This document shows, one piece after another, positions 1 through 64,000 of a DNA stretch of 64,000 nt. How positions within the stretch are numbered: the stretch's first letter is position 1; each line of letters begins with the position of its first letter. Source of the DNA: a virus; the IMG/VR virus record IMGVR_UViG_3300042485_001041, positions 1-64,000 of that record. One strand, 5' to 3'. The translations under genes were made by a program, and so were the position numbers. The notes under the pieces were generated by a model. The model saw nothing but the letters and a program-made list of their open reading frames with translations, was not told where the DNA came from and did no database searches.

Positions 1-81
1 CCTAATGATAGAAAAGTAAGTACCACAATTGGTATTGCTGCAATAAACGGAAATCTTCCAATTTACGAGGAGACACTATGA
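1..81 (+). CDS. 3' end of an upstream gene (probably baseplate/tail), truncated by window
   Basis: Open frame PNDRKV...YEETL* whose TGA overlaps the baseplate J ATG; identity from position only. Confidence 0.45.
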   Translation, partial: PNDRKVSTTIGIAAINGNLPIYEETL

Positions 82-1637
82 GCATCACACCACCATCCAA
101 TATCCCAATCTCTGTAGATTATACGAGTAAAGATTATTACTCTCTTAGAGCCGAGTTAATTGCTCGTGTTCAAGACCGTATTCCAGAGTGGACTGCCTCT
201 GACCCAGCAGATTTTGGCGTAGCATTAATAGAAGCCTTTGCCTACTTAGGAGATATGGTTTCCTATTACATTGATAGAGCCTCTAACGAGTCATTTATTA
301 CTACCGCAACGCAACGTAGAAGTGTTCTTAACATAGCGCAAAGTTACGGTTATATTCCTGCAGGATATCGTCAAGCATATACAACTTTAACGTTTTCTAA
401 TACCTCTGCTACTGACATAACACTTCCAGAAGGAACTGTAGTTTCTGGTGAAGTTGTAATTGGAGACTCAGTTCAAACTGTTTACTTTACAACTGATGCT
501 GAAGTTATCATACAACAAAAAATTGGTGAGAATATTAGCACAGAAGTAGTGGGCGCTAGTGAAGGTCGTTCTGTTTCTTTAGTAGATCCAGGTAACTCTA
601 ATGAGTACGGAGAACTTATAGGAACTTCTGTGGGAGACGCCAGCATGTCGTTCCAACTTGGCGCATCACCAGTTGTCGATGACACAATCGAACTATATGT
701 TCAAGACGGAGACACTTACTCTAAGTGGACACAGGTTCAACACATCCTTGATTCAAGTGCGTTGTCTCAAGTATTTGAAGTTACAAATGATGAAGATGAT
801 ATTGTGTATGTAACTTTTGGAGACGGTGTATCTGGTGCAATCCCAATTCGTTACTCAGAAATTAGAGCCAAGTACACAGTAGGTGGAGGTTCTCTTGGAA
901 ACGTTTCTGTGGGAACTCTAGATACTATTTCATATGTTTCTGGGTTAAGTGAAAATCAACTTACGGCGTTGCAATCATCTATTACGGTTACTAATGAGGG
1001 TAACGCTCTTGGTGGTTCTGATCCAGAATCATTAAATCAAATTCGTATATCTGCTCCACTATCTCTTAGAGCCAATAACCGTGCTGTTACTTTACAGGAC
1101 TACGCTGATCTTGCATTAGGAGTTGGTAACGTTGGAAAAGCAAGTGCTACTGCTGAGATCTGGACGTCTGTAACCGTTTACATTGCACCTAGTCGTACAG
1201 CAACCGATACAGACAATGCGCCAGGATTAGACGACTTAGGAACTCCTACTCTTGAGTACGAACTACTAAAAACTGATGTAGAGGATCAACTAGCAGATAA
1301 AATTATGCTAGGAACAACAGTAACAATTCAACCTCCAACTTACGTAAATGCAATTATTACTATTACCTATACAAAGTTAACTCAGTATACAACAACTGAA
1401 CTTGAGACTTCTATAAAGGGTGCTTTACTAACAAGTTTTGGTTACACAGGTATGAACTTTCAAGACACTATTTATCCTCAAGACATAGAATTTATTCTTC
1501 AACAAGTTAACGGGGTTAAAACAGTTCGCGTCACCGTACTCCACAGAGAAGGTGAGTCTGGACTAGGTAATCTTGTTGGGCAACCAAATGAAATATTTAG
1601 ATTCCTAGAAGAAAACATTAGTATTGGACCTATCTAA
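78..1637 (+). CDS. Baseplate J-like / baseplate wedge protein
   Basis: DYTSKDY..LRAEL, DFGVALIEAFAYLGD, GDGVSG, GGSDPES, RAVTLQDY motifs typical of gpJ/T4 gp6 wedge proteins. Confidence 0.9.
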   Translation: MSITPPSNIPISVDYTSKDYYSLRAELIARVQDRIPEWTASDPADFGVALIEAFAYLGDMVSYYIDRASNESFITTATQRRSVLNIAQSYGYIPAGYRQAYTTLTFSNTSATDITLPEGTVVSGEVVIGDSVQTVYFTTDAEVIIQQKIGENISTEVVGASEGRSVSLVDPGNSNEYGELIGTSVGDASMSFQLGASPVVDDTIELYVQDGDTYSKWTQVQHILDSSALSQVFEVTNDEDDIVYVTFGDGVSGAIPIRYSEIRAKYTVGGGSLGNVSVGTLDTISYVSGLSENQLTALQSSITVTNEGNALGGSDPESLNQIRISAPLSLRANNRAVTLQDYADLALGVGNVGKASATAEIWTSVTVYIAPSRTATDTDNAPGLDDLGTPTLEYELLKTDVEDQLADKIMLGTTVTIQPPTYVNAIITITYTKLTQYTTTELETSIKGALLTSFGYTGMNFQDTIYPQDIEFILQQVNGVKTVRVTVLHREGESGLGNLVGQPNEIFRFLEENISIGPI

Positions 1638-2089
1638 TGGATTCAGTAAAACGTCTGTATGGTGTTTATAGAGGTGTTGTTAAAAATAACAACGACCCTC
1701 AAAATCAACGTCGTTTAAAACTGCAAGTACAGACTACAGGATCAGAGGTTACTGACTGGGCTTGGTCCGTAGAGCCCTCCAGTATTCATACGGCTGTGCC
1801 TGTAGTAGGGCAAGGGGTTTGGGTATCTTATATTGGTGGAGATCCTGAGTACCCTATTTGGCATGGAAGTTTTGGTAAAAATCAAGGAACAAATAAACAA
1901 ATACAGATAAACCCCTTGTCTAACTCTGAAAACTTAACAGGGTTAACTTCGCACATAGTTGTAGTTCAACAGGCTGATGGGACGTCTGAAGTTGATTTAA
2001 CTGCAACGATTGTTGCGTTGGCTAACAAGATTAAAACCTTGGAGAGTCAAATGCTAACCAAGGCAAGTACCAGCCATACCCACCCATAG
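1637..2089 (+). CDS. Gp5/VgrG-type OB-fold baseplate spike/hub protein
   Basis: YGVYRGVV..NNDP..QRRLK and P.VGQGVWVSYIGGDPEYPIW signature. Confidence 0.8.
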   Translation: MDSVKRLYGVYRGVVKNNNDPQNQRRLKLQVQTTGSEVTDWAWSVEPSSIHTAVPVVGQGVWVSYIGGDPEYPIWHGSFGKNQGTNKQIQINPLSNSENLTGLTSHIVVVQQADGTSEVDLTATIVALANKIKTLESQMLTKASTSHTHP

Positions 2090-2155
2090 TTAAGGCAGTA
2101 AATAGGCGGCAAACCATAGAAAATAGACCGATAGGTTTAGAAGGGAGTAACAAAT

Positions 2156-2602
2156 ATGGCTCAATACCCAAATAACGTAGTGTCATGGGTTCCTGTTGTT
2201 GATTTTACTACAACAGTTTTAGCAGAGCACGTAAATACTCTTCGTGAAGAAGCAATTGCTATGCAATCAACTCTAGGCACTTTAGTATCTACTGGTTCTG
2301 GTTGGATAGGTGTTTTTGACCAAGTAACTACGTCTTGGAACACCCTTAAAGATCGTCTTGCAAATATTGAGTATGGTTTAAAAGACGTATGGGATTCAAT
2401 ACCTGCTGGTGGAAGCACCAATCAAGTTCTAACTAAGTCTTCTAATTCTGATTACGCAACTGTATGGTCAACGGTTAACGCGTTGCCAACTCAATCGGGA
2501 CAAGCGGGAAAGTACTTAACTACGGATGGGTCTTCAGCCTCTTGGACACTTGTAGACCCAAACGCAAACATACTTAGCCCGTTTTTACTCGCTGGCTGTT
2601 AA
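2156..2602 (+). CDS. Virion structural / tail-associated protein
   Basis: GSTNQVLTKSSNSDY and GQAGKYLTTDG tail-fibre-type repeats; position in tail module. Confidence 0.6.
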   Translation: MAQYPNNVVSWVPVVDFTTTVLAEHVNTLREEAIAMQSTLGTLVSTGSGWIGVFDQVTTSWNTLKDRLANIEYGLKDVWDSIPAGGSTNQVLTKSSNSDYATVWSTVNALPTQSGQAGKYLTTDGSSASWTLVDPNANILSPFLLAGC

Positions 2603-2611
2603 GGTAGCACC

Positions 2612-4561
2612 GTGGCTAAATACGGTAACGTTACTTACGGCGGTACTAAATACGGAGAAACTCCAAAGTTAGTTTACTCTGTAGAACCGATGTCCTTGGT
2701 TGTTTTAGATTTTTCTAAAGTATATCTACAGTGGATATCCCCTACTGGAACTTTTTCAAAAATAAGATTAGTAAGAAACCAGTGGGGTTTTCCTGAGACT
2801 GCTGAAGACGGAGTTATTATTTGGGATGAGTTTGCTACTTCAGGAAATGTTTCACGACAATCTTTTGTTGACGGATTAGACAACCCAACTAGCATTGGTA
2901 TTGTTCCTGGTAAACCAGTCTATTACTCAATGTTTTTATACAATGATCAAAAAGTTTGGGTTACTGCTGGAAAAATACAAGGCATAGTAGCGTTAAATCA
3001 CAATACTCAAAACAAGATTATGGATTTAATTCCAAAAGTTTACACATCCAAAGAACAAAGTCCTCTTCATGTGACTGATGAAACTTCAGCCCTGTATAAC
3101 TTTATGTACGCTTTGTCATTTTCTTACGATGAGTTTTTAACTTTAATTGAACTAACTCAACCTAACCACACAAAAGAAGGCTCTCCTTTTTCTGTACTCT
3201 CTGAAGAGACGGGGCATGTAGGCTTAGATCCAGAACCAAACTTGCCTGTAAAAAACCAGAAACGACTAGTGCGTGAATCACGTTATCTGTACAGCCATAA
3301 AGGATTAAAAAATGGGTTAGAAACTTATGCCGAATCTTTAACTGGATATGCCCCTACAGTTACAGTCTCACCTAACTTATTGTTAAGTGTTCAAGACTCT
3401 ACCTTCTATCAGTCAATAGGTAACTGGCTAACTTCCCAAAATTTAACAGCAACATCTAACGTTGAACAAGTGGCTGAACTTGGAGAAAACGTAATAGATA
3501 TGACCTATTCGTGCAAACTTATTGCTACTGATGCCTCAACCTCTATGTTTTTAGGGTTCTTCCCCTGGTCGCCAATCACCAGAGGTATTCCAGTAAAGTC
3601 AGAGACTGAGTACATTGTATCGTGCAAAGTTAAATCGCCTCCAAGTGACGGCAACGTAAGTTTAGTAATTGGTTGGTTTGATGGAACTGGAGCACCTATA
3701 AGTGAAACTGCAGCGTCTACTACTTCTGCAAACAACACTTGGAAAACAGTAAGTAAGACGGCAACTGCTCCATCAACTGCTGTGTATGCTGGTATTAAGA
3801 TTCTATATAGTGACGCAGGTACCTACTATGTTGACCAAGTATGTATGCAAGAAGGTAATACTATTAATTACGACGAAGCCCGCGCAATTACTGTAGAACT
3901 ATCCCCTAACAAAATAAACTATATTAAAAACCCTTCATTTGAAGTAGACGCGTCTAACTGGGCAACAACAGGCGCAACATTTACACAAGATTCAAACGTA
4001 CCAACTTTTGGGTATACAGGTGATTATAGTGGTAAGTTTGTTGCTGCTGGTCTTTGGGATTTGAGTACTTCGTACAACATACCTGTTACCCCTGGTCAGT
4101 ACTACACAGGATCATTCTATGTTTCCTCTGATGACGCCTCAACTATCAACTGCTCTATAGAGTTCTACAATATAGATGATGAACTAATTAACACAATTGA
4201 AGCGGTAGATCAACCTATTTCAGATACGTTTTCTCAAATAACGGTTACTGGTATTTCAGACTCGTTATTAGAGGCTACCTACGCAATTTTTAGAGTTTCA
4301 GGTACCGCTGGAACTTTCTACATAGACCTAATTCAATTTGAAAAATCATTTGTTGCTACCGAATATTTTGACGGTTCTATGCCTTCTAACTATGGAAACG
4401 TATGGCAAGGCACAGCCAATTCATCCTATACTTTGGCTTACTACAACAAGCCATTAAAACTTCCTAGGCTTGCAGAAACCATGAAAGATTGGATTCCTCA
4501 AAACGCATTCTGGCGAATCAAGACTTTGGCTGGTTTGGAGTACACCAACCCTACGATGTAG
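2612..4561 (+). CDS. Tail protein (P2 gpI-like region plus carbohydrate-binding-like domains)
   Basis: LIPKVY..., LYSHKG..GLE segment, NYIKNPSFE CBM-like start, YFDGS C-terminus. Confidence 0.7.
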   Translation: MAKYGNVTYGGTKYGETPKLVYSVEPMSLVVLDFSKVYLQWISPTGTFSKIRLVRNQWGFPETAEDGVIIWDEFATSGNVSRQSFVDGLDNPTSIGIVPGKPVYYSMFLYNDQKVWVTAGKIQGIVALNHNTQNKIMDLIPKVYTSKEQSPLHVTDETSALYNFMYALSFSYDEFLTLIELTQPNHTKEGSPFSVLSEETGHVGLDPEPNLPVKNQKRLVRESRYLYSHKGLKNGLETYAESLTGYAPTVTVSPNLLLSVQDSTFYQSIGNWLTSQNLTATSNVEQVAELGENVIDMTYSCKLIATDASTSMFLGFFPWSPITRGIPVKSETEYIVSCKVKSPPSDGNVSLVIGWFDGTGAPISETAASTTSANNTWKTVSKTATAPSTAVYAGIKILYSDAGTYYVDQVCMQEGNTINYDEARAITVELSPNKINYIKNPSFEVDASNWATTGATFTQDSNVPTFGYTGDYSGKFVAAGLWDLSTSYNIPVTPGQYYTGSFYVSSDDASTINCSIEFYNIDDELINTIEAVDQPISDTFSQITVTGISDSLLEATYAIFRVSGTAGTFYIDLIQFEKSFVATEYFDGSMPSNYGNVWQGTANSSYTLAYYNKPLKLPRLAETMKDWIPQNAFWRIKTLAGLEYTNPTM

Positions 4562-4571
4562 TATTCGGGTC

Positions 4572-4838
4572 ATGACTGACCTACTGATAACCATCCTGAT
4601 CTCAGGAATTGCTATAACCTACACCGTTGAGTTCCTAGAACTAGTTACTCTTAGATACTTACAAGTGTCTTTACTGAATAAATACTTTACATTGCCCTTA
4701 AGTTTTGGCGCTTTACTTTCTCAGTATTCGCTAAATAAACAATTCATAATCGCAGTACCTGCTACTACATTTGTAGCAATAGCAATAAGCAAGTGGTTGA
4801 ATAAGCCAACTGTTGTAAATCGACTACCAAGACTATAG
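4572..4838 (+). CDS. Small membrane protein
   Basis: Hydrophobic segments; TAGTAT -10 element 7 nt before ATG. Confidence 0.6.
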   Translation: MTDLLITILISGIAITYTVEFLELVTLRYLQVSLLNKYFTLPLSFGALLSQYSLNKQFIIAVPATTFVAIAISKWLNKPTVVNRLPRL

Positions 4839-4847
4839 GGGCACAAT

Positions 4848-5420
4848 ATGAAACGGATATTAGTTGTTAGTTTTGAAGATCTAGATGTATCCGAAGGCTT
4901 AGCAGAGTTAATACACGATAACCCAGGGGCTCCTGTGATCATCCCTGTCACTGATGAGTTGAACTTTGTTAAGAGCGCAGTAGATACTGCTATAAAGCAT
5001 GACTGCACAATCCAACTGTTCTTCTCAGAAGCCAATGAGTTTACAGATGCGCTCCTGCTTTCGGCCGAAGATTTAACTGTCTGCGATAACCCAATCAAGA
5101 CAATGCTCCGTGAGGTAACGCCAGAAGACATATTGGCTATCTCGTGGGACGATAGCCTTGAGGCTCATCAGGCTCTACACTCCGTAGAAGATTACGGCCT
5201 TGAAACTTGGGATATCTCCGATGGTCTAACGAAGATTGAGTTAGAGCACGAGACCAGCGATGACCTGTACGCCGAGATGCAGGAGTCGCTAACCAACTTC
5301 ATCGAGATCTTTGCCGCCTACATTACGGCTGGAGTGGTCGAGACCCTAGCCAAAACCATTGATCAGGTAATTGCCGACACCCTACTGGGCGACACCCCTT
5401 ACGAATTCGACGAAGACTAG
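4848..5420 (+). CDS. Hypothetical acidic protein
   Basis: 190 aa ORF with GGGG RBS. Confidence 0.6.
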   Translation: MKRILVVSFEDLDVSEGLAELIHDNPGAPVIIPVTDELNFVKSAVDTAIKHDCTIQLFFSEANEFTDALLLSAEDLTVCDNPIKTMLREVTPEDILAISWDDSLEAHQALHSVEDYGLETWDISDGLTKIELEHETSDDLYAEMQESLTNFIEIFAAYITAGVVETLAKTIDQVIADTLLGDTPYEFDED

Positions 5421-5425
5421 CGAGC

Positions 5426-6391
5426 GTGAGAATACCTCTAGAGGCTTATTCAGCCGAGTTAACCGATTACCAGTTCCGTCTCCTCGCCACCATATGCCAT
5501 TTAGCGGGCTCCAGTGGGGGTTTTAAGGCCTCAGCAGCCGAGTTGGGTAGACAGACTGGCAACGTCCATGAGCGAACTGTCAGAAGAGGCCTTAAAGCCT
5601 TGGAAGAGGGTGGCTTCATAACTCGTACTGCCACAAAGAGAGCCAACGGCTATCGTGGCCCAGACAGGTTGGACATCAGAGTCCAAGCGGACACTAGCGC
5701 CCAGGACACAAATGTCCGCACCTCACATGACTATAAGTCAGGTGGCTTAATAGTAGATAAGCCATTAGTACCTAATAGCCAAGATAGTTATAAATTAAAA
5801 GATATTGAATCCAAAGGGATTCTAAGGAAAGAAGTGCGAGTACCTATGAGAAAATGGGAAGATGATGGAGACAATCTTACAGGTTTCGGCCTTGTTGAGG
5901 ACAGGGATGCGCCGCAACCCAAGATACGCAAGTCAGATCCAAAGACCAGAGGCAAACGCCCAGAGCACGAGTGGACACCAATGGATGTCGCTGCAGAGTT
6001 TTCTTTTAGGGTTGGGCGCAAGTACCCCCTCTTACCTGGGACAGTCAGCGTCAAGCAACTCTCAGGAGCCCTTGCCAAGTTCAGAAAGCAGTACGACACC
6101 ACTGCACTGATTGAACTTGAGTTACTCCGCCTGTTCATGGCAGATGAGCGTAACTTCCAAAACTTAGGCGATGAAGCCCCGCACCTTTACAAGTTGTACT
6201 TGGCATCCTTTGGCAAGAAGATGAACCAAGCACGAGAGAACCTTGGCCTTGGGAAAGTTAACGCCCCAACAGAAACTGTGGTTAAGATGGGCACACTTGT
6301 ATCCAGCGATGGTCGTGTTTTCCAGAACTCACTTTCTGGTAGGGTGCAACTAGAACGTTACGAAACTAAACTTAAGGAGACAAATAAGTGA
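5426..6391 (+). CDS. HTH replication initiator (lambda O-like)
   Basis: N-terminal wHTH (ELGRQTGNVHERTVRRGLKALEEGGFITR); upstream of DnaC/DnaB; internal iterons. Confidence 0.7.
   Translation: MRIPLEAYSAELTDYQFRLLATICHLAGSSGGFKASAAELGRQTGNVHERTVRRGLKALEEGGFITRTATKRANGYRGPDRLDIRVQADTSAQDTNVRTSHDYKSGGLIVDKPLVPNSQDSYKLKDIESKGILRKEVRVPMRKWEDDGDNLTGFGLVEDRDAPQPKIRKSDPKTRGKRPEHEWTPMDVAAEFSFRVGRKYPLLPGTVSVKQLSGALAKFRKQYDTTALIELELLRLFMADERNFQNLGDEAPHLYKLYLASFGKKMNQARENLGLGKVNAPTETVVKMGTLVSSDGRVFQNSLSGRVQLERYETKLKETNK
5671..5717. repeat. Three palindromic GGAC-N6-G(T/C)CC repeats; candidate origin iterons
   Basis: GGACATCAGAGTCC 5671, GGACACTAGCGCCC 5689, GGACACAAATGTCC 5704; AT-rich tract near 5786-5810. 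Confidence 0.6.
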
Positions 6392-6485
6392 TTGCACCAA
6401 TGGCAACGGGGGCTACAAAAGTATTAACAAAAGAAGATGTAGTTCAGATTGTTCGAGAAGAACTTGCTTCTCTAAAGGAAGAGTA

Positions 6486-6623
6486 ATGTTTTTAGATAGC
6501 GGAACTATCTTTGCAATATTTATTGCGTTGGCAGGTTCTTGTACGGTTATGGTTTTAGGTATTAAAGAAAATATTGAGTTAAGAAAGTACATCAGATATC
6601 TAGAAGGAGTAGACAATGGCTAA
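6486..6623 (+). CDS. Small membrane protein (45 aa, not in ORF track)
   Basis: MFLDSGTIFAIFIALAGSCTVMVLG..., coupled to neighbours. Confidence 0.5.
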   Translation: MFLDSGTIFAIFIALAGSCTVMVLGIKENIELRKYIRYLEGVDNG

Positions 6624-6888
6624 AAAAGTTACAGTTACATTCTCAGCACGCATTTGGGCTAACACTGAACAGGGTGGCGCTTGGATTGCGGAATACTCAG
6701 TTGACGAAGAAGGCATCGTTACTGGTGAGTACAGCGCTTGGAAGAACGCATCAGCAGCAAAGCGTTGGATGAAGGCAAAGGTTCAAGCACTAACACCTCG
6801 CAAGAGTATAAAGTTACTGGCTGGTACAGAGTTAGATGCCAAGGGTAAGCCAACTTCATTTACAGGAACTTTAATTTATAAGAAGTAA
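6616..6888 (+). CDS. Hypothetical protein
   Basis: AGGAG RBS, 90 aa. Confidence 0.6.
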   Translation: MAKKVTVTFSARIWANTEQGGAWIAEYSVDEEGIVTGEYSAWKNASAAKRWMKAKVQALTPRKSIKLLAGTELDAKGKPTSFTGTLIYKK

Positions 6889-6909
6889 GTTAGTTACGAG
6901 GGGTGCAAT

Positions 6910-7632
6910 ATGTACGACATTAATACGCTGTCATCTTTGAAGCGTCATTGGTTGTTAAGAACTTCCAATATCCCACGTCGCTTCTTAGGGCTTGAACCAC
7001 AGGACATCATCGATCGTTCTGGGTCTTTTCCTACAGAAGTTTCGACGTGGATAGATGACTCTGTAAACGGACACGTCATTAAGCAGATAGGAAACATCGG
7101 TGTAAACGGTGTGGGGCTTTTGTTTGACGGCGGCCCAGGCATAGGTAAGACAACTCACGCTGTAGTTGCGGCAATGGAGTTTGTGCGTAACTTGCCAGAC
7201 GATGATCTGTTGGCAGCAAAAATTCTGGGAATGAAAGATAGTGATTATGGGCTTACTTGCCGCCCTATTTACTACATGACCTACCCAGAATTTCTGTCTA
7301 AAAAGAAGTCAACCTTCGATGCGGATCACGATGATAAGCGCAATATGGTTTATGAACTCGATGGCTTTCATGGACGCTCGAAGTTTGACTGGTTAAATGT
7401 TCGCATATTAGTTATAGATGATCTCGGTAAAGAGTACGGATCTAAATATGACGACACTTCATTTGATGAGGTCTTACGGTTGCGTTATGACAAGGCTCTG
7501 CCCACAATCGTAACTACTAATGTTAGATTAGAAAACTGGGAAGCGGAGTACAAAGAAGCGATGGCAAGTTTCGCCCACGAAGCATTCGTTAGAGTCCCTA
7601 TTATTGGTTCTGACCTGAGAGCAGCCCAATGA
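6910..7632 (+). CDS. dnaC: DnaC/IstB-like helicase loader ATPase
   Basis: Walker A GGPGIGKT, Walker B ILVIDDLGKE, PTIVTTN. Confidence 0.85.
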   Translation: MYDINTLSSLKRHWLLRTSNIPRRFLGLEPQDIIDRSGSFPTEVSTWIDDSVNGHVIKQIGNIGVNGVGLLFDGGPGIGKTTHAVVAAMEFVRNLPDDDLLAAKILGMKDSDYGLTCRPIYYMTYPEFLSKKKSTFDADHDDKRNMVYELDGFHGRSKFDWLNVRILVIDDLGKEYGSKYDDTSFDEVLRLRYDKALPTIVTTNVRLENWEAEYKEAMASFAHEAFVRVPIIGSDLRAAQ

Positions 7633-7937
7633 AAGGGATGAAAATGGAATCTACTTGGCGTACAATCCAAGTTTTCATATCTTCGCAGGCTGCAGGCATC
7701 TTTGAAGTAGAAGTCAATACTGACACAAAGAACATCCGTTGCAGTTGCCCTGTTTACATTAAGTCAACTACCTGTAAGCACACTAACTTTATAAAGCAAA
7801 AGATGCGCTTTAACAACGGACACTATTCTGTACAGATCCCTACGGATATATCAGAGAACCTTGTGATAGAGGCTAGTGAGACGCCAGAGGCTTTTAGGGA
7901 CTTTGTTTTAAAGTACGCTAAGATCGAAGTACTATGA
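7629..7937 (+). CDS. SWIM zinc-finger protein
   Basis: CSC.......CKH motif. Confidence 0.75.
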   Translation: MKGMKMESTWRTIQVFISSQAAGIFEVEVNTDTKNIRCSCPVYIKSTTCKHTNFIKQKMRFNNGHYSVQIPTDISENLVIEASETPEAFRDFVLKYAKIEVL

Positions 7938-8350
7938 AAAACGGAGACATATCTAACGTCTCCTCTCCCCAGGTAATCTGTGTAACCGATGTTGTTATAA
8001 ATTTAAAAGAGGAAGAAGAACGAAAGTTTCTTAGCAAGAAGTCAACTTTTAAAATTGGTGACGTTGAAATGCTGGCAGCAAATAGGTTGTGGACTCTGTC
8101 AAACAACTACGGTATTTCGTTAGAGTTAGCAGGGTTTGAAGCAGAGGGCTGGACAGAGGAACTTCTGGACAAGTCTTTTGAGAAATTAGAAAGACGTGTA
8201 GTAAACCCGTTTAATTACTGGCAACTATACGAGAGCGTAGATGAGTTAGTAGGAACACTTCCTTATCGTGCTAACCTAAAGGGCGTAATTGACGTTCCTG
8301 GTAGGGTGGCCAGATACGGATCAGCAGGAGTCGAATTAAATAACTTGTAA
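7934..8350 (+). CDS. Hypothetical protein
   Basis: Translationally coupled ORF in replication operon. Confidence 0.6.
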   Translation: MKNGDISNVSSPQVICVTDVVINLKEEEERKFLSKKSTFKIGDVEMLAANRLWTLSNNYGISLELAGFEAEGWTEELLDKSFEKLERRVVNPFNYWQLYESVDELVGTLPYRANLKGVIDVPGRVARYGSAGVELNNL

Positions 8351-8360
8351 GAGGGGCATC

Positions 8361-9611
8361 ATGGCGGCAGATAACGAGCATCGTTTAGTTAGTAAAGTAA
8401 TTCGGGATCGTGACATTAATCCTGCGCTACAACGAAACGTTACTGACTCATGGTTCTTAGATGATGAAAACAAAAAAGTCTGGGCGTTTGTTCGTAAGCA
8501 CTACGGCGAGTACAGCGAAGTACCAACAGCGACTACTGTAAAAGATCACTATCCAAACTATAAAGTTTTAGATGTTCAAGACAACATTGAGTATTTGCTT
8601 GACACGATGGTTGACTTCCGTCGTCGACTACTTACTCGTCAAGGTCTTGAAACTGCTATCGGTGAACTGCAAGAGAACAATCATGATGCAGCGCTCCTTG
8701 CCATGGAAGCGACTATCACCAGAGTTAATGAGCAAGGCGTACTTGGTACTCACGAAGTTGACCTAAGTAAGAACACCGAACAGCGTTACAAGGATTACCA
8801 AGCGCTACAGAATCAACAGTTCTTAGGTATCCCAACTGGGTTTGAAAAGATTGACGAAGCAACAGCAGGTTTACAAGGTGGACAGTTGATCACCGTGATT
8901 GCCCCACCTAAGACAGGTAAGTCACAGATTGCTTTGCAGATTGCAATCAACACACATCAACTAGGTAAGACACCTATGTTCCAATCTTTTGAAATGAACA
9001 ACCACGAACAGCAACAGCGCCATGATGCAATGAGAGCACACATCTCTCACGGTCGTTTGCGCCGTGGAAAGTTATTGCCAGAAGAAGAAGCACGCTATAT
9101 CGATTCTTTAAATGAGATGGAAAAGCAACACTCATTCCACTTAGTAGATGCTGTAAACGGTATTACCGTCTCCGCACTGTCCGCAAAGATTGAACAGTGC
9201 AAGCCAGATATCGTCTTTGTAGACGGTGTGTACCTGATGTTGGACGAGATCACTGGTGAGATGAATACACCGCAAGCGATCACTAACATCACCCGTGCAC
9301 TAAAGCGATTAGCGCAGCGCATTGATAAGCCAATTGTTATTACTACACAAACTTTGTTGTGGAAGATGCGTGCTGGAAAAGTTACTGCTGACTCTATCGG
9401 TTACTCGTCCTCGTTCTTCCAAGACTCAGACGTTATCTTGGGTTTAGAGCCTGTTGAGGAAGACGAAGAGATCCGCCTTCTAAAAATTGTTCAGTCCCGT
9501 AACTGCCCACCAAGTGAAACAGCAATCACATGGCGTTGGGACACTGGCTGTTTCCACGATGAGTCGGAGATGACAAGTTGTAAGTTCTGTTCTAGTTGGA
9601 TGGTTCGATGA
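8361..9611 (+). CDS. dnaB: DnaB-like replicative helicase
   Basis: GIPTGF..ID..T.GLQGGQLI, APPKTGKS, IVFVDG, QDSD. Confidence 0.9.
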   Translation: MAADNEHRLVSKVIRDRDINPALQRNVTDSWFLDDENKKVWAFVRKHYGEYSEVPTATTVKDHYPNYKVLDVQDNIEYLLDTMVDFRRRLLTRQGLETAIGELQENNHDAALLAMEATITRVNEQGVLGTHEVDLSKNTEQRYKDYQALQNQQFLGIPTGFEKIDEATAGLQGGQLITVIAPPKTGKSQIALQIAINTHQLGKTPMFQSFEMNNHEQQQRHDAMRAHISHGRLRRGKLLPEEEARYIDSLNEMEKQHSFHLVDAVNGITVSALSAKIEQCKPDIVFVDGVYLMLDEITGEMNTPQAITNITRALKRLAQRIDKPIVITTQTLLWKMRAGKVTADSIGYSSSFFQDSDVILGLEPVEEDEEIRLLKIVQSRNCPPSETAITWRWDTGCFHDESEMTSCKFCSSWMVR

Positions 9612-10543
9612 TTGATGTAGAGAAGATACTGCTTAATCTAGACATCCCATTAACTGCACAACGCGGAGATGAGGTGCAGGGTTTTTGCCCAATGCACAAG
9701 AAGCGCACAGGCAAAGAAGATGCTCACCCTTCTTGGTGGATCAACTCCATTACTGGCGCACACATTTGTTTTTCTTGCGGTTACAAAGGAAATGTGTACA
9801 CATTAGTAGGTGATCTAAAAGGTGTTGATTACTTTGATGCCCGTGAGTTAATCAATGATCAAAATGAATTGCCTCTTGACTCCTTGATGCGCCGTATTAA
9901 AGAACTTCCAGAGTACATACCAACCTCAGATCCAGTTGGGATGTCAGAGGCTCGGCTTGCGGTGTACGAAGAGGTGCCAGATAAAGAACTACGCAAACGC
10001 TTCTTAACAAGAGACGCTGTAAACAAATGCGGAGTTGTCTGGGACGAAAAGAACTTGGCATGGATTCTCCCTATTCGTGAACCCAATGACTTTAAGTTAT
10101 TGGGTTGGCAAGAAAAGGGTGCCAATGGTCGCTTCTTTCGCAATCAACCTCCTGGTGTAAAGAAGTCAAGAACAGTATTCAACGTTCAAAATATTGCAGA
10201 AGATCAGCCCTTGATTGTGGTCGAGTCTCCACTAGATGCTGTTCGGTTAGTTGGCCTTGGTTACAACTCAATCTCTACATTTGGCGCAATCATTGGTGAC
10301 GAGCAAGCAAAGATTATGCGCCGATCAATTCGTGTTGTAGCAGCGTTAGACAACGACAAAGCAGGACATCAAGGTTGCGAACAGATGCACGCCTTTGCTC
10401 GTAAGTACGGGATTGAGATGTCTTTCTTTAACTACGCAGGAATTGAAGAGAAAGATGTCGGAGATATGATTGAGTCCGATATTCACAATGGATTTAAAAC
10501 TGCCAAAGACATGATTTACGGTAAGGCGGCATACCTTGCTTGA
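9596..10543 (+). CDS. dnaG: DNA primase (CHC2 zinc finger + TOPRIM)
   Basis: CPMH...CFSC zinc finger; VESPLD, LDNDKAG, KDVGD TOPRIM motifs. Confidence 0.9.
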   Translation: MDGSMIDVEKILLNLDIPLTAQRGDEVQGFCPMHKKRTGKEDAHPSWWINSITGAHICFSCGYKGNVYTLVGDLKGVDYFDARELINDQNELPLDSLMRRIKELPEYIPTSDPVGMSEARLAVYEEVPDKELRKRFLTRDAVNKCGVVWDEKNLAWILPIREPNDFKLLGWQEKGANGRFFRNQPPGVKKSRTVFNVQNIAEDQPLIVVESPLDAVRLVGLGYNSISTFGAIIGDEQAKIMRRSIRVVAALDNDKAGHQGCEQMHAFARKYGIEMSFFNYAGIEEKDVGDMIESDIHNGFKTAKDMIYGKAAYLA

Positions 10544-10709
10544 TCTAAGAGATAAAGACGCCCCTTTACATGTTTGTATCTGTGGTTCTACCTTGTGGAG
10601 TGTTCAAGTAATGTTTGAAGATGGCGAAATTTCCTTGTACATGCTAGATATGGAGTGTGCGTTGTGTGGTGCTCTAGCCACTGCTCCAACGCCAATAGAC
10701 GGTGTTTAA
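10536..10709 (+). CDS. Small zinc-binding protein (57 aa, not in ORF track)
   Basis: TTG start, HVCICGS...ECALCG; fills the gap between primase and helicase. Confidence 0.6.
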   Translation: MLDLRDKDAPLHVCICGSTLWSVQVMFEDGEISLYMLDMECALCGALATAPTPIDGV

Positions 10710-12285
10710 AGGAACCTTAAAGCCTTATCAAGTTGAGGCCGTAGATCGAATGGCAGACCGCAAGAAGATGCTGGTTGCCTACGAGATGGGATTAGGCAAG
10801 ACCTGCATGACCATCGCAGCCTTAGAAAAACTGAAAGACACTGATGTAATTACAAAACCAATATTAATTATTGCTTTATCAAGTTTGAAGTATCAATGGG
10901 AGAAAGAGATCCTAAAGTTTTCAGATGCACAAACTCAAGTAATTGATGGAAGTAAGCCGCAAAGAGAACTTGCTTGGATGCGTGGATACGAGTGGTCAAG
11001 GGCTTGGGATGAGAATAACTCTTATGTTATTTGTAACTACGAGTCAATAGTTAATGACTGGGATTTTATAGAGGATTATGAATGGGGTGCTGTTGTCTGT
11101 GATGAAGCAACTGCTATAAAAGGCTTCCGTTCCAAACGATCAAAGAAAGTGAAGGAACTGGCACGTCAGATCCCTATCCGCTTTGCCCTAACAGGTACAC
11201 CAATTGAGAACGGTCGCCCAGAAGAAGTTTATAGCATCATGCAGTTTGTAGACTCGACTTTGTTGGGACGATTTGATCTTTTCGACCAGACCTTTATAGT
11301 TCGCAATCATTTTGGGGGAGTTCAAAGGTACCGAAACCTACAGTTATTCCACGAAAAGATGAAGAGTGCATCTGTACGTAAGGTTCAGACTGACCCTGAT
11401 GTAGCGCCGTATTTGCCAGACACTATTCACCGTGACCCAATGATGATAAAGATGGATAAGAAGTCATCAGAGTTGTATAACTTTATTGCTGATGAACTTA
11501 GCCAAGAGTTGTATGAAGCACAGCAATTACTTGGTACTGGGTTTTCGTTGATGGCGCACTACGGACATGACCATAAGCCAGGAAGCCCTGTGGACATGAT
11601 GCGTGGGTCAATCATGTCTAAGATAACTGCCCTACGGATGTTGTGTGACCATTCAGAATTATTAAATGACAGTCAGAAAAAATTTCTACAACAGGACGGC
11701 GAAGGCAGTGCATATATTGCTGGTTTAGCCGACCGTGACAAGTTAACGGGACCTTTTAAGCATGCTAAGTTGGATGCATTAAAGGCTTATGTACTCGATC
11801 ACCTAGATACAGATCCTGATGCCAAAGTGGTTATCTTTACTTCTTACGTAGGAATGCTTAATAGAATTCAAGAAGCAGTAGGTGGAACCCTGTACACAGG
11901 AAATATGAATGCTAAAGAGAAAGAAGCAAGTAAAGAAAAGTTTTTAACTGATCCAGAGTGCCGTGTGTTTATTTCATCAGATGCTGGTGGCTACGGTGTA
12001 GACCTACCTAACGCTAACCTGTTGGTTAATTACGATCTACCTTGGTCAGCAGGATTAGCGGTTCAACGAAATGGCCGAATTAAACGAGCCTCCAGCCGTT
12101 GGCCTACTATTACTATTCAAGACATCATTGTTGAAAACTCTATAGAAGAACGACAACACGAGATGCTGCAGCAGAAAAACGCCGTAGCAGATGCTGTTTT
12201 AGATGGGCAAGGAATCAATTCTAAAGGTGGAATTGACTTAACAGTCGGGAGCCTGATAGGGTTCCTGCAAAACGCTAGACCGTAG
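10702..12285 (+). CDS. SNF2-family helicase
   Basis: EMGLGKT, DEAT, LTGTPIEN, GVDL, QRNGRIKR. Confidence 0.9.
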   Translation: MFKGTLKPYQVEAVDRMADRKKMLVAYEMGLGKTCMTIAALEKLKDTDVITKPILIIALSSLKYQWEKEILKFSDAQTQVIDGSKPQRELAWMRGYEWSRAWDENNSYVICNYESIVNDWDFIEDYEWGAVVCDEATAIKGFRSKRSKKVKELARQIPIRFALTGTPIENGRPEEVYSIMQFVDSTLLGRFDLFDQTFIVRNHFGGVQRYRNLQLFHEKMKSASVRKVQTDPDVAPYLPDTIHRDPMMIKMDKKSSELYNFIADELSQELYEAQQLLGTGFSLMAHYGHDHKPGSPVDMMRGSIMSKITALRMLCDHSELLNDSQKKFLQQDGEGSAYIAGLADRDKLTGPFKHAKLDALKAYVLDHLDTDPDAKVVIFTSYVGMLNRIQEAVGGTLYTGNMNAKEKEASKEKFLTDPECRVFISSDAGGYGVDLPNANLLVNYDLPWSAGLAVQRNGRIKRASSRWPTITIQDIIVENSIEERQHEMLQQKNAVADAVLDGQGINSKGGIDLTVGSLIGFLQNARP

Positions 12286-12293
12286 GGGGAATA

Positions 12294-12734
12294 ATGGCCA
12301 GAGTAAAAGCCGAAGAATCAAGAGTAGTTGATGCTGATTCATTTGAAGTCCAAGCAAAAGAGTACGCCTTTGTTAAGAAGCAACTTGAGCATTGGGAAAA
12401 ACAACAGAAAGCATTAAAAGAAAAGATCTTTGCTCACATTGATGAGAGTGGCGAAGTAGATGATAAAGGAAACATCATTATTGAATTGCCCCAAGAAATT
12501 GAGGGTTTTGTCTCAGTAATGAAACAACGCCGTGTATCACGAAAGATCGATGAACAACGAGCAGAAGAGATCATTGCTGAAAAAGGTTTAGAAGAACTCC
12601 TATACAAGACTATTCGTGTAATTGATGAAGACGCATTGATGGCTGCTTTGTATGGCGATGAACTTACCGAAGAAGAGGTTGACGAGATGTATCCACAAAA
12701 TGTTGTGTGGGCACTCGTTATGAATAAGCGATAA
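12294..12734 (+). CDS. Hypothetical coiled-coil protein
   Basis: Strong RBS, 146 aa. Confidence 0.6.
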   Translation: MARVKAEESRVVDADSFEVQAKEYAFVKKQLEHWEKQQKALKEKIFAHIDESGEVDDKGNIIIELPQEIEGFVSVMKQRRVSRKIDEQRAEEIIAEKGLEELLYKTIRVIDEDALMAALYGDELTEEEVDEMYPQNVVWALVMNKR

Positions 12735-12736
12735 CA

Positions 12737-13213
12737 ATGGCTGGATTGCGTAGCGATGATGAGATTGAGAAGGCATTTGCTGATCTTGAATACCTTCCTG
12801 GCTCAAAGAGAAAGCGCAAAGAACCAGACCCAAAGGTTTCCCGCCGTAAGGCAGGGGATAGCAATGGTTGGGATGCAAACCCAATCACTAAAACGTTAGG
12901 CGGTAAAGAGACAGAAGTATTTACAATCGGTGCATTAGCACTGGCATTGGAAAAAACTATTGTCACTATCCGTCTATGGGAACGCAAAGGGTATATCCCC
13001 CGTGCTCCCTATCGTCTTCGGTCTAAAACCCTAAAAGGGGAGAAGACTGGAGGAAACCGTGTGTACACTCGTGCACTAATAGAATCTGCGATTGAAGAAT
13101 TTAATCGTAGAGGATTGCTCGGTTCTGCTCGTGTAGAGTGGAATCAGCATGACGAACTTACCGATGCTTTAGTAAAGCGTTGGAAAGACATAACAACCAC
13201 CGAGAGCCAGTAG
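12737..13213 (+). CDS. MerR-like HTH DNA-binding protein
   Basis: FTIGALALALEKTIVTIRLWERKGYIP...GNRVYT. Confidence 0.7.
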   Translation: MAGLRSDDEIEKAFADLEYLPGSKRKRKEPDPKVSRRKAGDSNGWDANPITKTLGGKETEVFTIGALALALEKTIVTIRLWERKGYIPRAPYRLRSKTLKGEKTGGNRVYTRALIESAIEEFNRRGLLGSARVEWNQHDELTDALVKRWKDITTTESQ

Positions 13214-13244
13214 GCCTCATTACCGAAAAGACCAAAAGACCAAA

Positions 13245-13892
13245 ATGCCAATCACACAACCAGCAGTAAATGCAGAAAACTATCTCGAAGCAGATAGCGA
13301 AGATATCCAACCTAAAGTAGGAACAACCGTGCAACAAGGTTGGGATGCAGTAGATGCGCTAGTAATGGCTCCATCATCTGATTTTCCTACTGATTTCCGT
13401 TTCTCTGAGGAACCACAGTTAATTAAGTTCCTTGAAGATGCACCATTTGCAATCTACGAACAGCATTGGATCGAGCGACCAAAGGGTAAGAAGTCCTTTG
13501 TTTGTCTTGGAGACAACTGCCCACTCTGCGACATCCTTGGCGATAAGCCTCGTGGCAAGTTCGCATTTAATATTGTAGTTCTTAGTGGCGAGACCACTGG
13601 AGTACAAATCCTTACAGCACCACCACTATTGGTTCGTCAACTTCGTAAGTTAAACGATGACGAACGTAAAGGACCTCTTGGAAAAGAGTTCTGGGAAGTT
13701 TCCCGATTAGGCACAGGCCCAACAACGTCGTATACCCTCAACTTCGTGCGTGGCCGTGATCTAGTCGAGGAATGGAAGTTGAGCATCGAAGATGTTCAAG
13801 AGACCGTAGCAGCCGCTGTTCCGTTCACAGCAGAAGTTATTCGTGAGACCCCTCGCTCCGAGATGCTAGAGGTTGCTCGCTCCGTCGCATAA
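13245..13892 (+). CDS. Single-stranded DNA-binding protein (gp32-like)
   Basis: IKFL, QHW, FVC....CPLC, SR.GTGPTTSY pattern; precedes polymerase. Confidence 0.65.
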   Translation: MPITQPAVNAENYLEADSEDIQPKVGTTVQQGWDAVDALVMAPSSDFPTDFRFSEEPQLIKFLEDAPFAIYEQHWIERPKGKKSFVCLGDNCPLCDILGDKPRGKFAFNIVVLSGETTGVQILTAPPLLVRQLRKLNDDERKGPLGKEFWEVSRLGTGPTTSYTLNFVRGRDLVEEWKLSIEDVQETVAAAVPFTAEVIRETPRSEMLEVARSVA

Positions 13893-13907
13893 GACGATTC
13901 CAGAGTG

Positions 13908-13938
13908 GGGGAGCCTGCAATCCGTTTCCAGGCTCCCC
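13908..13938 (+). terminator. GC-rich hairpin after the SSB gene
   Basis: GGGGAGCCTG / CAGGCTCCCC 10-bp stem; T-run about 10 nt downstream. Confidence 0.5.
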
Positions 13939-13964
13939 TACACAAACTTTTTGAGGGGTATTAA

Positions 13965-15968
13965 ATGAACACCATTACAACAAAAGAACAGTTAAAAGAC
14001 CTTGTTGAGTTTTACTCCAAGGTAGATGCGTTTGCATTTGACGTAGAAACTGTTGGAGAAAATAGAATCCAACCAGTAGTAAACGATGTTATGTGGATCT
14101 CCATGGCAACCGAAGGCCGCGTTGACGTAATCCCAATGGGTCACCCAAATGGTGAGTTCCTTTACTGGGATAAAGAACTTCTACTTAGTGGACAGCGCAA
14201 ACGTGATGCTGGTAAAGAAGTAAAGGACACAGACTATTCAAAGAACGAAGCACGATGGACACCTGTCTTTGACGCTCCTCCTTCACAGTTACTCCCTGGT
14301 GAAGTCTTTGCTGCACTAAAACCCTTGTTCTTTAGTGACAAGTTAAAGATCGGTCACAATGTTAAGTTTGATTTAAAATCTATTGCTAAATATTTTCGAG
14401 GTGTAGTTCCAGCAAAACCATTCTTTGATACTTTAATGGCCTCATTTATTATTGATAACCGTACAAAGAACTCTTTAGGACTAGCAGATTGTGCGAAGCG
14501 TGTTCTTGGTTTAGAGGTAAAAAAGGGTGTTGGAGCACAAGTTGAAGTCCACTCCTTTACCGATGTAGCCAATTACTCAGGGCTTGATGCGGAAGCAACT
14601 TGGGATCTATACAAAGCCTTATCTCCAAGGTTAGTTGGAAGCCTGCAGCGTGTGTGGAATCTTGAGATGGATGTAGTAGCAGCCTTATGCGACATGGAAT
14701 TAAAAGGCGCCGATGTTGATGTAGAAGAAATGAAGAAACTACAGAAACAGATTGAGATTGATTTGGACTTAGTTAAGGCTAAGGCATGGAAGATAACTGG
14801 AGAACCTTTCTCAATGAACTCAGTTCAAGAGAAGCAGAAGGTGCTGTTCTCACCCAAGGAAGAAGGCGGTCGAGGAATCAAGCCTAACCTCCGCATTCGT
14901 GTTGCATTAACTGCTAAAGGTCAAGAGGTTGCCGCAAACAACCCAGATAACCTAGGCATACAGCATTACTCCGTATCTGCTGATGCTCTGGAGTTCTACC
15001 GAGACAAAGATGAATTAGTTAACGCTATCTTGGAGTACCAAGACTTGAACAAGTTGATGACTACCTACGTAGTTCCATATCTCGGAGGCGACATCACGCA
15101 CACAAATTTGGGCAAAGAAAAGATTGTAAAGAAAAAAGCCCTATTAATTGATGGAAGAGTACATACTAACTTTAAATCACATGGAGCAGAGACGGGTCGT
15201 TTCTCCAGTAGTGACCCAAACCTACAGAACATTCCTAGTAGCGGTCAGTATGGCAAGTTGATCCGTAACTTGTTCATTGCTCCTCCAGGATACAAGTTAG
15301 TTGTTGCTGACTACTCACAGATCGAACCACGCATCATTGCATCTTTTTCACGAGACCCCATTATGTTAGAGAACTATCTAACTGGTGGAGATATCTACAC
15401 AACTATCGGTAACACAATGGGTGTAGATCGTAAGGCTGGAAAGGTGTTAGTACTATCGATTGCCTACGGTGTTGGCCCCGAAAAGATTGCACAGAGCATT
15501 GGCTGTACCGCAACTGAAGCCCGTAAGTTACTAGATGACTTTGGTAAAAAGTTTAACGACATTAATAAGTACCGAGCCAAAGTTATCCGTCAAGCAACAG
15601 CAATGTCTCCTACCCCATATGTCAGCACCATGTTTGGCCGCCGTCGCTACATCCCAGAGTTAAAGAGCATGGATAAAGGCCTACGGTCTAGAGCAGAGCG
15701 ACAGGCTTTTAACACCATGATTCAAGGATCTGCTGCAGATTTGATGAAATTAGCCATGGTTAGAGCACATTCTTGTTTTGTAGATGAACCAGATGTAAAT
15801 GTGATTTTGACTGTGCACGATGAACTAGTTACTGTTGCCCGTGAAGACCTAGCACAAGAGACCGCAGAAGCCATCCGCGCATCCATGGAAGGGATCAAAC
15901 TTCCAGAGTTAGTTGTTCCACTTATTGCAGATATACAAATAGTAGATAGATGGGGAGAAGCAAAGTGA
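13965..15968 (+). CDS. polA: Family A DNA polymerase with 3'-5' exonuclease
   Basis: FDVET, GHNVKFD, TGRFSSSDPNLQNIP, ADYSQIEPR, YG, IQGSAAD, VHDE. Confidence 0.95.
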   Translation: MNTITTKEQLKDLVEFYSKVDAFAFDVETVGENRIQPVVNDVMWISMATEGRVDVIPMGHPNGEFLYWDKELLLSGQRKRDAGKEVKDTDYSKNEARWTPVFDAPPSQLLPGEVFAALKPLFFSDKLKIGHNVKFDLKSIAKYFRGVVPAKPFFDTLMASFIIDNRTKNSLGLADCAKRVLGLEVKKGVGAQVEVHSFTDVANYSGLDAEATWDLYKALSPRLVGSLQRVWNLEMDVVAALCDMELKGADVDVEEMKKLQKQIEIDLDLVKAKAWKITGEPFSMNSVQEKQKVLFSPKEEGGRGIKPNLRIRVALTAKGQEVAANNPDNLGIQHYSVSADALEFYRDKDELVNAILEYQDLNKLMTTYVVPYLGGDITHTNLGKEKIVKKKALLIDGRVHTNFKSHGAETGRFSSSDPNLQNIPSSGQYGKLIRNLFIAPPGYKLVVADYSQIEPRIIASFSRDPIMLENYLTGGDIYTTIGNTMGVDRKAGKVLVLSIAYGVGPEKIAQSIGCTATEARKLLDDFGKKFNDINKYRAKVIRQATAMSPTPYVSTMFGRRRYIPELKSMDKGLRSRAERQAFNTMIQGSAADLMKLAMVRAHSCFVDEPDVNVILTVHDELVTVAREDLAQETAEAIRASMEGIKLPELVVPLIADIQIVDRWGEAK

Positions 15969-16342
15969 GTAATTCAGACTGGTGGGCTAAACAGTTAGGT
16001 GCGCAACCAGCACAACAACCAAGACCTGCAAACACACCGATGCCACCATCGCAACAACCCATGGCGCAATACACGCCCCCTCAACCGCAACAACCTACAT
16101 CAAAGGCTCAGAGTGCTAATCAAAATCAAGCGTGTCCAGATTGTGGTGGTAACAACTACATGTCACCAAGTGCAAACATCGGTTTACGATGCTACGACTG
16201 TGGTTACCCACTCCAACAATCAGGAAGTAAGTTTGGCTCATTAACTGGTGCAAAGGTTGAAGGCTCTACAAAACAATCTGTGGGTAATGACACACAGAAC
16301 AATTGGAATCCACAAGGAATTATCGGGAGAATAGCAGATTGA
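15950..16342 (+). CDS. Pro/Gln-rich zinc-ribbon protein
   Basis: CPDC...CYDC; true start probably the GTG near 15965. Confidence 0.6.
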   Translation: MGRSKVSNSDWWAKQLGAQPAQQPRPANTPMPPSQQPMAQYTPPQPQQPTSKAQSANQNQACPDCGGNNYMSPSANIGLRCYDCGYPLQQSGSKFGSLTGAKVEGSTKQSVGNDTQNNWNPQGIIGRIAD

Positions 16343-17388
16343 TAAATGATGAAGCCAAAAAGATTATTGCTCAACTCAACAAGAAGTTCAAAGGTAACGT
16401 GGTTGTCTTCGCTTCTGATATTAGGAATGACCTTATTCCTCGCATTACCAGTGGTTCTACTACACTCGATTACGTCCTCGGAGGAGGATTTCCTGGAAAC
16501 CAGTGGAATGAATTAATTGGTGAACCATCACACGGAAAAACTGCTGTCGCATTAAAAACTATTGCTGCTAACCAAGCGCTAAACCCTGAACATACAACTG
16601 TATGGGTTGCTGCCGAGCAATGGGTTCCTGAGTACGCAGAGATGTGTGGCGTAGATACCAGCCGTGTAATTGTTGTTGAAACAACTATTATGGAAGAGGC
16701 ATATCAGTCTGTAATTGAGTTTGCCGAATCACAGTCTGTAGATGCCATTGTGATTGACTCACTTCCAGCACTTTCTCCTATGCCTGAAATGGAGAACGAC
16801 ATGAGTCAAATGACAGTAGGTCGTGGAGCGTTATTAACAAACAAGTTTTTCCGTGTAGTTGGTTCTGCCATGAAGCGCTCACTTGTTGAGAACGAACGAC
16901 CAATACTTGGTTTGATCATTAATCAATACCGCATGAAGATTGGCGTAATGCACGGAGACCCACGCACAACTCCTGGTGGAGAAGGTAAGAACTACGCGTT
17001 CTTCACTCGTTGCGAAATCCGTCGTGACGAATGGATTGAGATTGGCCCTAGCGGAAACAAGACTCGTGTTGGTCAAAGAATTAAAGTCCGTACATTAAAG
17101 AATAAAACTGCGCCACCACAACGTGTTGCTTACTTTGATTTCTACTTTGCAGAGGGCGGAAACTGTGCTCCAGGTGAGTACGACTTTGCAAAGGAGATTG
17201 CCTCACTTGCAGTCATCATGGGTGTTATCGATCGTAAAGGTGGATGGTATTACTATGGTGACCGTAAGTGGCAAGGCACTGAAGCAGTCATTGACAGCAT
17301 TCGTGCAGAGATTGATTTAAAAGAAGAGATTCAAAAGTTAGTACTTACTTCAACCAACATACCTTCGACTGGAGATAGCGATGAGTAA
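16303..17388 (+). CDS. recA: RecA-like recombinase
   Basis: LDYVLGGG, GEPSHGKT, IVIDSL, INQYRMKIGVMHGDP.TTPGG, KNKTAPP. Confidence 0.95.
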   Translation: MESTRNYRENSRLINDEAKKIIAQLNKKFKGNVVVFASDIRNDLIPRITSGSTTLDYVLGGGFPGNQWNELIGEPSHGKTAVALKTIAANQALNPEHTTVWVAAEQWVPEYAEMCGVDTSRVIVVETTIMEEAYQSVIEFAESQSVDAIVIDSLPALSPMPEMENDMSQMTVGRGALLTNKFFRVVGSAMKRSLVENERPILGLIINQYRMKIGVMHGDPRTTPGGEGKNYAFFTRCEIRRDEWIEIGPSGNKTRVGQRIKVRTLKNKTAPPQRVAYFDFYFAEGGNCAPGEYDFAKEIASLAVIMGVIDRKGGWYYYGDRKWQGTEAVIDSIRAEIDLKEEIQKLVLTSTNIPSTGDSDE

Positions 17389-17623
17389 AGAATTCACCGT
17401 AAACGATGAAGCATGGGCACAAGATCTTGAAAAAGGTGTTGAAGACTACACAGACATGTTGTTTGAAGCAGTATGGGATGGCACAGAAGAAGTAGTACCA
17501 GAAACATTATCTGGAGAACCGTTCTGTGGTTGTTCTTCTTGTTTTTGGCGTGAAACTTTATTCTTCCTAGTACCTAAGATAATCAAAGGTTACGAGGATG
17601 GAAAACTAGAACTTGAAGAGTGA
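17381..17623 (+). CDS. Hypothetical protein
   Basis: Coupled ORF with CGCSSC. Confidence 0.55.
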   Translation: MSKEFTVNDEAWAQDLEKGVEDYTDMLFEAVWDGTEEVVPETLSGEPFCGCSSCFWRETLFFLVPKIIKGYEDGKLELEE

Positions 17624-17933
17624 AGGTTTAAAGCAATCTCAAAAGCATGAGAAACGCCTAGCCAAAGCAGTTGGCGGAACACGCAACGCTGCATCTGGTG
17701 CACTCTGGTCTCGTAAAGGGGACGTCCGTTCCGATGATCTGTTAATCGAACATAAATACACTGGTAAAAAAACTTACACATTAAAGGCTGATGATCTAGA
17801 AAAGAATGTTAAAAACGCAATGCTAGAAAGCAGAATGCCTGTGTTCGGGATTAGTTTAAATAACAAAAACTATGTACTATTAACTGAAGATGATTTCCTG
17901 GAGATGAGAGAGAAACTACAATCCAATGGATGA
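17613..17933 (+). CDS. PD-(D/E)XK Holliday junction resolvase-like protein
   Basis: HEKRLAK..GG...ASGA...KGDV.....IEHK. Confidence 0.7.
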   Translation: MKSEGLKQSQKHEKRLAKAVGGTRNAASGALWSRKGDVRSDDLLIEHKYTGKKTYTLKADDLEKNVKNAMLESRMPVFGISLNNKNYVLLTEDDFLEMREKLQSNG

Positions 17934-18261
17934 ACCAGATTATTCCTGGCGTTACGAAGCACGTTGTAGGGGTAAGGATGAGACGACCCTAATCTTTTAT
18001 CCTCCTAGAGATAAAGATCAATACAAAACCTTAGCAACACAAGCAAAGGCTATGTGTTTTGGTGAAACTGGGAAGAACCCGTGCCCAGTGCAGGCTGAGT
18101 GTTTGTGGGATGCAGTTTCCCGCGACGAACCTCATGGTATCTGGGGTGGGCTATCGCACCGTGAAAGAAACGCCTTAATGCGAAAGTGGCAAAAGTTAAA
18201 GCGCTCAAAGAAAACAACCCTAACCCTAGAAGATTTTATTTTCAGTAAGGACTATCAATGA
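17926..18261 (+). CDS. whiB: WhiB-family transcription factor
   Basis: W...ARC, C..., CPV..EC, GIWGGLSHRER. Confidence 0.85.
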   Translation: MDEPDYSWRYEARCRGKDETTLIFYPPRDKDQYKTLATQAKAMCFGETGKNPCPVQAECLWDAVSRDEPHGIWGGLSHRERNALMRKWQKLKRSKKTTLTLEDFIFSKDYQ

Positions 18262-19109
18262 GTACAGCCCCTTCAAAAGACTTAAAGAAGTTTTTGGATG
18301 CAACAAAGAAAGACACACGATTAGTAGGGCCAATTGAACGGCACCTAATGCGTCAGCCAGAGGATGACCGTAGTACAACCGTGTTACACCCATCAGAGAT
18401 GATTAAGGCTGACTTCTGCCATAAGTATTCTTACTACCTATTAATGGGTGGAAAGAAGAAAGGTGAGAAGCCAAGTCTTAGATTACAGAACATCTTTGAT
18501 GAAGGTCACTTTATTCATGAGAAGTGGCAGCGCCGCATCTATGAGATGGGCAATATGTATGGAGACTTTAAATGTCTAGTTTGTCAGAAGGTTACCTCTG
18601 GCCTATCACCTGCCAAGTGTGACCACTGTGACAGCACACGATTGTTCTATGATGAAGTAGCGTTAGTAGATCCAACTCTACGGATTGCTGGCCACACAGA
18701 TGGTTGGGTAAAGGGATTAGGCGAAGACTTTTTAATTGAGATCAAGTCAATCGGAGAAGGAACATTCCGCTTTGAAGCCCCTAACCTATTAATGGATGCA
18801 GACAACAACTTAGTCAAGGCATGGAACAGCATTCGCCGTCCATTCCGAGGACACCTACTGCAAGGTCAGATGTATCTTGAGTTAGCCCGTCGTATGTACG
18901 GAGATGATGCGCCTAAAGAGATTATTTTCTTGTACGAACTAAAGGCCAATCAAGACTACAAAGAGTTCACAGTAAAAGCAGACTTTGAAATGGTTGATAG
19001 AGTTTTCTACAACGCACAGAAGATTAATGACGCTGTTGATGCAGGAGTTAGGCCTAAATGTAATATAAGTCCTGATGGCTGCAAACAGTGTGACTTGATT
19101 GGGGAATAA
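18258..19109 (+). CDS. Cas4-like / PD-(D/E)XK exonuclease
   Basis: HPSE....C, G..IHE, GHTDG, IEIKS, Q.QMY, C-terminal C.....C..C. Confidence 0.75.
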   Translation: MSTAPSKDLKKFLDATKKDTRLVGPIERHLMRQPEDDRSTTVLHPSEMIKADFCHKYSYYLLMGGKKKGEKPSLRLQNIFDEGHFIHEKWQRRIYEMGNMYGDFKCLVCQKVTSGLSPAKCDHCDSTRLFYDEVALVDPTLRIAGHTDGWVKGLGEDFLIEIKSIGEGTFRFEAPNLLMDADNNLVKAWNSIRRPFRGHLLQGQMYLELARRMYGDDAPKEIIFLYELKANQDYKEFTVKADFEMVDRVFYNAQKINDAVDAGVRPKCNISPDGCKQCDLIGE

Positions 19110-19567
19110 TGGAACTAGATCCAGCACTAAAGAAAGGTTTAGACTTACCTAAACCATCCTACGATCAAGCCGTATTGCCGCCCGATATCACGGTACTTAA
19201 CAGTGAGCAGTTGGCTGAGATGTTTACCATACTAACTGGCTGGGCAGATTACATAGCCTCTCAGTTGGTACAGGCTCAGTTGGCTGAGCGTGACTCCTTG
19301 CGTAGAGCAGAGTTTGCTGAGAACAAAGCGTTAGTGTTAAACACTCCCCCACCAAAGGGGCTGACGATGACAATCATCAAAGCAAAGATCGACATCGATC
19401 CAGATATTATGGCTTTGCGTGATAAGTATGAAGCGTGTTACGCTTATCGAAAGATGATGGAAATGATGCTCACTAACCAGGAACGAGATATAACACTGGT
19501 TTCACGAGAGATCACCCGTCGGACATCAGACCAACGAGCATTCCGAAAGGATTATGGGACATTATGA
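19109..19567 (+). CDS. Hypothetical helical protein
   Basis: Coupled ORF. Confidence 0.55.
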   Translation: MELDPALKKGLDLPKPSYDQAVLPPDITVLNSEQLAEMFTILTGWADYIASQLVQAQLAERDSLRRAEFAENKALVLNTPPPKGLTMTIIKAKIDIDPDIMALRDKYEACYAYRKMMEMMLTNQERDITLVSREITRRTSDQRAFRKDYGTL

Positions 19568-20454
19568 AGAGGGTAATAATTGCGTTAGTAGTTTTATTTG
19601 CGGGGTTTTCACCAGCAAGTGCAGAGACACCACCAGCCATTGTTGTAATTGATACTGGTGTTAACTCATCGCTATTCAAAGACAGCATTGTTTATGAGGT
19701 TTGTTTAGTTTCATCATTCAAATGCCCAAACGGTAAAATGACGATGGAAGGTGCTGGAGCAGCAAATCTGCCAGCAACTACAAATAAAGCCTTTAACCAC
19801 GGCACACAGATGCTTTCATTAGTATTAAAGGTTAACCCAACAGCAAAAGTAATTCCTATCCGTATTGTAGGAATGGCGCCAAACGGTAATCCAGGTTTCT
19901 ATTCTATGGATGATGTACAGAACGCATTGAACTGGGTTGTAGCCAACAGAATTAAGTACAACATTGCAGTTGTTAGCCTTGCACAGGGCGCAGTATTTGC
20001 TAAGTGCAGAGTTCCAGCAGGTATGACAGAGAGTATTGCTACTTTAAAAGCAGCAAACGTTCCAGTAGTTACAGCAGTTGGTAACAACGGTAACCGAACA
20101 TCAGTATTCTCACCTGCCTGCTTGCCAGATACAGTCTCTGTTGGAGCAACAGATAACCCACATCCAGGTTCAAGCGGGCTTGCCTATGACCCAACTGCAA
20201 AGCCATACATTGCTCGTTACAGTAACGGTGCCCAAGGTCAGACTGACTTCTTCCTAAACGCTCGTTGGTACGCAACGATGCTTGATGGATCAACTAAGTT
20301 CACCGTTGGCACATCCAACGCAACAGCAGTGTTGGCTGGATGGTGGTTACTGAATAGAAAAGAAAGTTTGGACGCAACATTCAATGCGTTGATGGCGACA
20401 ACTATTGAAACAAAGAACGAATTCCAAACAGGAAGGTACATCGTTATTCCATGA
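19564..20454 (+). CDS. Exported S8 subtilisin-family protease
   Basis: Signal peptide; IVVIDTG, NHGT, AVGN, GTSNAT catalytic motifs. Confidence 0.85.
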   Translation: MKRVIIALVVLFAGFSPASAETPPAIVVIDTGVNSSLFKDSIVYEVCLVSSFKCPNGKMTMEGAGAANLPATTNKAFNHGTQMLSLVLKVNPTAKVIPIRIVGMAPNGNPGFYSMDDVQNALNWVVANRIKYNIAVVSLAQGAVFAKCRVPAGMTESIATLKAANVPVVTAVGNNGNRTSVFSPACLPDTVSVGATDNPHPGSSGLAYDPTAKPYIARYSNGAQGQTDFFLNARWYATMLDGSTKFTVGTSNATAVLAGWWLLNRKESLDATFNALMATTIETKNEFQTGRYIVIP

Positions 20455-20987
20455 TCATTGGACTGAGTGGCTACGCACAATCTGGTAAGGATACTGTTGC
20501 TGATATTTTAACGGCTAAGTATGGTTACAAACGAGTTGCCTTTGCTGATCCTATCCGTAAATTACTGTACGAATTAAACCCACACTTAAGTAAACATCAC
20601 TCTTTACAAGAGTTTGTGGATGAGTATGGTTGGGATATTGCAAAGAAAACTTCAGAGGTGCGTAGCCTTCTTCAGAACTTAGGAGTAGCAGCGCGTAAAG
20701 TTATAAACGAAGATGTGTGGGTAAAGGCCGCACTGCAGGAGGTAACTGTTGACGGAAATTACGTTGTTACTGACGTTCGGTTTGAAAACGAAGCAGCAAT
20801 GATTAAGTTAATGGGTGGAGAAGTTTGGCGAGTTAAACGCCCAGGAGTAGAGGCAGTTAACGACCACATTTCTGAACACGCATTAGATGGATATAAAGCA
20901 GATCGTATTTTAAGCAACGGGGGAACGCTTGAAGAACTAGCCTTTCTAGTTCAATCAAGAATGGGTTCCCTCGTACATGCCGACTAA
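20451..20987 (+). CDS. Deoxynucleoside monophosphate kinase
   Basis: IIGLSGYAQSGKDT, FADPIR, R.LLQ.LG, DVRFENE, HISE. Confidence 0.9.
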   Translation: MIIGLSGYAQSGKDTVADILTAKYGYKRVAFADPIRKLLYELNPHLSKHHSLQEFVDEYGWDIAKKTSEVRSLLQNLGVAARKVINEDVWVKAALQEVTVDGNYVVTDVRFENEAAMIKLMGGEVWRVKRPGVEAVNDHISEHALDGYKADRILSNGGTLEELAFLVQSRMGSLVHAD

Positions 20988-21558
20988 AAATATCGACGGT
21001 GGTTTAACCGAAGACGATTGCAACATTGCAGTTGGTATTGATCAATCGTTGACAGGATTTGCCCTTTCAGCGGTTCAAATAGATGACCCATCTAAACATC
21101 TAACATGGGTTTATAAATCTCCTTATTTTGGTATTGAGAGATTAGCCGATATCCGTCAATGGTTAACAGACCACCTTCATTATCTAAATGAAAAGTTCTG
21201 GATCGAAGATATAGCCATGGAAGGTACAGTTCTAGCAAGTCATGCAGCCCTAGTATTAGGGGAACTATCTGCCACAGTTCGTTTATCTATCTTTGATTTC
21301 TTCCACGATGAACGCAAATATCCGCTAAAAGTTCCACCAATGACCTTAAAGAAGTATGCAGCAGGTAAGGGTAATGCCAAGAAACAGGAGATGCTCCTAC
21401 AAATTTACAAGCGATGGGGTGTTGAGTTCAACGACGACAACGCAGCCGATGCCTACGCATTAGCCAGATTAGTTGGCGGAGTGCAAATTGATGCTATTGA
21501 GAAGGCTGTAGTTGAGCAAATGAAAGATGCTAAATACCGAGACCAACCACGTATTTAG
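20977..21558 (+). CDS. ruvC: RuvC-like resolvase
   Basis: VGIDQSLTG, IAMEG, P.TLKKYAAGKGNAKK, DNAADAYAL. Confidence 0.8.
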   Translation: MPTKNIDGGLTEDDCNIAVGIDQSLTGFALSAVQIDDPSKHLTWVYKSPYFGIERLADIRQWLTDHLHYLNEKFWIEDIAMEGTVLASHAALVLGELSATVRLSIFDFFHDERKYPLKVPPMTLKKYAAGKGNAKKQEMLLQIYKRWGVEFNDDNAADAYALARLVGGVQIDAIEKAVVEQMKDAKYRDQPRI

Positions 21559-21611
21559 CCTTACCCTTTAGTTCAGGAGTGGCACACCAAATCGAACTAA
21601 AGGACTAACAA

Positions 21612-21899
21612 TTGAATAACGAGAGTATCCCTACCGAAGAAGACTTCCTACGGGTAAGTGCAAGTTCAAACCCTCAGAGTGTTGCCTCAGCCATTGCTCA
21701 TGCAATCTATGATAAAAAAGAAGTAAAACTTCGTGCTGTAGGAGCAGGTGCCGTAAATCAGGCAGTTAAAGCCATTGCAATTTCTAGAGGCTATGTAGCC
21801 CCACGTGGCATGGATCTATCCTGTGTACCAGGGTTTACTACTATCCAGAGCCGTGACGGTGAAATTTCGGCCATTGTCTTTGCCATTACAGCACACTAA
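21612..21899 (+). CDS. spoVS: SpoVS-family protein
   Basis: LRVSASSNPQSVASAIA, AVGAGAVNQAVKAIAISRGYVAP.G. Confidence 0.85.
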   Translation: MNNESIPTEEDFLRVSASSNPQSVASAIAHAIYDKKEVKLRAVGAGAVNQAVKAIAISRGYVAPRGMDLSCVPGFTTIQSRDGEISAIVFAITAH

Positions 21900-21936
21900 A
21901 ACAGTTCTATCCTTGTACTTAGATTAAGGAGTCAAC

Positions 21937-22398
21937 ATGGCTAATTGGACAGATATGGGTCACGCAATGCGTCGCCGCATGGGCGCACCTTCAAACCATC
22001 ATGAAGCGACAGGAGCCTCAATGAGCAACAGAACTAACCTAACCCCAGAAGAGATTATTGCTTCAGTAGAGCACGCAACCAGCCCACGTCGTTACATGGG
22101 TATGATCGCCAGTGCTGTAAACGTGACTGCAACATCTCCACTAAAAGGCAAACTTATGCCTAAGAAGAACACACAAGCAGCCGATCCAACTATTGCTAAC
22201 AAGGCCAATAAGAAGAACGTTCTTGCAGGAAATGCATCACAGGCTGAACGCTTGGGTGCTCGTTATTCTATCGGTGTTAAGTTTCCAAAGGGAACAAACA
22301 TTGAGTCATCATCAACAATGGGTAGCGCAAGAATGGTTCCATCTGTTTCTGGTCGTCAAGCACCTAACTTTGATGCTGGAATGAGCGGCCCTTACTAA
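21937..22398 (+). CDS. Small basic/disordered protein
   Basis: AAGGAG RBS; low-complexity. Confidence 0.6.
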   Translation: MANWTDMGHAMRRRMGAPSNHHEATGASMSNRTNLTPEEIIASVEHATSPRRYMGMIASAVNVTATSPLKGKLMPKKNTQAADPTIANKANKKNVLAGNASQAERLGARYSIGVKFPKGTNIESSSTMGSARMVPSVSGRQAPNFDAGMSGPY

Positions 22399-22399
22399 A

Positions 22400-22648
22400 A
22401 TGTTATCGCAGCCCCAATTTCAATCAGGGCAGGCGCAACCGCAGGCACCTGATGCGCCACCTCCGTTGTCGTTGAGCAAAAACACAACAGGTAGTGCAGC
22501 GCAGGCTACTGCATGGAGTAACCGCAGTCTTGGTGGAGGTAAGCCTCTTGCTTACTCAAGTAAGACTCGTGGCACCACCTTTAATTGGGACGATACGCAA
22601 CAAACAAACTTGCCTTCATCCGATAAGGGTGCTGGGCGAAATGAGTAA
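22400..22648 (+). CDS. Disordered protein with LSxxQF N-terminus
   Basis: MLSQPQF... Confidence 0.6.
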   Translation: MLSQPQFQSGQAQPQAPDAPPPLSLSKNTTGSAAQATAWSNRSLGGGKPLAYSSKTRGTTFNWDDTQQTNLPSSDKGAGRNE

Positions 22649-23168
22649 AAAAAGTCCTCGTATAAATTCTGAAACTTTAACTCGACCTACTGGATTTCAC
22701 CCTGCGTTGAGTGCTGTTGAGTTTGCCGCACGCACAAATGCTAAGCCATTGGTAGACGAACATGGCGTAGAGCGTGGTTTAACTATGAACGTGCACACTG
22801 GCGTTACGACCGATGAGAAACCAGCAGTTGGTTACGCAGTTGGTGGAGAGCGTGATGTTCAGGGCAAACGAATTAACACCAAAAAAGTTAGTTCAGGAAG
22901 TAAAGACCCTAAATTAACCGCAAATGATGTTTCTAAGTTCTCAGAAAAGATACGAATGGGAACTAAGGACAAGAATGTAAACATGGGTTCATGGGTAGAC
23001 TCAAGCAAGACAAAGAGTGGTGTTCAACTTGATGCTTCTCGCGTCTATACAGATAAAGAAGAAGCCACAAAGAAGATGGAAGAACGTAAAGAGGACGCTA
23101 TGTACGATGTACAGACCTTTGAAACCATTCGTAACACCAAGAAGAAGCCACGAGAGAAGAATAAATAA
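22641..23168 (+). CDS. Basic hypothetical protein
   Basis: ATG at 22641 overlaps the previous stop; G.W.D...V.LD pattern. Confidence 0.6.
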   Translation: MSKKSPRINSETLTRPTGFHPALSAVEFAARTNAKPLVDEHGVERGLTMNVHTGVTTDEKPAVGYAVGGERDVQGKRINTKKVSSGSKDPKLTANDVSKFSEKIRMGTKDKNVNMGSWVDSSKTKSGVQLDASRVYTDKEEATKKMEERKEDAMYDVQTFETIRNTKKKPREKNK

Positions 23169-23701
23169 TGGCTGGCGGTCCTAACAACCTTTCAGCCTCA
23201 CAGAACTGGCAATCACTCGGTGGTGGCGGATTTAATGGCTATAACAATCAAGGCGGTGCAGGCACTCCTGTAGCCCGTGACACGATGGATAGCCTACGCA
23301 TTGGCGTAGGTCGAGTTCCTTCTGCCGAGTATCCAGATGGTTATCTTGGAACAATTCGTTCACGTCGTGATGACCGTCTGTTAGATTCAATTAAGAATCG
23401 CGTCAATCAAAAATCTTATCAACGTGGTGTACATAAAGGTGAGCGCATTGAGCCATCAATGTACTACTGGCCTGAAGAGGTTAACCCTATGATGGGTATT
23501 CAACGTCAAATGGCAGCAGTTATTGATACTTCATCAGGTGCAACAGTTTACCGTTCATTGCGTAACGCTCCTCAAATCCACCTAACCCCTGCTCCTCACC
23601 TTGTCAATGATGGCAAGGCAAATACAAGAGCAGATGAGCCAGGTCAGATTAATGCCCGTCGTCAAGCAATGCTTGCATACTTGAGACCAGCGTGGAACTA
23701 A
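23168..23701 (+). CDS. Hypothetical protein (probably virion-associated)
   Basis: Coupled ORF; YPDGYLGTI, RGVHKGERI segments; NNLSASQ near N-terminus. Confidence 0.6.
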   Translation: MAGGPNNLSASQNWQSLGGGGFNGYNNQGGAGTPVARDTMDSLRIGVGRVPSAEYPDGYLGTIRSRRDDRLLDSIKNRVNQKSYQRGVHKGERIEPSMYYWPEEVNPMMGIQRQMAAVIDTSSGATVYRSLRNAPQIHLTPAPHLVNDGKANTRADEPGQINARRQAMLAYLRPAWN

Positions 23702-24064
23702 ATGACACAGAAGTTTGATGGAGTTTACGATCACACAAAGCCATGGCGTGCACCCGTTCAGCCAGACCTTGTAGCAAAGAAGTACTCCTATTACGGCCCA
23801 TGGGCATCCAACATGGAACGCCTAACACAACAGGCGCTAATGATTATGAATGTTCCAGGCGCTGATATTCAAGCGATGGTTCGTCCACCTCTGCCTCAGA
23901 TCCAGTTGTTTCCTGCTCGTTATGGCTACGGAGACCGCTCACAGCCAGGTATTGATGACATTGTGACTATCGACAGAAATTACACAGAGCCTCGTGTATC
24001 TTGGTTCTCAGGTGGCGTTGCTGGTTATCAAGCAGCCGAGCGTAATGGATTGGGCGGTATCTAA
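23702..24064 (+). CDS. Hypothetical protein
   Basis: Coupled ORF. Confidence 0.6.
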   Translation: MTQKFDGVYDHTKPWRAPVQPDLVAKKYSYYGPWASNMERLTQQALMIMNVPGADIQAMVRPPLPQIQLFPARYGYGDRSQPGIDDIVTIDRNYTEPRVSWFSGGVAGYQAAERNGLGGI

Positions 24065-24261
24065 TGGATGGTGACGGTATGCTATCAATGGAATTACAGG
24101 CTCGTCAGATTGCTGAAAACGCAACACGTTACAACGGTTCTGCCCCATGTCCAACCTGTGGAGTTGTTATGAACCCTGTAGAATTTATGAACAATAAAGG
24201 TCACTGTTTGTCCTGCGTAACACAACGCAAGGCATCCATAGCGAAAGGTAAGATGGCATAA
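24064..24261 (+). CDS. Small zinc-finger protein
   Basis: CPTC...CLSC. Confidence 0.6.
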   Translation: MDGDGMLSMELQARQIAENATRYNGSAPCPTCGVVMNPVEFMNNKGHCLSCVTQRKASIAKGKMA

Positions 24262-24659
24262 TGGCTACTAATGGTATGGATTCATTGAGCAATAACAAAC
24301 CGCCACGTAAGGCAAAATCAAATCCTATTATTTATAAAAAGGAAAAGCCTTCAATGAAACCTGCGATGAGCGAAGACCGTAAGTCTTATCAAGTCAGTAA
24401 AAATGTAACTGTACTTGGCGGCGGCATCGGTGGCGAAACTAAATACCGTAACAAAATTGACTCTAGAGATTTAAAGGGTGCTGCACAAGCAGTTCGTCAA
24501 AATGTAAATGCTGTTACTCCTATTTCAAAATCAGAAGCAAAAGCAAATGCTCGTGGTTTAAAGGCTGCAAATGCGTCAAAGAGATCACCTTCCGCTTTAA
24601 GTCAAAAGATTGCAAAGAAGATGTACCCAGCAGGCGTACCTAAGATGGGAAAGAAGTAA
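24261..24659 (+). CDS. Lys-rich basic protein
   Basis: Coupled ORF, very basic. Confidence 0.6.
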   Translation: MATNGMDSLSNNKPPRKAKSNPIIYKKEKPSMKPAMSEDRKSYQVSKNVTVLGGGIGGETKYRNKIDSRDLKGAAQAVRQNVNAVTPISKSEAKANARGLKAANASKRSPSALSQKIAKKMYPAGVPKMGKK

Positions 24660-24661
24660 TC

Positions 24662-24868
24662 ATGGCCGTTAATATGACACGCTCAATGAACCAATCACTG
24701 GCTAGTGGTGCTACCGATGGTAAGTACCGCAAAATTCGCCCAGATACAGAAGTTATTCCTGGACAAGGCAATGAAGAGACACTAGCAAATCGTCAATCTC
24801 TACATCCTTTCTACGGTTATGGTTTCATTACATCTGAGTATCCAAACAAAGTTAATCCAGGGAAGTAA
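24662..24868 (+). CDS. Hypothetical protein
   Basis: Coupled ORF. Confidence 0.55.
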   Translation: MAVNMTRSMNQSLASGATDGKYRKIRPDTEVIPGQGNEETLANRQSLHPFYGYGFITSEYPNKVNPGK

Positions 24869-24870
24869 TT

Positions 24871-25143
24871 ATGCGAAGCAAACCAAGAAGCCCACTTCTA
24901 GGTGGAAAACGTATGCTTGCAAATGAAATGCCAAAACCAGGTAGCAAGTATTTTCCAACATCAAAGGTAACCCCAGAAGAACATTTATCTCATCCTGAAA
25001 CACGTATTGGATTAGATCCAAATACTGGTAAATCAGTTGTATACAGCGGTGAACTTGGTGGACGCCATGTTGTTGATCCTGTTCCAGTAAGTGGTTCTTT
25101 TTTGGCTCGCAACTTCCATGATCGCAGAAAAAAAGGTAAGTAA
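24871..25143 (+). CDS. Basic hypothetical protein
   Basis: Coupled ORF. Confidence 0.55.
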   Translation: MRSKPRSPLLGGKRMLANEMPKPGSKYFPTSKVTPEEHLSHPETRIGLDPNTGKSVVYSGELGGRHVVDPVPVSGSFLARNFHDRRKKGK

Positions 25144-25292
25144 TGTTTGGTAACTTGTCCAGCCCTCAATTTGGCAGTTCAATGCCTAAACCTAAAATGG
25201 GTGCAAGCGCAGGTCCTCTTGGGTCTTCTAATATGCCTAACCAATCAGGTTCTATGGGCAGCAAAATGATGCCTATGAGAGGCGGAATGTAA
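25143..25292 (+). CDS. 49 aa Met/Gly/Ser-rich peptide with NLSxxQF tag (not in ORF track)
   Basis: MFGNLSSPQFGSSMPKPKMG...; TAATG coupling. Confidence 0.6.
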   Translation: MFGNLSSPQFGSSMPKPKMGASAGPLGSSNMPNQSGSMGSKMMPMRGGM

Positions 25293-25294
25293 TC

Positions 25295-25684
25295 ATGGCT
25301 ATTATCCGTAAAGGCGACAAAGAAGCAGAACATAAACTTAATCTCCGTGCTATAGCACAATCAGGAAATAGAAACAAGGCTTCTGATAAGAAGACAACTA
25401 AAGCAGGACTTTCTTTTATAAACAAAAATAAAACAGCAATTACCGTTGATCCAAGTAAGATAATGGTTTCAAAAGATAAATCAGGAAAATCTTCTGCAAA
25501 TTATAGAGGAGACTTTAAAGGCCCAATTAGTGGGTCAGCAATTGCCTCTTCAAAAGCAAGTAAAAAAAGAACTTTAGAAAGACAAGGTTCTGGGGTAATT
25601 CAAAGCGGAAGATTGGTTAAGGGCGGCGGTGTTGCTCGAATTGCTGGGTTGGCTAAAGACGTTAAAAAGAAATCAGGTAAGTAA
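25295..25684 (+). CDS. Lys-rich basic protein
   Basis: Coupled ORF. Confidence 0.6.
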   Translation: MAIIRKGDKEAEHKLNLRAIAQSGNRNKASDKKTTKAGLSFINKNKTAITVDPSKIMVSKDKSGKSSANYRGDFKGPISGSAIASSKASKKRTLERQGSGVIQSGRLVKGGGVARIAGLAKDVKKKSGK

Positions 25685-25686
25685 TC

Positions 25687-25872
25687 ATGGCTAATCCAGT
25701 TCCAGATCGTTCACAAGATAGCAAAGACGCAAAAATGGCTAGAGATATGGTCAGTGGCATGACTGGAAACATGAAAGCCAAATGTGGCCACGAAGATATG
25801 CTCGGTTATTTTTCAGGAACAGTATGCGGTAAGTGTGCTCGTAAAAACCAAAAGAAAGCAATGGGTAAGTAA
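25687..25872 (+). CDS. Small basic protein with CGH..CGKC
   Basis: Starts MANPVPDRS. Confidence 0.55.
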   Translation: MANPVPDRSQDSKDAKMARDMVSGMTGNMKAKCGHEDMLGYFSGTVCGKCARKNQKKAMGK

Positions 25873-25874
25873 CT

Positions 25875-26165
25875 ATGGCAGCAACAGCCGTACCTGATCG
25901 TGGGGATGACCCAAACCGTCGTATAAATGTAGGTAAATATTCTATTGAGTATGGACATAACCCTTTTACAGGACAACCAGAAGCGTGGGCGGGATCTTCA
26001 GCACGTCACAACTGGGGAAGAGCCTATGCCTCAACTATGCATGAAGACGGGAGTATCTCTCACGGTTCTCGTGGAACTGACCCTGTTCCTGCAAAGTATG
26101 TACAAACACATATTGAACGGACATTAAGAAATATGCCTTCAAAAAAACCGAATTTAGGTAACTAA
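25875..26165 (+). CDS. Hypothetical protein
   Basis: Starts MAATAVPDRG. Confidence 0.55.
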   Translation: MAATAVPDRGDDPNRRINVGKYSIEYGHNPFTGQPEAWAGSSARHNWGRAYASTMHEDGSISHGSRGTDPVPAKYVQTHIERTLRNMPSKKPNLGN

Positions 26166-26167
26166 TC

Positions 26168-26485
26168 ATGGCACAAAGAGTTGCTAAAACTAATAGGGCA
26201 AAAGCCCCAGACTTTATTGCCAGCAAGATTCCTTTTGAGGCATCAGCGCTATCTGGCTTAGAAGGCTCACGCCACGATACTGGAATGATGCCAGAGAGTG
26301 AAGCATCACGTTACAAGAGCGCAAATCCTTCTTATACAGTTATGTCCTATGGAACCCCTATTGCCTGGCATGGTGATAGCGGTTGGGATATGTCAGCAGC
26401 AAAACATTCAAGAACTACTTCACGCCATCAAGGTATCGTTCGCCGCGCTATCTTCCAAGACGGCCATGATGGAGCACGTCAATAA
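26168..26485 (+). CDS. SYGTPIAWH-family protein (paralogue of 45411-45704)
   Basis: YTVMSYGTPIAWHG..GW......S.TTS.HQG.VRRAI. Confidence 0.7.
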   Translation: MAQRVAKTNRAKAPDFIASKIPFEASALSGLEGSRHDTGMMPESEASRYKSANPSYTVMSYGTPIAWHGDSGWDMSAAKHSRTTSRHQGIVRRAIFQDGHDGARQ

Positions 26486-26658
26486 TGTCTAACCTTTCCT
26501 CTAATCAATTTAATAAGAAATCTTTTAAAAACATGGTTATGGGTGCTCGTCAAATTACAGGGAAAAATAAAAATAAGAAGTTAAAGCGCGACCCTAATCA
26601 ACGGATACCTAATCCATCAAAGGGTATTGGAATTGAGTACGCGAATAACAACGGATAA
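26485..26658 (+). CDS. 57 aa basic peptide with NLSxxQF tag (not in ORF track)
   Basis: MSNLSSNQFNKKSFK...; TAATG coupling. Confidence 0.6.
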   Translation: MSNLSSNQFNKKSFKNMVMGARQITGKNKNKKLKRDPNQRIPNPSKGIGIEYANNNG

Positions 26659-26693
26659 TCTGTTAAGATAATCGGACTACTACAAGGAGCACA

Positions 26694-27239
26694 ATGAGTA
26701 ACGTACCTCTACTAGGACAAAAGAAACAAGAAGAGCCGATGATTCGGCTGCTATTCTGTCTTGTCTGCCAAACTATTGATGAGTTACCGCCCTATGAAGG
26801 GCCAGAAGAACAAGATCACCTTCTCACTATTGCGTGTGAAGCACACGTGTTTCCATCAGGTGAACCCCACAAAGGTAAGTTATTCGTACTACCTATTCGT
26901 GCTTGGGCACATACTGAATCAAAGAAAGAAATTATTCGCCAGATTAAAGGCGGAGGATCTGCTGGTTTAGCATCCATTGATGAGACCTTCTACGAGTCAC
27001 GTTCTACCTTTATGGAAGATGCTATGACTTGCTACAAGCGTCATAACAAACCAAAAGATGGATGCCCTGATTGGCACGATAATGATTTAATGTTGATTCC
27101 TAAGACTGAAAAAGATCGTATCAAAGAAGGCATGGGAAGTTATAAGGATGCTCCTGGGCCAAAGACTTACTTATGTGATTTCTGCCCTGTTGCAATCGGT
27201 GTAGCAGAGCGTAAACAAAAACTGTTAGGACTAAAATAA
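26694..27239 (+). CDS. Cys/His-containing hypothetical protein
   Basis: AAGGAG RBS; CLVC, C...H....C, CDFC. Confidence 0.6.
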   Translation: MSNVPLLGQKKQEEPMIRLLFCLVCQTIDELPPYEGPEEQDHLLTIACEAHVFPSGEPHKGKLFVLPIRAWAHTESKKEIIRQIKGGGSAGLASIDETFYESRSTFMEDAMTCYKRHNKPKDGCPDWHDNDLMLIPKTEKDRIKEGMGSYKDAPGPKTYLCDFCPVAIGVAERKQKLLGLK

Positions 27240-27517
27240 TGGGCGAATCAAAAAAGATCCAGGCTGGATTCTCAGTAATGATAAACGAAGATGGAACACT
27301 AACAACTACAGTCTTTCCTGCAGATGAGAACGTAGCAAGACAAGCAACTACCTTTGACATCTACGGATGTAGCAAAGAGTTAGTAGATGACATTGAAAGC
27401 CAACTACTGGCTGACCGTGTTGCCAAGGCTGTTATCGCCAAGTTAATGCCACCTACGCCAGAAGAAATGGCAAAGGCTCGTATTGCTGAGGCTTTAGCCG
27501 AACGTAAGTCTGAATAA
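27239..27517 (+). CDS. Hypothetical protein
   Basis: Coupled ORF. Confidence 0.55.
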   Translation: MGESKKIQAGFSVMINEDGTLTTTVFPADENVARQATTFDIYGCSKELVDDIESQLLADRVAKAVIAKLMPPTPEEMAKARIAEALAERKSE

Positions 27518-27534
27518 CCACATAAACTAGGGGT

Positions 27535-28473
27535 ATGAATCGCCCTGACGGATTAGACCAGATAGTCGGCCCAGTAGTCGTACAGGGTTCTGCTACCTCT
27601 TACTTCTCATCCCCAGAATCTGGGCTTGATCCAAAGTTATTTACTGGCACTACCTTAAATGGTTGGGTGCGTAATGGTTTGCTACAACTGCTATTTGGTT
27701 TCCTAGGCGAAGAATACCGTCACTCAGATATTTGGGCAAAGGTATGGATCGCTGGTTCTGGCGTATCCTACCAATGGTCTGCTGCTCGTGAGCCAGGAGA
27801 CTTAGATGTTCTAATTGGCGTTGACTACATTCAATTCCGCAAAGCACATCCAGAGTATTCAGGTCTAACTGATCTTGAAATTAGCAAGATGCTTAATGAA
27901 GATTTCCGCGAGCACTTACAACCAGAGACAAAGAACTGGAACGGTTACGAAGTAACTTTCTATGTTAATCCTGGCGCTACAGATATTAGATCAATCAAAC
28001 CATACGCTGCCTATGACTTGACTCATAGCGAGTGGACTGTCTTCCCTGAAAGATTTGGCGCTCCACATAACGCTGTATGGGAAGAGATGGCAATCAGAGA
28101 TCGCACTAATGCGATGGATATTGTTGCTCGTTACTCAAAAGCGATGACAGATGTACGTGGAGCACAGAACGATCCAGCACGCCGTAACGCAGAGTCACGG
28201 CTACAACAGGCGCTGATGCAGGGTCATATGTTGTTTGATGACCTTCACGCAGCACGTCGCTTAGCATTTAGTTCTACAGGGCAGGGTTACTCTGACTTCT
28301 ATAACTACCGCTGGCAAGCAGGTAAGAAGTATGGAACTGTACCTGCTCTTCGTCAGATGCACGAGTACTGGCAAGCATCTAAGAAAAAAGAAGCAGATGA
28401 AACTTACGGTATTGAACTACCAGATACCAACACCTTGATTCGTAGAGCAGCAACGTATAGGGCAAAAGGATGA
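27535..28473 (+). CDS. Pol-beta superfamily nucleotidyltransferase
   Basis: hAGSGVSYQW......GDLDVLI motif. Confidence 0.75.
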   Translation: MNRPDGLDQIVGPVVVQGSATSYFSSPESGLDPKLFTGTTLNGWVRNGLLQLLFGFLGEEYRHSDIWAKVWIAGSGVSYQWSAAREPGDLDVLIGVDYIQFRKAHPEYSGLTDLEISKMLNEDFREHLQPETKNWNGYEVTFYVNPGATDIRSIKPYAAYDLTHSEWTVFPERFGAPHNAVWEEMAIRDRTNAMDIVARYSKAMTDVRGAQNDPARRNAESRLQQALMQGHMLFDDLHAARRLAFSSTGQGYSDFYNYRWQAGKKYGTVPALRQMHEYWQASKKKEADETYGIELPDTNTLIRRAATYRAKG

Positions 28474-28994
28474 GTCAAGATTACGTAGGTCAACACTCTG
28501 CGCCAGATCCTGAATTTGGTGCTCCGATGCACGATGTCACTGCTAATGGTATGTACCCAAAAGATTTTTATGAAAAATCTCATCACTATGTTAGCGGTGC
28601 TGAAACAGGTTCACACGAATCAATGAGCGCAGTTCGTGCTGTTAAAGGTAAACGGCACGCTTATGTAACTGTGTATCGTGCTGTGCCTCACGGAGTAAAA
28701 GGCGCAAAGATTAATGAAGGAGACTGGGTTACTCCCTCAAGAGAGTACGCCAAAGAACATGGTCGCTCTAACTTAAATAGCAAATATAGAATTATTAGTG
28801 TTAAAGCAAAAGCAGGACATCTTTGGAACGATGCTAACTCTATAAACGAATGGGGCTATCATCCATCGGCTCATATAGAGCCTCGTACCCCCGAAGAGAA
28901 TGCAAAAAGACAAGCAGACTTTGCAGCCCTTAACGAACGTTTGCAATCTAGAAAGGCTCATTTACAAGCCTTTGAAGAAGGAGCAGGAAGATGA
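28470..28994 (+). CDS. ADP-ribosyltransferase-like protein
   Basis: VYRAVP...GDWVTPSREYA..H...NEWGY (R/S/E-like arrangement). Confidence 0.5.
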   Translation: MSQDYVGQHSAPDPEFGAPMHDVTANGMYPKDFYEKSHHYVSGAETGSHESMSAVRAVKGKRHAYVTVYRAVPHGVKGAKINEGDWVTPSREYAKEHGRSNLNSKYRIISVKAKAGHLWNDANSINEWGYHPSAHIEPRTPEENAKRQADFAALNERLQSRKAHLQAFEEGAGR

Positions 28995-29443
28995 GCGCAC
29001 GTAATTTATCTTTGGCACAGCACCTTGCTGCTGGTCAACTACCTATGTTTATGACAGGTAAAGAGATACAGACTCATTTACATCCCTTTCATGGTGATCG
29101 TGAAGGGGTGGCCACAGACAAGCCAGATCCAGAAGAATGGGGTGGCAAAGAACTTCGACCAGAAACTAATAAAGAAGTGTGGGAAAGAAAGTACGACGAG
29201 TCAGTAACTAATGCTGACATGGGTGGCGCAGAGCACGGTGATAAGTACAGTAACTTGGCACAGGATATAGCCCATGAAGGTTTTAAATCCCCCCGTATTC
29301 CTGTAAACCTAGACAGACAAGAGGTATTGGGTGGTCATCATAGAGTTGCAGTTGGGGCTGAAGAGCACCCTAACCATCTTTTTCCAGTAGTACATTATGA
29401 CAACATACACGAAGCAAGGCATCAATTAAAAGAGCACTATTAA
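28991..29443 (+). CDS. ParB/Srx-like domain protein
   Basis: DIAHEGF...IPV......VLGGHHRVA; RNLSLAQ N-terminus. Confidence 0.6.
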   Translation: MSARNLSLAQHLAAGQLPMFMTGKEIQTHLHPFHGDREGVATDKPDPEEWGGKELRPETNKEVWERKYDESVTNADMGGAEHGDKYSNLAQDIAHEGFKSPRIPVNLDRQEVLGGHHRVAVGAEEHPNHLFPVVHYDNIHEARHQLKEHY

Positions 29444-29450
29444 GGACTAA

Positions 29451-29939
29451 ATGAACGTACTACTATCACTAGACGGAATACTAAGTTCGGAATCAGGCGA
29501 GCCAAACCGAGCAGGAGTACTTCTCTACTACGCCCTAAACACTAACAACCGCGTAGCCATCATCACCTCTCGCAAGAAAGAGGATGCCGAGCACTGGCTC
29601 TTCTCTCACGGAATTATTGGCTATGACGATTTGATGTCGTTGGAAGTCCACCTTGAAGGTGAGGACTTAAAGAAACGACAGTTTACTTTGAGCCGTAGTC
29701 GTGCTCCGATCGAGATGTACGTTGACTCTGACCCTTCAATGTGTGCGTGGGTCTTTGAGCATCATGCCGTACCCACTATCTTGCTCTCACACCCCAGTTA
29801 CATCCCAGTTGAGTTCCGACCAGATGCCCCACAGGGCGTTCGCAAGTGGTCTGACATAGAGGCTGCCATCACTCGTGTGAATGTCGCTAAGTCCAAGGGT
29901 GCAGGTCAACCTAAAGACTTAGAGTTCTGGCAAGACTAA
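29451..29939 (+). CDS. HAD-fold protein (degenerate motif I)
   Basis: LLSLDGIL, IITSR, YVDSDP. Confidence 0.55.
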   Translation: MNVLLSLDGILSSESGEPNRAGVLLYYALNTNNRVAIITSRKKEDAEHWLFSHGIIGYDDLMSLEVHLEGEDLKKRQFTLSRSRAPIEMYVDSDPSMCAWVFEHHAVPTILLSHPSYIPVEFRPDAPQGVRKWSDIEAAITRVNVAKSKGAGQPKDLEFWQD

Positions 29940-31444
29940 TGAATATCATCTTTTCTGGCGCTGAGGTAGGTTCTAATCGAACTCTCCTGGAGGGCCAAAA
30001 AGTTACTTACATGGGCATCAACTACTTTAACTTGCGTAAGCGGGGATTGCCCAAAACTAAGTTGTGGCTTATAAGCGAACACTTTACTCCAGAAACTCAG
30101 GTCTATATCGAGTCTGGGGCTAAGCAAGCCGAGAAGAATAACCTATCCCGCCAAGAGTTAGTTGACTTGGCCGCTGACTATCAAGAGTTTCTTGTCAACA
30201 ATGCCGACCGAGCATTTGCCTTTACTGAGTTCGATTCAACAGTATTGGGTTTGGAATGGGTGAAAGAACAGCGCCCCTTTTTCAGTAACGATCCAAAACT
30301 ATGGGTAGTATGGCATCAAGAGTACGGGATGCAGGAGTTAGCATCTATGTCCGAATTATACCGAAATGTCGTTATACCTAATGAAGCAATAGAAGCCCTA
30401 ACTAACTTGGCGGCCCTAACAAGGAGTTACTCCAGACAGTTTGGAACTAACTTTCATGCCCTGGCTTGTGCTAAACCCGACAACCTAAGACAGATACCAT
30501 TTGCCACAGCAAGCACAATGTCATGGCTTTCACCCATGCGTAGAGGTGAGACGATCGTCTGGGATGGAAGCAAGTTAGTCCGTTATCCAAAACGAATGAA
30601 GGATCAAGCACGACCTCGCTACAAGGCAATACTACAGAGCGCAGGACTAGACTATTCAGCGTTTACCGCAGATACTAACCAAGAAGGCACTAAGGTAGCC
30701 GTCTGGTCATACAAGAAACTAGAGGAATCAATGGACAAGAAATCACCTAACTTCCACATCATCGAGGGTGGTAAAGAGCCCCTAGTATCTGATAACAGCG
30801 ATGACACCTTATACAGTGGTTTGATGGAATTAGGGGGTATACCTTCTGATAACAGTGGTGTTGAGATGCGGAAAAAAGAACCAACAGAAGTGATTCAACG
30901 CTCCCCAGAAGAGATGCAGAATCTCCCTGTTTTTGGTTTTAAGATGAAAACAATTGTCGATACCGATGATGAAGGTCGAGAGGTTTTAAAAGATGTTCCA
31001 GTTATTCAAACGCAAAATTCGTCGCTACGTCAATGTGACACTTGCTTTGTCGCCGCTAACTGTCCTGCTTTCAAGCCTAGTAATAATTGCGCTTTTAATC
31101 TCCCAGTAGAAGTAAAGACTAAAGATCAACTCAAAGCATTAATGACTGCAATGATTGAAATGCAGGGGCAAAGAGTTGCTTTTATGCGTTTTGCTGAAGA
31201 AATGAATGGTGGATACGCAGATCCCAATGTATCTCAAGAAATAGATCGCCTATTTAAATTGGTTGGCAATCTTAAAGATATGGAAACCAATAAAGAGTTT
31301 ATCCAGATCACAGCACAGCGCCAATCTTCTGGCGGAGTTCTCTCTGCGATCTTTGGAGATCGTGCTCAGGCACTCCGAGAGTTGCCAGAAACTCTAAAAG
31401 AAGAGAGTGTGACAAGGATCATCTCGGAATCTATCGAAGACTAA
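29939..31444 (+). CDS. TGT/DpdA-like barrel (degenerate) fused to a C-terminal Cys cluster
   Basis: IESGA, EFD, VVWH, FHALA, PFATASTMSW resemble DSG, D, PVWH, HGFG, DSTSW; CDTC.....CP.......C. Confidence 0.4.
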   Translation: MNIIFSGAEVGSNRTLLEGQKVTYMGINYFNLRKRGLPKTKLWLISEHFTPETQVYIESGAKQAEKNNLSRQELVDLAADYQEFLVNNADRAFAFTEFDSTVLGLEWVKEQRPFFSNDPKLWVVWHQEYGMQELASMSELYRNVVIPNEAIEALTNLAALTRSYSRQFGTNFHALACAKPDNLRQIPFATASTMSWLSPMRRGETIVWDGSKLVRYPKRMKDQARPRYKAILQSAGLDYSAFTADTNQEGTKVAVWSYKKLEESMDKKSPNFHIIEGGKEPLVSDNSDDTLYSGLMELGGIPSDNSGVEMRKKEPTEVIQRSPEEMQNLPVFGFKMKTIVDTDDEGREVLKDVPVIQTQNSSLRQCDTCFVAANCPAFKPSNNCAFNLPVEVKTKDQLKALMTAMIEMQGQRVAFMRFAEEMNGGYADPNVSQEIDRLFKLVGNLKDMETNKEFIQITAQRQSSGGVLSAIFGDRAQALRELPETLKEESVTRIISESIED

Positions 31445-31616
31445 CTTATCTGATAACAGTAAGTGGAGGATAGTGGATCAAGGTGGATAGGCTTTTACCC
31501 TTTTGTCCAACGCAAAAGTAGTAAAGCAAGTTAGCAAGTATGTGATAGGTTTCCAACCATCACAATGAACTCCCTTGTGAGGGGTATTTAATCATTTATA
31601 GAAATAGGGTAGGTGT

Positions 31617-33656
31617 ATGTCGTTATTTTCATTTAAGTTAGCCGAAGAGTTTGTGGCTCCGTATCGATCAAAGCAAGCGCCATTTGGATACCGAGATGCT
31701 GCTGGTAACTCCGTAGGTGAGATCACTTTCTTGCGTACCTATTCACGCCTTAAGGCAGATGGTACGAAAGAAACTTGGGTCGATGTCTGCGAACGAGTCA
31801 TCAACGGTATGTACTCGCTTCAAAAGGATCACGCCAAAGTAAGTCGCCTACCTTGGTCAGATGCCAAGGCAGCCTCATCTGCTAAAGAAGCCTTTGATCG
31901 ACTCTTCCAACTTAAGTGGACACCACCTGGCCGAGGACTATGGGTAATGGGAACTTCGCTTGTCAATGAACAGCGCAACTCCGCAGCCCTTCAAAACTGC
32001 GCCTTCGTATCTACGGGATCAATGACCAAGAACGATCCAGCAAAGCCATTCGCATTCCTAATGGAAGCATCAATGCTCGGAGTGGGCGTTGGCTTTGACG
32101 ATAAGGGTGCAGATAAAGAATTTAACATCTATGAACCACAAGGAGAATACACCTATGACATCCCAGACACCAGAGAAGGATGGGTCGAGTCAACCGCAGC
32201 CCTCATCAATTCCTTCCTACGACCAGATTCGAAAACTCCAGTATTTGGTTACGAAGCGATCCGCCCAGCAGGTGAACCGATCAAGACGTTCGGTGGAACC
32301 GCAGCGGGAGCAGACCCCTTAATTCGTTTACATAACTACATCACTAAGATGTTTACTGGTCGTGCTGGCCAGAAACTAACTCGTGTAGATATTGCTGACA
32401 TCGGAAACATGATTGGTGTTTGCGTTGTATCAGGCAACGTTCGTAGATCAGCAGAGTTACTTATTGGTCGTGTAGATGACCAAGACTTCCTTAACCTAAA
32501 GAACGCAGAGAAGTTCCCAGAGCGTAACTCTTACGATCCTGCTAACCCAGGTTGGGCTTGGATGTCTAACAATTCTGTGGCTGTTAATGTCGGAGATAAC
32601 CTAGATAACATCATCGATGGCATCGCTCGTAATGGTGAGCCAGGAGTTATCTGGATGGACATCTCTAAGCAATATGGTCGCCTTGCTGACCCAATCAACA
32701 ACAAGGACTGGCGCATTGCTGGTTACAACCCCTGTGCTGAACAATCACTTGAATCTTACGAGTGTTGTACTTTGGTTGAAACTTACTTAAACCGTCACGA
32801 GAACCTTGAAGACTTCAAGCGCACTTTAAAGTTTGCTTATCTTTACGCTAAGACTGTTACTTTACTTCCAACTCACTGGGAAGAAACTAACGCCATCATG
32901 CAGCGTAACCGCCGTATTGGTACATCTGTATCTGGTGTTGCTAACTTCGCAGATAACAAAGGACTTCCAATTCTGCGTCAATGGATGGATGAAGGTTACA
33001 AAGTTATCCAAGGCTACGATAAGACTTACTCCGAATGGCTTGGTGTTCGTGAGTCAATCAAGATGACTACTGTTAAGCCATCAGGCACAGTAAGTATCTT
33101 GGCTGGTGAAAGTCCAGGAGTTCACTGGACTGTTGGTGGTAAGTATTTCTATCGCGCTATTCGTTTTGCTAATAGCGATCCGATGCTTCCGCTATTCCAG
33201 ATGGCTAACTACCGAGTAGAACCCGCATCGGAATCGCCCGAAACAACTTCTGTTGTATTTTTCCCAGTAAAGTCTGAGGCTAAAAGAAGTGAGAAGGATG
33301 TAAGTATCTACGAGAAGATGGCACTCGCTGCTACTGCTCAACGATACTGGTCTGACAACTCTGTATCTGTAACTATCTCTTTTGATCCAGAGACAGAAGC
33401 CTCGGCTATTGGTACGGCTTTACATATGTACGATGGTCAACTAAAGACTGTTTCGTTCTTGCCTTCTGGTAATGCTATCTACCCACAGATGCCTTACACA
33501 CAGATTACTGAAGAAGAGTATGAAGCAGAGGGAGTAATGAAACTATTCCCTATCGATCTTGCTGGTGTCTATGCTGGTATGGCTTCTGATGCTATTGGTG
33601 AGGCTTACTGTACGACTGATGCTTGCGAAGTGAAGTTAATTAAAGATAACCAGTAA
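31617..33656 (+). CDS. nrdJ: Class II (B12-dependent) ribonucleotide reductase
   Basis: RTYSR, PPGRGLW, NCAF, GNVRRSA, NPCAEQ, TTVKPSGTVS, C-terminal CTTDAC. Confidence 0.92.
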   Translation: MSLFSFKLAEEFVAPYRSKQAPFGYRDAAGNSVGEITFLRTYSRLKADGTKETWVDVCERVINGMYSLQKDHAKVSRLPWSDAKAASSAKEAFDRLFQLKWTPPGRGLWVMGTSLVNEQRNSAALQNCAFVSTGSMTKNDPAKPFAFLMEASMLGVGVGFDDKGADKEFNIYEPQGEYTYDIPDTREGWVESTAALINSFLRPDSKTPVFGYEAIRPAGEPIKTFGGTAAGADPLIRLHNYITKMFTGRAGQKLTRVDIADIGNMIGVCVVSGNVRRSAELLIGRVDDQDFLNLKNAEKFPERNSYDPANPGWAWMSNNSVAVNVGDNLDNIIDGIARNGEPGVIWMDISKQYGRLADPINNKDWRIAGYNPCAEQSLESYECCTLVETYLNRHENLEDFKRTLKFAYLYAKTVTLLPTHWEETNAIMQRNRRIGTSVSGVANFADNKGLPILRQWMDEGYKVIQGYDKTYSEWLGVRESIKMTTVKPSGTVSILAGESPGVHWTVGGKYFYRAIRFANSDPMLPLFQMANYRVEPASESPETTSVVFFPVKSEAKRSEKDVSIYEKMALAATAQRYWSDNSVSVTISFDPETEASAIGTALHMYDGQLKTVSFLPSGNAIYPQMPYTQITEEEYEAEGVMKLFPIDLAGVYAGMASDAIGEAYCTTDACEVKLIKDNQ

Positions 33657-33679
33657 CGCTTCTGGTATTGCTTTGGCTT

Positions 33680-33710
33680 AAGCCCTGCCTTCTGGTAGGG
33701 CTTTTGCTTT
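33680..33710 (+). terminator. Intrinsic terminator after nrdJ
   Basis: AAGCCCTGCC-TTCT-GGTAGGGCTT followed by T-rich tract, at convergence of the two strands. Confidence 0.6.
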
Positions 33711-33712
33711 TG

Positions 33713-33841
33713 CTATGGCTTTGGTTCTAACTTGTCTACATAACTACCGATTGGCTCTGCGTGTTCATCACAGCAGAGTGAGCCATCTACCCAGATGTAC
33801 CATTCAACTGGTTGTAAGCAATCCTCAACATAGCAATTCAT
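33713..33841 (-). CDS. 42 aa Cys-containing peptide (not in ORF track)
   Basis: MNCYVEDC...LCCDEH; ATGA overlap with upstream gene. Confidence 0.45.
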   Translation of the reverse strand: MNCYVEDCLQPVEWYIWVDGSLCCDEHAEPIGSYVDKLEPKP

Positions 33842-34230
33842 GCTTCTGGTATCGCTTCACAAACAAACCCACTATGAGAAGCAAGGATTCGCTCACATAA
33901 GACGCTATTTGCCATCATCTTGCCCTGCTTCTTGGTAAGTCCTTTGGCTGGGTGGGTATCTAAGATGTTGTTACAGGTAGGACAGACAAGCACAAAGTTA
34001 TTTTTTAGCGGGGGTCTGTCGCCGTAGGTCTGTATCTTCCAACCCAACTGAACTAACTTGCCCCAGAACAGTTCTTCTACCTCAATGTCGGCAAAGGGCT
34101 CACTCCAGTCAAGAGGTAACTCTTCCTGATGCCAACCCTCTTGGTAGGACTTACTTCGAGAGTGCTCTTGCTTTTCGTAGTGCTTCTGCTTCAACTCCTG
34201 CTGATGTTGCTTGTACGGATCTCTGATCAT
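33838..34230 (-). CDS. Hypothetical protein
   Basis: GGGGG RBS; CPTC. Confidence 0.55.
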   Translation of the reverse strand: MIRDPYKQHQQELKQKHYEKQEHSRSKSYQEGWHQEELPLDWSEPFADIEVEELFWGKLVQLGWKIQTYGDRPPLKNNFVLVCPTCNNILDTHPAKGLTKKQGKMMANSVLCERILASHSGFVCEAIPEA

Positions 34231-34285
34231 TTAATGCCCCCTAACTAACTAACTTCACCTGGCAGCCAGGTAGAGTTACTTTGGA

Positions 34286-34319
34286 GATAGCCCCCCGTCA
34301 TTTCTGACGAGGGGCTATC
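34286..34319 (-). terminator. Hairpin after the transglycosylase gene
   Basis: GATAGCCCC(CC)GTCA / TGACG(A)GGGGCTATC. Confidence 0.5.
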
Positions 34320-34324
34320 CCGAT

Positions 34325-34915
34325 CTACTGCGTTTTTGCTTCTGCTATGGCTTTTGCTTTTGCTTTCGCTATTGCTTTGGCTTTGACTTCAGGGAACTTT
34401 GCCAGCCATGCTTTCGTTCTGGCTGTCATACCTTTCCACGAAGCCCAGTTTTCGCCCCCGTTGCTCATGTGATAAGCAATTTGGGCGTTAATCACAGGGT
34501 TTAGCAATTCGGCATTAGATTCTAAGCCAAACTTTTCTCTGCGATCTGCGCCTAACCCACCGATCATATTGATCTGGAATACTCCGTATGAACTGTCACC
34601 AGTCTTACGATTTCCGTTATAGGCGAGTGGTCGACCATTTGATTCTTTCTTCGCTACTGCCCATGCTTCTCGTAGGTCTTTCCCTTCGAACCCAACCGCA
34701 TTTAGTAGTTCTACTAACTGGTGGTCAGTCAAAGAGTCCGAGTTATGATACTTGGACAGGATTACTTCTTCGTATTGCTTTACTGCTACTAACGCTTCGG
34801 CTCTGGTCGGAGTAAAGGCTGGCGGTAAACCGACAACCCCATTAAGTACCACGAACATCGCTGTAAACAGCGAACCGAATACGATCTTGCCTTTTCGAGT
34901 TAGTTTCATCATCAC
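34325..34915 (-). CDS. Membrane-anchored lysozyme-like lytic transglycosylase
   Basis: N-terminal TM; AVAKKES.G, GVFQIN, L.NP..NA, W..W. Confidence 0.8.
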   Translation of the reverse strand: MMMKLTRKGKIVFGSLFTAMFVVLNGVVGLPPAFTPTRAEALVAVKQYEEVILSKYHNSDSLTDHQLVELLNAVGFEGKDLREAWAVAKKESNGRPLAYNGNRKTGDSSYGVFQINMIGGLGADRREKFGLESNAELLNPVINAQIAYHMSNGGENWASWKGMTARTKAWLAKFPEVKAKAIAKAKAKAIAEAKTQ

Positions 34916-36189
34916 TCCAAATAGTCATTGACAGTTTCACCTGCTTTTGACTGGTTGTGACGAAGGCGATGTAAGTATCGCTCTGTCGTCTGTATTGATT
35001 GGTGACCTAGTCGCTCTTTGACCTCATGGACATCTACCCCGTTTTTTAATAACTGGGTAGCGTTTGCGTGCCTGAGATCGTGAGTTCTAGGCTTCCAATC
35101 TATGCCTGACTTGGCTATTGCTTTGTTCCAGATCGTTCTCCATACATCTCGTGGAAGGTGACTCGATTGATCGATAAACCCCTGTTGCTTCTGGTATGGC
35201 TTCTGGTATGGCTTTGCCTTTTGCCTATGCTTTCGCACCGACTCTCGGCAATCACCACACCTACAACCGCCATGCGTGTAGGCATACAGAGTTCCATGCT
35301 GGAACTGTTTTCCGTCTTTTGCGAATGGTCGCTCAGACATTTTATTCTCTCCACGAGAAGCCTCTATTTTACTTTCTATGGTCACTAGTGACTTAGGGAA
35401 GAGCAGATCATCTTTTGCTAGGGCTTTAGCCTTGACATGAGCCTTAATCTCATGTAACAGGGCTTGGCTTAACATAAGGCTTCGCTTATGACCTGACTTG
35501 GTCGCATCGACTACCAAGAATCGACTGCTATGGCTTTTGCCTAGATCGCTCACTCTTCGCTGTACGAACACCTCTCCCGAAGTGAAGTTGATGTCTTTGA
35601 CTCGCAACTCGGTGGCTTCACCGAATCGGCAACCCGAAGCGATCAAGAATTGCGCGAATAATTGGGCATTCTTATTCGGTAAATGCTTAATTATGGACTT
35701 GAACTGCTCTGGCTCTAATACCTGCTGTAAGTCGGCATGGCGTTGCTTAATCCTTATCCCATGAGTCGGGTTACTGGCTAACTCACCCGTCTGGACTAGT
35801 CGCTTAAAGGCAGACCCCAGAGAGGCTTTGACTTGCCTCAGCGTTGCTGGTTGAACCCCACTTAACTTCAACTCTTCCAGCAGGTGAACTAACTTTCGGC
35901 GGTCAATGGAAGTTACTTTGAGATGCCCGATCTTTGGCAGGGCATACTGCCTAAGCACCGACTCGTAACCCTTACGGGTGATAGGCATGAGATCAGCAAC
36001 GGGCAACCACTCTTCGATATAGGTGGATAGGGTCATAGAAGCCCTAGAAGCCCCCTCTGAATCCGATCGCTCGGCTTGTAAGGCGTGGTATTCGGCTTCG
36101 GTTTTCGTATCCCAAGTGCCAGCAGAGAGCCGTTTACCGCCCTTGCGATAATAGCCAGTCCAACGATCTTTACGCTTTACGGCATACAT
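34912..36189 (-). CDS. int: Tyrosine recombinase/integrase with inserted HGT-CRCxxC module
   Basis: SGCRFGE (R), TKS (K), HDLRH, LGH......T..Y catalytic residues. Confidence 0.9.
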   Translation of the reverse strand: MYAVKRKDRWTGYYRKGGKRLSAGTWDTKTEAEYHALQAERSDSEGASRASMTLSTYIEEWLPVADLMPITRKGYESVLRQYALPKIGHLKVTSIDRRKLVHLLEELKLSGVQPATLRQVKASLGSAFKRLVQTGELASNPTHGIRIKQRHADLQQVLEPEQFKSIIKHLPNKNAQLFAQFLIASGCRFGEATELRVKDINFTSGEVFVQRRVSDLGKSHSSRFLVVDATKSGHKRSLMLSQALLHEIKAHVKAKALAKDDLLFPKSLVTIESKIEASRGENKMSERPFAKDGKQFQHGTLYAYTHGGCRCGDCRESVRKHRQKAKPYQKPYQKQQGFIDQSSHLPRDVWRTIWNKAIAKSGIDWKPRTHDLRHANATQLLKNGVDVHEVKERLGHQSIQTTERYLHRLRHNQSKAGETVNDYLE

Positions 36190-36214
36190 AACTAACTTCC
36201 CCCTTCCGCTGCGT

Positions 36215-36272
36215 GTTACTCGTGAGTAACCTACTGCTGAGTAATGTTACTGGTCAGTAACTTAAAGGTCAA
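36215..36272 (-). promoter_or_regulatory. Sigma-70-type promoter of the recombinase overlapped by three palindromic operators
   Basis: Minus strand TTGACC-17 nt-TAACAT (36272-36244); GTTACT-N4-AGTAAC at 36215 and 36246, degenerate copy at 36230. Confidence 0.7.
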
Positions 36273-36306
36273 AAAATAGCCCCTAGACCAGAACCGATCT
36301 AGGGGC
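36271..36306 (-). terminator. Intrinsic terminator ending the early operon
   Basis: GCCCCTAGA / TCTAGGGGC stem followed by TATTTTTT on the minus strand. Confidence 0.75.
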
Positions 36307-36361
36307 GTAAAGGCTAAGGCTTAGGGAATCTGCTCTGAAGTAACTTGCGGTCGGTCGCGGG

Positions 36362-36389
36362 AAAGTTACTTCACGCTCGAAGTAACTTT
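36362..36389. other. dif/loxP-like recombination core site (11-6-11)
   Basis: AAAGTTACTTC-ACGCTC-GAAGTAACTTT, about 170 bp from the recombinase start. Confidence 0.6.
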
Positions 36390-36416
36390 GGGCGGATACC
36401 TTCAGCAGAGTTAGAG

Positions 36417-36614
36417 TTACTTATCCAGTTCAATCTCGATCTGGTTTGCTCTCTTACTCTGCCATTCGGTGATCGTTTCTTGCTTCCAGATAGGCGTTCG
36501 CCCCATGTAGCGATCTGGCTCTGGAAGGGTGCTTCGCTTTCGATAGGTGTAAATCGTTTCCACCTTTAGACCCGTTAAGGTAGCGATGTCGGTACTTGTT
36601 AGCCATTCGCTCAC
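36417..36614 (-). CDS. AlpA/excisionase-like HTH protein
   Basis: WLTSTDIATLTGLKVETIYTY....LPEPD..GRTPIW....I.EW. Confidence 0.75.
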   Translation of the reverse strand: MSEWLTSTDIATLTGLKVETIYTYRKRSTLPEPDRYMGRTPIWKQETITEWQSKRANQIEIELDK

Positions 36615-37087
36615 TTAGTTTCACCATTCTTTGATTTAGTTTCATCTGGATTTTTTCCCCACTTCAATTCTCTAGTTTGGGCATCTGCCCATAGATAGGG
36701 CGATGAAATACCTACTTTGAAATCGTAATACTCTGGTGCTTTACGCTTTAAGTTGCTCTGGTGCGATAGGTGTAACACTTCATCACCAACCCAGAATGGA
36801 AGTCCTGTATCTGGAAGTAACGCATGAACTGCCACGAATCTAGCGAGCATCGTGTCCTGATAGCCCCTAGCACGCCACTCCATACAGATAGCCATTCCGT
36901 ATTCGCATAGAGCGCGTTCATAACCGCGCCACATTTTAACAGCAGGGTGATTAACCCAACCTTCGCTATTACCGAGAAGAGTATTAAGAATCTGCCACGC
37001 TTCAACGCGCTGTTTACCTAATCGCCTGTAATCAAGTGCCATAGCAGTTTTACCGAACTCGGCATAAGGCATGAATGTATTAACCAT
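36611..37087 (-). CDS. Pyrimidine-dimer glycosylase-like protein (MSMEG_6728/DenV family)
   Basis: TFMPY......LD.RRLGKQRVEA.QI, GW.NHPAV.MWRGYE, SHQSNL.RK.PEYY. Confidence 0.8.
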   Translation of the reverse strand: MVNTFMPYAEFGKTAMALDYRRLGKQRVEAWQILNTLLGNSEGWVNHPAVKMWRGYERALCEYGMAICMEWRARGYQDTMLARFVAVHALLPDTGLPFWVGDEVLHLSHQSNLKRKAPEYYDFKVGISSPYLWADAQTRELKWGKNPDETKSKNGETK

Positions 37088-37249
37088 TTATTTTCTCCAT
37101 GTAATTTCGCCATGAGTATCGCATTCGAACTCGATAATAGTTTCTTCTCCGCGTAAGTAAGTACCGCAATTTTCGCAATAACCTTCATCTACAAGATGTG
37201 GCATAGTCCAACCGCATACATCTGAGCAATCGCATTCTTCGGTTTCCAT
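37088..37249 (-). CDS. Small Cys-rich protein (not in ORF track)
   Basis: CDC...C, CENC, C..H. Confidence 0.5.
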   Translation of the reverse strand: METEECDCSDVCGWTMPHLVDEGYCENCGTYLRGEETIIEFECDTHGEITWRK

Positions 37250-37251
37250 AA

Positions 37252-37521
37252 TTAAAACTCCTTCGCTACTGATTGATACTTGTGGCGTTGCTCTCTGCGC
37301 TTTAAGTTCTGGCGTTCACCTTCGGTAAGTCCACCGAAGATCCCGTAAGCGACATTATTAGTTAGCGCGAAAGTAAGGCACGCATTCTTATCTGCTGGCT
37401 TACAACTGGCGCATAGTGACTTTGCTTCGTGAATCTTTAAGTGTTCAGTCGGGTCTGGAAAGAATATATCTGGGTCATTAGCCGACTGACAGGGCGCATC
37501 TATGATCTCGTATCTAGCCAT
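37252..37521 (-). CDS. whiB: Second WhiB-family protein
   Basis: C....DPDIFFP, AKSLCASC......CL, GIFGGLTEGER. Confidence 0.8.
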   Translation of the reverse strand: MARYEIIDAPCQSANDPDIFFPDPTEHLKIHEAKSLCASCKPADKNACLTFALTNNVAYGIFGGLTEGERQNLKRREQRHKYQSVAKEF

Positions 37522-37819
37522 TATCTTTGCCCTTCTTATAGTCGATGAATGTATCTAGCATCTCGCTTAACTCTTCTGGCGTTACTTCTGCTAGTCGAGT
37601 AAGAATCTCGATAACTGTAAGCATTCCCCAGATTAAGTATTCAGGGTCGAGTTCATGCTTTGCCATGATCTCGTTTAAGTGTTCATTAGCGATGTGAGTC
37701 TGAATCTCTTCTGGAAGATGATCTTCTCGCTCTGACTCCAACTTAAATCCGCGACATAACTTCAAGAACTCGTTAGCAAGTTCGATTGAATTAACTCTTA
37801 ATTGCTCTTCACTACTCAT
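37514..37819 (-). CDS. Hypothetical protein
   Basis: Coupled ORF with RBS. Confidence 0.55.
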   Translation of the reverse strand: MSSEEQLRVNSIELANEFLKLCRGFKLESEREDHLPEEIQTHIANEHLNEIMAKHELDPEYLIWGMLTVIEILTRLAEVTPEELSEMLDTFIDYKKGKDNG

Positions 37820-37958
37820 TTATTTTCCCCTTCTGTAAGTAAGTGCTTTCAATCTGACGCACTTGTAACCGAGTTAGTTCGAATTGATCTGCGACTGTTG
37901 CTAGTGACTTACCAGCAAGTCGAAGATCGACTATCTGTTTTTTTATTTCATCGTTCAT
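37812..37958 (-). CDS. Small sigma region-4-like HTH protein (not in ORF track)
   Basis: IVDLRLAGKSLATVADQFELTRLQVRQIE. Confidence 0.55.
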   Translation of the reverse strand: MNDEIKKQIVDLRLAGKSLATVADQFELTRLQVRQIESTYLQKGKINE

Positions 37959-37991
37959 AATAGGTATTCCATTCTCTAGGTAAATAAATAG

Positions 37992-38134
37992 TTAGTAGAG
38001 ATCGCTCAGAAGTAGAACGGGTGCGTGTAATAGGCTCGGACTCGAAAGTCGGTACAGCCCATTAATCTGATCAGATTTTCGTACACTCTTTTCAGTCTTA
38101 TCGAAGTCTGCTAGGTGTGAACGATCTCTACTAA
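37992..38134 (-). ncRNA. Structured RNA element A
   Basis: 17-bp closing stem (G-U pair valid on minus strand only); internal AAUGGGCU/AGCCUAUU helix and GACU-UUCG-AGUC hairpin. Confidence 0.55.
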
Positions 38135-38141
38135 TAATGGA

Positions 38142-38270
38142 ATCGAGCAGGGGCAGGTATAACTCTTTTCAACAGCGCGGAAAGTACGCTGAGGACTGTC
38201 ATGGCTATCCTTCAAGGGTAAGGAGTGGGTCATAGAAGCCCAGTTAACCCCTTGTTTACCCCCACTCGAT
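38142..38270 (-). ncRNA. Structured RNA element B
   Basis: AUCGAGUGGGGGUA / UGCCCCUGCUCGAU closing stem with three G-U pairs; several internal hairpins. Confidence 0.5.
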
Positions 38271-38275
38271 AAGTT

Positions 38276-38524
38276 TTATTCTTCTTCTGGCTCGCAATCG
38301 CAATCTTCTTCTGCGTGTTCATCGCAATTCCATTGGCAGTTTTCACCGACCCAATCGTTGACATGACCAACGCATACATCTAACGCATCGTCTGCGATCT
38401 CGTGTCCGTCTGCCATACCTTTGAAGTCCGATGAATCCCACCATGTAATTACGATCTCTTCTTTGAGATCAGTTGCGTAAGTGCGATTAAGTATTTCGAT
38501 CGCTTCTTTAACTGTAACTATCAT
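38276..38524 (-). CDS. Acidic hypothetical protein
   Basis: Coupled ORF. Confidence 0.55.
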   Translation of the reverse strand: MIVTVKEAIEILNRTYATDLKEEIVITWWDSSDFKGMADGHEIADDALDVCVGHVNDWVGENCQWNCDEHAEEDCDCEPEEE

Positions 38525-38677
38525 TTATTTATCCAATCCGTAGCACTCGACCATTGATTTGAAGCAGTAATGATCGCCAACCCAGTTGATGTGGTTAACG
38601 ATCGCACCAATAATTAGTAGAACGATGATCGAACTGATGATCGCTACTACCCAACCTAACTTAGTTAAATTATTCAT
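38525..38677 (-). CDS. Small membrane protein
   Basis: MNNLTKLGWVVAII... single TM; TAATG coupling. Confidence 0.55.
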   Translation of the reverse strand: MNNLTKLGWVVAIISSIIVLLIIGAIVNHINWVGDHYCFKSMVECYGLDK

Positions 38678-39258
38678 TACGCAACCCTCTCTAGGTACAT
38701 TCGGTATCTCCATGAGTTTCGTTCGATAAGAGTTTTCTCTTGGTGGCAACTAGCGCAACGAATCACGCACTTATTAATCTCGCGTTGGATTATGTGTGAC
38801 GGGTAATTCTTTAAGACTCCGTTGCTGATGTCGAAAAGTTTTTTACCGCGCACATGGTCGAAGGTTGCTTGAAGCGGATTAATCATTCCGCAATCAACGC
38901 ATGGCTTCTGGTAATAACGAAATACAAGTCTGCGAGCAGGACTCTCTTTCGTTATGTGATTGTGCTTTTGTATCGCACTAACGCATGGTTTACATCTACC
39001 TTCTCGACTTGGTTTGCGCCCTTTGCGATTTGCTAATTGAAATGATGAAATTACTTTCACCTTCTCGCATGATGAACACTTGCGTTTGCCTTTGGCTTCT
39101 AGTGCTAATCGTTTAGCAGTTCGATCTGCCGAAGTTTTACGCTGAATAGACTGGCAACGCTTACACCTTGCGCGTTTTCCATACTTGCCGTCAACGAACT
39201 TATTAAACTCTTTGAGTGGCAAGTCCTTGAAGCAACCTAAGCAGTTTTTAGTACGCAT
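38677..39258 (-). CDS. Zinc-finger/HNH-like endonuclease
   Basis: Repeated CxxC; CVDC...FDHV.G.K...EINKC...CASCH. Confidence 0.7.
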   Translation of the reverse strand: MRTKNCLGCFKDLPLKEFNKFVDGKYGKRARCKRCQSIQRKTSADRTAKRLALEAKGKRKCSSCEKVKVISSFQLANRKGRKPSREGRCKPCVSAIQKHNHITKESPARRLVFRYYQKPCVDCGMINPLQATFDHVRGKKLFDISNGVLKNYPSHIIQREINKCVIRCASCHQEKTLIERNSWRYRMYLERVA

Positions 39259-39966
39259 TTAATCCCAATCAGTAGTTAGTCCTGCGAGAGAGAGAGTTTT
39301 ATACTTTAGATCGTCATGGTTAGACGGCGTTACATAACCAACCACGAATCTACTTCCAGTAGTCGCAACGATCACGCCTCTACGCAATCGACCATGAGCC
39401 TGAACCCATACCCTGTCACCAACGAAGGCGTTATATGGTGGCTTCGCGTTCTGCCAACTACCTTCGTATTGTTCACCAGCAAGCGAGATCAGTTCATTTT
39501 TAATAGCGCGAATCTTTGAAAGTATCTCTAATTTATCTTTCGCCACTTTCATAGTTTTAGCCATTGATCTACCGCGACCGATACCGCACACCACCGCATG
39601 ATGAGTTAGCCAATTTAACTCTGCGTTATCATGCTTCGTGCCGATCTCCCACGCATACGCCGTATAAACATTTACTAGTTTAGTTTCACCATAACCACCA
39701 ACCAGAGAAGCATCAACGCTGTAATGAGAAGTTAACGGGTTGCCATTAACATCTAAAACTTCTCGCATTGAGTATCTAACTTCGGTGATAATTAGTTGAA
39801 AGTGATCTTTGAAAGTTTCTTCATGGAAGATAGTTTCAATAACTTTTATCTCGTGAGTTGTATCCATGAACTTGTAACTATCAGGCTGTCTGCGACCAGT
39901 CCATTCGTTAGTGTGGAAGTGATACTTCTCGTAGCACACTTTGAATCGATCTAAGAAAATACTCAT
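39259..39966 (-). CDS. Hypothetical protein
   Basis: Coupled ORF, 235 aa. Confidence 0.6.
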   Translation of the reverse strand: MSIFLDRFKVCYEKYHFHTNEWTGRRQPDSYKFMDTTHEIKVIETIFHEETFKDHFQLIITEVRYSMREVLDVNGNPLTSHYSVDASLVGGYGETKLVNVYTAYAWEIGTKHDNAELNWLTHHAVVCGIGRGRSMAKTMKVAKDKLEILSKIRAIKNELISLAGEQYEGSWQNAKPPYNAFVGDRVWVQAHGRLRRGVIVATTGSRFVVGYVTPSNHDDLKYKTLSLAGLTTDWD

Positions 39967-40580
39967 GCCACCGAATCCCTTGCTTCGAGAATCTTCTCGA
40001 TTAGTGTTTGAAGTACGCGAGCATCGAACTCGACAGTCGCTATTGGCGTGTAGTCACCATTCGCATCTCTGCGATTACCAACTGAACCGCGAACGCTGTT
40101 AATGCGATCACCGATAATTGTTTTTAGCGCGAGCATTGAAGAATCAAGAATGCGCTGTTGGTAGTTTTCCAACTCTGCTCTCTTGCGTTGCGCCTCTTCG
40201 CGTTCGATACGAGCCTTCTCTTCACGAGCCTGTTCTTCTGCTTCACGAACTGCCCAACGCGCTTCTAGTGACGGATATTCAGCCACGATGTCCTGTGGGC
40301 GTGCGAGCCAGTAAGTCCATTCATCAGGTTTGGTTGCCCACTTCTGAGATCGCACCATGTAACCAACGCTTCGTGCGCCCTTGTCGGCAGGTTGGAAGTT
40401 TGGGTTATGTGGTGAATCAAATCGAAATACCTTGTAATCGTATTTATCTAGTGACACTAATTCCGCATTCGCAAGTGAACCGCGACTTACAGTATCGGGA
40501 TTTTTCTTATCCGATGATGAATAATCCCATGAAGGAATTACGCCGTAGTGAACTCCAACTTTTAATTCGCCTGATTTCAT
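39963..40580 (-). CDS. Hypothetical protein
   Basis: AAGGAG RBS, 205 aa. Confidence 0.6.
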   Translation of the reverse strand: MKSGELKVGVHYGVIPSWDYSSSDKKNPDTVSRGSLANAELVSLDKYDYKVFRFDSPHNPNFQPADKGARSVGYMVRSQKWATKPDEWTYWLARPQDIVAEYPSLEARWAVREAEEQAREEKARIEREEAQRKRAELENYQQRILDSSMLALKTIIGDRINSVRGSVGNRRDANGDYTPIATVEFDARVLQTLIEKILEARDSVA

Positions 40581-40967
40581 TTATTTATTCTCCTTAGTTA
40601 CTAGTTCGATAATTCGTTCGGCAGTTTGATCGAGTGCTACATCAACGATAGTTACATCGCTGTTAACGCTTTTCAAGTGATCTGTAATAACTTTAGTTAT
40701 ACATTTTTCGTAATCGTAATCTTCATCTGTATTTTGATCTAACACTAAGTTGCCGTTATTAGAATCGTAATAAACAGTTACAAGTAATTGTTTTTTCTTC
40801 ATGTTTAGTTTCCCTTGTTTAGTTAAAGAGTTCGCGCACTTTACGCAAACCGAGTAGAGGTAGCCGTCAGGATAAGTAACTTCTCTTTCATTCTTAGAGT
40901 TACTAATAAGTTCTCGGCATTCATAGCATGAGATAAGAGCCTTTACTTTTATTCCCTTGTAATTCAT
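40581..40967 (-). CDS. Hypothetical protein with two CxxC
   Basis: Probable start MNYKGIK after AAGGG RBS. Confidence 0.5.
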   Translation of the reverse strand: MNYKGIKVKALISCYECRELISNSKNEREVTYPDGYLYSVCVKCANSLTKQGKLNMKKKQLLVTVYYDSNNGNLVLDQNTDEDYDYEKCITKVITDHLKSVNSDVTIVDVALDQTAERIIELVTKENK

Positions 40968-41054
40968 ATTCGTTTCCCTTGTTAGTTGGTTAGGGGTGGA
41001 GTGGGGCAAGTTAGTACCAAGCCCCACCCCACCGAGTCACCTAGAGAGTGACAT

Positions 41055-42980
41055 TTAGTTTCGAACGAGTCTGCGAGTGATCGCGTACTTCACGATCTTT
41101 CGAGCCATTCCAATTAGATCGAGTGGATTATTAATAACCGCACCGATCTCGCAACGATGTGAAGTTTCACTATCGAGAACGATCTGTTCGTTTGAATTGG
41201 GAATGTATGCGAACGCCGTTAACACGCCAGCACGAGCCATTCGATCGATCGCATCGTGAGTTTGCTTTAAGTCACCGCCCCATTCTCCGTCAGTAATGGC
41301 GAAGAAAATACGAACTGGTTTATCAGTTTCGGCAAGTAACTTAGTCGCGTACTTAACGGCTTGATCTGGCTCAGTACCGCCACCAGCACCAGCATCTCGA
41401 ATCACGCCAGTTGCTTTATCTTTTGCGCGATACAGCAGGTTAGTATCACTATTGAAAGTGATAACAGTTGTATTCGCATTGATCTTGTCGAGTGCGCGTT
41501 TAATTGCGTACATCGCCTTGTATGCCTTCTCTGCCTTATGACCAGACATCGAACCAGAGTTATCGAGAATGACTACGCATTCGATCTCGCAAGCATCTTC
41601 GATACCTTCATTCCATGAATCGAAAACAGTTTCGATGTCCTCTCCACGCAAGTAACGCCCTGCGTGTAAGCGACCACTCGACTCGTAAGTTTCCCAAGCA
41701 GGGTCATACGATGATTTCAACCGCAACAGTTCACGAGCGAATGTTGCTGATGCTTCAACAGTTTTAGAATCAGGGCGAAGCGAATTAAATCGCTCTAACT
41801 CTGGCTCTTTAGCGTTATTGGTAGCAAGAGAAGGTAAGCCACCAATCTGGCGCATGATGTCGCGGATTTCATCTGCGATCTCGGCACTAGTAAGAATGTC
41901 ATTCAGAGTTGATTGAAGTAACTCTGCTAGTTCGTTACCGACTCCGTCAGAACTTTCATCGTTGATTTCATCGTCACCATAATCTTCGAACTCGACTTGA
42001 TCGATGTCTAATTCGATAGTTGGTTTTGATTTCATCTTCTCTGCGAGTTCGGCATCGTCTGCCTGATCTAATTTAGAAGCACGATCTGAATCGCGCTTCT
42101 GTTGTTTAGGTGGTTGAGGGCGTGAAGCCATAGAGGACTCGATACCTTCGTGTGGGCGATTGCCATGACCGAATGGGTCATTGAGAATGACATTGAAATC
42201 GCCTTCTTTGCCCTCTCCAGCAGGTTTAACTTTGATCTGGGTGCTTCCACCTTCACCAGAGCCGTCACCGCTTCCAGAGCCGTCACCTTTGGGCAACAGC
42301 GTATGGAATCGCGCTATTAATTCTTTCCCTTTTTCAGTATCAGTAGGGAATACAAGTAAGCGATAAGCATCGACTATCTCGCATATTTCAGCGATATTTT
42401 CTTGCTCTGGATACGCATTACGAGAGTTCGCTCTAATTTGAACAGGTAAGTATCTGCGACCACGAAGTAGCGGATACGAATTAACGAAGGCATCTGGCTT
42501 CTCTACGAAGTGAATCAGAATCGTAGAAGTAAACCAATCAACAGTTGAGGGATAGCGAGTAGTAAATAAAGTTTCTATTCGCTGATCTTCAAGTGCGTTA
42601 TATGCCGAGAAGTAATTGTTATCTCTAACGAACTCGAAGATGTCTGAACCTTCTCGTGCTGTATAGAGAATGTGACTGATCTCGTGAAGATCAAGCCCTT
42701 TAAGTCCAGCGATTGATTTAGCATCATTTAGATCGCCAATTAATCGTGAATTAAAAGTTACTTCACTAGCACCAGAGTAAGCAGGTGAGTTCATCGATGA
42801 ATGCTCGACCTTTACAGTCACCTTGCGGAAAGTGAATGCTGAGTTCACTCGACCGAATAAGTGACAGAAGCGTTCGATCTTCTGGCGATGTAGTTCTGCT
42901 TCATCGCGCTGGCGCATTAGCGCACCAGCATCTAGCCCTTGTAGAAGTTCATCTACTTGGTCATGTATTGAACCGCGCAT
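41055..42980 (-). CDS. vWA-domain protein with N-terminal HExxH domain (CobT-like)
   Basis: HEISH, NALEDQRIE, acidic linker, LDNSGSM MIDAS, GGT, TDG. Confidence 0.85.
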   Translation of the reverse strand: MRGSIHDQVDELLQGLDAGALMRQRDEAELHRQKIERFCHLFGRVNSAFTFRKVTVKVEHSSMNSPAYSGASEVTFNSRLIGDLNDAKSIAGLKGLDLHEISHILYTAREGSDIFEFVRDNNYFSAYNALEDQRIETLFTTRYPSTVDWFTSTILIHFVEKPDAFVNSYPLLRGRRYLPVQIRANSRNAYPEQENIAEICEIVDAYRLLVFPTDTEKGKELIARFHTLLPKGDGSGSGDGSGEGGSTQIKVKPAGEGKEGDFNVILNDPFGHGNRPHEGIESSMASRPQPPKQQKRDSDRASKLDQADDAELAEKMKSKPTIELDIDQVEFEDYGDDEINDESSDGVGNELAELLQSTLNDILTSAEIADEIRDIMRQIGGLPSLATNNAKEPELERFNSLRPDSKTVEASATFARELLRLKSSYDPAWETYESSGRLHAGRYLRGEDIETVFDSWNEGIEDACEIECVVILDNSGSMSGHKAEKAYKAMYAIKRALDKINANTTVITFNSDTNLLYRAKDKATGVIRDAGAGGGTEPDQAVKYATKLLAETDKPVRIFFAITDGEWGGDLKQTHDAIDRMARAGVLTAFAYIPNSNEQIVLDSETSHRCEIGAVINNPLDLIGMARKIVKYAITRRLVRN

Positions 42981-42990
42981 GGAGTCCTCT

Positions 42991-43860
42991 CTAAGCGTTC
43001 GCGTACTCGGTTGTAATGGACTCTACGGCTATGCCCAAGTCCTCTTTGATGTTGTAACCAGCACCTTCTAAGAGCATCTTTACAGCAGGTCGCTCTTCTT
43101 CGGTGAAGTTATTAGTAAAGATTTCGCACGCTAGATCGTATGACAATTCTTTCGAAATCTTCTCGAAAGTTTTTAGAATGCGAGATGTAATTGGAGTTTC
43201 GAAGATCGTTGCGTTATTGGAGTGTGAACCACTAGAAGATGTAGAGCGCATTCCGTAAGCAAGATCAAGCAGAGCAGGTGAAGCGATGTATTGACTTTCA
43301 ACAGCGCGATCGAAATCGTAATGAAGTTTGATCTCGAAGCGATCTGCTAATTGCTCTGGTAGTGGTTGAGAGCCACGATAGTTTGGATTGAAGTCAGCGA
43401 TGATTAATAGATCAGGGTGCGCCTTAATAACTTCGCCCTTGTGTCCTAGAAGCGTAATAACACGCGAGAAGTCCAGAAGTGGAAGTACGAAGTGTTTAGC
43501 GTTCTTGGCTAACTTATCGATCTCACCAAGATTGAGAATGCCACCATGACGAACTAAGTTTACGATCTGCGAATCGACCCACTCTAGTTTTCCATTTTCA
43601 TCTGGCACATAAGAGCCTTGAAGTTCCGAAGCACTTAATGAATCGTTCGAAGGCACATTGTAATAAGGCAAGCCACGAAGCGAAGCGATGTATTGAGCGA
43701 ATGAAGATTTACCAGTACCAGAATGTCCGAAGTTAAGGATATTCATTTTGTTTTTGATTGCGTAATCTGCGATTGCGATTTCAGATACGCCAGCGAATGA
43801 TCGTGGCACATAATGCGCCATTGAATCGAGCGAAGGTATAAATTGGTTGATCGTTGACAT
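42991..43860 (-). CDS. MoxR/CbbQ/CobS-like AAA+ ATPase
   Basis: GHSGTGKS, GGILNLGEID, HPDLLII, NPNYRG, LADRF. Confidence 0.85.
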   Translation of the reverse strand: MSTINQFIPSLDSMAHYVPRSFAGVSEIAIADYAIKNKMNILNFGHSGTGKSSFAQYIASLRGLPYYNVPSNDSLSASELQGSYVPDENGKLEWVDSQIVNLVRHGGILNLGEIDKLAKNAKHFVLPLLDFSRVITLLGHKGEVIKAHPDLLIIADFNPNYRGSQPLPEQLADRFEIKLHYDFDRAVESQYIASPALLDLAYGMRSTSSSGSHSNNATIFETPITSRILKTFEKISKELSYDLACEIFTNNFTEEERPAVKMLLEGAGYNIKEDLGIAVESITTEYANA

Positions 43861-43919
43861 GTTATTCCGTTTCTCTAGGTGATTGGTTTGGTTTTATTTT
43901 CTTACTTATTAAGTTGTAG

Positions 43920-44060
43920 TTACGAATGGATAGTGAGTAGCAAGTAACTCGGCATGGAATGGGTTGGGCTTCGCGGTCACTACGGCTAAAGATCAGCGGT
44001 AGCGAAAGGATTGTCGCGCCATGTGATGTCTGGATACAGGTGGTCACTATCCATTCGTAA
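43920..44060 (-). ncRNA. Structured RNA element C
   Basis: Perfect 17-bp inverted repeat TTACGAATGGATAGTGA enclosing a multi-hairpin interior. Confidence 0.55.
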
Positions 44061-44063
44061 TTC

Positions 44064-44336
44064 TTATTCATAGTCAGTTGTAACAGCATCTACATTCTTA
44101 GCGATTATTTTAGAAGCCAGATATACATCTTCTAACTCACTCGCTAATTCTTGGAATTGATTAAAGATCGCGCACTCTTCATCGATCGCTGGACATAACT
44201 TGTCCATGATTGATTGAAGAAGTTCGGTCACCTTCTCTGGTGCTGGTTCATCTCGATCTAACGCGTTCTCTAACGCCATTCCAAGAATGGTGCTGGCGAG
44301 TCCGAGTTCATCGAGTGTGAAAGTAATCTTTGCCAT
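44064..44336 (-). CDS. Hypothetical protein
   Basis: AGGGG RBS. Confidence 0.55.
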   Translation of the reverse strand: MAKITFTLDELGLASTILGMALENALDRDEPAPEKVTELLQSIMDKLCPAIDEECAIFNQFQELASELEDVYLASKIIAKNVDAVTTDYE

Positions 44337-44350
44337 TTATTTATTTCCCC

Positions 44351-45037
44351 TTACTGATAATGAGAAGCGCACCACTTGCCCATGCCAGCCACTACGGACT
44401 TTTGAAGGGTTAAGGTGCGGTGACAATGAACGCAAGTGCCAGTAGCGATACCGAATGCGGAAGCATCAGTAAGTGATAGTCGATCAGTTGCTTTAAGAGT
44501 TGCCAACACTTTTGAATTAAGAGTCCAAGATTTATTTATTGGGTCATACTCTAAAGCGAAGAGTCGATCACTATTTCGAAGTTTGCGTACTGAGTAATAA
44601 GTTTCATTAACTCGATACGCACCGACAGTCGCTTCGATGATTACTTCTAACTTTGGAAGCATAACTAAATAAGTGATAAGCACTTTCGCTTGATCGCGTG
44701 TTAGTTGGTGATACGAGTCAACCGAATAGTGAGTAGTGATCTCAGTAAGTTTCTCTTGCGCCTTCTGGCGAGTTTGAAGTAAGAGATCGATGTATCCAGA
44801 CTGCTTCTCACTAATTCGATCTTCAACCTTCTTAGGACAAGCAAGTAATTGCTCGATGATGCGAGAGGCGTGCTTCTTGTTTACCTGCTCGGCGTTAGCG
44901 ATCTCGAACTCATGTATGCGTTCATCTAACAGGCGTTGAATAAATCGTGCCTGTGCTGGTGAGCAGTATTTAACAGCGAACTCGCCGTACTGATTGCTGG
45001 CAGGTGCGCCAGCAGGTTTGCCTTTAGTAATTGACAC
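44351..45037 (-). CDS. Hypothetical protein with C-terminal zinc finger
   Basis: S..Q..(F/Y)I..LL repeats; CVHCHRTLT...S...GMG..C. Confidence 0.65.
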   Translation of the reverse strand: MSITKGKPAGAPASNQYGEFAVKYCSPAQARFIQRLLDERIHEFEIANAEQVNKKHASRIIEQLLACPKKVEDRISEKQSGYIDLLLQTRQKAQEKLTEITTHYSVDSYHQLTRDQAKVLITYLVMLPKLEVIIEATVGAYRVNETYYSVRKLRNSDRLFALEYDPINKSWTLNSKVLATLKATDRLSLTDASAFGIATGTCVHCHRTLTLQKSVVAGMGKWCASHYQ

Positions 45038-45039
45038 TT

Positions 45040-45324
45040 CTATTCCCCCTCTTCTGAGTTACACCAAGCATCTAGCCGTAGTGACTCGATAATTTGACTA
45101 GCGATCATGTCCGTTCTACCTTCACGAGTTTTTACCTTCTCTGGTAGATCAATTAAGCGATCGTAATCGCCTTCATTAATAGCGTTGATTGAAGCGATAG
45201 CAACTGGAAGCATGATTAGTGGTACTGGTGGATAGCAATTTGATGTTAAGTGAATTGTTAATTGCTGTTCGATTGAATTAACGAACTCGCCAGAAGCAAG
45301 TTCGATTGCGTGAATAGAACCCAT
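45040..45324 (-). CDS. Hypothetical protein
   Basis: HLTSNCYPPVP segment; RBS. Confidence 0.6.
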   Translation of the reverse strand: MGSIHAIELASGEFVNSIEQQLTIHLTSNCYPPVPLIMLPVAIASINAINEGDYDRLIDLPEKVKTREGRTDMIASQIIESLRLDAWCNSEEGE

Positions 45325-45410
45325 TTAGTTATTCCCCTCTAGTGATTGAAAAGTTAATGCGATTGCTGTACCGATTATTGAAGCGATGATTGCGAGTAAA
45401 AAGATAGTCA

Positions 45411-45704
45411 TTAGATCGCTCTCCTTACATAACCTTGATGCTTCGAAGTTGTAGTTGAGTATTTGACATTCGGAATAGTCCAACCGAACTTTCCATGCCA
45501 TGCGATTGGAGTGCCATACGAATACACGATGTAATCGGGGAACTCAGTTGCCAGTTGAAGTGCCAAGTGACTATCTAAGCGACCAGTAGAAGGCGAGAAC
45601 TCTTCACAATTAGGTGAGATCACATAACCAGAGAAGTTGTTACCTTGAAATGCCACGCGATTATGAATTAGTACGCCAGCCTTTTGGTTTGATGATTTAG
45701 TCAT
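45411..45704 (-). CDS. SYGTPIAWH-family protein
   Basis: YIVYSYGTPIAWHG..GW....KYSTTTSKHQG.VRRAI. Confidence 0.7.
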   Translation of the reverse strand: MTKSSNQKAGVLIHNRVAFQGNNFSGYVISPNCEEFSPSTGRLDSHLALQLATEFPDYIVYSYGTPIAWHGKFGWTIPNVKYSTTTSKHQGYVRRAI

Positions 45705-45868
45705 TAGTTATTCCCCTTTAGTTTTCCAGTAAAAGATAATTCGATGATGAATGCTCGGTTATATGCCAAGAAGTTTTCAAGATCGCCAATAGTTTCGAAA
45801 TCCTCTTTACGATTAAAAATCTCTTTGCGATTCCATTGATTAACGATGCGATAAGTTGCTGTAATCAT
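45704..45868 (-). CDS. Small hypothetical protein (not in ORF track)
   Basis: MITATYRIVNQW..., TAATG-coupled on both sides. Confidence 0.5.
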   Translation of the reverse strand: MITATYRIVNQWNRKEIFNRKEDFETIGDLENFLAYNRAFIIELSFTGKLKGNN

Positions 45869-46035
45869 TATTTAGTACCTGCGATCTTCAAGTTCTTGAT
45901 TGCGTTGAAGTCGAAAGTTGAGTAATAACGAGTTCCGTCATTTAGTAGTAAGTCGATGCTCGAAGGTGTGATGCGACCACGAGCGATGATTTTGCCGTCT
46001 TTATCTATGAACACTTGATCGGTATTTTTCTTCAT
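45868..46035 (-). CDS. Small hypothetical protein (not in ORF track)
   Basis: MKKNTDQVFID..., AAGGG RBS. Confidence 0.5.
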   Translation of the reverse strand: MKKNTDQVFIDKDGKIIARGRITPSSIDLLLNDGTRYYSTFDFNAIKNLKIAGTK

Positions 46036-46125
46036 TTCGTTTCCCTTTGTTTTTACTGGTGAAATTGATTATCGATTTGATAACCACCACATCGCACCGA
46101 TTTACTCGATGCGATGTAGAAGCGA

Positions 46126-46506
46126 TCAGATAGTTAGAAGTCGAAGTGCTGAGTGAATTGATTTACCGAGTTGTAACGCACGCTGTTGCGCCTCTTCTGT
46201 CAGTTCAACTCGATTGCCGTCACGAACTGAATTGGGAAAGTAACCCTTGCCAGCGCACAGAAGAGAAGTCCAGAGAAGATCGAGTTCGCTCTGGGTAAGT
46301 GTGATCGTTGCGGTTGGTTCATCGGTAGCAATAGCCGACCAGCACCATGAGCAGAAGCCGTCACGAGTTGCGATTACATCAGTTCTAGTTGCTTGAAGAT
46401 GATTAATACAATGAAGGCTCTGGCACTTTTGAATTGAAGGTGCTGTTGAAGTAATTTCGCCTAGTTTCATTTTCTTTCCATTCCAGTAATGATTAATTGA
46501 ATACAT
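46126..46506 (-). CDS. Hypothetical protein, first ORF of the early operon
   Basis: C....C / CSWC; true start may be the internal MKLG. Confidence 0.5.
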   Translation of the reverse strand: MYSINHYWNGKKMKLGEITSTAPSIQKCQSLHCINHLQATRTDVIATRDGFCSWCWSAIATDEPTATITLTQSELDLLWTSLLCAGKGYFPNSVRDGNRVELTEEAQQRALQLGKSIHSALRLLTI

Positions 46507-46510
46507 CGAG

Positions 46511-47200
46511 TTATGTATTCACCCCACTAGTAACCAGAGATAGATCGCTGTCTATTTACCAGTTACTAGTAGAGAAAACACATAAGCAGATAATTACTAA
46601 TTGAGTTGCCCAGTTCGTTCACTATGCTTCATGCGGATTGGTTACCGATTGCGCTGTTATTAACAGATAGTCCATGTGAACTGGATTCAATCTCCATAAT
46701 TATTTTCCCTAAGCCATATCTGCTATTCACAATTAATTTCTTAATCGTTGGAGTTGTTTACATTTAATGAAGTTAATCGCTCGTTATTAGTAGTAATCGC
46801 TAGTTAATAAATAGTGGATTCTATTTATTCATTCATCGCGTAGTAATAAGTTTTCGCAATTAGATTTTCATCTCTTGAATTATTCGCTCGTTATTCGTAA
46901 TCGCATTCACTAATAGCATCTAGTAGATAGATCGCTTTCGCCTTAGTTAGTTATTAATCGAGTTCATTGGTACAGAACACAATTAAAAGAATGCGATTCG
47001 TAATCGCAGATTTTCTTAGCCTCTATTTAATTAAGTTATTTAGTAACGATCGCCAGTTGAGTACCGCGCCTTAGCGTTGTTAGTTCGGGTCAGTTCACCG
47101 ACCATTACTAAATAACTTTGAGCATTTTTCACTTCTGATTAATAAACCGATCAGTTGCCCCTAGAGGATTCTGAAAAGATCGATCGTTGGTCGCGTGCGC
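46511..47200 (-). ncRNA. Long hairpin-rich untranslated leader or ncRNA cluster
   Basis: No ORF; long stems at 46511-46585, 46586-46723, 46806-46829 and 47033-47118, two of them with minus-strand G-U pairs. Confidence 0.5.
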
Positions 47201-47209
47201 TATGGGAGA

Positions 47210-47239
47210 AATGTACCACTCAGCCCGATCAGTTGATAA
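47210..47239 (-). promoter_or_regulatory. Candidate early promoter
   Basis: Minus strand TTATCA-18 nt-TACATT with extended TG. Confidence 0.4.
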
Positions 47240-48022
47240 CAGGCTCGATCTATTTACTCCGCGTTGCCGATCTAATTGTTAAGCCGAATGAGCGTGCGTG
47301 GGATTGAGCGTAAATACACCTGAGAGGGCGTAGAAGGGGTCTAAGAGCCGAGTACCCCCAGTTTGAAGGTAATCACCCCAGAGCAGGTGAGATCGTGGCT
47401 CATAGGGCGCGTGTGGAGAGGGGTGTTTATGCGTTAATGTCCGAATTGCCCGATATATGTAAGTCCACGCCGACAATGTGAAAGTTAGATAGTTAGATGC
47501 GCCGATGCGCCAGAGCCAGATGAAATTGCGCCGATGTATTTTTTTTCTCAGTATTAACAATTTAATCACTAAGAGAGAGTAGAGAAGATAAGAAGAAAAC
47601 AATTAAGAGGGAGATGTAATTAATTAATGATTAGTAGAAAAGATTATCCATTAGTTGATCGAGTTGATTCAAACAGCAGATTTAATTTATTGATGTGGTT
47701 AGCGAAGTACCAGATGAATAACCCCGATGTAGTAGAGATAGAGATTGATTCACATAACTATTAATAAATAATAATAAATAATAAATGATCGATGTGATGA
47801 TGTGATCGATGTGAACTCGAATAGCAGGTGGTTAGTACCTGATAACAACTGGGTGGCACACCTGACAGTCTGGTGTTACGCGCACAGCCACGCCACTTGC
47901 CAGAGCAGTAGCCGAAGATCGTGTCACCAAGATTGTCACCAAGTTAGTTAATCAATAACTATTTACGCTCATGTTAACTAGTTCGCACCTGACTAGTAAT
48001 CAGGAGTAATTGTTAACACCGA

Positions 48023-48047
48023 CCCCCACCCCCTACCCCACCCACCC
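48023..48047 (-). other. G-quadruplex-forming motif
   Basis: Minus strand GGGTGGGTGGGGTAGGGGGTGGGGG, five G-tracts with 1-2 nt loops. Confidence 0.6.
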
Positions 48048-48140
48048 TTAATCGCACGCACGCAAGTGCCGAGCCAGGTGTCAGACACGGTTGACGACTT
48101 TTACGCTGAGGCAGTGCGGATTTTAAGCCATAATCGCCAT

Positions 48141-48749
48141 ATGCCCGCTCACAGCGTCTGCCGCACCTGCGGAAAGAAGATTAAGCAAGAAGGCTCCACT
48201 TGGAGTTCTCATTTGGGCGATAAGTGCTGGGGCAAGGGCACCCACAACCCCGTTCACACCGTTATCTCAGAAGGCTTAAAATCGGCCCCAGTATCAGTTC
48301 CTAGTCGTTTGCTTAATGAAACCTTGTTTCGTGGGTTGCCAGGTACTAAGTTGGAGACTCCACTTGGAATGCACTGGTCATCTGTATCGGGGCTTGACCA
48401 CGTTTCTGGTTATTCGGGAGGAATAGGTAGTGGCGCTAGTCTATTTTCTGGCGGAGAAGGTAAAAAGGGCGAGAAGTCAACTATCATTCACGCTAAGGTA
48501 AACAACCGAGCAATCATCAACCCTCGCTCATCAGAGGGTAAGAAGATGGCTGGTCGTCATCAAATTTGGGGCGGAGGAGCCCCTGAGTACGAAGAGACGG
48601 TTCGCCCTGGTGCAAACGTTGAAGTAACTAAGTTAACTCGTGTACGTAACGTTACCGATGCCTCTCATGACGAATCTGGTAAGTACACTCCAGCGGTAAC
48701 AAAGCAACGAGAGATCCGTTACAAGAAACCAAGACAGGTACAAGCATAA
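48141..48749 (+). CDS. ART-like protein 1
   Basis: LFRG, GMHWSS, EYEETVRPG; start placed at ATG 48141, 6 nt after CATAAT. Confidence 0.6.
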   Translation: MPAHSVCRTCGKKIKQEGSTWSSHLGDKCWGKGTHNPVHTVISEGLKSAPVSVPSRLLNETLFRGLPGTKLETPLGMHWSSVSGLDHVSGYSGGIGSGASLFSGGEGKKGEKSTIIHAKVNNRAIINPRSSEGKKMAGRHQIWGGGAPEYEETVRPGANVEVTKLTRVRNVTDASHDESGKYTPAVTKQREIRYKKPRQVQA

Positions 48750-49171
48750 TGGCCGCTCAAGACAACCTTTCAGAAGCCTTGTTCACCGTGCCTCTGCATC
48801 GTGGGGTAAAGAGCACCTCTACCCTTAGTAACCCTGTAGGAATCCACTGGACAGACGTACCTAAAGTTGCAGAGAAGTTTGCAAGGGCAAAGGTCATGTA
48901 TCCCAATGAACGAGGTTCTGGAAGAGTCATCCATGGCAAAGTTAACGAAAAAGCCATTGTTGATAAAAAGTCTAAAGAAGGTCGCACATTACGTAAACTT
49001 CATGGAATTGAGCCCTACGAGAACGAACATGAGAATACCGTAAGACCAGGAGCCACTGTACTTGTTACAGGGTCTACTCGCATAACCCACACAGTTGATC
49101 CCAAGGGCAAAGAGAAGATAGAACGCCGTAGAGAACGACGTTATAACCCACCACGACAGGTGCGTGCATAA
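48749..49171 (+). CDS. ART-like protein 2, tagged
   Basis: MAAQDNLSEALF; LHRG, GIHWTD, EHENTVRPG. Confidence 0.65.
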   Translation: MAAQDNLSEALFTVPLHRGVKSTSTLSNPVGIHWTDVPKVAEKFARAKVMYPNERGSGRVIHGKVNEKAIVDKKSKEGRTLRKLHGIEPYENEHENTVRPGATVLVTGSTRITHTVDPKGKEKIERRRERRYNPPRQVRA

Positions 49172-49602
49172 TGGCTGCCTCAGACAACCTATCTCCTAAA
49201 CAGTTCAACAGGCCTCTAGTACGCCCTGCTGAGATGGCAGACCCAGATATGCGGCCAGGAGCAAAGAACTACCCTCGTAAGAAATTTAACGTACATGCAG
49301 AGATGGGTAAGTCATGGAAGGCCGTGACACCACCTAATTCCTTTGACATGAAGACAGGTGCTCCGCTACCTGTACAGCCAGGCGCTATCTCTATCGTCAC
49401 ACCTGAAAACGGAGATGCATGGACTAATTGGCCTGAACATACTGACCCAGACAAAATTCGCATGGCTAAGAAGTTAGTTAAGAACAACTTGACTCGTGAA
49501 GCCCAGAAGAGCAGAGACCCAAAGGTTCGTATGCAATCACGTCAAGCCTCTTACAAGGCTAACCAGATTCAATCTGCTATTCAGAATCGTACAAATAAAT
49601 AA
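49171..49602 (+). CDS. Tagged hypothetical protein
   Basis: MAASDNLSPKQF. Confidence 0.65.
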   Translation: MAASDNLSPKQFNRPLVRPAEMADPDMRPGAKNYPRKKFNVHAEMGKSWKAVTPPNSFDMKTGAPLPVQPGAISIVTPENGDAWTNWPEHTDPDKIRMAKKLVKNNLTREAQKSRDPKVRMQSRQASYKANQIQSAIQNRTNK

Positions 49603-50081
49603 TGGCTGCCTCAGACCACCTAGGACCTCAGTGGAGTCAACCTGAACTAACTTTTCAAGTACACCGTGGACTTACTCGTAAGCCTCAAAAGGGTAGATGG
49701 CTAGGTATGCACTGGTCAGCAGATCCAGCGGTAGCAAGAAGGTTTGCTGGGCCGTTTGGCCACGTTGTACATGGTGAGGTACCAATGAGTTCTGTTGAGA
49801 CAGATACTGGCACTCTAAGAAGTGAGCGCGTTATTGACGATTCTAAAGTTAAAGAGCCATACAAACAAGAGAAAGAAGTGTCAGTTACGGTTGGCAAGCC
49901 TGTAAAGGTCACTGGCGTAACTGGTCCTGAAGCAGATAAAGAGACAGGTAACTGGAACGGAGTGCGTCGCACTACTCCCAACTCAAATACCGCAACTACG
50001 GCTGAGTGGCAAGAAGCCATGAAGAATAAGCGTCCAGCAAGAAAGCGCACCTATAAAAAGCCAAGAGAGATGACAGCCTAA
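49602..50081 (+). CDS. ART-like protein 3, tagged
   Basis: MAASDHLGPQW; VHRG, GMHWSAD..VARRFA, EKEV. Confidence 0.65.
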   Translation: MAASDHLGPQWSQPELTFQVHRGLTRKPQKGRWLGMHWSADPAVARRFAGPFGHVVHGEVPMSSVETDTGTLRSERVIDDSKVKEPYKQEKEVSVTVGKPVKVTGVTGPEADKETGNWNGVRRTTPNSNTATTAEWQEAMKNKRPARKRTYKKPREMTA

Positions 50082-50455
50082 TGGCCGCTGAAGATAACTT
50101 AAGCAATGCCCAGTGGCATCAGTTGGAGATGTACAAAACAGCCAAGGACTTGTATGGGCACAGACTCTCTGATGTAGAGGTGGAACATGACCGTCTTAAA
50201 AACGATGAAGGCATAGACCCTGAAGAACACGATGTAGATGTTAAAGGTTGGGTTATGGATCGTAAATTATCCGAAAGCAAAAGAAGCGGCCTGTACAGCA
50301 ATATCAAAAGTCGTGGAGTTACAGATCCTGTAAGTTTAGGTCAAGGTCGTTGGGGCGTGTATAAACGAGGTGTCGTAAGTGATGGACACCACCGCATTGC
50401 TGCCGCAAACGATATTGACCCTAATATGTTAGTTCCAGTAGAGCATCAGAAATAG
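50081..50455 (+). CDS. ParB/Srx-like protein, tagged
   Basis: MAAEDNLSNAQW; IKSRGV..PV, DGHHRIAAA. Confidence 0.65.
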   Translation: MAAEDNLSNAQWHQLEMYKTAKDLYGHRLSDVEVEHDRLKNDEGIDPEEHDVDVKGWVMDRKLSESKRSGLYSNIKSRGVTDPVSLGQGRWGVYKRGVVSDGHHRIAAANDIDPNMLVPVEHQK

Positions 50456-50522
50456 GCCTTACCTCCCCTAACTAATATTTTTTTATTCAGTAAAAGTAAG
50501 GCAGTAGCCTTATCCTTACCAT

Positions 50523-50765
50523 ATGGAAAAAGACCCTAAAGAGTTGTGGGCAGACTCCATGGCTAGACAAGATATGACCCAGATGTGGCATAACCACTCT
50601 CAGTCTAAAGGGGATAAAGAGCATAAAGGCATTCCCGCCTCCACCTGTCCAGCCTGTTTTGAGAACGACCCAGTAACAGTTGAACACTCTTACGAGTCTG
50701 ACCGTGAAGCGGCAAGAGGCCACTTGACTTCCCAACAATTTGATAAGATGTTTGGACACCTATGA
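50523..50765 (+). CDS. Small protein with C-terminal tag-like motif
   Basis: CPAC; HLTSQQF near C-terminus; TATCCT 6 nt before ATG. Confidence 0.55.
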   Translation: MEKDPKELWADSMARQDMTQMWHNHSQSKGDKEHKGIPASTCPACFENDPVTVEHSYESDREAARGHLTSQQFDKMFGHL

Positions 50766-50998
50766 GCCAAGAGAACTTAAGCCAAGAGCAATTCAAGGTA
50801 TATGACTTTGAGGCCGCTAAGAATATGAAGAAGAGCACTGGTCGTGCCGTTGCTTGGCAGAAGGACAATGACGAGTATCACCCAGATACCAAGAAGCATG
50901 ATGATGAGGCTCTGGCTATCCACGATGAGCCAGCCAAGCCAGATAACATGGCAGTTAAAGCCGCCAAGTTCATTGGCCTGATGGACCCAATCGGCTAA
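50762..50998 (+). CDS. Tagged hypothetical protein
   Basis: MSQENLSQEQF. Confidence 0.6.
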   Translation: MSQENLSQEQFKVYDFEAAKNMKKSTGRAVAWQKDNDEYHPDTKKHDDEALAIHDEPAKPDNMAVKAAKFIGLMDPIG

Positions 50999-51421
50999 AT
51001 GGTTGCTTCAGATAACCTATCTCCCAAACAGTTCAACCGTTTGAGCATGGGCGCCCCTATTGTAAAAAATTTAGGTATTGTCGCTCACGATCCTAAAGAA
51101 GACGATACTGAAGAAGGTTTTAATCGTACAGAGGCTATGTACGCTAATAAAGAGCACCATAATCCAGGTGACATGTGGGACATGCCTTCCTCAGAAGAGT
51201 TACATACAACTCAAAGCGTTTTAAACAAATCTACGATTAGACACTTTGTAGATAACCCTAATAACCCTGAAGAGTGGAAAGATGGCGAAGGCTACAACGC
51301 TCCAGAGGTTTACACTCACCAGGGTAAGTTGTGGGTTCACGAAGGCCACCATCGCCTTATCGCCTCTCGTTTAAGGGGAGACTCAAGTACAAAAGTTCAT
51401 CACTGGGATACTGGTCAGTAA
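50999..51421 (+). CDS. ParB/Srx-like protein, tagged
   Basis: MVASDNLSPKQF; LHTTQ, P.V......WVHEGHHRLIA. Confidence 0.65.
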   Translation: MVASDNLSPKQFNRLSMGAPIVKNLGIVAHDPKEDDTEEGFNRTEAMYANKEHHNPGDMWDMPSSEELHTTQSVLNKSTIRHFVDNPNNPEEWKDGEGYNAPEVYTHQGKLWVHEGHHRLIASRLRGDSSTKVHHWDTGQ

Positions 51422-51888
51422 TGGCTGAGTTTCACTCAGAATGGGGCCACGGCTATCAACCAGCCCCACCTACCAATTTAAACCTTAAGCAGTTTGCTCC
51501 ACACATTCGCTACGAAGTTCCACAGGCAGATAAGCCATTTGGCAATGCGGCAACTAACTTTGGCCTACATACTGCTGGCGTAGAACTGACAACCCAGGCA
51601 CCAGACTCAGATAAGCCATCTGAGACCCTTGGACACCTCCATTGGCATGCAACACGAGGTGAGATACTAGATGTCCACGTTGTTCCAGGCGCACGACGTA
51701 AGGGCGTTGCTACAGCGTTACTTGCTGCTGCAAAAGATGTTGCAGCAAAAACAGGTGTGCCAGCGCCAGTTCACTCAAAAGATAGAAGTGACATGGGTGA
51801 TAAGTGGGCAAAATCAGTCGGCGGCGAAATGCCAGAGCGTTTAAAGATCGGTGGAATACAAGATTTTGAGGGTATTCTTAAAAAATAA
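51421..51888 (+). CDS. GNAT acetyltransferase-like protein
   Basis: ILDVHVVPGARRKGVATALL motif A; NLNLKQF near N-terminus. Confidence 0.7.
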   Translation: MAEFHSEWGHGYQPAPPTNLNLKQFAPHIRYEVPQADKPFGNAATNFGLHTAGVELTTQAPDSDKPSETLGHLHWHATRGEILDVHVVPGARRKGVATALLAAAKDVAAKTGVPAPVHSKDRSDMGDKWAKSVGGEMPERLKIGGIQDFEGILKK

Positions 51889-51909
51889 ACGGTAAAACCA
51901 TGTGGTAAT

Positions 51910-52338
51910 GTGCGCGATGTGCCAAGACCTAATACACCAGAAGGTAAAGAGAAGAAGCGCGAAGACCAAAAACGCTATTATCAGCGTAATAAAAGCAGTT
52001 ACATAGCCAAAAACAAGGTAAAAAGGGCTGAAATCAAGGATTTTCTTCGAAAATACAAGGAATTTAAGGGTTGCGGCGACTGTAGCGGCAAATTTCCCTT
52101 CTATATTTTAGATTTTGACCATCGCGACCCCGCTATGAAGCGATTTAGCCCCGCGAAGATGGCACATAACAATAGTTGGACAGCCATGGTTGAAGAAATT
52201 GCCAAGTGTGATGTACTCTGTGCTAATTGTCATCGAGAACGCACATATAAGGATGGCCATCGCTTCTTAGGTCAGAAAAATACTAAGAAAGTCTTTACTG
52301 AGAAAAAGAAACGGAGCACAAGTGAGAACAATTGCTGA
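51910..52338 (+). CDS. HNH-like endonuclease
   Basis: CGDC...LDFDH...EIAKCDVLCANCHR. Confidence 0.7.
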   Translation: MRDVPRPNTPEGKEKKREDQKRYYQRNKSSYIAKNKVKRAEIKDFLRKYKEFKGCGDCSGKFPFYILDFDHRDPAMKRFSPAKMAHNNSWTAMVEEIAKCDVLCANCHRERTYKDGHRFLGQKNTKKVFTEKKKRSTSENNC

Positions 52339-52504
52339 GATAATCGCAAGAATCAAGAGTGAAGATAGAGAGTTGATGGATCGTTTTGCTGGCCAAAGCG
52401 CCGTTGCTTATCTAGAAGGCTTAACTTGTAAGGATGGCTGTCACCCATGTGACAAATGCCAAAGCATATTCGAAGCAATCGAAATAATAGGGAGAATCAA
52501 ATGA
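52322..52504 (+). CDS. Small Cys-containing protein
   Basis: Coupled ORF. Confidence 0.5.
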   Translation: MRTIAEIIARIKSEDRELMDRFAGQSAVAYLEGLTCKDGCHPCDKCQSIFEAIEIIGRIK

Positions 52505-52641
52505 GAGACTTTTCAAAACTACCAATCATCGTTGTAGATGATGACTTCTTTGAGTATGTAGCAGAGATGGGTCATAGCGACGAAATTACTTATGAGGATT
52601 ATGTACTGCTCTGTCAAGAGTGGTTAGCAGATAACACGTGA
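52501..52641 (+). CDS. Small acidic protein
   Basis: MRDFSKLP...; ATGA overlap. Confidence 0.5.
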   Translation: MRDFSKLPIIVVDDDFFEYVAEMGHSDEITYEDYVLLCQEWLADNT

Positions 52642-52645
52642 GCCG

Positions 52646-52858
52646 ATGATGTGGTCATGGGTATTAGCGGCAATCGGCGTTACAGGTATCTTTCTTGTAG
52701 GTCGAAAAACTATATGGGGTTGGTTAGTCTTATTCCTTAACGAAGTTCTTTGGACTATCTATGCCGTAACCACAGAGCAGTACGGCTTTATCTTTGCCGC
52801 TATCGCATACGGAATTGTTTATGTTAGATCATTTCTACATTGGAGAAGCACCGAGTGA
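52646..52858 (+). CDS. PnuC-like small membrane protein
   Basis: Three hydrophobic segments, GW......LW..YA....YG..........W. Confidence 0.6.
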   Translation: MMWSWVLAAIGVTGIFLVGRKTIWGWLVLFLNEVLWTIYAVTTEQYGFIFAAIAYGIVYVRSFLHWRSTE

Positions 52859-53409
52859 GTCATATAGTAGAACTGGCTAAAGAAGAAGTTCGTGCCTGCG
52901 CTGATATCGCCCTAAACCGATGGATGATGAAGTGGGGATCAATAGATCGCCCTAACTACGCAGGCGATAACAAGAAGAACATGGAGCCTGAAATTGCGGC
53001 CAATGTTCGAAGCATCGTTGCTGAGTACGCCGTAGCCAAGTTATACAAGAAGGCATTCACCTTTCCCTTCTATACAAATGAAGAGCACCACTTCCGTAAA
53101 GACATCGCAGATGTTGGCCAGAACATTGAGGTCAAGAGCATCCGCACAAGAGATGAGATACCTGTCTTTCCTAAAGACCTACGAGATGACTGGATACTAG
53201 TTGGGGCCTTCGTGACCGACCGTGATTACTACTCAACCGTCAAGGTATATGGCTGGATGCACATGTCAGATGTACCTGAGAAAGCCAAATGGTCTGTAGA
53301 GCGCGATTACAATGGAAAAATTTTGCGCGAGTGTTGGCGGGTTCCAGAAGAAGCCTTTGAACAGGGTTTGTTAATCCCTACAAATTCAGGAGTTAGCCTT
53401 ACAATTTAA
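52840..53409 (+). CDS. PD-(D/E)XK-like hypothetical protein
   Basis: AEYAVAK, ADVG.NIEVKS. Confidence 0.5.
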   Translation: MEKHRVSHIVELAKEEVRACADIALNRWMMKWGSIDRPNYAGDNKKNMEPEIAANVRSIVAEYAVAKLYKKAFTFPFYTNEEHHFRKDIADVGQNIEVKSIRTRDEIPVFPKDLRDDWILVGAFVTDRDYYSTVKVYGWMHMSDVPEKAKWSVERDYNGKILRECWRVPEEAFEQGLLIPTNSGVSLTI

Positions 53410-53412
53410 GGC

Positions 53413-53916
53413 ATGATGAAGCGCCCACCTAAAGATTTAGGTCAAGCATTGAAGGCTGGCTATCAGCCTATGTTTATGACTGGTGGCGAAGTTAAGAAGC
53501 ACTTTGCTCCTTATAAGCAAGATCGTCAATACAAACCAGGCGGAGTCAAAGAAACTGATCAAGAGTTGTGGGATCGCAAGTTAACTGAATCAAAACAAAC
53601 TGGTGAACAAAGATATGGCAAAGATGCTTTTGAAAGAGATAGCCGAGGTGCATGGCGCAGTTTGTCTGGCCCTGATTTAGTTCGTCGAGGAATTGGTGCA
53701 AAGACTTCTCTAGAGTCAGTTGCTCAGAGTAAAGGCATGCCTGGTGGCGCACTTCACTTACAAGATAACAATTTAGGTTCTCCATCTGGAAAACCACAGG
53801 TACTAGGTGGCCATCACCGTGTCGCCTTATCTGCCGCACAATTTCCAGAACATTTATTTCCAATTAAATATGCGCCACACATCGATGCCGCTAGAAGCGA
53901 ACCAGGTTACCGATGA
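53413..53916 (+). CDS. ParB/Srx-like protein
   Basis: QPMFMTG.E, LWDRKL.ES, VLGGHHRVA, HLFP; paralogue of 28991-29443. Confidence 0.65.
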   Translation: MMKRPPKDLGQALKAGYQPMFMTGGEVKKHFAPYKQDRQYKPGGVKETDQELWDRKLTESKQTGEQRYGKDAFERDSRGAWRSLSGPDLVRRGIGAKTSLESVAQSKGMPGGALHLQDNNLGSPSGKPQVLGGHHRVALSAAQFPEHLFPIKYAPHIDAARSEPGYR

Positions 53917-54194
53917 AAGAATACTCACTAGGCGGATTTGCGGGAAAGATCTCCGAAAAGGTTAGCCCATACACAAAAACACGAGTAAGTGTCTATCACT
54001 CAGAGCAAGCAGGCTTTGATCACTCAGATGGTCAGCGTTATACAACAATCTGCGAAGATCACGGCAACCTTGTCTCCACTCGCTCACAAGGTGCGGCAAA
54101 GTCTGCAGCGGTTAACCCAATTGACTGGTGTGAAGATTGTCAAGAAAAAGGTAAGACACTAACTGATCACTTCAACGATGGAGCGGCTAAGTAA
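53913..54194 (+). CDS. Small zinc-binding protein
   Basis: CEDHG, WCEDC. Confidence 0.6.
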   Translation: MKEYSLGGFAGKISEKVSPYTKTRVSVYHSEQAGFDHSDGQRYTTICEDHGNLVSTRSQGAAKSAAVNPIDWCEDCQEKGKTLTDHFNDGAAK

Positions 54195-54565
54195 TGAGCG
54201 CATCAGACCACTTAAACCCTAGTCAGTTTAATACTTACTACCATGCTACTGATGAGCACTCGGCAGAGTCTATTAAAAAAACAGGTCTTCGCAACGGCAC
54301 CTACATGACTCCTCATCTAGATGTCGCTAATGATTATGGGACTCACATATTCAAAGTACATGTGCCAAAGAGCCATACCTTTGCAAGCAGTCCAGATCAT
54401 TATTACGAGAGTGACTTCATTCCTAGAGAACACCAAGGCTATGTAACTGAAGAGCACCCTAATTCAGCAGACCGTGTGCACATGGAATCTAGCAAGTTAA
54501 AAATAGAAGGCCCAAAGAGTATGGAAGAGTGGCTCGGTAACAAAAGTGGAAACTGGCGTGCATGA
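54194..54565 (+). CDS. H-Y-type ART-fold protein, tagged
   Basis: MSASDHLNPSQF; YYHAT....A.SI.K.GL...TYMT.....A..YG. Confidence 0.6.
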   Translation: MSASDHLNPSQFNTYYHATDEHSAESIKKTGLRNGTYMTPHLDVANDYGTHIFKVHVPKSHTFASSPDHYYESDFIPREHQGYVTEEHPNSADRVHMESSKLKIEGPKSMEEWLGNKSGNWRA

Positions 54566-54774
54566 GCCGTAAAGATAACTTTGAAGCAGCACATGTTGCT
54601 GCTCGTGAGATTGCTCCAGGTGACTACCTTGATGCATCAATGAAGTTACGTGTACATGCAGCCAAAATGATTGGCAATGACTTTGTTGTAGCCCATAAGT
54701 TACGTGGCTCTAAGGCACCTGGCGTATCTATGTATAAGCCAGATGAGAAAGTTAGAGTGTGGCGTAAGAAATGA
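54562..54774 (+). CDS. Hypothetical protein
   Basis: Coupled ORF. Confidence 0.55.
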   Translation: MSRKDNFEAAHVAAREIAPGDYLDASMKLRVHAAKMIGNDFVVAHKLRGSKAPGVSMYKPDEKVRVWRKK

Positions 54775-55097
54775 GCGCTGAAGATAATCTTTCGTATGAA
54801 CAACTTGCTATGTTCATGACTCCTAAAGAAATTAAATCTAAATATGATGTTTCTGAGGGCGAGTACTCCGATGACGAACATGAGCCTAATCAGTTATACG
54901 CACGTAAGCGTCGTGAGGCTAAGAAAAGCGGTTTGTTTAAGAAAATAAGAAAAGAAGGCGTTCAAATTCCAGTTCAACTTTCTTCAGCAGATAAAACTAT
55001 TGCAGATGGACATCACAGAGTTGCATCAGAACGAGACAACCGCTTAATGCCAGTAGAGCATTTAGAGCCTGAAGAGATCTGGTGGCGGAATAGATGA
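54771..55097 (+). CDS. ParB/Srx-like protein, tagged
   Basis: MSAEDNLSYEQL; IRKEGV..PV, DGHHRVA. Confidence 0.65.
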   Translation: MSAEDNLSYEQLAMFMTPKEIKSKYDVSEGEYSDDEHEPNQLYARKRREAKKSGLFKKIRKEGVQIPVQLSSADKTIADGHHRVASERDNRLMPVEHLEPEEIWWRNR

Positions 55098-55219
55098 ACA
55101 ACATATCCGCTACGCAATTTGGCGCTCAAATAATGCCAAAAGAAACGTATGTCAATGTAGCGATGCAGATGACGCCTCCATCAGAGGCCTCTAACACAGC
55201 AAGTAGTACAAAAGCATGA
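55094..55219 (+). CDS. 41 aa tagged peptide (not in ORF track)
   Basis: MNNISATQFG...; ATGA overlaps on both sides. Confidence 0.5.
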   Translation: MNNISATQFGAQIMPKETYVNVAMQMTPPSEASNTASSTKA

Positions 55220-55340
55220 CTAAACAAATCTTTGATTTAACCTGTAAACTATGTAACCATAATATGTATTTAGGTGTCTGCATTGTGGATACCTGTAAAT
55301 GTATTTGCCAACCAAAATAACTAAAGAAAGAAGAAACTAA

Positions 55341-55655
55341 ATGGCTGAGTATCACGAAGACCCACAGTACCTGGCACGTGAGAACGACTACATGTCAGTA
55401 CACCCTGTAGGTAACGCAAAAGTGGGTAAAGGAATGAGTGATAGGCACCCATCAGCCATCCACCAACATTTAGCAAATGATTACGGTGGAGCCCGAACTG
55501 CTAATCACGTTCGTGGAGATATACGTCATGGACTTACAATGCTAAAGGAAAGCGGAGTCACTACACATGGCGGTATGCTAACTGCAGAAGATATGGGACA
55601 CAGTGCTCGTGCTCACCTATACTTGGAAGCACAATCTAAACTTAAAGGTAACTAA
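55341..55655 (+). CDS. His-rich hypothetical protein
   Basis: 104 aa ORF. Confidence 0.55.
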   Translation: MAEYHEDPQYLARENDYMSVHPVGNAKVGKGMSDRHPSAIHQHLANDYGGARTANHVRGDIRHGLTMLKESGVTTHGGMLTAEDMGHSARAHLYLEAQSKLKGN

Positions 55656-55675
55656 TACTAAGAAAGGTAAAACAC

Positions 55676-56419
55676 ATGGCCGATAAAGGAACAGCAGCAG
55701 CAATCATTGAAATTGCTAAGAAGGAAGTGGGCACTATTGAGGGCCCTAAAGATAACCAGACAAAATATGGCGCATTTACAAAAGCCAACTTTCTTCCATG
55801 GTGCGGAAGTTTCGTTAACTGGTGTGCTAACCAAGCAGGCGTAAAGGTACCTAACACTGTCTCTACCGTGTCAGGCGCTGCCGCATTTAAGAAGATGAAG
55901 ACTTGGTTTGAGGCTGACTGCGGTCAATCTCCACAACCTGGCGATATCCTGTATTTTGATTTCCCAGGAGACGGCGTCGATAGAATTTCTCACGTAGGTA
56001 TCTGCTCAGGTATTGACTCAGATGGCGTTGTGACCGCTATCGAGGGCAATACATCTTCTAGCAAAAAGGGAAGCCAAAGAAATGGCGGAGAAGTCTGCAT
56101 CCAGACTCGTGCCTACAAAGCAAACAAAAAGAAGATTTCAGTCTCAATCGTAGGTTGGGGCCGTCCTAACTACGTTGGCAACGAAGTCGAAGCCGAGATT
56201 CCAGCATCTGATACCCCAGCCTTCCCAGGCAAGATTAAGCCAGGGGATACAGGCGAAGGCGTAAAGATTGTTCAGAAGGCTCTAGGCCTAAAGGCTGATG
56301 GAGAATACGGCGCAGCGACAAAAGCCGCAGTTGCCGCATTTCAGGACAATCACGACATGTTGGACTCAAATGGCGTTGTTGGCCCTAAAACTTGGGCACA
56401 ATTGATCAAATTCCTCTAA
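55676..56419 (+). CDS. Endolysin (CHAP + peptidoglycan-binding domain)
   Basis: PWCGSFV, PGDI.YF, SHVGI, IEGNT; DG.YG..T..AV..FQ and GVVGPKTW. Confidence 0.9.
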   Translation: MADKGTAAAIIEIAKKEVGTIEGPKDNQTKYGAFTKANFLPWCGSFVNWCANQAGVKVPNTVSTVSGAAAFKKMKTWFEADCGQSPQPGDILYFDFPGDGVDRISHVGICSGIDSDGVVTAIEGNTSSSKKGSQRNGGEVCIQTRAYKANKKKISVSIVGWGRPNYVGNEVEAEIPASDTPAFPGKIKPGDTGEGVKIVQKALGLKADGEYGAATKAAVAAFQDNHDMLDSNGVVGPKTWAQLIKFL

Positions 56420-56466
56420 TTTAGAGATAGAACTCTCTAGGGGCAGTTAATGCTATCCTTGGAGAC

Positions 56467-57015
56467 ATGACAACTATTGTAGGAGTGCAATATAAGGACC
56501 GCTGTGTTCTGGCGGCCGATAACCAGGTAACTGGTGACGGCGGTCGTAGATACAACCATCCAGAGATGAAGAAGATCTCTCAACGTGGTGCGTTCTTAAT
56601 CGCAGGTAGTGGTGAAGTAATGCCTTGCGATGTTGTCCAGCATATGTGGGTTCCGCCAAAACTTACGGCAAAAGATGGCGAAGACATTTACCACTTCATG
56701 ATTACCAAAGCAATGCCTTCTCTCAGAAAATGCTTAACTGATAACGGTTATGACTTCAATGAGGGTAAGGGAGATGGAAAAGCGGAAGAAAACCGCTTTA
56801 GTTTCATCCTTGCTGTTGGTGGAGAACTATTTGATGTAGCCGATGATCTATCAGTCATTCGGTCAGGAGATGGGATCTACGGAGTAGGTTCTGGGTCTTC
56901 TTATGCAGTTGGTGCGTTACACGCTGGAGCAAAGCCCTCTGAGGCTATTGAGATTGCCTCAAGGCTAGATGTCAATACTTCTGGGCCAATTCAGGTAGTG
57001 GAGCAACTTAAGTAA
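56467..57015 (+). CDS. Ntn-hydrolase (HslV/proteasome beta-like) protease
   Basis: MTTIVG, AAD.QVT, KI, AGSG, GVGSGS.YA.GAL, D.NT.G. Confidence 0.8.
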   Translation: MTTIVGVQYKDRCVLAADNQVTGDGGRRYNHPEMKKISQRGAFLIAGSGEVMPCDVVQHMWVPPKLTAKDGEDIYHFMITKAMPSLRKCLTDNGYDFNEGKGDGKAEENRFSFILAVGGELFDVADDLSVIRSGDGIYGVGSGSSYAVGALHAGAKPSEAIEIASRLDVNTSGPIQVVEQLK

Positions 57016-57046
57016 CTCTTTGTGTCACATATCACAGGTGATCTAA

Positions 57047-57062
57047 GTTACTCTAAAGTAAC
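57047..57062. promoter_or_regulatory. Remote copy of the GTTACT-N4-AGTAAC palindrome
   Basis: GTTACTCTAAAGTAAC, intergenic. Confidence 0.5.
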
Positions 57063-57120
57063 AACTTCATAAGAGGCTCCTGGGTATGAGCACGCAAAAA
57101 CTACCCCTATACTTCTCCTT

Positions 57121-57384
57121 ATGTCTAAAACACAAGATAAGCGTTTACAGAAGAAACAAGACCATGCGGAATTCCTTTGGAAGGACGCCCAATTAAAAGC
57201 GGCACTGGCTAAGACAGAGTTAGATCTAGCCGTAGAAACATTTAAGGATTTAAATAAAGAAATGACAACAGAACAGATATCAGCAACCCAAGAACAAGTA
57301 GAGATACAATACAAACGCATTGAGCAGTACCTAATGTCAGAAAAAGAACTCTATTTAGAACGTATGGGAATCCAACTAGATTGA
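57121..57384 (+). CDS. Coiled-coil hypothetical protein
   Basis: TATACT 7 nt before ATG. Confidence 0.55.
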   Translation: MSKTQDKRLQKKQDHAEFLWKDAQLKAALAKTELDLAVETFKDLNKEMTTEQISATQEQVEIQYKRIEQYLMSEKELYLERMGIQLD

Positions 57385-57418
57385 TAATAGGTACAACTGA
57401 GGGGGAATCGAGAACGGT

Positions 57419-57772
57419 ATGAGGAACTTAATGAAGAGTTTAAACAATGTATTAATGCGCATTGTCGCAGTTTTTGCAGCAAGTGGTCTTAGTGTTATTG
57501 GTGCTGGTGCAATCGCTGGCATCTCAACTGTTAAGGCAATTACAGTTGCAGGACTAACAGCAGTAGCAGCAGTTATCGAAAAGTTGGCTCGTGCTTTTAT
57601 GGACGATGGAAAACTAACTCTAGACGAAATCAACGCCGCGTTTTCAACCGTTGATAAGGGTGCAAAGACTGTGGCAGATGTAGAAGTAGAAGATCGTCAA
57701 GCAAAGACTAAAACTAAAGCAGCAGGTCTTATTTCAGTTCCTGCTAAAGAAGACGACCCTAACTACAACTAA
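57419..57772 (+). CDS. Holin-like membrane protein
   Basis: Two TM segments; DDGKLTLDEI tail; near endolysin. Confidence 0.55.
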   Translation: MRNLMKSLNNVLMRIVAVFAASGLSVIGAGAIAGISTVKAITVAGLTAVAAVIEKLARAFMDDGKLTLDEINAAFSTVDKGAKTVADVEVEDRQAKTKTKAAGLISVPAKEDDPNYN

Positions 57773-57951
57773 CCTCTGCTATCTGTAGAGTAAAAGCCGC
57801 CGCCTCTAAAGGCTAGGCCAAATTGAGAGTAAACACGTTGAAGAGCGTAGCCACACTTGTCGCAGACATAATTAGGTTCTGCATCATGGATGCTACGCTC
57901 TTTTTCGTAATCTAAATCGCACTCAATACATGCGTACTCGTATTTAGGCAT
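57769..57951 (-). CDS. FmdB-family zinc-ribbon protein
   Basis: MPKYEYAC..C, C..CG..L.RVYS, F.G.GFYSTDSR. Confidence 0.8.
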   Translation of the reverse strand: MPKYEYACIECDLDYEKERSIHDAEPNYVCDKCGYALQRVYSQFGLAFRGGGFYSTDSRG

Positions 57952-58119
57952 GTGTCTTGTCAATCATTTGTTTTCTCCAATTTATGCTTGTGCTCACAAT
58001 ATCGTGCCAGACTTGCAACTACAAATATCTTACGGCAGTATGAGCAAGTAAACCTTTTTAGGTCATCCACTCCACCATTATGTCCGTACACCGAGAGATA
58101 AAAGGGGCAAAATAGAGAC

Positions 58120-58284
58120 ATGTTATCTGAGCCACAATTTAAGGAAAAGGCTAGTATCGAACTAAACGGTGCGATGCCTATGGACTCTAAGTTTGATGGC
58201 CCTTCATCTCCTAAAGCAAACAAACAAGATGGAGTGATGGTAGCGAATAAAGACCTGATGCTTGCTAAGCCAGGGTTCTTTTAA
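58120..58284 (+). CDS. 54 aa tagged peptide (not in ORF track)
   Basis: MLSEPQF..., same start as 22400 (MLSQPQF); TAATG-coupled to next gene. Confidence 0.55.
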   Translation: MLSEPQFKEKASIELNGAMPMDSKFDGPSSPKANKQDGVMVANKDLMLAKPGFF

Positions 58285-58484
58285 TGACTAACATCGTCGA
58301 TGCTAGAGAGCCAATAACTCTTTCAGATCGATGCGATACCTGCGGTGCTGGTGCGATGGTTCGTGCAACGATGTTAACTGGTGAGTTGTATTTTTGTGGG
58401 CACCATGCTCGCAAACTTGGAACTAGTTTAGTTTTACAGGCTGTTGACGTGTATGACCCAGAAGGAGCGTTTAACTTTGGATAG
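58284..58484 (+). CDS. Small actinobacterial-type zinc-finger protein
   Basis: DRCDTCGA.A.......GELYFCGHH. Confidence 0.7.
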   Translation: MTNIVDAREPITLSDRCDTCGAGAMVRATMLTGELYFCGHHARKLGTSLVLQAVDVYDPEGAFNFG

Positions 58485-58854
58485 ATACGAAACTGGTAAA
58501 GGACTGATGGGTGGGCCTGGTGGGACTTACGGTCGATACTCTGTAGGCCCTGCTGTATCAGCGGAAGGAAAAAGAATGCGCAATTTATCAACTCAGTTTG
58601 ATACTGCTGAAGATATTGAAGAGAGACAACGGAAACGCTTTGGCCGTAGACGTGAGTCAGGTTATACTGGCGCAGGATTCTGGTTCTTTAATTATCCAAA
58701 TATGATTGGTTCAGTTGGTTCAGGAACAGACCCGCGTGATACTGGAAGAGGCCAAGACCAAACAGTGAGCGGCAACGGTGATGTTGCTTCAGCAACTGAT
58801 GGAACTGGAATGGGCGGCACTGCTGCAGGTTTTGTTGGAGGATTAGGTTCATGA
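58444..58854 (+). CDS. Gly-rich protein
   Basis: Internal NLSTQF; start probably the TTG near 58477. Confidence 0.55.
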   Translation: MTCMTQKERLTLDRYETGKGLMGGPGGTYGRYSVGPAVSAEGKRMRNLSTQFDTAEDIEERQRKRFGRRRESGYTGAGFWFFNYPNMIGSVGSGTDPRDTGRGQDQTVSGNGDVASATDGTGMGGTAAGFVGGLGS

Positions 58855-59066
58855 GTAATCAACTTAATCGTAAAACATTAATGGTTAATCAACGTAGCGG
58901 TATTAAACAACATTTTAATTACACACCTGATTTTTCGGCTAAATCAGTTGCAGAACCATCAATTATATCTTGGGCTCATAGAGGACGTGGAGTACAGGGA
59001 GAATCTGTTAACTCAACAAACAATGCGGCCAAGTTAATCGTTAATAAGAATTGGAAACCGCTATAA
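58851..59066 (+). CDS. Hypothetical protein
   Basis: Coupled ORF. Confidence 0.5.
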   Translation: MSNQLNRKTLMVNQRSGIKQHFNYTPDFSAKSVAEPSIISWAHRGRGVQGESVNSTNNAAKLIVNKNWKPL

Positions 59067-59102
59067 TCCCGTAGAGGGCATTTAGTATTCCGAGGGGAAT
59101 CC

Positions 59103-62093
59103 TTGAAAGCACTGCGTATACTCGCAGCACTATTCGTCGCAACTTCTTTTGCATTCTTTCCCGCACTAATCGCAACACCTACTTATGCGGCTACTCCTGC
59201 CACAACGCTGGCGGAATACAACGCACAGATTGCTGCCGCTACACAGGCAGTGGCTGCTGCTCAGGCTGCCGTTAACACAGCGCAATCAAATTACGATAGC
59301 AACTTAATTGAGCAAGCAACTGCATCTGGCTCTGGCTTAACTGCCAAGGTTTACAACAATACGATGAGCATGACGCCTAATGCGTCTGCTCTTTGTGCCA
59401 CGACTACTGTAAGCCAGATCAACTTTCAATGGGGTAGTGGTGGCATCTTAGGCTGTGACCCTGAAAGAGTTACTGTTAACTTTTATGGAACAATTACAGT
59501 GCCTACTACAGGCACATACCAATTTAGAAACATTGCTGATGATGGTTTCTACATGACTATTAATGGTCAAGTAGTTGTAGATGAATGGGTAGACAAGGGC
59601 TGTAATGGCAGCCTAGGTGCTGGTATTCAATTGACTGCTGGAACTGCTTACACTATTGATGCGTGGTTTTACGAAAACAGTGGTGGAGCCTGCTCTATGC
59701 TCTATGTATACGAACCTTCAGGTAACTATCAAGTAGTTCCTGCATCTTGGTTTGGTCAAACTGCAGTAGTGACAATGGTTAAAGACCCAGCGCTACTAGT
59801 TATCCTACAGAACGCACAAACAGCATTAGCAGATGCACAGGCTGCACTGGCTGCAATCCCACCTTATACAGCACACGTAGATGCGCCAAGTAATTTGACG
59901 TTAACTGATAATCCTGGCGCATCAACAATAACTTTAAACTGGAGCGCTCCTACTACAGGAGACCCAGTAGAGCGTTACGCAATTTCTTGGACTACTGCAG
60001 GGTTTAATGGTTGGGGTATTGCTACTGGAAATGTTGGCGATGCTAATGCGTTAAACACTTTTATAACTATAAATTATTCGGTAATAGCACAAGCAGGTTT
60101 AGATAAAACTTACACCTTTAGCATTAGATCAGATAACGACACATTACGTTTGTACTCTGGTATTTCTAATTCTGTGGATTTTTATCTTCCAGCGCCGCCG
60201 CCAGTGATCGTGCCTGAGCCAAGCGCGAGTCCTTCGACAAGTCCAAGTAGTGATCCCACTCCTGAGCCGACTCCCAGTACTCAGCCTTCGCCTTCTCCGT
60301 CAACCACACCCCAGCCCAGCCCAGAACCATCAGTAGAACCCAACCCAGAAACAGAGCCTTCTCCATCGCCTACCCCTTCCGCGCCAATCGAGCCTTCTCC
60401 AACTCCAGTACCTTCACCTTCGCCTTCAACGGAGCCGAACCCAACACCCACCCCAGAACCGTCCCCAAGCCAAACATCACCAGCAGTAGAACCGACTCCA
60501 TCACCTTCTCCTTCTCCAACAGGGCCAACTGCTGAAGAGTTGGCAATAGCAGCCGCTACTGCAGAAGTAGCAAGACTAGCAGAAGTGGCAAGACTAGCAG
60601 AAGTAGCAAGACTAGCAGAGGTAGAAAGACTTGCAGAGATTGCTAGGTTAGCAGAGGCAGCAAGATTGGTAGAAGTAGCAAGGCTTGCAGAAGTGGCAAG
60701 ACTAGCAGAGGTGGCAAGGCTTGCAGAAGCAGAAAGACTTGAGGCTGCCCGTATAGCAGCAGCGGTTGAGGCTGCTCGCGTAGCAGCAGAAGTTGAGGCT
60801 GCCCGTATAGCAGCAGAGGTTGAGGCTGCTCGCGTAGCAGCAGAAGCAGCAGCCCAAGCAGAGGCTGACAGAATTGCTGCAGAAGAAGCAGCAGAAGAAG
60901 CAGCAAGAATTCAAGCAGAAATAGAAGCCAAGGCAGAAGAAGAACGTATAGAAGCGGAAATTGAAGCAGCAAGAATTCAAGCAGAAATAGAAGCCAAGGC
61001 AGAAGAAGAACGAATTGCAGAAGAAATTAAAGCAGCAGAAGAAAAAGCAGAGGCAGAGGCAAAGGCAGAAGAAGAACGTATAGCGGCGGAAGAAGCGGCA
61101 GCCAAAGCGGAGGAAGAGCGCATTGCTGCTGAAGAGGCAGCAGCCAAAGCAGAAGAAGAGCGTTTAGCCGCTGAAGCATTAAAGGCCGAGCAAGAAGCAG
61201 AGGCCGCTGCTAAGGCAGAGGAAGAACGATTAGCAGAAGAAGAACGGTTAAAAGCAGAAGCAGAAGCCAAGGCAGCAGAAGAAGCGGCAGCAAAAGCCGA
61301 GGCTGAAGCAGAAGCCGCAGAAGAAGCAAAGTTAAAGGCAGAGGCAGATGCTAAGGCTGCAAAAGAAGCCGCTGAAAAAGCAGCAGAAGAAGCCAAAGCA
61401 AAAGCAGAAGCCGATCGTTTAGCCACAGAAGCAGCCGCTAAAGCAAGAGCAGAAGCAGAGGCTAAGGCAAAGGCTGAACAACAAGCCGCTTCTATTACAG
61501 ATGGAAAGATTACTGTTGCTGAGACTAAAGAAGTAGTTAATAACTTACTTTCCGATGGAAACATCACAAAGGCCGAAGTTACTGCTCTTGTTGAAACTCT
61601 AACTAAAGACGGGGAAGAGTTAACTTCAGAGGAGCGGACATTAGTTGCAGAGGTTGTTATTGCTCAGTTTGTTGGTGAAGCCGTTCCTTTAGCAACGTTA
61701 GTAGCGTCTGGTATCACTTATGCCGATCTTCCACCAGAACAACCTGTTGACGTTAGAACCGATGCAAACGGTAATGCCGTTATCATTACTGCAGAAGTTG
61801 CGGCACAAGTTGAACTGCTTCAAGATCCTGGCGCATTACTGGCTGAAGCATTCTCAGATCCAGGTGCTGCTCTTGCGGCACTTGGAAGTATCGGTGCAGA
61901 CATGAGCGCTGAAGAGCGTGAAGAATCAACACAAGCAGTTGTTGCAACAGTAGTTGCTGCAGGTGCAGCAATTAGTGCAGCAGCAAGTGCAGCAACATCC
62001 GCAGCAACTGGCTCTGCAGGTTCAACTGGAGGCGGAAATTCTGGTGGAGGAACTCCATCAGGACAATCAGGCGTTAGGAGACGCAAACAGTGA
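59103..62093 (+). CDS. Large surface protein: signal peptide, PA14, Fn3, Pro/Ser/Thr linker, Glu/Ala coiled coil, hydrophobic C-terminus
   Basis: INFQWGSG, G.I..P.TG.Y.F...ADDG, FYEN.GGA (PA14); P.NL..LNWSAP (Fn3); AEVARL repeats. Confidence 0.85.
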   Translation: MKALRILAALFVATSFAFFPALIATPTYAATPATTLAEYNAQIAAATQAVAAAQAAVNTAQSNYDSNLIEQATASGSGLTAKVYNNTMSMTPNASALCATTTVSQINFQWGSGGILGCDPERVTVNFYGTITVPTTGTYQFRNIADDGFYMTINGQVVVDEWVDKGCNGSLGAGIQLTAGTAYTIDAWFYENSGGACSMLYVYEPSGNYQVVPASWFGQTAVVTMVKDPALLVILQNAQTALADAQAALAAIPPYTAHVDAPSNLTLTDNPGASTITLNWSAPTTGDPVERYAISWTTAGFNGWGIATGNVGDANALNTFITINYSVIAQAGLDKTYTFSIRSDNDTLRLYSGISNSVDFYLPAPPPVIVPEPSASPSTSPSSDPTPEPTPSTQPSPSPSTTPQPSPEPSVEPNPETEPSPSPTPSAPIEPSPTPVPSPSPSTEPNPTPTPEPSPSQTSPAVEPTPSPSPSPTGPTAEELAIAAATAEVARLAEVARLAEVARLAEVERLAEIARLAEAARLVEVARLAEVARLAEVARLAEAERLEAARIAAAVEAARVAAEVEAARIAAEVEAARVAAEAAAQAEADRIAAEEAAEEAARIQAEIEAKAEEERIEAEIEAARIQAEIEAKAEEERIAEEIKAAEEKAEAEAKAEEERIAAEEAAAKAEEERIAAEEAAAKAEEERLAAEALKAEQEAEAAAKAEEERLAEEERLKAEAEAKAAEEAAAKAEAEAEAAEEAKLKAEADAKAAKEAAEKAAEEAKAKAEADRLATEAAAKARAEAEAKAKAEQQAASITDGKITVAETKEVVNNLLSDGNITKAEVTALVETLTKDGEELTSEERTLVAEVVIAQFVGEAVPLATLVASGITYADLPPEQPVDVRTDANGNAVIITAEVAAQVELLQDPGALLAEAFSDPGAALAALGSIGADMSAEEREESTQAVVATVVAAGAAISAAASAATSAATGSAGSTGGGNSGGGTPSGQSGVRRRKQ

Positions 62094-62254
62094 AACTAAT
62101 AAAAGACATGGTTGAACAACTGTGGACACTACTTGGAATGTTTATTGCTTGGGTAGTTCTTGACGGAAGTGCGAAAACCATCGTTGGTTACGCAATTATT
62201 GCAACTCTATTTGCATGGGCTATCACGTATCCCCTGCGTAATCGAGACGAATAA
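62090..62254 (+). CDS. Small two-TM protein (not in ORF track)
   Basis: GTG start; QLWTLLGMFIAWVVLDGSAKTIVGYAI. Confidence 0.6.
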   Translation: MKLIKDMVEQLWTLLGMFIAWVVLDGSAKTIVGYAIIATLFAWAITYPLRNRDE

Positions 62255-62292
62255 GGGATTATTTCCCTTGAGGGCATTTAGTTAGGAGAAGT

Positions 62293-62484
62293 ATGGATAT
62301 CAAGACACTAAAGGCTGCAGGAGCAACTTGGCTTCGTGCATCGATTGCCGCTGTTGCGGCCCTGTACATGGCAGGAATTACGGACCCAAAGACATTGGCT
62401 AACGCTTTTGTTGCAGGTTTGCTCGGACCAGCAGCAAAGTTTGTTAATCCAAAAGATCCATCATACGGCTTAGGCAAGAAGTAA
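62293..62484 (+). CDS. Holin-like membrane protein
   Basis: TWLRASIAAVAALY, NPKDPSYG. Confidence 0.6.
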   Translation: MDIKTLKAAGATWLRASIAAVAALYMAGITDPKTLANAFVAGLLGPAAKFVNPKDPSYGLGKK

Positions 62485-62502
62485 CTTAGGAGAGATGCAC
62501 CA

Positions 62503-62892
62503 GTGACAACGTTCTTTACAACCATGGGCATTGTCGCTGGTGCATTCATAAGCATAGGAGTGCTGTTGAGTCCCTTGTATAAGAAGACTAGACGTTTTAT
62601 GCAATGGATGGAACGGTTCATGCGCGACTGGGAAGGTGAACCTGCTGAACCAGGTAGAGACCGTGTTCCAGGCGTTATGGAGCGCTTGAACAGTATGGAT
62701 GGGGAACTAAGTCAAAACGGTGGCTACACCACTGTAAAGGACCGTGTAGACCGTCTGTACGAGAACCAGGCTAAGGTTATGGAAAATCAGGATAAAGTCC
62801 TAGAAGCCTTCGTAGAATTGGGCGAAAGATTAATCGCCATTGAAAATTGTTTAACTAAAACTGAGGTTGATACTACAAAGTACGGAATTTAA
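62503..62892 (+). CDS. Membrane protein with coiled coil
   Basis: N-terminal TM; DW.GEP, PGVMERL, NGG...KD.VDR. Confidence 0.65.
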   Translation: MTTFFTTMGIVAGAFISIGVLLSPLYKKTRRFMQWMERFMRDWEGEPAEPGRDRVPGVMERLNSMDGELSQNGGYTTVKDRVDRLYENQAKVMENQDKVLEAFVELGERLIAIENCLTKTEVDTTKYGI

Positions 62893-62906
62893 GGGAAGAT
62901 AGATAC

Positions 62907-63266
62907 ATGAGTAATCAGTTTATGTCCAAGGACTGGAACCCAGCCATCGGCATAGTGCAGGCAATTGACGCAATTGCTAATATTAAAACACACTCTGATA
63001 ATCATCATTATCAAACTGCAATGAAGCATCAACAGGTTAATCATGATAACCTACAAAACCATACAAGAGAAACTCCAACGCCATCCAATACTGGAGCACC
63101 AGTACCTGGTTATAAAAAGCGTGGAAGTAACATCACACCCGAATCGACAGGAGCACCCGTGCCAGGAGCAAACAAAGCAACAGGTAAGATCACCCCAAAA
63201 CACACTAAGGCTTACCCTAAAAAATTAAAACAAACTCCCCCTGGAACTAAGCCAAAGAAGAAGTAA
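62907..63266 (+). CDS. Basic disordered protein
   Basis: TP..TGAPVPG repeated twice. Confidence 0.55.
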   Translation: MSNQFMSKDWNPAIGIVQAIDAIANIKTHSDNHHYQTAMKHQQVNHDNLQNHTRETPTPSNTGAPVPGYKKRGSNITPESTGAPVPGANKATGKITPKHTKAYPKKLKQTPPGTKPKKK

Positions 63267-63616
63267 TGGCTGGCGCACTTAACCCAGATAACGATTCCTA
63301 CTCCCACTTTAATGCTGGAGTAGATTCTCGTCATGCCCCAATGAGTGCAATCGATAAGAAGATGCTTAACTTTGCTATAAAACTAGCACAGCAACCAGCA
63401 ACTAAAACTCATGGTCAAATACTTAACAACTTTGGCATGTACCCTCCAGAGTTCTGGTTAAGGGCTCAGCGCATGACTGGTCACCCAGGTATTTCAAAAC
63501 GACAAAAAGCAAAATTAGATGAGGTCTTTCCTGACCCTTCACGACCAGGCCCTATGAGTGGCGGCGCCCCGATTGATACTAGTAAAAATAAGTTTAGCCA
63601 TGGATTGGAGTGGTAA
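63266..63616 (+). CDS. Hypothetical protein (possibly DUF3263-like)
   Basis: KKMLNFA.......I...FGM....FW pattern. Confidence 0.5.
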   Translation: MAGALNPDNDSYSHFNAGVDSRHAPMSAIDKKMLNFAIKLAQQPATKTHGQILNNFGMYPPEFWLRAQRMTGHPGISKRQKAKLDEVFPDPSRPGPMSGGAPIDTSKNKFSHGLEW

Positions 63617-63861
63617 TGAAATGCGCTAATTGCGATAACAATGCGTTGTTTATGTACCGCATGACCAGAAATAAAGCGCTTTATTATTGCGGTAAAGACC
63701 TTCCTAAGTTCTTAGATGAACGACGTAGAGCAGGGTTACTTGCTATTACTGAAGAGTTTACTAAAGAAAAGGAAATTGCCCTTGAGATTCTGTCAACTCC
63801 AGATCCAGAAGAAGAGCCAACCCCAATAGCAAAGAAGACAACTAAAAAGTCTGTTAAGTAA
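63616..63861 (+). CDS. Small zinc-binding protein
   Basis: KCANC....YYC...LP.FL. Confidence 0.55.
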   Translation: MKCANCDNNALFMYRMTRNKALYYCGKDLPKFLDERRRAGLLAITEEFTKEKEIALEILSTPDPEEEPTPIAKKTTKKSVK

Positions 63862-64000
63862 ATGAAGTTGATTCGCAAGTTTGCGGTGCAGGGTCATGCC
63901 GTACCCGCGTACTCACACAGTCCTAGAGGCCCATTTCCACCTGAAGTACTAGCAGAGCCACAGATGGATCAAAGCGAATATCACGCAGATTCTTTACATG
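63862..64000 (+). CDS. 5' part of a gene truncated by the window end
   Basis: ATG immediately after previous stop; frame open to window end. Confidence 0.45.
   Translation, partial: MKLIRKFAVQGHAVPAYSHSPRGPFPPEVLAEPQMDQSEYHADSLH

What the first reader, a model, noticed from the sequence alone, without database searches (positions are those of the whole stretch)
22400..58854. A shared (N/H)LSxxQF peptide tags 15-19 unrelated small proteins: candidate capsid-packaging or injection signal
Seen, N-terminal: 22400 MLSQPQF; 25143 GNLSSPQF; 26485 SNLSSNQF; 28991 RNLSLAQH; 48749 AAQDNLSEALF; 49171 AASDNLSPKQF; 49602 AASDHLGPQW; 50081 AAEDNLSNAQW; 50762 QENLSQEQF; 50999 VASDNLSPKQF; 54194 SASDHLNPSQF; 54771 SAEDNLSYEQL; 55094 NNISATQF; 58120 MLSEPQF. 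Internal or C-terminal: 50523 HLTSQQF; 51421 NLNLKQF; 58444 NLSTQF; weaker in 23168 and 48141. The domains behind the tag differ (ART-like, ParB-like, GNAT, disordered). The 49171 and 50999 tags differ mostly at synonymous positions (GCC/GCT, GAC/GAT, CCT/CCC), which points to selection on the peptide. I did not see it on replication, lysis or early-region proteins. Established: T4 internal proteins use a roughly 10 aa N-terminal capsid-targeting sequence, and T4 Alt is a packaged, injected ADP-ribosyltransferase. Inference: a modular address-label-plus-cargo system that loads many interchangeable effectors into the virion, or docks them on one partner. I know of no description of this motif.
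Basis: partly seen in the sequence, partly recalled or inferred. Interest (0 to 1): 0.9.

Follow-up and report, generated by a model that had tools for sequence, protein, structure and literature searches.

The report
Shared terminal tag on phage proteins
About one gene in eight of this lake-water phage of actinobacteria, and hundreds of genes in its uncultured relatives, begin with the same short peptide (…N-L-S-x-x-Q-F) in front of unrelated enzymes and tiny disordered proteins. It looks like an undescribed address or docking label, possibly for loading proteins into the virus particle, but what reads it is unknown.

Summary
In this 81-kb phage genome, 14 + strand genes start with M-x(0-5)-[NH]-[LI]-[SGN]-x(1-3)-Q-[FW]. 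Three more carry the motif 18-66 residues in. Protein shuffles predict 0.01 such genes.

Selection acts on the peptide: all six Leu and all six Ser codons are used. The tag is a low-confidence flexible arm in AlphaFold models. It precedes unrelated bodies: a ParB/Srx fold, an R-S-E ADP-ribosyltransferase-like fold, GNAT, and 35-55-aa low-complexity peptides.

The tag runs through a clade of uncultured lake phages related to Streptomyces phage BRock. I found 295 distinct tagged proteins, about 30 secure cargo families, and 4-12 tagged genes per accessory island. Close relatives and BRock itself lack it. Prokaryote genomes hold it only at chance level.

Tags occur only on the strand of the structural genes. 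The scan also noted this motif in another genome, and comparable shared tags in other phages.

The function is unproven. My best reading (about 0.35) is a T4-CTS-like virion-loading label. Docking on another hub, or recognition by the neighbouring HslV-like peptidase, remain open.

The parts
22400..22648 (+). 82-aa disordered protein, tag MLSQPQF (22400-22420)
   Evidence: Orthologues in G001/G002 keep the tag (MPLSSTQF, MSSLSSSQF) while the flanking residues change.
23168..23701 (+). 177-aa core protein with a tag-like N-terminus, MAGGPNNLSASQNW (weak member)
   Evidence: the N-terminus NN[LYF]SxSQNW is conserved in all freshwater relatives, including the tag-poor ones. It may be a family feature rather than the portable tag.
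25143..25292 (+). 49-aa G/S/P/M-rich peptide, tag MFGNLSSPQF
26485..26658 (+). 57-aa basic peptide, tag MSNLSSNQF (the commonest form in the clade)
28991..29443 (+). 150-aa ParB-like (GHHR) protein, tag MSARNLSLAQH
48066..48749 (+). 227-aa ART-like paralogue. A degenerate tag (LLNETLF) lies behind an added ~80-aa Cys-rich N-terminal extension.
   Evidence: E 5e-18 to 48749
48749..49171 (+). 140-aa R-S-E ART-like protein, tag MAAQDNLSEALF
   Evidence: AF2 pLDDT is 84.7 overall and 56 for tag residues 1-10. The top 23 structure matches are all ART toxins, Z 4.1-6.3.
49171..49602 (+). 143-aa protein with no family hit, tag MAASDNLSPKQF
49602..50081 (+). 159-aa ART-like paralogue, short-spacer tag MAASDHLGPQW
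50081..50455 (+). 124-aa ParB/Srx-fold protein, tag MAAEDNLSNAQW
   Evidence: AF2: residues 1-13 have pLDDT under 50. Foldseek top hits are KorB, Noc and ParB N-domains, probability 1.00, rmsd 2.2-2.6 A.
50523..50765 (+). 80-aa protein with the motif near its C-terminus (HLTSQQF, 50721-50741)
   Evidence: A homologue in L142 also ends ...SHLSSEQWKEMFGK.
50762..50998 (+). 78-aa protein, tag MSQENLSQEQF (Ser coded by AGC)
50999..51421 (+). 140-aa ParB-like (GHHR) protein, tag MVASDNLSPKQF
51421..51888 (+). 155-aa GNAT acetyltransferase with the tag at residues 19-25 (NLNLKQF, 51475-51495)
   Evidence: Pfam PF00583, E 2.6e-6. 22 of 53 members of this family in related contigs have the tag at the start.
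53413..53916 (+). 167-aa ParB-like paralogue with a decayed tag (KDLGQAL)
   Evidence: E 1.5e-17 to 28991
54194..54565 (+). 123-aa protein, tag MSASDHLNPSQF followed by YYHATD
   Evidence: The tagged family it resembles has (Y/F)HGT directly after the tag. Reading that as H-Y-E ART-like is inference from the motif only.
54562..54774 (+). 70-aa untagged member of a family that is tagged in other contigs (MSNLNHKQF...)
   Evidence: 3 of 12 members tagged
54771..55097 (+). 108-aa ParB-like protein, tag MSAEDNLSYEQL
55094..55219 (+). 41-aa peptide, tag MNNISATQF; conserved in relatives
   Evidence: cluster 11
56467..57015 (+). HslV-family Thr peptidase (starts MTTIVGV). It lies just downstream of the tag island and is a candidate processing enzyme.
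   Evidence: phrog_1040, E 7e-29. Present in G000, G001 and G002 but not in G004, which still has tags.
58120..58284 (+). 54-aa conserved disordered peptide, tag MLSEPQF
   Evidence: cluster 2, 13 members
58453..58854 (+). G/Y-rich protein with the tag MRNLSTQF at an in-frame ATG (58576). It is either a 92-aa tagged protein or a fusion with an upstream small peptide.
   Evidence: cluster 0, 35 members, most start MSNLSHQF

Best explanation
The tag is a portable short linear motif. Two hydrophobic anchors (L/I and F/W) are separated by a small residue, 1-3 variable residues and a Gln. It lies in a disordered end of the protein and is kept by selection on the peptide.

A clade of lake-water actinophages (myoviruses related to Streptomyces phage BRock) puts it on a fast-turning library of accessory proteins:
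- small ADP-ribosyltransferase-like, ParB/Srx-like and GNAT enzymes;
- many 35-100-aa low-complexity peptides.

All of these are encoded in the same transcription direction as the lysis and structural genes.

Most likely, one common partner reads the tag and so recruits these proteins into the assembling procapsid. They would then enter the next host with the DNA, as the capsid-targeting sequence does for T4 internal proteins and Alt.

What is shown: the motif, its enrichment, peptide-level selection, disorder, modularity, clade distribution and strand restriction.

What is inferred: a single reader exists, the destination is the virion, and (weaker still) the neighbouring HslV-like peptidase trims the tag after the aromatic residue.
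For: 1. Enrichment. 9-12 N-terminal hits in G000 against 0.01-0.21 expected. In 714 kb of related loci there are 202 N-terminal tags on the gene strand against 13 opposite. Density per 1000 residues is 5.8 at the N-terminus and 0.11 in the middle.

2. Peptide-level selection. All Leu and Ser codon families are used, and nothing is conserved upstream of the ATG.

3. Modularity. 295 distinct tagged proteins form 126 cargo clusters, about 30 of them secure families. Tagged and untagged members occur in one family. The tag is disordered in AF2 models of two different folds.

4. Cargo types are enzymes of the kinds that phages are known to package (ART, ParB-like, GNAT). That T4 Alt is packaged, and that polyvalent proteins carry such domains, is established knowledge.

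5. Precedent. [quoted passage not shown]

6. Tagged genes are confined to the strand that carries the lysis, packaging, head and tail genes: 25 of 361 small genes against 0 of 135 on the other strand, p = 3.7e-4. The main island lies directly upstream of lysis and packaging genes.

7. The tag is the same in contigs of 39-60% GC that share this clade's genes. It is at chance level in 596 Gb of prokaryote genomes.
Against: - There are no virion data and no identified receptor.
- No T4-type or HK97-type prohead protease was found, and no conserved cleavage motif follows the tag.
- Relatives with 82-85% identical capsid protein (G003, G005, G007) and BRock have few or no tags. The structural module does not depend on them.
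- No gene's presence tracks the tags.
- The strand that carries the tags also carries the replication genes, so 'late' expression is not established.
- The island's position next to the divergent control region would equally fit delayed-early accessory genes, like the lambda nin region.
- Tags a few dozen residues in, or near C-termini, differ from the T4 CTS.
- Similar 'capsid tag' readings of other shared tags in this scan were later priced at only 5-13%.
Confidence: 0.35

Rival explanations
1. Docking on a common hub outside the virion. The tag binds one conserved host machine (for example RNA polymerase, ribosome, replisome or an AAA+ unfoldase) or a non-structural phage protein. This concentrates many takeover or anti-defence enzymes, and competing small peptides, at one site in the infected cell.
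For: - The motif has the shape of a SLiM in a disordered arm.
- It works at variable distance from the N-terminus and occasionally at C-termini.
- It is the same tag across phages of 39-60% GC, which fits a very conserved reader.
- The cargo are typical host-modifying enzymes.
- Many tagged products are 35-55-aa peptides that could act as competitors or regulators.
- The ParB-like family carries a second conserved peptide, QL(P/D)MF, right after the tag. It resembles clamp-binding motifs (resemblance from memory only).
Against: - No host protein was identified.
- The long form of the tag is at chance level in prokaryote genomes, so there is no sign of mimicry of a host motif.
- Tags are absent from the divergent operon, where early takeover genes would be expected.
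- Close relatives that presumably infect similar hosts do without tags.
Confidence: 0.25
2. Recognition or processing tag for a protease. The tag marks proteins for the phage HslV-like Thr peptidase (or a host Clp or proteasome system), either for timed destruction or for activation by removal of the leader. Cleavage would be after the aromatic residue.
For: - An HslV-family peptidase gene lies just downstream of the tag island in G000.
- It is present in the three tag-richest complete genomes.
- It is present in about half of the loci found by the tag pattern alone.
- The tag ends in an invariant F/W. HslV and proteasome active sites cleave after hydrophobic residues (established knowledge; not tested here).
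- Many substrates would be small and disordered, so accessible without an unfoldase.
Against: - G004 is a complete genome with about 6 tagged genes and no HslV homologue.
- No HslU-like ATPase was seen.
- Residues after F are not conserved.
- Physical linkage may be plain synteny, because HslV lies in the lysis cassette next to the island.
Confidence: 0.13
3. Co-assembly tag. The tag mediates mutual or scaffold-driven association, so that tagged low-complexity G/Y/N/Q-rich peptides form a body or condensate. That body recruits tagged enzymes as clients, inside the cell or inside the head.
For: - The most conserved tagged families are tiny G/Y/N/Q-rich or otherwise low-complexity peptides (clusters 0, 2, 4 and 11).
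- Enzymes and such peptides share one tag.
Against: This rests on composition alone. There is no test of self-association, and it overlaps with the virion-core reading.
Confidence: 0.07
4. No peptide function. The similarity reflects a DNA or RNA element at gene starts (translation coupling, recombination linker), or distant full-length paralogy.
For: - Many tagged genes start at a stop-start overlap (TAATG) in tightly coupled arrays.
- Some G000 members are true paralogues.
- 49171 and 50999 share weak similarity beyond the tag (E 1e-5).
Against: - Codons for the conserved residues vary freely, including TCN/AGY Ser and CTN/TTR Leu.
- Only 48 of 184 tags have a stop at or overlapping the start.
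- There is no conserved upstream sequence.
- The folds behind the tag are different (ParB/Srx, ART, GNAT).
- At least 30 cargo families have no detectable similarity to one another.
Confidence: 0.03

Closest known systems
Capsid-targeting sequence (CTS) of phage T4 internal proteins IPI-III and Alt
   Same: A roughly 10-residue peptide at the start of otherwise unrelated, fast-evolving accessory proteins, among them an ADP-ribosyltransferase. The genes sit in variable loci (PMC3012670).
   Different: - No sequence similarity to MKTYQEFIAE.
- No gp21-type protease and no L/I-x-E cleavage site.
- The tag is sometimes 13-48 residues in, or C-terminal.
- There are far more cargo families.
- The host is an actinobacterium.
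- Capsid targeting is untested.
N-terminal packaging signal of phage P1 DarB / Dar antirestriction system
   Same: A myovirus that loads anti-defence proteins into the head through an N-terminal segment (from memory; related papers listed were not read in detail).
   Different: The P1 signal is about 30 residues on one protein and depends on dedicated helpers (Hdf, DarA, DdrA). Here a 6-12-residue motif is shared by dozens of families and no helper is identified.
Encapsulin cargo-loading peptides
   Same: A short terminal peptide in a disordered linker that docks diverse enzymes onto the interior of an HK97-fold shell. It can be N- or C-terminal (established knowledge).
   Different: Different consensus (GSLxIGSLK-like). 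Encapsulins are not viruses. Binding of the present tag to the capsid protein is not shown.
Polyvalent proteins and MuF-fused toxins of phages (Iyer et al. 2017; Jamet et al. 2017, from memory)
   Same: The same cargo repertoire (ART, ParB-like, acetyltransferase domains), delivered with the virion.
   Different: There the domains are covalently strung together on one giant protein or fused to MuF. Here each is a separate small gene with a short label.
RiPP leader peptides (one maturase, many precursors with one leader)
   Same: A conserved N-terminal leader ahead of hypervariable C-terminal parts, many of them 35-55 aa.
   Different: Much of the cargo is folded enzymes. No RiPP maturase or RRE-domain gene was seen in the island.

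Membership tests
T4-type capsid-targeting sequence system | Short N-terminal peptide shared by otherwise unrelated proteins | tested here: met
T4-type capsid-targeting sequence system | Sequence related to the T4 CTS (MKTYQEFIAE) and ending in the L/I-x-E protease site | tested here: not met
   The consensus is M-S-(A-x-D)-N-L-S-x-x-Q-F. No conserved Glu and no conserved residue follows the tag.
T4-type capsid-targeting sequence system | Prohead protease encoded with the head genes that removes the tag | tested here: inconclusive
   The gene order is portal, scaffold, capsid protein, with no protease between them. No protease PHROG hit was found among 20 proteins scanned. The only peptidase is the HslV-like gene at 56467.
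T4-type capsid-targeting sequence system | Tag is sufficient to bring a protein into the prohead; tagged proteins are present in virions | not testable with these tools
Bacterial sliding-clamp-binding motif (QL[SD]LF) | Gln first, then hydrophobic residues at positions 4-5 | tested here: not met
   In the tag the order is reversed: L-small-x-x-Q-F. A separate QL(P/D)MF follows the tag in the ParB-like family only.
N-glycosylation sequon (N-x-S/T) | Asn and Ser/Thr invariant | tested here: not met
   By cluster weight, Asn occupies the position before L in only about a third to a half of tags. The small position is S, G or N. Forms such as MLSxPQF and MISNQQF have no Asn there.
R-S-E class ADP-ribosyltransferases (cargo of 48749 and 49602) | ART fold with Arg on strand 1 and an ExE motif | tested here: inconclusive
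   Invariant R18 in hRG, and an E-x-E before a strand. The top 23 VIA rows are all ART toxins but reach only Z 4.1-6.3. Foldseek E >= 0.026. No Pfam hit.
ParB/Srx N-terminal domain (cargo of 50081, 54771, 28991, 50999) | ParB/Srx fold with the GxxR-type box (here GHHR) | tested here: met
   Foldseek probability 1.00 to KorB, Noc and ParB over 55-60 residues, rmsd 2.2-2.6 A. PF02195, E 2.5e-5, for a tagged relative, just under the curated cutoff. GHHR is invariant.
GNAT acetyltransferase (cargo of 51421) | Pfam PF00583 above the gathering score | tested here: met
   28.1 bits against a cutoff of 20.7. A tagged relative scores 24.0 bits.

The most novel reading that the evidence does not exclude
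A protease-independent, or HslV-trimmed, virion address label. A 6-7-residue two-anchor peptide can sit at either flexible end of a protein. It lets an abundant clade of freshwater actinophages load a swappable library of more than 30 effector families into the head for co-injection. The library includes ART-like, ParB/Srx-like and GNAT enzymes plus low-complexity peptides that build an internal body. This would be the first general cargo-loading code outside T4-like phages.
Probability: 0.15. Interest if true: 0.85.

Novelty: new variant of a known kind. Interest (0 to 1): 0.6.

Why it matters
Shared address peptides on diverse phage proteins are experimentally established only for T4-type phages.

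This motif is short, well defined and statistically unambiguous. It is spread over hundreds of contigs of phages that infect dominant lake actinobacteria. It marks exactly the gene class (small ART-like, ParB-like and GNAT enzymes and orphan peptides) whose roles in phage-host conflict are least understood.

Finding the reader of the tag would:
- assign a common fate to about 10% of the genes of these phages at once;
- give a handle for recognising effector genes by sequence;
- if the destination is the virion, provide a minimal peptide for loading foreign proteins into an actinophage capsid.

Tried and rejected
No binding test was done.
- **Pfam and PHROGs** gave no family for the tag and none for most cargo.
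- **Cultured phages:** blastn found no DNA match to the island. BRock-type Streptomyces phages share the head genes, but I found no convincing tag in BRock.
- **Promoter, terminator and intergenic-word scans** did not define expression classes. The word CTATCCTTG (3 copies, + strand) lies directly before ribosome-binding sites and says nothing about timing.
- **Presence/absence profile** over 8 related genomes, and family census over 105 loci: no untagged gene tracks the tags. Frequent neighbours are endolysin, HslV, HNH, a PD-(D/E)xK-like protein, holin-like proteins and DUF7455.
- **Other N-terminal motifs:** de novo search in tag-poor relatives found none.
- **Prokaryote genomes:** the pattern scan gave 28 hits, as expected by chance. 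The exception is two copies of one 159-aa tagged gene in one Actinomycetota MAG, beside IS elements.
- **ESM Atlas** on the 131-aa head-module protein: no usable hit.
- **Sequencing runs:** no RNA holder is listed. Contigs from four other lake-water runs cover the island in short, near-identical pieces and show no cassette junctions.
- **Literature searches** found no description of this motif.
- **Considered and dropped:** N-glycosylation sequon, clamp-binding motif, N-degron needing a free N-terminus, and a DNA-level element (reasons under Membership tests and rivals).
- **Noted but not pursued:** resemblance of the tag to the invariant scaffold C-terminus (SNRGQGLFG) and to the capsid-protein N-terminus (MASAITGTGQL). 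Both are loose and untestable here.

Full report
**What the window is**

The window is bases 1-64000 of an 81,218-bp virus record from lake water. These features indicate an actinophage:
- two WhiB-like genes (recognised by eye);
- a DpdA-like transglycosylase at 29939-31444, not a terminase;
- class II RNR;
- TerL 66060, portal 68432, scaffold 70301 and major capsid protein 71103.

The closest cultured phages are BRock-type Streptomyces phages, with 60-62% capsid-protein identity. Their annotation shows sheath and tube genes, so they are myoviruses. More than 600 IMG/VR contigs encode a capsid protein 80-98% identical.

I assembled seven related near-complete genomes (G001-G007) and BRock for comparison.

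**The observation**

Results for G000:

| Motif | Genes with an N-terminal hit | Expected from shuffles |
|---|---|---|
| Strict, [NH][LI][SGNT]x1-3Q[FW] | 9 | 0.01 |
| Relaxed | 12 | 0.21 |

The strict motif has only three further hits in the 25,057-residue proteome. They lie in the same two gene blocks.

There is no conserved DNA upstream of the start codons. Many starts overlap the previous stop (TAATG).

Conservation is at the peptide level. Over 184 tags from the clade, the Leu/Ile position uses nine codons and Ser uses both TCN (83) and AGY (33). This removes the DNA-element explanation.

**Paralogy**

Within G000, four tagged proteins (28991, 50081, 50999, 54771) are ParB-like paralogues, with 53413 as a decayed fifth. 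Two (48749, 49602) are ART-like paralogues, with 48066 as a third whose tag is degenerate and internal. The rest are singletons.

So 'unrelated' overstates the case for G000 alone, but the wider data restore it. In 2.28 Mb of related loci and genomes I found 295 distinct tagged proteins in 126 cargo clusters. About 30 of these are multi-member families that do not look like spurious frames.

Families contain both tagged and untagged members: ParB-like 47 of 89, one ART-like family 41 of 74, the other 34 of 60, GNAT 22 of 53. These are lower bounds, because my gene caller takes the longest ORF. G000 54562 is an untagged member of a family that is tagged elsewhere.

**Anatomy of the tag**

By cluster weight, the commonest forms are M-S-N-L-S-x-x-Q-F (three residues before L) and M-S-A-x-D-N-L-S-x-x-Q-F (six residues before L). 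A shorter variant is N-L-G-K/R-Q-F. Nothing after F is conserved.

AlphaFold2 models built from family alignments give:
- pLDDT 56 for residues 1-10 of 48749;
- pLDDT under 50 for residues 1-13 of 50081.

The bodies of both models are confident. The tag is therefore a flexible arm.

It need not be at the extreme end. Several families carry it 13-48 residues in, after a Pro-rich leader. It is 3.7-fold enriched within 12 residues of C-termini relative to protein interiors (0.40 against 0.11 per 1000). N-terminal density is 5.8 per 1000. Some of the C-terminal matches are family-internal sequence of the ParB-like domain rather than a portable tag.

**Cargo**

- **50081 family:** ParB/Srx fold. 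Foldseek probability 1.00 to KorB, Noc and ParB; invariant GHHR; PF02195 for a relative.
- **48749 family:** the top 23 structural matches are all R-S-E ADP-ribosyltransferase toxins (TreX, pertussis S1, LT-IIB, PltA, CARDS, cholera A1, TreTu). They score only Z 4.1-6.3, then the list drops to unrelated folds. It has an invariant Arg in hRG, an ExE, and a conserved C-terminal R-x-R-T-Y-x-P-P-R-x-M-T-A tail. 'ART-like' is reasonable, but membership is not proven.
- **51421:** a GNAT.
- **A further large tagged family** has (Y/F)HGT directly after the tag. I read it as possibly H-Y-E ART-like from the motif alone.
- **The most conserved tagged genes** are tiny low-complexity peptides: 58120-like (55 aa), 55094-like (41 aa), a 35-40-aa G/Y/N/Q-rich peptide, and the 58576-like G/Y-rich protein.

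**Distribution**

Approximate counts of convincing N-terminal tags:

| Genome | Tags |
|---|---|
| G000 | 13-14 |
| G001 | ~9 |
| G002 | ~5 |
| G004 | ~6 (mostly the LGxQF form) |
| G003, G005, G006, G007 | 0-2 |
| BRock | none convincing |

G003, G005 and G007 have capsid proteins 82-85% identical to that of G000. G006, at 93%, is only 79% complete. The tag-poor genomes show no alternative shared N-terminus.

An exact scan for M-x-A-x-D-N-L-S-x-x-Q-F found 44 viral contigs. Nearly all share genes with this clade and carry 4-12 tags per locus. Their GC ranges from 39 to 60%.

The same scan over 596 Gb of prokaryote genomes found 28 hits, the chance level. Only two look real: two copies of one 159-aa gene in an Actinomycetota MAG, beside IS elements and a primase-polymerase gene.

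Tagged genes lie in hypervariable islands whose content differs even between G000 and its closest relative.

**Context bearing on function**

Across G000, G001, G002 and G004, tags occur on 25 of 361 small genes on the capsid-gene strand and on 0 of 135 on the other strand (p = 3.7e-4). The divergent operon (33.7-46.5 kb), also rich in small variable genes, has none.

The main island (48.7-55.2 kb) heads the long rightward gene string: island, endolysin, HslV-like peptidase, holin-like proteins, two more tagged genes, packaging, head, tail, replication, the second island (22.4-29.4 kb), dpdA. That string also holds the replication genes, so late expression is not shown.

No prohead protease was found. 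The HslV-family peptidase is present in the three tag-richest genomes but absent from G004. No gene's presence tracks the tags.

**Interpretation**

The solid conclusion is that this is a portable, peptide-level-selected terminal motif shared by many unrelated accessory proteins of one phage clade. It very probably has a single reader.

Which reader is open. I rank the possibilities as follows.

- **Virion loading, about 0.35.** The architecture matches the one established precedent, the T4 CTS on diverse internal proteins and Alt (PMC3012670). The cargo types are those that phages are known to deliver. The tags are confined to the structural-gene strand and are phage-clade-specific.
- **Docking on another conserved hub, about 0.25.** This fits the SLiM properties and the constancy of the tag across hosts of different GC.
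- **Protease-recognition role tied to HslV, about 0.13.** It is coherent, since an aromatic P1 suits HslV-type sites, but G004 weakens it.
- **Co-assembly tag, about 0.07**, and **no peptide function, about 0.03**, are listed under rivals.

Earlier follow-ups of comparable shared tags in this scan were later priced low for their bold readings, and I have kept the odds modest accordingly. That prompted the C-terminal test.

**Novelty**

No paper found describes this motif. Freshwater actinophage ARTs have been discussed only as possible anti-grazer toxins (PMC6802176). I class the finding as a new variant of a known kind: a shared address peptide on phage accessory proteins.

Noticed in passing
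window 56467-57015: A phage-encoded HslV-family Thr peptidase (starts MTTIVGV) lies between the endolysin and holin-like genes. It is followed by a conserved 87-aa coiled-coil protein (57121-57384) in about 70 related loci. No HslU-like partner was seen.
   Followed up: partly
window 50081-50455, 54771-55097, 28991-29443, 53413-53916: The ParB-like family has a second conserved peptide, QL(P/D/E/A)M(F/Y)(M/K), immediately after the tag. It resembles sliding-clamp-binding motifs such as QADMF and QLxLF (from memory; not tested).
   Followed up: no
window 48066-50081: The three ART-like paralogues and their relatives end in a conserved basic tail, R-x-R-(T/R)-Y-x-(P/K)-P-R-x-(M/V)-(T/R/Q)-A. This is a second possible docking peptide, at the other end of the protein.
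   Followed up: partly
window 21937-29443: A run of translationally coupled genes encodes very small, basic, low-complexity proteins (ends such as KKGK, KKSGK, KAMGK). They are inserted between conserved core genes, and most have no homologue even in the closest relative.
   Followed up: partly
window 58453-58854: In G000 a small G/Y-rich peptide and the downstream tagged G/Y-rich protein are joined in one frame. In relatives they are separate adjacent genes, each with its own tag.
   Followed up: partly
L242 5665-6144 and L249 3055-3534: One uncultured Actinomycetota MAG (67% GC) holds two near-identical copies of a 159-aa gene starting MSAQDNLS(R/K)AQF. In L242 (the only one of the two I read) it lies beside IS481- and IS630-type transposases and a primase-polymerase gene. 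These are the only convincing occurrences of the long tag in 596 Gb of prokaryote genomes.
   Followed up: partly
window 59103-62093: A 996-aa protein with a signal-peptide-like start, PA14 and fn3 domains lies between the lysis and packaging genes. It is present in the tag-bearing genomes G001, G002 and G004, and in the incomplete, tag-poor G006. It is absent from G003, G005, G007 and BRock.
   Followed up: partly
L001 6301-7065 (genome 70301-71068) and L001 7103-8227: The last eight residues of the scaffold protein (N-R-G-Q-G-L-F-G) are its most conserved stretch. They share N, a small residue at +2 and F at +6 with the tag. The invariant capsid-protein start, MASAITGTGQL, also loosely fits the relaxed motif. 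Both may be coincidence.
   Followed up: no
window 21907, 56453; genome 68170: The word CTATCCTTG occurs exactly three times, all on the + strand. Each copy lies 7-22 nt upstream of a start codon: g21937, HslV, and an unannotated small ORF at 68187 before the portal gene.
   Followed up: partly
genome 67722-68117 (L001 3722-4114): A 131-aa core protein between TerL and the portal starts M-(T/S/G)-(I/L)-(S/A/G)-P-x-P-Q-F in all freshwater relatives, including the tag-poor ones. BRock has LAPAPQV. It may or may not use the same site as the tag.
   Followed up: partly

Follow-up and report, generated by a model that had tools for sequence, protein, structure and literature searches.

A block of restriction-type words lost from one operon of an uncultured lake phage: a candidate first-entering early region

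The window analysed here, 64,000 nucleotides corresponding to positions 1 to 64,000 of the IMG/VR record IMGVR_UViG_3300042485_001041, comes from an uncultured lake phage whose contig of 81,218 bp has an estimated completeness of ~81%, the absent portion looking like tail genes. Positions 32903-48283, hereafter the block, correspond to the sole leftward gene cluster and its 1.5-kb upstream non-coding region (Table 1). At the distal end of the cluster, a terminator-like hairpin (~34285-34320) follows the last conserved gene of the operon, which encodes the lysozyme-like SLT_3 protein (61-65% identical in relatives). Besides the intergenic copies listed in Table 1, the 12-bp motif TGSTAKKGCTTT occurs at 34343-34368 and at 35114-35527; in the lake phage (G000) and in three near-complete related genomes (G001, G004 and G005), this distal edge is the one place where it clusters, with the same orientation in all four. 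Beyond the hairpin and the convergent intergenic region lies nrdJ, with Pfam matches to RNR_Alpha and to an RNR-II insertion domain. Among the promoter-proximal genes, a DUF6011 protein (44351-45037) is 30% identical to gene 218 of the right-terminal cluster of the Streptomyces phage LuckySocke, and the upstream region includes an element (47906-48096) conserved in all four genomes. The presence of a WhiB-family gene points to an actinobacterial host.

Table 1. Features of the block and its borders (positions in the window).
Feature	Position	Strand	Remarks
3' part of nrdJ	32903..33656	+	gene 31617-33656, B12-dependent ribonucleotide reductase; loss of TGCA/ACGT/GGCC spills in
Convergent intergenic region with copies of 12-bp motif TGSTAKKGCTTT	33656..33838	.	
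130-aa ORF	33838..34230	-	no homologue in three full relatives; beyond hairpin
Lysozyme-like (SLT_3) protein	34325..34915	-	Pfam PF18896, E 3e-15
Tyrosine recombinase/integrase	34912..36189	-	Pfam Phage_integrase, E 1e-26; conserved in G001, G004, G005
Non-coding control region	36190..36610	.	perfect 11-6-11 inverted repeat 36363-36390; GTTACT-N4-AGTAAC palindromes
Pyrimidine-dimer DNA glycosylase (denV-like)	36611..37087	-	Pfam PF03013, E 7.5e-21
WhiB-family transcription factor	37252..37521	-	Pfam PF02467, E 1e-15
HNH/endonuclease VII-like zinc-finger protein	38677..39258	-	phrog_2255, E 3e-26
Three proteins with no annotated function	39259..41027	-	first two conserved, 40-50% identity in relatives
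VWA (CobT-like, 641 aa) and AAA_5 MoxR-like ATPase (289 aa) pair	41055..43860	-	Pfam
Promoter-proximal small ORFs, mostly lineage-specific	43862..46506	-	most with no homologue in relatives
Largely non-coding, ~1.5 kb, between divergent gene sets	46507..48065	.	fully purged
First rightward gene, start	48066..48400	+	return of CCWGG 48074, GCNGC 48160, GGCC 48284, TGCA 48370, ACGT 48400

The original prediction had placed broad anti-restriction functions among the small genes at 36-46.5 kb, a proposal that found no backing, as no anti-restriction gene, Ocr- or ArdA-like genes included, was recognised among the ORFs of the block with Pfam, PHROG and PADLOC. The PADLOC defence search gave two weak matches only, and neither Pfam nor PHROG revealed a homologue of A1, A2 or dmp in the block. 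The three proteins at 39259..41027 matched no informative family in the same two collections, nor did the protein Atlas offer anything usable for the two conserved ones. There are no tRNAs in the window and no Rfam families at 32-49.5 kb, promoter-like sites were no commoner than in shuffled sequence, and no att-like direct repeats flank the block.

The words TGCA, ACGT and GGCC are absent from the block, against 55, 35 and 22 copies expected from the fraction of the 81,218-bp contig that it occupies (binomial p 3e-27, 2e-17 and 2e-11, respectively), while Markov expectations computed inside the block are 61, 30 and 31. The last copy to the left and the first to the right lie at 32899 and 48370 for TGCA, 32437 and 48400 for ACGT, and 32367 and 48284 for GGCC; GCNGC has no copy between 36208, inside the non-coding control region, and 48160, and CCWGG none between 34266 and 48074. 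The right edge is sharp, with every purged motif back within 48074-48400, and the left edge is graded, spanning 32.4-36.2 kb. The final 757 bp of nrdJ contain no TGCA, against 5-6 copies in each of its orthologues in G001, G004 and G005. The original prediction had noted by eye the void of the three tetranucleotides at 32903-48283, that of GCWGC and CCWGG from about 36.3 kb, the sharp and the graded edge, the prominence of GATC and TCGA and the extension into the 3' part of nrdJ; all of these are borne out by the computed counts, and the edges of the first void are exact. It had also held that the depletion follows position rather than gene origin. The spill into nrdJ agrees with this claim, but in three relatives the far edge of the purge falls within ~0.4 kb of the operon end, so that position and transcription unit are only weakly separable.

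At least 12 more words are near zero in the block, among them (observed/expected) GGNCC (0/13), RGCGCY (0/11), GWGCWC (1/15), CTRYAG (0/18), WGTACW (0/16.5) and TTTAAA (0/8), together with the asymmetric words GGATG (0/19), CCATC (2/32), GTCTC (0/16) and GGAGC (0/18). All near-zero words are palindromic or known type IIS-like, and coding and non-coding DNA are equally affected. Whereas 3 of the 14 palindromes of 4 bp and 10 of the 12 testable palindromes of 6 bp are at zero, none of the 120 strand-symmetrised non-palindromic 4-mers falls under 0.33 of its density outside the block, which rules out a strand or compositional artefact. A general avoidance of palindromes or cruciforms is likewise rejected, because GATC, TCGA and CGCG show 2.5-, 4.3- and 4.6-fold enrichment there. 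Selection on RNA, for instance by mRNA interferases, is judged unlikely, since most of the purged words are palindromes and the 1.5-kb non-coding region lacks the purged words too. The dipeptides Met-His, Met-Gln and Trp-Pro, which force TGCA or GGCC, do not occur in the proteins of the block, against ~6 expected. A different case is that of AGCT and CCGG, which have no copies across the entire 81-kb contig.

The same analysis was extended to relatives, using the VWA/AAA pair as a marker of the block. The VWA protein retrieved 33 related loci in lake-virus contigs (marker 32-74% identical), and the block-limited purge is present in 32-33 of the 33, as well as in G001, G004 and G005, which have no other purged region. 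The location of the block and its set of conserved core genes do not differ between the relatives examined, and the promoter-proximal small ORFs are lineage-specific. Block proteins, at 40-65% identity, are more diverged than the flanks, at 77-96%. The sets of purged motifs vary by lineage: the purge includes TGCA in 8-10 of the 33 loci, ATAT in G004 and G005, and GTAC in G004 and G001, and some lineages avoid GATC or CGCG genome-wide. As judged from these comparisons, the turnover of motifs argues for a purge under ongoing selection in some 30 diverged relatives rather than for a recent island. The rightward region at 48-58 kb is equally hypervariable, yet unpurged.

With regard to the genome ends, the closest cultured relatives are the Streptomyces myophages BRock, LuckySocke, Alone3 and GiJojo, which are fully collinear with the lake phage (53% identity for TerL and 62% for MCP in LuckySocke). 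Megablast of the block against cultured phages gave no match. LuckySocke has a linear genome bounded by a direct terminal repeat of 344 bp; only one of its gene clusters is leftward, and this cluster occupies the right end and points inward. Synteny puts the predicted physical end, or short terminal repeat, of the lake phage at 47.6-48.07 kb, on the sharp edge, in line with the original placement of the genome end near 48 kb. Contigs from four independent runs, available as assemblies with no read starts, continue across 47.6-48.3 kb and carry no information on the ends. A position inside a long (~10 kb) terminal repeat is not what the data indicate, given the 344-bp repeat of LuckySocke and a word depth that is not doubled, which is weak evidence (in run X1, 10.2 for a contig wholly inside the block and 12 for one spanning block and flank). 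The "direct terminal repeats" given by IMG/VR for G004 and G005 are uninformative on physical ends, as their 127 bp match an assembler word length and the cut falls elsewhere in one contig than in the other.

Taken together, the block is best read as a first-entering early region of the T5/T7 kind, a reading to which we assign a probability of roughly 0.55. On this view, the virion genome would be linear, its ends fixed and its terminal repeat short, and the block would be an early operon that is placed at one of the two physical ends and directed inward; this end would be the first into the cell. Entry would then either pause, as in T5, or depend on transcription of the operon to pull in the remainder, as in T7, so that for a time the block would be the sole phage DNA exposed to host type II and IIS restriction enzymes. 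Any target site in it would be lethal, and selection would therefore strip every site for every enzyme met by the lineage. Protection of the other 65-85 kb against most enzymes would then come from what the operon encodes or simply from the delay, and the same words would be tolerated there. AGCT and CCGG, and in some lineages GATC or CGCG as well, would lie beyond that protection and be avoided genome-wide; full later protection does not account for the absence of AGCT and CCGG, and any later protection would thus be incomplete. A more specific version, which we regard as tentative and rather doubtful, is that of a widespread freshwater, probably actinobacterial, contractile-tailed phage family with two-stage delivery, whose 12-15-kb first-entering operon encodes a general shield of the later DNA against at least 12 type II/IIS specificities other than AGCT/CCGG. 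Under such two-stage delivery, the conserved cluster of 12-bp repeats at the distal edge would be a stop or hand-over signal. We know of no description of staged entry in contractile-tailed phages. As a point against first entry, the purge may be a property of the transcription unit, with which the far edge tracking the operon end in three relatives is compatible.

An alternative that seems improbable to us is chemical shielding, whereby the virion DNA would be modified except in the early operon, whose unmodified sites would have to be avoided. One example of a reason for such an exception is that modified DNA would be a poor template for the host RNA polymerase. The two-tier pattern, with AGCT and CCGG avoided everywhere, suits a modification that blocks many but not all enzymes, the phage encodes a dNMP kinase (PF21448), and a 501-aa protein adjoining nrdJ matches phrog_887, labelled queuine tRNA-ribosyltransferase. 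This label, however, is unsupported, with no Pfam TGT match, no PDB match and 1,734 homologues that are all unnamed. The single-sequence fold of the protein was unusable (pLDDT 34), and the 7-deazaguanine (DpdA) system suggested by the label was discarded, as the contig has no PF01702 match. Moreover, no C5, N6/N4 or D12 methyltransferase, TGT, ThyA, ThyX or PurZ family is present in the contig, which is ~81% complete. ATAT, which has neither G nor C, is among the words purged from the block only in G004 and G005, and a single-base modification cannot therefore explain the whole set. To our knowledge, there is no mechanism that keeps a stretch of 12-15 kb unmodified.

It is also unlikely that the whole genome enters together, the rest being covered or sequestered by co-injected proteins, or saved by a fast, general early inhibitor, and only the early operon having to be naked and intact for transcription. 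The coincidence of the purge with one transcription unit and its upstream region in every genome fits such an entry, and an N-terminal leader of the NLSxxQF type, a possible packaging tag, is common to at least seven small proteins whose genes lie outside the block. However, given even a single cognate enzyme in the host, the hundreds of exposed sites outside the block (291 of TGCA and 184 of ACGT) would need complete shielding, and the spill of the purge 0.75-1.3 kb beyond the terminator into nrdJ is unexpected under a transcription-unit rule; we know of no DNA-coating system with such selectivity. Finally, an origin of the block in a phage with other word usage, through recent acquisition as an island or through chimeric assembly, although in keeping with the different composition of the block (CpG commoner; TCGA, CGCG and GATC enriched), its more diverged proteins and its integrase, is extremely improbable and already contradicted by the data, since the block holds the same place and core genes in all relatives examined, contigs of four independent runs cover it, cultured relatives share the architecture, and zero counts at this divergence need continuing selection on motif sets that turn over between lineages. 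The acquired island that the original prediction had set against its own reading thus fails on two counts, the selection in some 30 relatives and the unpurged state of the variable 48-58 kb.

If first entry of the block is true, staged entry and sub-genomic restriction would reach beyond T5- and T7-like coliphages to a lineage of lake myoviruses that is abundant and uncultured, and a broad anti-restriction function would lie among a handful of conserved uncharacterised proteins. Block-limited loss of restriction words, a tier that whole-genome scoring of site avoidance would overlook, would become a simple, computable predictor of genome ends and leading regions in metagenomic assemblies, and the purged words would record which restriction systems circulate among the hosts. 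Were the delivery two-staged, the contrast between the block and the rest would read out physical ends, entry order and host restriction repertoire from sequence alone in uncultured viruses.

The restriction of first-entering DNA, on which the original prediction relied, is an established principle in T5/BF23 and in T7-like phages (PMC10644984; PMC12455610). The principle is already known, and none of the papers found describes this extreme form in actinophage-like myoviruses. T5 and BF23 are restricted only via sites in the first-step-transfer (FST) DNA, sites elsewhere being tolerated in vivo (PMC10644984; bioRxiv 10.1101/866236). Like the FST of T5, the block would be a terminal segment of ~10-15 kb with pre-early/early genes mostly of undefined function; it lacks restriction targets that are tolerated in the rest of the genome, and at its distal border it has a repeat-rich cis region, made up of the 12-bp repeats where T5 has iss. 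Unlike the FST, which lies inside a 10-kb terminal repeat, the block has undoubled depth and the repeat of LuckySocke is 344 bp. In T5, of which the first 50 kb were analysed, the FST is purged of no 4-mer and lacks only a few 6-mers, against more than 15 words at or near zero in the lake phage. Nor are 4-mers lost across the T5 genome (there are, for example, 213 copies of AGCT in 40 kb), whereas the lake-phage contig is AGCT-free. In addition, T5 is a siphovirus, whereas the lake phage is contractile-tailed and has an integrase.

Marinomonas murciaviruses are restricted only via sites in the leading region, the first end to enter, which is highly variable and carries early genes (PMC12455610). 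The block resembles the leading region of T7-like phages in its predicted early genes, in its high variability and in that restriction motifs count there alone, and a transcription-coupled entry that stops at the early terminator would explain the end of the purge at the end of the operon. The evidence in murciaviruses concerns one Type I motif, whereas the block involves many type II and IIS-like words; both they and T7-like phages are podoviruses of ~40 kb, and an Ocr-like gene was not found in the block.

The Streptomyces myophages share with the lake phage the gene order and the single inward-facing leftward cluster. The right-terminal 14.5 kb of LuckySocke are depleted 2.2-2.8-fold in AGCT and GCWGC (p 3e-7 and 7e-7), this terminal region has a G+C content of 0.56-0.58 against 0.53, and it carries an annotated ArdA-like anti-restriction gene; homologues of the VWA/AAA pair and of the integrase were not detected in LuckySocke. 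The depletion and the ArdA-like gene speak for first entry of the block, the partial extent of this depletion and the shifted G+C content against it. Differences from the lake phage are a depletion of 2-3-fold instead of a total one, a G+C content of ~53% and many tRNA genes. As for the avoidance of restriction sites in phages over whole genomes, it has reportedly been described by Sharp in 1986, Rocha in 2001 and Rusinov in 2018, and the classical analyses take the whole genome as one unit. The lake-phage contig, which lacks AGCT, CCGG and several 6-mers throughout, is an instance of this classical avoidance, but it adds a second, much broader tier that is confined to one-fifth of the genome.

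The contig is an 81,218-bp virus sequence whose first 64 kb form the window, classed as linear in IMG/VR and about 81% complete by CheckV; the missing part of the genome appears to be tail genes lying between the contig ends. A recount returned exactly the edges read by eye in the original prediction, with TGCA absent between 32899 and 48370, ACGT between 32437 and 48400, and GGCC between 32367 and 48284. From its share of the contig, the block between these edges (32903-48283) should hold 55, 35 and 22 copies of these words, respectively, and none is observed (binomial p 3e-27, 2e-17 and 2e-11), while a within-block Markov model gives expectations of 61, 30 and 31. GCWGC and CCWGG, proposed to be absent from about 36.3 kb on, are indeed so, since GCNGC is last seen at 36208 and CCWGG at 34266, and both are back at 48074-48160. 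The purge is, moreover, far wider than the by-eye view of it, extending to degenerate palindromes (observed/expected: GGNCC 0/13, RGCGCY 0/11, GWGCWC 1/15, CTRYAG 0/18, WGTACW 0/16.5, CANTG 21/56), to 10 of the 12 6-bp palindromes expected four or more times, which have a count of zero (AGTACT, CAATTG, TCTAGA, TTTAAA and AGCGCT among them), and to asymmetric words (GGATG 0/19, CCATC 2/32, GTCTC 0/16, GGAGC 0/18, CACGG 0/11), the first three of which are sites of FokI-, BccI- and BsmAI-type enzymes. All 120 non-palindromic 4-mers, counted strand-symmetrised, keep at least 0.33 of the density they have outside the block, and TCGA, GATC and CGCG are enriched 2.5-4.6-fold inside it, so neither strand composition nor a general avoidance of hairpins is the cause. 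Selection against the words acts up to the protein level: the dipeptides Met-His and Met-Gln force TGCA, Trp-Pro forces GGCC, and block proteins contain none of the three, against about 6 expected. A further tier of words (AGCT, CCGG, CYCGRG, GGATCC, GCTAGC and CGTACG) has no copy in the entire contig.

All genes of the contig lie on the + strand except for one cluster, and the purged stretch consists of this leftward cluster, 1.5 kb upstream of it and the 3′ 0.75-1.3 kb of the convergent nrdJ, the gene of a B12-dependent ribonucleotide reductase. Outside the block are the genes for terminase, portal, capsid, collagen-like fibres and baseplate, as well as DnaB, primase, helicase, PolA, a UvsX-like recombinase and nrdJ itself; no anti-restriction protein could be named among the block proteins. 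These are rich in cysteine (70 vs 29 expected) and histidine (112 vs 69 expected), which suggests many small zinc-binding proteins. GC skew flips within the block, from negative at 33-42 kb to positive at 42-48 kb, with the coding strand unchanged. Cumulative skew thereby reaches a local minimum near 42 kb of the window, which could be a replication origin or only reflect a change of gene type. The inverted repeat and the palindromes directly upstream of the recombinase gene may serve as a core site or as a set of operators. In two collagen-like tail-fibre genes (contig 74-80 kb; locus L034, 10482-16972) GTAC is 4-5 times over-represented, likewise in relatives, and this excess is probably a coding repeat.

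Features in and around the purged block (window coordinates; cluster genes in order from the promoter side)
Feature	Location	Coordinates
Gap between first leftward gene (start 47602) and first rightward gene (48066)	predicted end	47602-48066
190-bp non-coding element		47906-48096
Mostly non-coding region	upstream of cluster	46507-48065
Leftward cluster		33838-47602
Small lineage-specific ORFs	cluster, promoter side	
DUF6011 protein	cluster, after small ORFs	
AAA_5 ATPase and VWA (CobT-like) protein	cluster, after DUF6011	
Three proteins without assigned function, two of three conserved in relatives	cluster, after VWA	
HNH/endonuclease VII-like protein	cluster, after these three	
WhiB factor	cluster, after HNH/endonuclease VII-like	
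denV-like glycosylase	cluster, after WhiB	
Control region with perfect 11-6-11 inverted repeat, AAAGTTACTTC-N6-GAAGTAACTTT	cluster, between denV-like and tyrosine recombinase genes	36363-36390 (repeat)
Two GTTACT-N4-AGTAAC palindromes	directly upstream of recombinase gene	36215-36263
Tyrosine recombinase	cluster, after control region	
SLT-type lysozyme	cluster, last from promoter side	
12-bp word TGSTAKKGCTTT (core GSTAKKGCTT), 11 copies, single orientation	distal block edge	33574-35537
501-aa protein		29939-31444
Deoxynucleotide monophosphate kinase (PF21448)		20451-20987
Small proteins with M(A/S)A(S/E)DNLSxxQF-type leader	outside block	49171-55097 and 25143-26658

The same analysis in uncultured relatives, whose loci were found in IMG/VR with the VWA protein (33 loci, 32-74% identity), bore out a block-limited purge. 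Around the VWA gene, 32 of the 33 loci lack ACGT over 6 kb or more, or over the entire locus; GGCC (33/33), GCNGC (32/33) and CCWGG (32/33) are likewise missing around this gene, and the purged words occur in the flanks of every locus where flanks were included; AGCT is missing from 32 and CCGG from 30 of the 33 entire loci. In each of three long lake-virus relatives compared at full extent, G004 (97 kb), G005 (96 kb) and G001 (87 kb), the block is the sole purged region. The sets of words differ by lineage: GATC is absent genome-wide from G004 and G005 and CGCG from G001, whereas block-only purges affect ATAT in G004 and G005, GTAC in G004 and G001, and TGCA in G001, G004 and the present genome but not in G005. 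Among the four genomes, block proteins share just 40-65% identity, against 77-96% for flanking proteins, so that zero counts need continuing selection, which tracks enzyme repertoires that differ between lineages. The kinase gene listed in the table is present here and absent from the three long relatives.

With regard to the physical end, every gene of the contig keeps the order seen in the Streptomyces myophage LuckySocke (TerL 53%, portal 55%, capsid 62%, PolA 38%), whose record is linear, its first 344 bp being identical to its last. Small rightward genes fill the 25 kb between the left end of LuckySocke and its terminase, and a terminase 22-26 kb from a record end is also found in the related phages BRock, Alone3 and GiJojo. 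The sole leftward cluster of LuckySocke (103.6-113.7 kb) adjoins its right end and is read inwards; it contains a homologue of the DUF6011 gene of the block. By this gene order, the end of the present genome likely lies in the gap where the leftward and rightward genes diverge, near the 48 kb originally predicted. All purged words reappear there within about 330 bp, and the non-coding element is kept in 4 of 4 lake genomes. Assembled contigs, the level examined, span 47.6-48.3 kb in runs containing the virus. The 127-bp "terminal repeats" seen in G004 and G005 have the length of an assembler word, and their position differs from one genome to the other. The right-terminal 14.5 kb of LuckySocke has a mild form of the word-loss signature (AGCT 27 vs 60 expected, p 3e-7; GCWGC 15 vs 41, p 7e-7), and an ArdA-like anti-restriction gene is annotated in this region.

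The sequencing runs containing this virus are lake-water metagenomes. The WhiB gene, the nearest cultured relatives (phages of Streptomyces and Gordonia) and capsid relatives within actinobacterial chromosomes all point to an actinobacterial host. These capsid relatives (50-69% identity), embedded in large contigs from the chromosomes of Streptomyces, Nonomuraea, Actinomadura and Terracoccus (L054-L087), indicate that the wider lineage includes integrated prophages.

Cleavage at any point of a genome is lethal, and therefore avoidance limited to one block means that sites inside it are exposed to the enzymes and sites outside are not. The simplest route to such an exposure is that the block is a terminal early operon that enters the cell first, a reading to which we give a probability of roughly 0.55. 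There are precedents: in T5 and BF23 restriction acts only via sites in the first-step-transfer (FST) DNA (PMC10644984; bioRxiv 10.1101/866236), and in the T7-like murciaviruses only leading-region motifs matter (PMC12455610). Two variants of this first-entry reading fit the data. In a T7-like variant, host RNA polymerase would draw the DNA in as far as an early terminator, which would explain why, in G001, G004 and G005, all purged words are back no more than about 0.4 kb from where the operon ends. In a T5-like variant, entry would halt at a cis signal, for which the candidate is the TGSTAKKGCTTT cluster. This word is almost confined to the distal block edge in all four genomes, in the same orientation (G004 38689-39532, G005 36633-37476, G001 12483-13911), and it occupies the same three positions in each: directly after the nrdJ stop, at the lysozyme gene's 3′ end, and within the recombinase gene some 200 bp short of its 3′ end; it could be an entry-stop signal or, equally, a set of recombinase arm sites. 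The original prediction that the depletion follows position rather than gene is favoured over a transcription-unit rule in the present genome alone, where the TGCA, ACGT and GGCC purge runs 1.4 kb beyond a terminator-like hairpin into nrdJ (the corresponding part of the three orthologues keeps 5-6 TGCA), whereas in the three relatives the edge tracks the operon end.

Other explanations are less probable. One, which we regard as unlikely, is a DNA modification that spares the block; no gene was found in its support, and one modification specific to G or C would hardly account for the purge of ATAT. A DpdA-type enzyme was hinted at by the PHROG label of the 501-aa protein ("queuine tRNA-ribosyltransferase"), but the label failed checking, with no backing from Pfam or PDB. 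Homologues of this protein number more than 1,700 in freshwater metagenomes, where they lie on 95-103 kb contigs, and no Pfam domain or name was found among them. It is likewise improbable that the rest of the genome is shielded by co-injected proteins, although a lead in this direction is offered by at least 7 otherwise unrelated small proteins, all encoded outside the block, that have a common N-terminal leader, which could be a capsid-loading tag. Finally, an acquired island or a chimera can practically be dismissed, being contradicted by the conserved purge in relatives, the lineage-specific word sets, the divergence of the block and the region at 48-58 kb, equally variable in gene content and yet normal in word frequencies, which also rules out variable accessory DNA as the cause.

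The genome-wide tier does not fit the first-entry reading, since, if protection were complete at the later stage, AGCT and CCGG would not have to be lost elsewhere. Either the enzymes that cut these words evade the protective function or this tier has another cause, one possibility being that a phage nuclease breaks down host DNA by cutting at words absent from the phage, an idea raised by Davison for A1 of T5 (bioRxiv 10.1101/866236).

A full-text literature search turned up no description of a comparable block, either in this phage group or in others, whereas the principle of restriction limited to first-entering DNA is already known. Unlike the block, the FST of T5 (first 50 kb of the record) is purged of no 4-mer and has few absent 6-mers. 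It also sits in a 10-kb terminal repeat, whereas the repeat of LuckySocke, a relative of this virus, is 344 bp and the block shows no doubling in the depth of assembled contigs. Homologues of A1, A2 and Ocr were not found in this virus, unlike in the T5 and T7 systems, and a contractile tail and an integrase set it further apart from T5.

Follow-up and report, generated by a model that had tools for sequence, protein, structure and literature searches.

Comparison of homologues shows that three modules (A, B, and C) in the window, which is the whole stretch of 64,000 nucleotides of viral DNA that was analyzed, are real, strand-specific, non-coding structured RNAs conserved under selection. Judged by database searches and covariation, they are three previously uncatalogued RNA families, and C2, described below with C, is a fourth.

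Modules A, B, and C and their genomic setting

The modules, their closing helices (P1), and the neighboring genes are as follows.

37812-37958, minus strand: small HTH open reading frame downstream of A, 48 amino acids, weak match to sigma-70 region 4
37992-38134, minus strand: module A, intergenic, 143 nt
38134-38118 with 38008-37992, minus strand: P1 of A, 17 bp
38135-38141, minus strand: linker between B and A, 7 nt, of constant length in all phages with both modules
38142-38270, minus strand: module B, intergenic, 129 nt
38270-38258 with 38154-38142, minus strand: P1 of B, 13 bp
38276-38524, minus strand: open reading frame upstream of B, 82 amino acids, stop codon 5 nt before B, no family match
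41055-42980: VWA/CobT-like gene, following the AAA_5 ATPase gene
42991-43860, minus strand: MoxR-type AAA_5 ATPase gene downstream of C, start codon 59 nt after C
43920-44060, minus strand: module C, intergenic, 141 nt
44060-44044 with 43936-43920, minus strand: P1 of C, 17 bp
44064-44336, minus strand: open reading frame upstream of C, 90 amino acids, stop codon 3 nt before C

The first-pass annotation had described A, B, and C as intergenic segments closed by long stems, and their coordinates, strand, and stems are indeed as it described them, with stems of 13-17 bp. P1 is fully paired in all homologues (17 bp in A, 13 bp in B, and 17 bp in C). Module A folds with a closing helix of 16-17 bp and a minimum free energy of -45.3 kcal/mol (z -4.5 versus shuffled sequence), B with a helix of 13-14 bp and -49.9 kcal/mol (z -4.0), and C with a helix of 16-17 bp and -46.6 kcal/mol (z -6.3). 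The plus strand of A and B folds worse (z -2.4 and -2.1, respectively), and C folds well on both strands; covariance models of the families score 70-150 bits on the gene strand versus 18-40 bits on the other. Given that invariant G-U pairs fix the strand, the RNA strand is that of the genes, in agreement with the earlier proposal that the RNA is read from the transcribed minus strand.

Modules B and C begin 3-5 nt past a stop codon, and the modules end 7-60 nt before the next ribosome-binding site. The start codon of the HTH open reading frame lies 33 nt beyond A, with the ribosome-binding motif ACCUAGAGAAUGGAA (37981-37967) ahead of it, and ACCUAGAGAAACGGAA (43881-43866) precedes the start codon of the AAA_5 ATPase gene. 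The motif ACCUAGAGA(A/G)..GGA was considered as a part of the modules and rejected, since it is the context for ribosome binding at the AAA and HTH genes of relatives whether or not they carry modules; a third gene, at 38696, has it too. No promoter or terminator was found flanking the modules; a single strong terminator was located, at 36306-36279, and promoter-like sites occur at 47806-47643. Judging by its WhiB, HTH, and HNH content, the operon is plausibly early. A search with protein patterns found no relatives of the two small open reading frames that flank A and B, and a lake metatranscriptome run (X20) yielded only four short contigs, all over coding parts of the operon and none over A, B, or C.

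The modules are absent from the 4227 families of Rfam 15: no match was found at gathering scores in the window, and the Rfam comparison proposed by the first-pass annotation returned no known family in two regions even at E values up to 10. ARAGORN found no tRNA or tmRNA. Nor do the intervals encode peptides, an alternative raised at the outset, because in every family each frame is interrupted in at least one member and no conserved reading frame was found; module lengths among homologues differ by non-multiples of 3, and the spacing between the conserved AUG of B and its 3' arm does not hold a single frame. A search of the phage genome for antisense targets of A, B, and C gave no complementary match of at least 13 nt beyond chance.

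Architecture and covariation

Across the homologue alignments, compensatory changes maintain the helices beyond chance, so the covariation check that the first reading of the sequence had suggested came out in favor of conserved structure. Module B is a three-way junction made of P1, P2 with an inner hairpin, and an 8-bp P3 that abuts P1 on the 3' strand. In its alignments (A4, A6, and A10), comprising 12 distinct sequences, 95.3% of cells are paired and both sides have changed in 15 of the 29 pairs (controls: 0/500 shuffles, 35-47% in slid alignments), and the same 12 sequences hold invariant U-G and G-U pairs. The conserved elements are GGGGUYAAC, CUCCUU(A), GAAGG, CAUGA, and GUACCUGCC, and the module retains over 30 invariant positions together with defined sequences at its junctions even where the phage AAA ATPase is only ∼60% identical to that of the window. 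Two resemblances of B were examined and rejected: a similarity to the 16S rRNA 3' end involves positions that covary and is not shared by the homologues, and a kink-turn in the CAUGA loop would have an unfit partner strand.

Beyond P1, module A comprises a P2 hairpin, a long-range P3, a P4 hairpin (AUCUGAUCAGAU), and a variable P5 hairpin, with conserved single strands at CACCUAGCAG, GAAAAG, GAAAAUCU, and CGUUCUACUUCU. Its alignment (A5, six sequences) likewise has 95.3% of cells paired, with both sides changed in 13 of 39 pairs (0/500 shuffles; 25-52% paired in slid controls). A strain variant from a lake metagenome differs at 24 positions within A (∼17%, versus ∼2% in the flanks), P1 being kept and five pairs of the P5 stem swapped compensatorily. 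The UUCG loop noticed earlier in A is real but is not conserved, reading UUAACA in the strain variant, and its hairpin is absent from other homologues. A hammerhead core was also considered for A and rejected, in that its CUGAAAA is hammerhead-like but lacks the essential G.

The junction motifs conserved in C are CYACCUG on the 5' side and UGCUACUYAC on the 3' side. Homologues occupy the same site in L002/L003 and L027/L028, and the interior of C can be aligned with them only in part (GCGACAAUC and GAAGCCCAA). In alignment A8 all 13 of 13 P1 pairs are kept and 7 of the 13 have changed on both sides; the closing helix covaries across three lineages. Model R3, built for C, found no further members. 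The site of C is occupied in other relatives by the longer family C2, in which P1 and the inner helices covary. A cobalamin riboswitch was considered for C because C precedes CobS/CobT-like genes, and was rejected, as C has no Rfam match and resembles the B12 box only loosely.

Short sequences shared between modules have fared unequally. The CACCU..CAGAC reported as common to A and C is present in both and kept in the homologues of each, and CUACU is also common to the two and conserved in the same way. Nevertheless, A and C do not make one superfamily: the junction motifs are common, but the A model (R2) misses C, and R3 touches one A copy at 9.7 bits. The occurrence of UGAAAAGAGU in both A and B, also pointed out earlier, holds within the window but is probably a chance match, because the B homologues do not keep it.

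Distribution, gain, and loss

Module B is present as a single copy in each of at least 19 IMG/VR records, with matches to its model (R1) of 70-135 bits, one per record, and about half of the B-carrying phages also have A, exactly 7 nt downstream of B. The A model detects A after B in L028, L041, L101, and L216; the constancy of the linker is based on R1 and R2 match coordinates in these four, the window, L082, L183, L184, L190, and L199. The carriers are uncultured lake phages of actinobacteria that form a small clade, and a megablast search of 10 kb against cultured phages gave no match. The B pattern found two matches in 185,579 prokaryote species genomes, both of which we attribute to chance because R1 recognizes neither.

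Each of the A, B, and C families is single-copy per record, and each can be present or absent at a precise position. Some phages have B alone and others B with A; where A is present, it has been inserted ahead of the ribosome-binding site, always 7 nt from B, and B is retained in its place. The joint upstream of the AAA gene holds C, C2, or nothing, and in L022 and L220 B has different neighboring genes, including those downstream. Filled versus empty sites give precise boundaries (L082 versus L064 for A, L027 versus L023/L036 for C), where the only possible duplications are TA for A and an CTACAACTAA-like gene-end repeat for C; a short motif of this kind recurs on both sides of C-type modules. 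Together these site comparisons show that the modules are gained and lost as units and indicate that they are self-contained, rather than leaders tuned to one gene.

Proposed processing and function, and rival readings

The explanation we favor, at a probability of roughly 0.45 and thus somewhat short of even odds, is that these are operon-embedded, self-contained RNA modules that would be released by cleavage of the closing helix and act in trans through a protein partner. The modules are transcribed within one long leftward operon, each in an intercistronic joint, with the 13-17-bp helix clamping the two module ends together; the fold would therefore be insulated from its flanks and the neighboring cistrons held close in space. 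A double-strand-specific nuclease, for example host RNase III, could then cut the closing helix. The freed RNA, roughly 110-140 nt long, may bind the protein partner through its conserved junctions and loops, and the same cut would separate the upstream and downstream messages. The minimum substrate of RNase III is roughly 11 bp (PMC3867540), which the 13-17 uninterrupted pairs of the closing helices exceed, so that release by this enzyme is consistent with the predicted folds. The long helices could, however, serve merely to insulate a cis-acting fold, and we count against the favored explanation that the record of the window lacks an RNase III, TROVE, or reverse transcriptase protein of its own (the search for an RNase III gene in this record found none).

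The RNA might instead have no job of its own once released, the modules being purely cis-acting operon punctuation, that is, elements that act in processing, stability, or translation coupling and so determine how strongly the flanking cistrons are expressed relative to each other. This is a possible though doubtful reading. It accounts for the exact placement of the modules in intercistronic joints, close against the upstream stop codon, and for the lack of any promoter or terminator specific to them; long helices are well-known signals for nuclease action and transcript stability (PMC3867540), and precedent comes from Neisseria, where Correia repeat-enclosed elements, bearing inverted repeats, can be bound and cut by RNase III, altering adjacent-gene expression (PMC2649163). 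A processing hairpin would nevertheless not need a conserved three-way junction, nor the junction sequences and many invariant positions that B retains in phages with so divergent an ATPase, and B tolerates a 143-nt insert before the next ribosome-binding site as well as the other downstream genes of L022 and L220. Conserved unpaired junction nucleotides, variable peripheral hairpins, and the tandem arrangement of B and A are typical of ribozymes and riboswitches, and CCUU/AAGG in B could pair alternatively in competition with P3. New ribozymes that would cut the operon transcript by self-cleavage, or aptamers for host metabolites, are nonetheless unlikely: the permissive Rfam search matched no ribozyme or riboswitch, the hammerhead-like stretch of A is missing its essential nucleotide, closing helices of 13-17 bp far exceed switching P1 stems, and no expression platform overlaps a ribosome-binding site.

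Readings at the level of DNA or of known protein partners fare less well still. The terminal inverted repeats, the presence/absence polymorphism at precise joints, and the CTACAACTAA-like motif on both sides of C-type modules would suit miniature inverted-repeat mobile elements, or single-stranded DNA replication or recombination signals, in which the RNA fold is incidental. In length (100-150 nt), terminal inverted repeats, and co-transcription with neighboring genes the modules do resemble Correia and ERIC elements. Those, in contrast, are high-copy mobile DNA with conserved terminal repeats, whereas each module family is single-copy per genome with arms that covary and a conserved interior fold whose helices covary too; the arms differ between homologues yet stay complementary, which argues for selection on pairing and not for a transposase site. 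With G-U pairs and orientation always fitting the transcribed strand, and no transposase gene among the operon open reading frames scanned, we regard a DNA element as very unlikely. Retron msr-msd and YrlA RNAs also have a structured interior enclosed by a long stem in which the 5' and 3' ends pair, the closing inverted repeat resembling retron a1/a2 repeats and Y-RNA stems; C adjoins a VWA-domain gene, and A carries a UAGC just inside its 5' arm that we take to be retron-like. The modules differ in coming without a reverse transcriptase, a Ro60/TROVE gene, or a tRNA-like module. No RVT_1 (PF00078) match was found in the whole 81-kb record (G000) or in the records of five relatives (G001 and G010-G013), although control genomes matched, which extends the earlier remark that the window holds no reverse transcriptase; the retron analogy fails on this ground. 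TROVE (Ro60, PF05731) was likewise not found in the record of the window, and neither Rfam nor ARAGORN returned a Y-RNA or tRNA-like match. RNAs working with a reverse transcriptase or a Ro60-type protein are thus extremely improbable, a reading that these searches largely refute.

The favored explanation, release from the operon transcript, has partial counterparts among known systems. The T7 R sites and the SP82 early-RNA sites mark where RNase III processes polycistronic early mRNAs of phages. Like them, the modules lie between cistrons of one transcript and have a helix above the minimum for the enzyme (PMC3867540), and, as in the precursor stalks of 16S and 23S rRNA, the helix joins the 5' and 3' ends of a folded RNA, which a cut would set free. 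The T7-type sites, however, are single hairpins with an internal loop, whereas the modules are multi-branch, with three to five covarying helices and conserved junctions, and their cleavage is only predicted. The modules also recall the orphan structured-RNA motifs, often phage-borne and known through covariation and conserved junctions only, that the Weinberg and Breaker surveys recovered from bacteria and phages by comparative genomics (PMC2864571, PMC5737381). They differ in belonging to one small clade of lake actinophages, in their tight intercistronic joints, and in their unusually long clamping helices.

The non-coding RNAs of phages have been mapped out far less than their proteins, and here one phage clade yields four covariation-supported, uncatalogued folds that share the same plan of a multi-helix core and a long clamp slotted between cistrons. 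The families are defined well enough for direct tests and for Rfam submission. In our estimate it is improbable that the modules form a cassette system of phage small RNAs that leave the operon transcript through cleavage by host RNase III or through self-cleavage and then target host proteins in trans, perhaps as sponges or decoys for an RNA-sensing or RNA-guided defense; if it were true, the fast but structure-preserving turnover of A would be the trace of an arms race. If the modules act only in cis, they show that large folded RNAs can be inserted into tight gene joints without breaking the operon. If they are released and trans-acting, phage operons would prove to carry a new type of modular RNA cargo, with host takeover or counter-defense as possible roles.

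Position and folding of the modules in the operon

The 81-kb IMG/VR virus record containing the window carries a leftward block of WhiB, tyrosine integrase, DenV-like glycosylase, HNH nuclease and small HTH genes. The WhiB gene points to an actinobacterial host, and the WhiB, integrase and DenV-type glycosylase genes together indicate that the phage is probably temperate in such a host; single proteins have their nearest cultured relatives in phages of Gordonia, Brevibacterium and Streptomyces, and the DNA runs in which the sequence occurs are lake metagenomes.

Features of the window
34912-36189: tyrosine integrase gene
36611-37087: DenV-type pyrimidine-dimer glycosylase gene
37252-37521: WhiB-like regulator gene
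37992-38134, minus strand: folded module A, between same-orientation ORFs
38142-38270, minus strand: folded module B, between same-orientation ORFs
43920-44060, minus strand: folded module C, between same-orientation ORFs
37967-37981, 38681-38696 and 43866-43881, minus strand: ribosome-binding context ACCUAGAGA(A/G)..GG
43905-43919 and 44061-44075: CTACAACTAA-like gene-end motif, also in relatives L027 and L002

An 82-aa ORF has its stop codon 5 nt ahead of B, and A, which starts 7 nt past B, ends 33 nt ahead of a small HTH ORF. Likewise a 90-aa ORF has its stop codon 3 nt ahead of C. The next gene, 59 nt past the end of C, encodes a MoxR-type AAA_5 ATPase, and a VWA/CobT-like gene comes after it. 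RNAfold places a closing helix (P1) of 13-17 bp around several hairpins in each module, with z-scores against dinucleotide shuffles of -4.5 (A), -4.0 (B) and -6.3 (C); the opposite strand is a clearly poorer folder for A and B, and the inverted repeats of A and C rank among the longest of the 64-kb window. Consensus scans detected promoter-like sites at 47806-47643 and a sole strong terminator at 36306-36279, and neither kind of signal beside A, B or C, so that the modules are internal to a transcription unit of ~11.5 kb.

A fourth long-stem element (window 47033-47118, minus strand; 86 nt, 20-bp closing helix, z -5.0) lies in the operon's non-coding leader of 1.5 kb. The G-U pairs of its closing helix are valid on the minus strand only, and R2, the covariance model of A, matches it only at E about 1. 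The unusual ACCUAGAGA(A/G)..GG context is common to three operon genes, namely the HTH gene, an ORF for a small membrane protein and the AAA ATPase gene. Relatives retain it too, and translation of these genes may be controlled jointly through it. The ACCUAGAGA(A/G)..GGA motif that follows A and C was rejected as part of the modules, being a ribosome-binding context found in relatives with or without them; a third gene, at 38696, also has it.

Conservation and covariation among relatives

Homologues of B were sought with a pattern from its conserved 3' arm and then with covariance model R1. A pattern of B's conserved motifs matched 18 IMG/VR contigs beyond the window's own record, R1 confirmed all copies on which it was run, and further copies occur on lake-metagenome contigs L190 and L199, with one copy per record. 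B is absent from one related clade, and the conserved-motif pattern gave no real match over 185,579 prokaryote species genomes. It folds as a three-way junction (P1 of 13 bp, P2, and P3 of 8 bp abutting P1), for which 12 distinct sequences give 95.3% of cells paired and two-sided changes at 15 of 29 pairs, a level attained by 0 of 500 shuffles; slid controls are 35-47% paired. Three wobble pairs show little or no variation and would be A-C mismatches on the opposite strand, bearing out for B the minus-strand-only G-U pairing proposed in the first-pass annotation. More than 30 positions are invariant, including GGGGUYAAC, CUCCUU, GAAGG, CAUGA and GUACCUGCC, despite AAA ATPases in those phages only about 60% identical to that of the window. 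Within the integrase gene (36030-36044, minus strand) there is an exact same-sense copy of the 15-nt inner hairpin found in the window's B (GGGCUUCUAUGACCC, 38227-38241; chance expectation about 0.02); in other homologues of B a different hairpin takes its place.

About half of the phages with B have an A homologue (128-143 nt) exactly 7 nt after it, and in the others a ribosome-binding site comes directly after B. Six sequences define the fold of A as a 17-bp P1, a long-range P3 and hairpins P4 and P5, with 95.3% of cells paired and 13 of 39 pairs changed on both sides (0 of 500 shuffles); within P1 the core UAGAGAUC is conserved, with covariation at each end. A strain variant from another lake metagenome (run X7) has 24 differences from the window inside A, compared with about 11 in the 590 nt downstream. 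Over a 1.1-kb stretch the majority of differences fall within A (divergence of about 17% versus about 2%), a pattern suggestive of allele exchange or of rapid evolution that preserves structure. All helices are retained, with five P5 base pairs exchanged compensatorily and a P1 A-U pair replaced by G-C.

The joint upstream of the AAA gene holds, in relatives, a C homologue (L002/L003, L027/L028), nothing, or C2, a distinct and longer family of 177-185 nt.

Copies of C2 in relatives
L022, 1748-1932, plus strand
L021, 14074-14250, minus strand
L020, 15369-15547, minus strand

P1 of C is preserved with 7 of 13 pairs changed on both sides, and its junction carries the invariant motifs CYACCUG and UGCUACUYAC. 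Three changes, all wobble-preserving, separate L027 from L028 in one of the inner helices. C2 has a closing helix of its own that covaries, and inner helices. A, C and C2 share one plan (P1, ACCU(A)G, a CAGNC..GNCUG hairpin and an A-rich strand), but the A and C models give no significant cross-match between families; common descent is possible. An CTACAACTAA-like gene-end motif (end of the DUF6011 gene and of the 90-aa ORF, '..YN*') recurs just 3' of C-type modules, and L002 has two without a 90-aa ORF between them; cassettes may be gained and lost by recombination at this repeat.

Given their intergenic positions, closing helices, z-scores and covariation, the three long-stem, multi-hairpin structures first proposed from the sequence are confirmed, and A, B and C are very probably genuine functional RNA structures.

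Identity and proposed working

No family has a frame open across homologues, which answers the earlier concern that the intervals might encode translated peptides; in B the spacing from the conserved AUG to the 3' arm spans all three frames. Rfam gave no match even at E 10, and no tRNA-like genes were found. A retron was rejected on the absence of reverse transcriptase, noted earlier for the window and now extended to its whole record and five relatives' records, and a Y RNA on the absence of TROVE from the window's record. Multi-copy mobile repeats were likewise rejected, since every family is single-copy and the arms alter in sequence yet stay complementary.

B keeps its sequence and place whether a ribosome-binding site or module A comes next, it neighbours other genes in L022 and L220, and one joint is filled by different families or by none; on these three grounds the modules look self-contained, not like leaders adapted to a particular gene. 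All four families share just one feature, a long uninterrupted helix uniting both ends, an arrangement that also serves to release rRNA from its precursors. Since the modules lack promoters, any RNA with a separate role would have to be cut out. RNase III needs roughly 11 bp (PMC3867540), well below the length of the closing helices, and excision by this enzyme can reasonably be inferred: cleavage of the closing helix would release the module from the operon transcript. The helix would also draw the stop codon upstream close to the start region downstream, so that insertion need not disturb the operon. The combination of conserved junction nucleotides and peripheral hairpins free to vary points to a specific tertiary fold, which would bind a putative partner. 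We tentatively give this whole chain, self-contained modules cut out via the closing helix and binding a partner, a probability of about 0.45; a decoy role, as once proposed, is speculation.

Purely cis-acting processing or stability punctuation would match the position of the modules, but it explains neither the conserved cores nor B's tolerance of A, and we think it unlikely. New ribozymes or aptamers, which the junction conservation and tandem arrangement would fit, have no positive evidence in their favour and are decidedly improbable. We give still less credence to mobile or single-stranded elements acting at the DNA level, since the single-copy state, covarying arms and constant strand all disagree with them, although the presence/absence pattern agrees. 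With its defining proteins missing, a retron- or Y-RNA-like function is very improbable indeed. The families, which we favour as excised, partner-binding modules, are new to catalogues and confined to a narrow phage clade.
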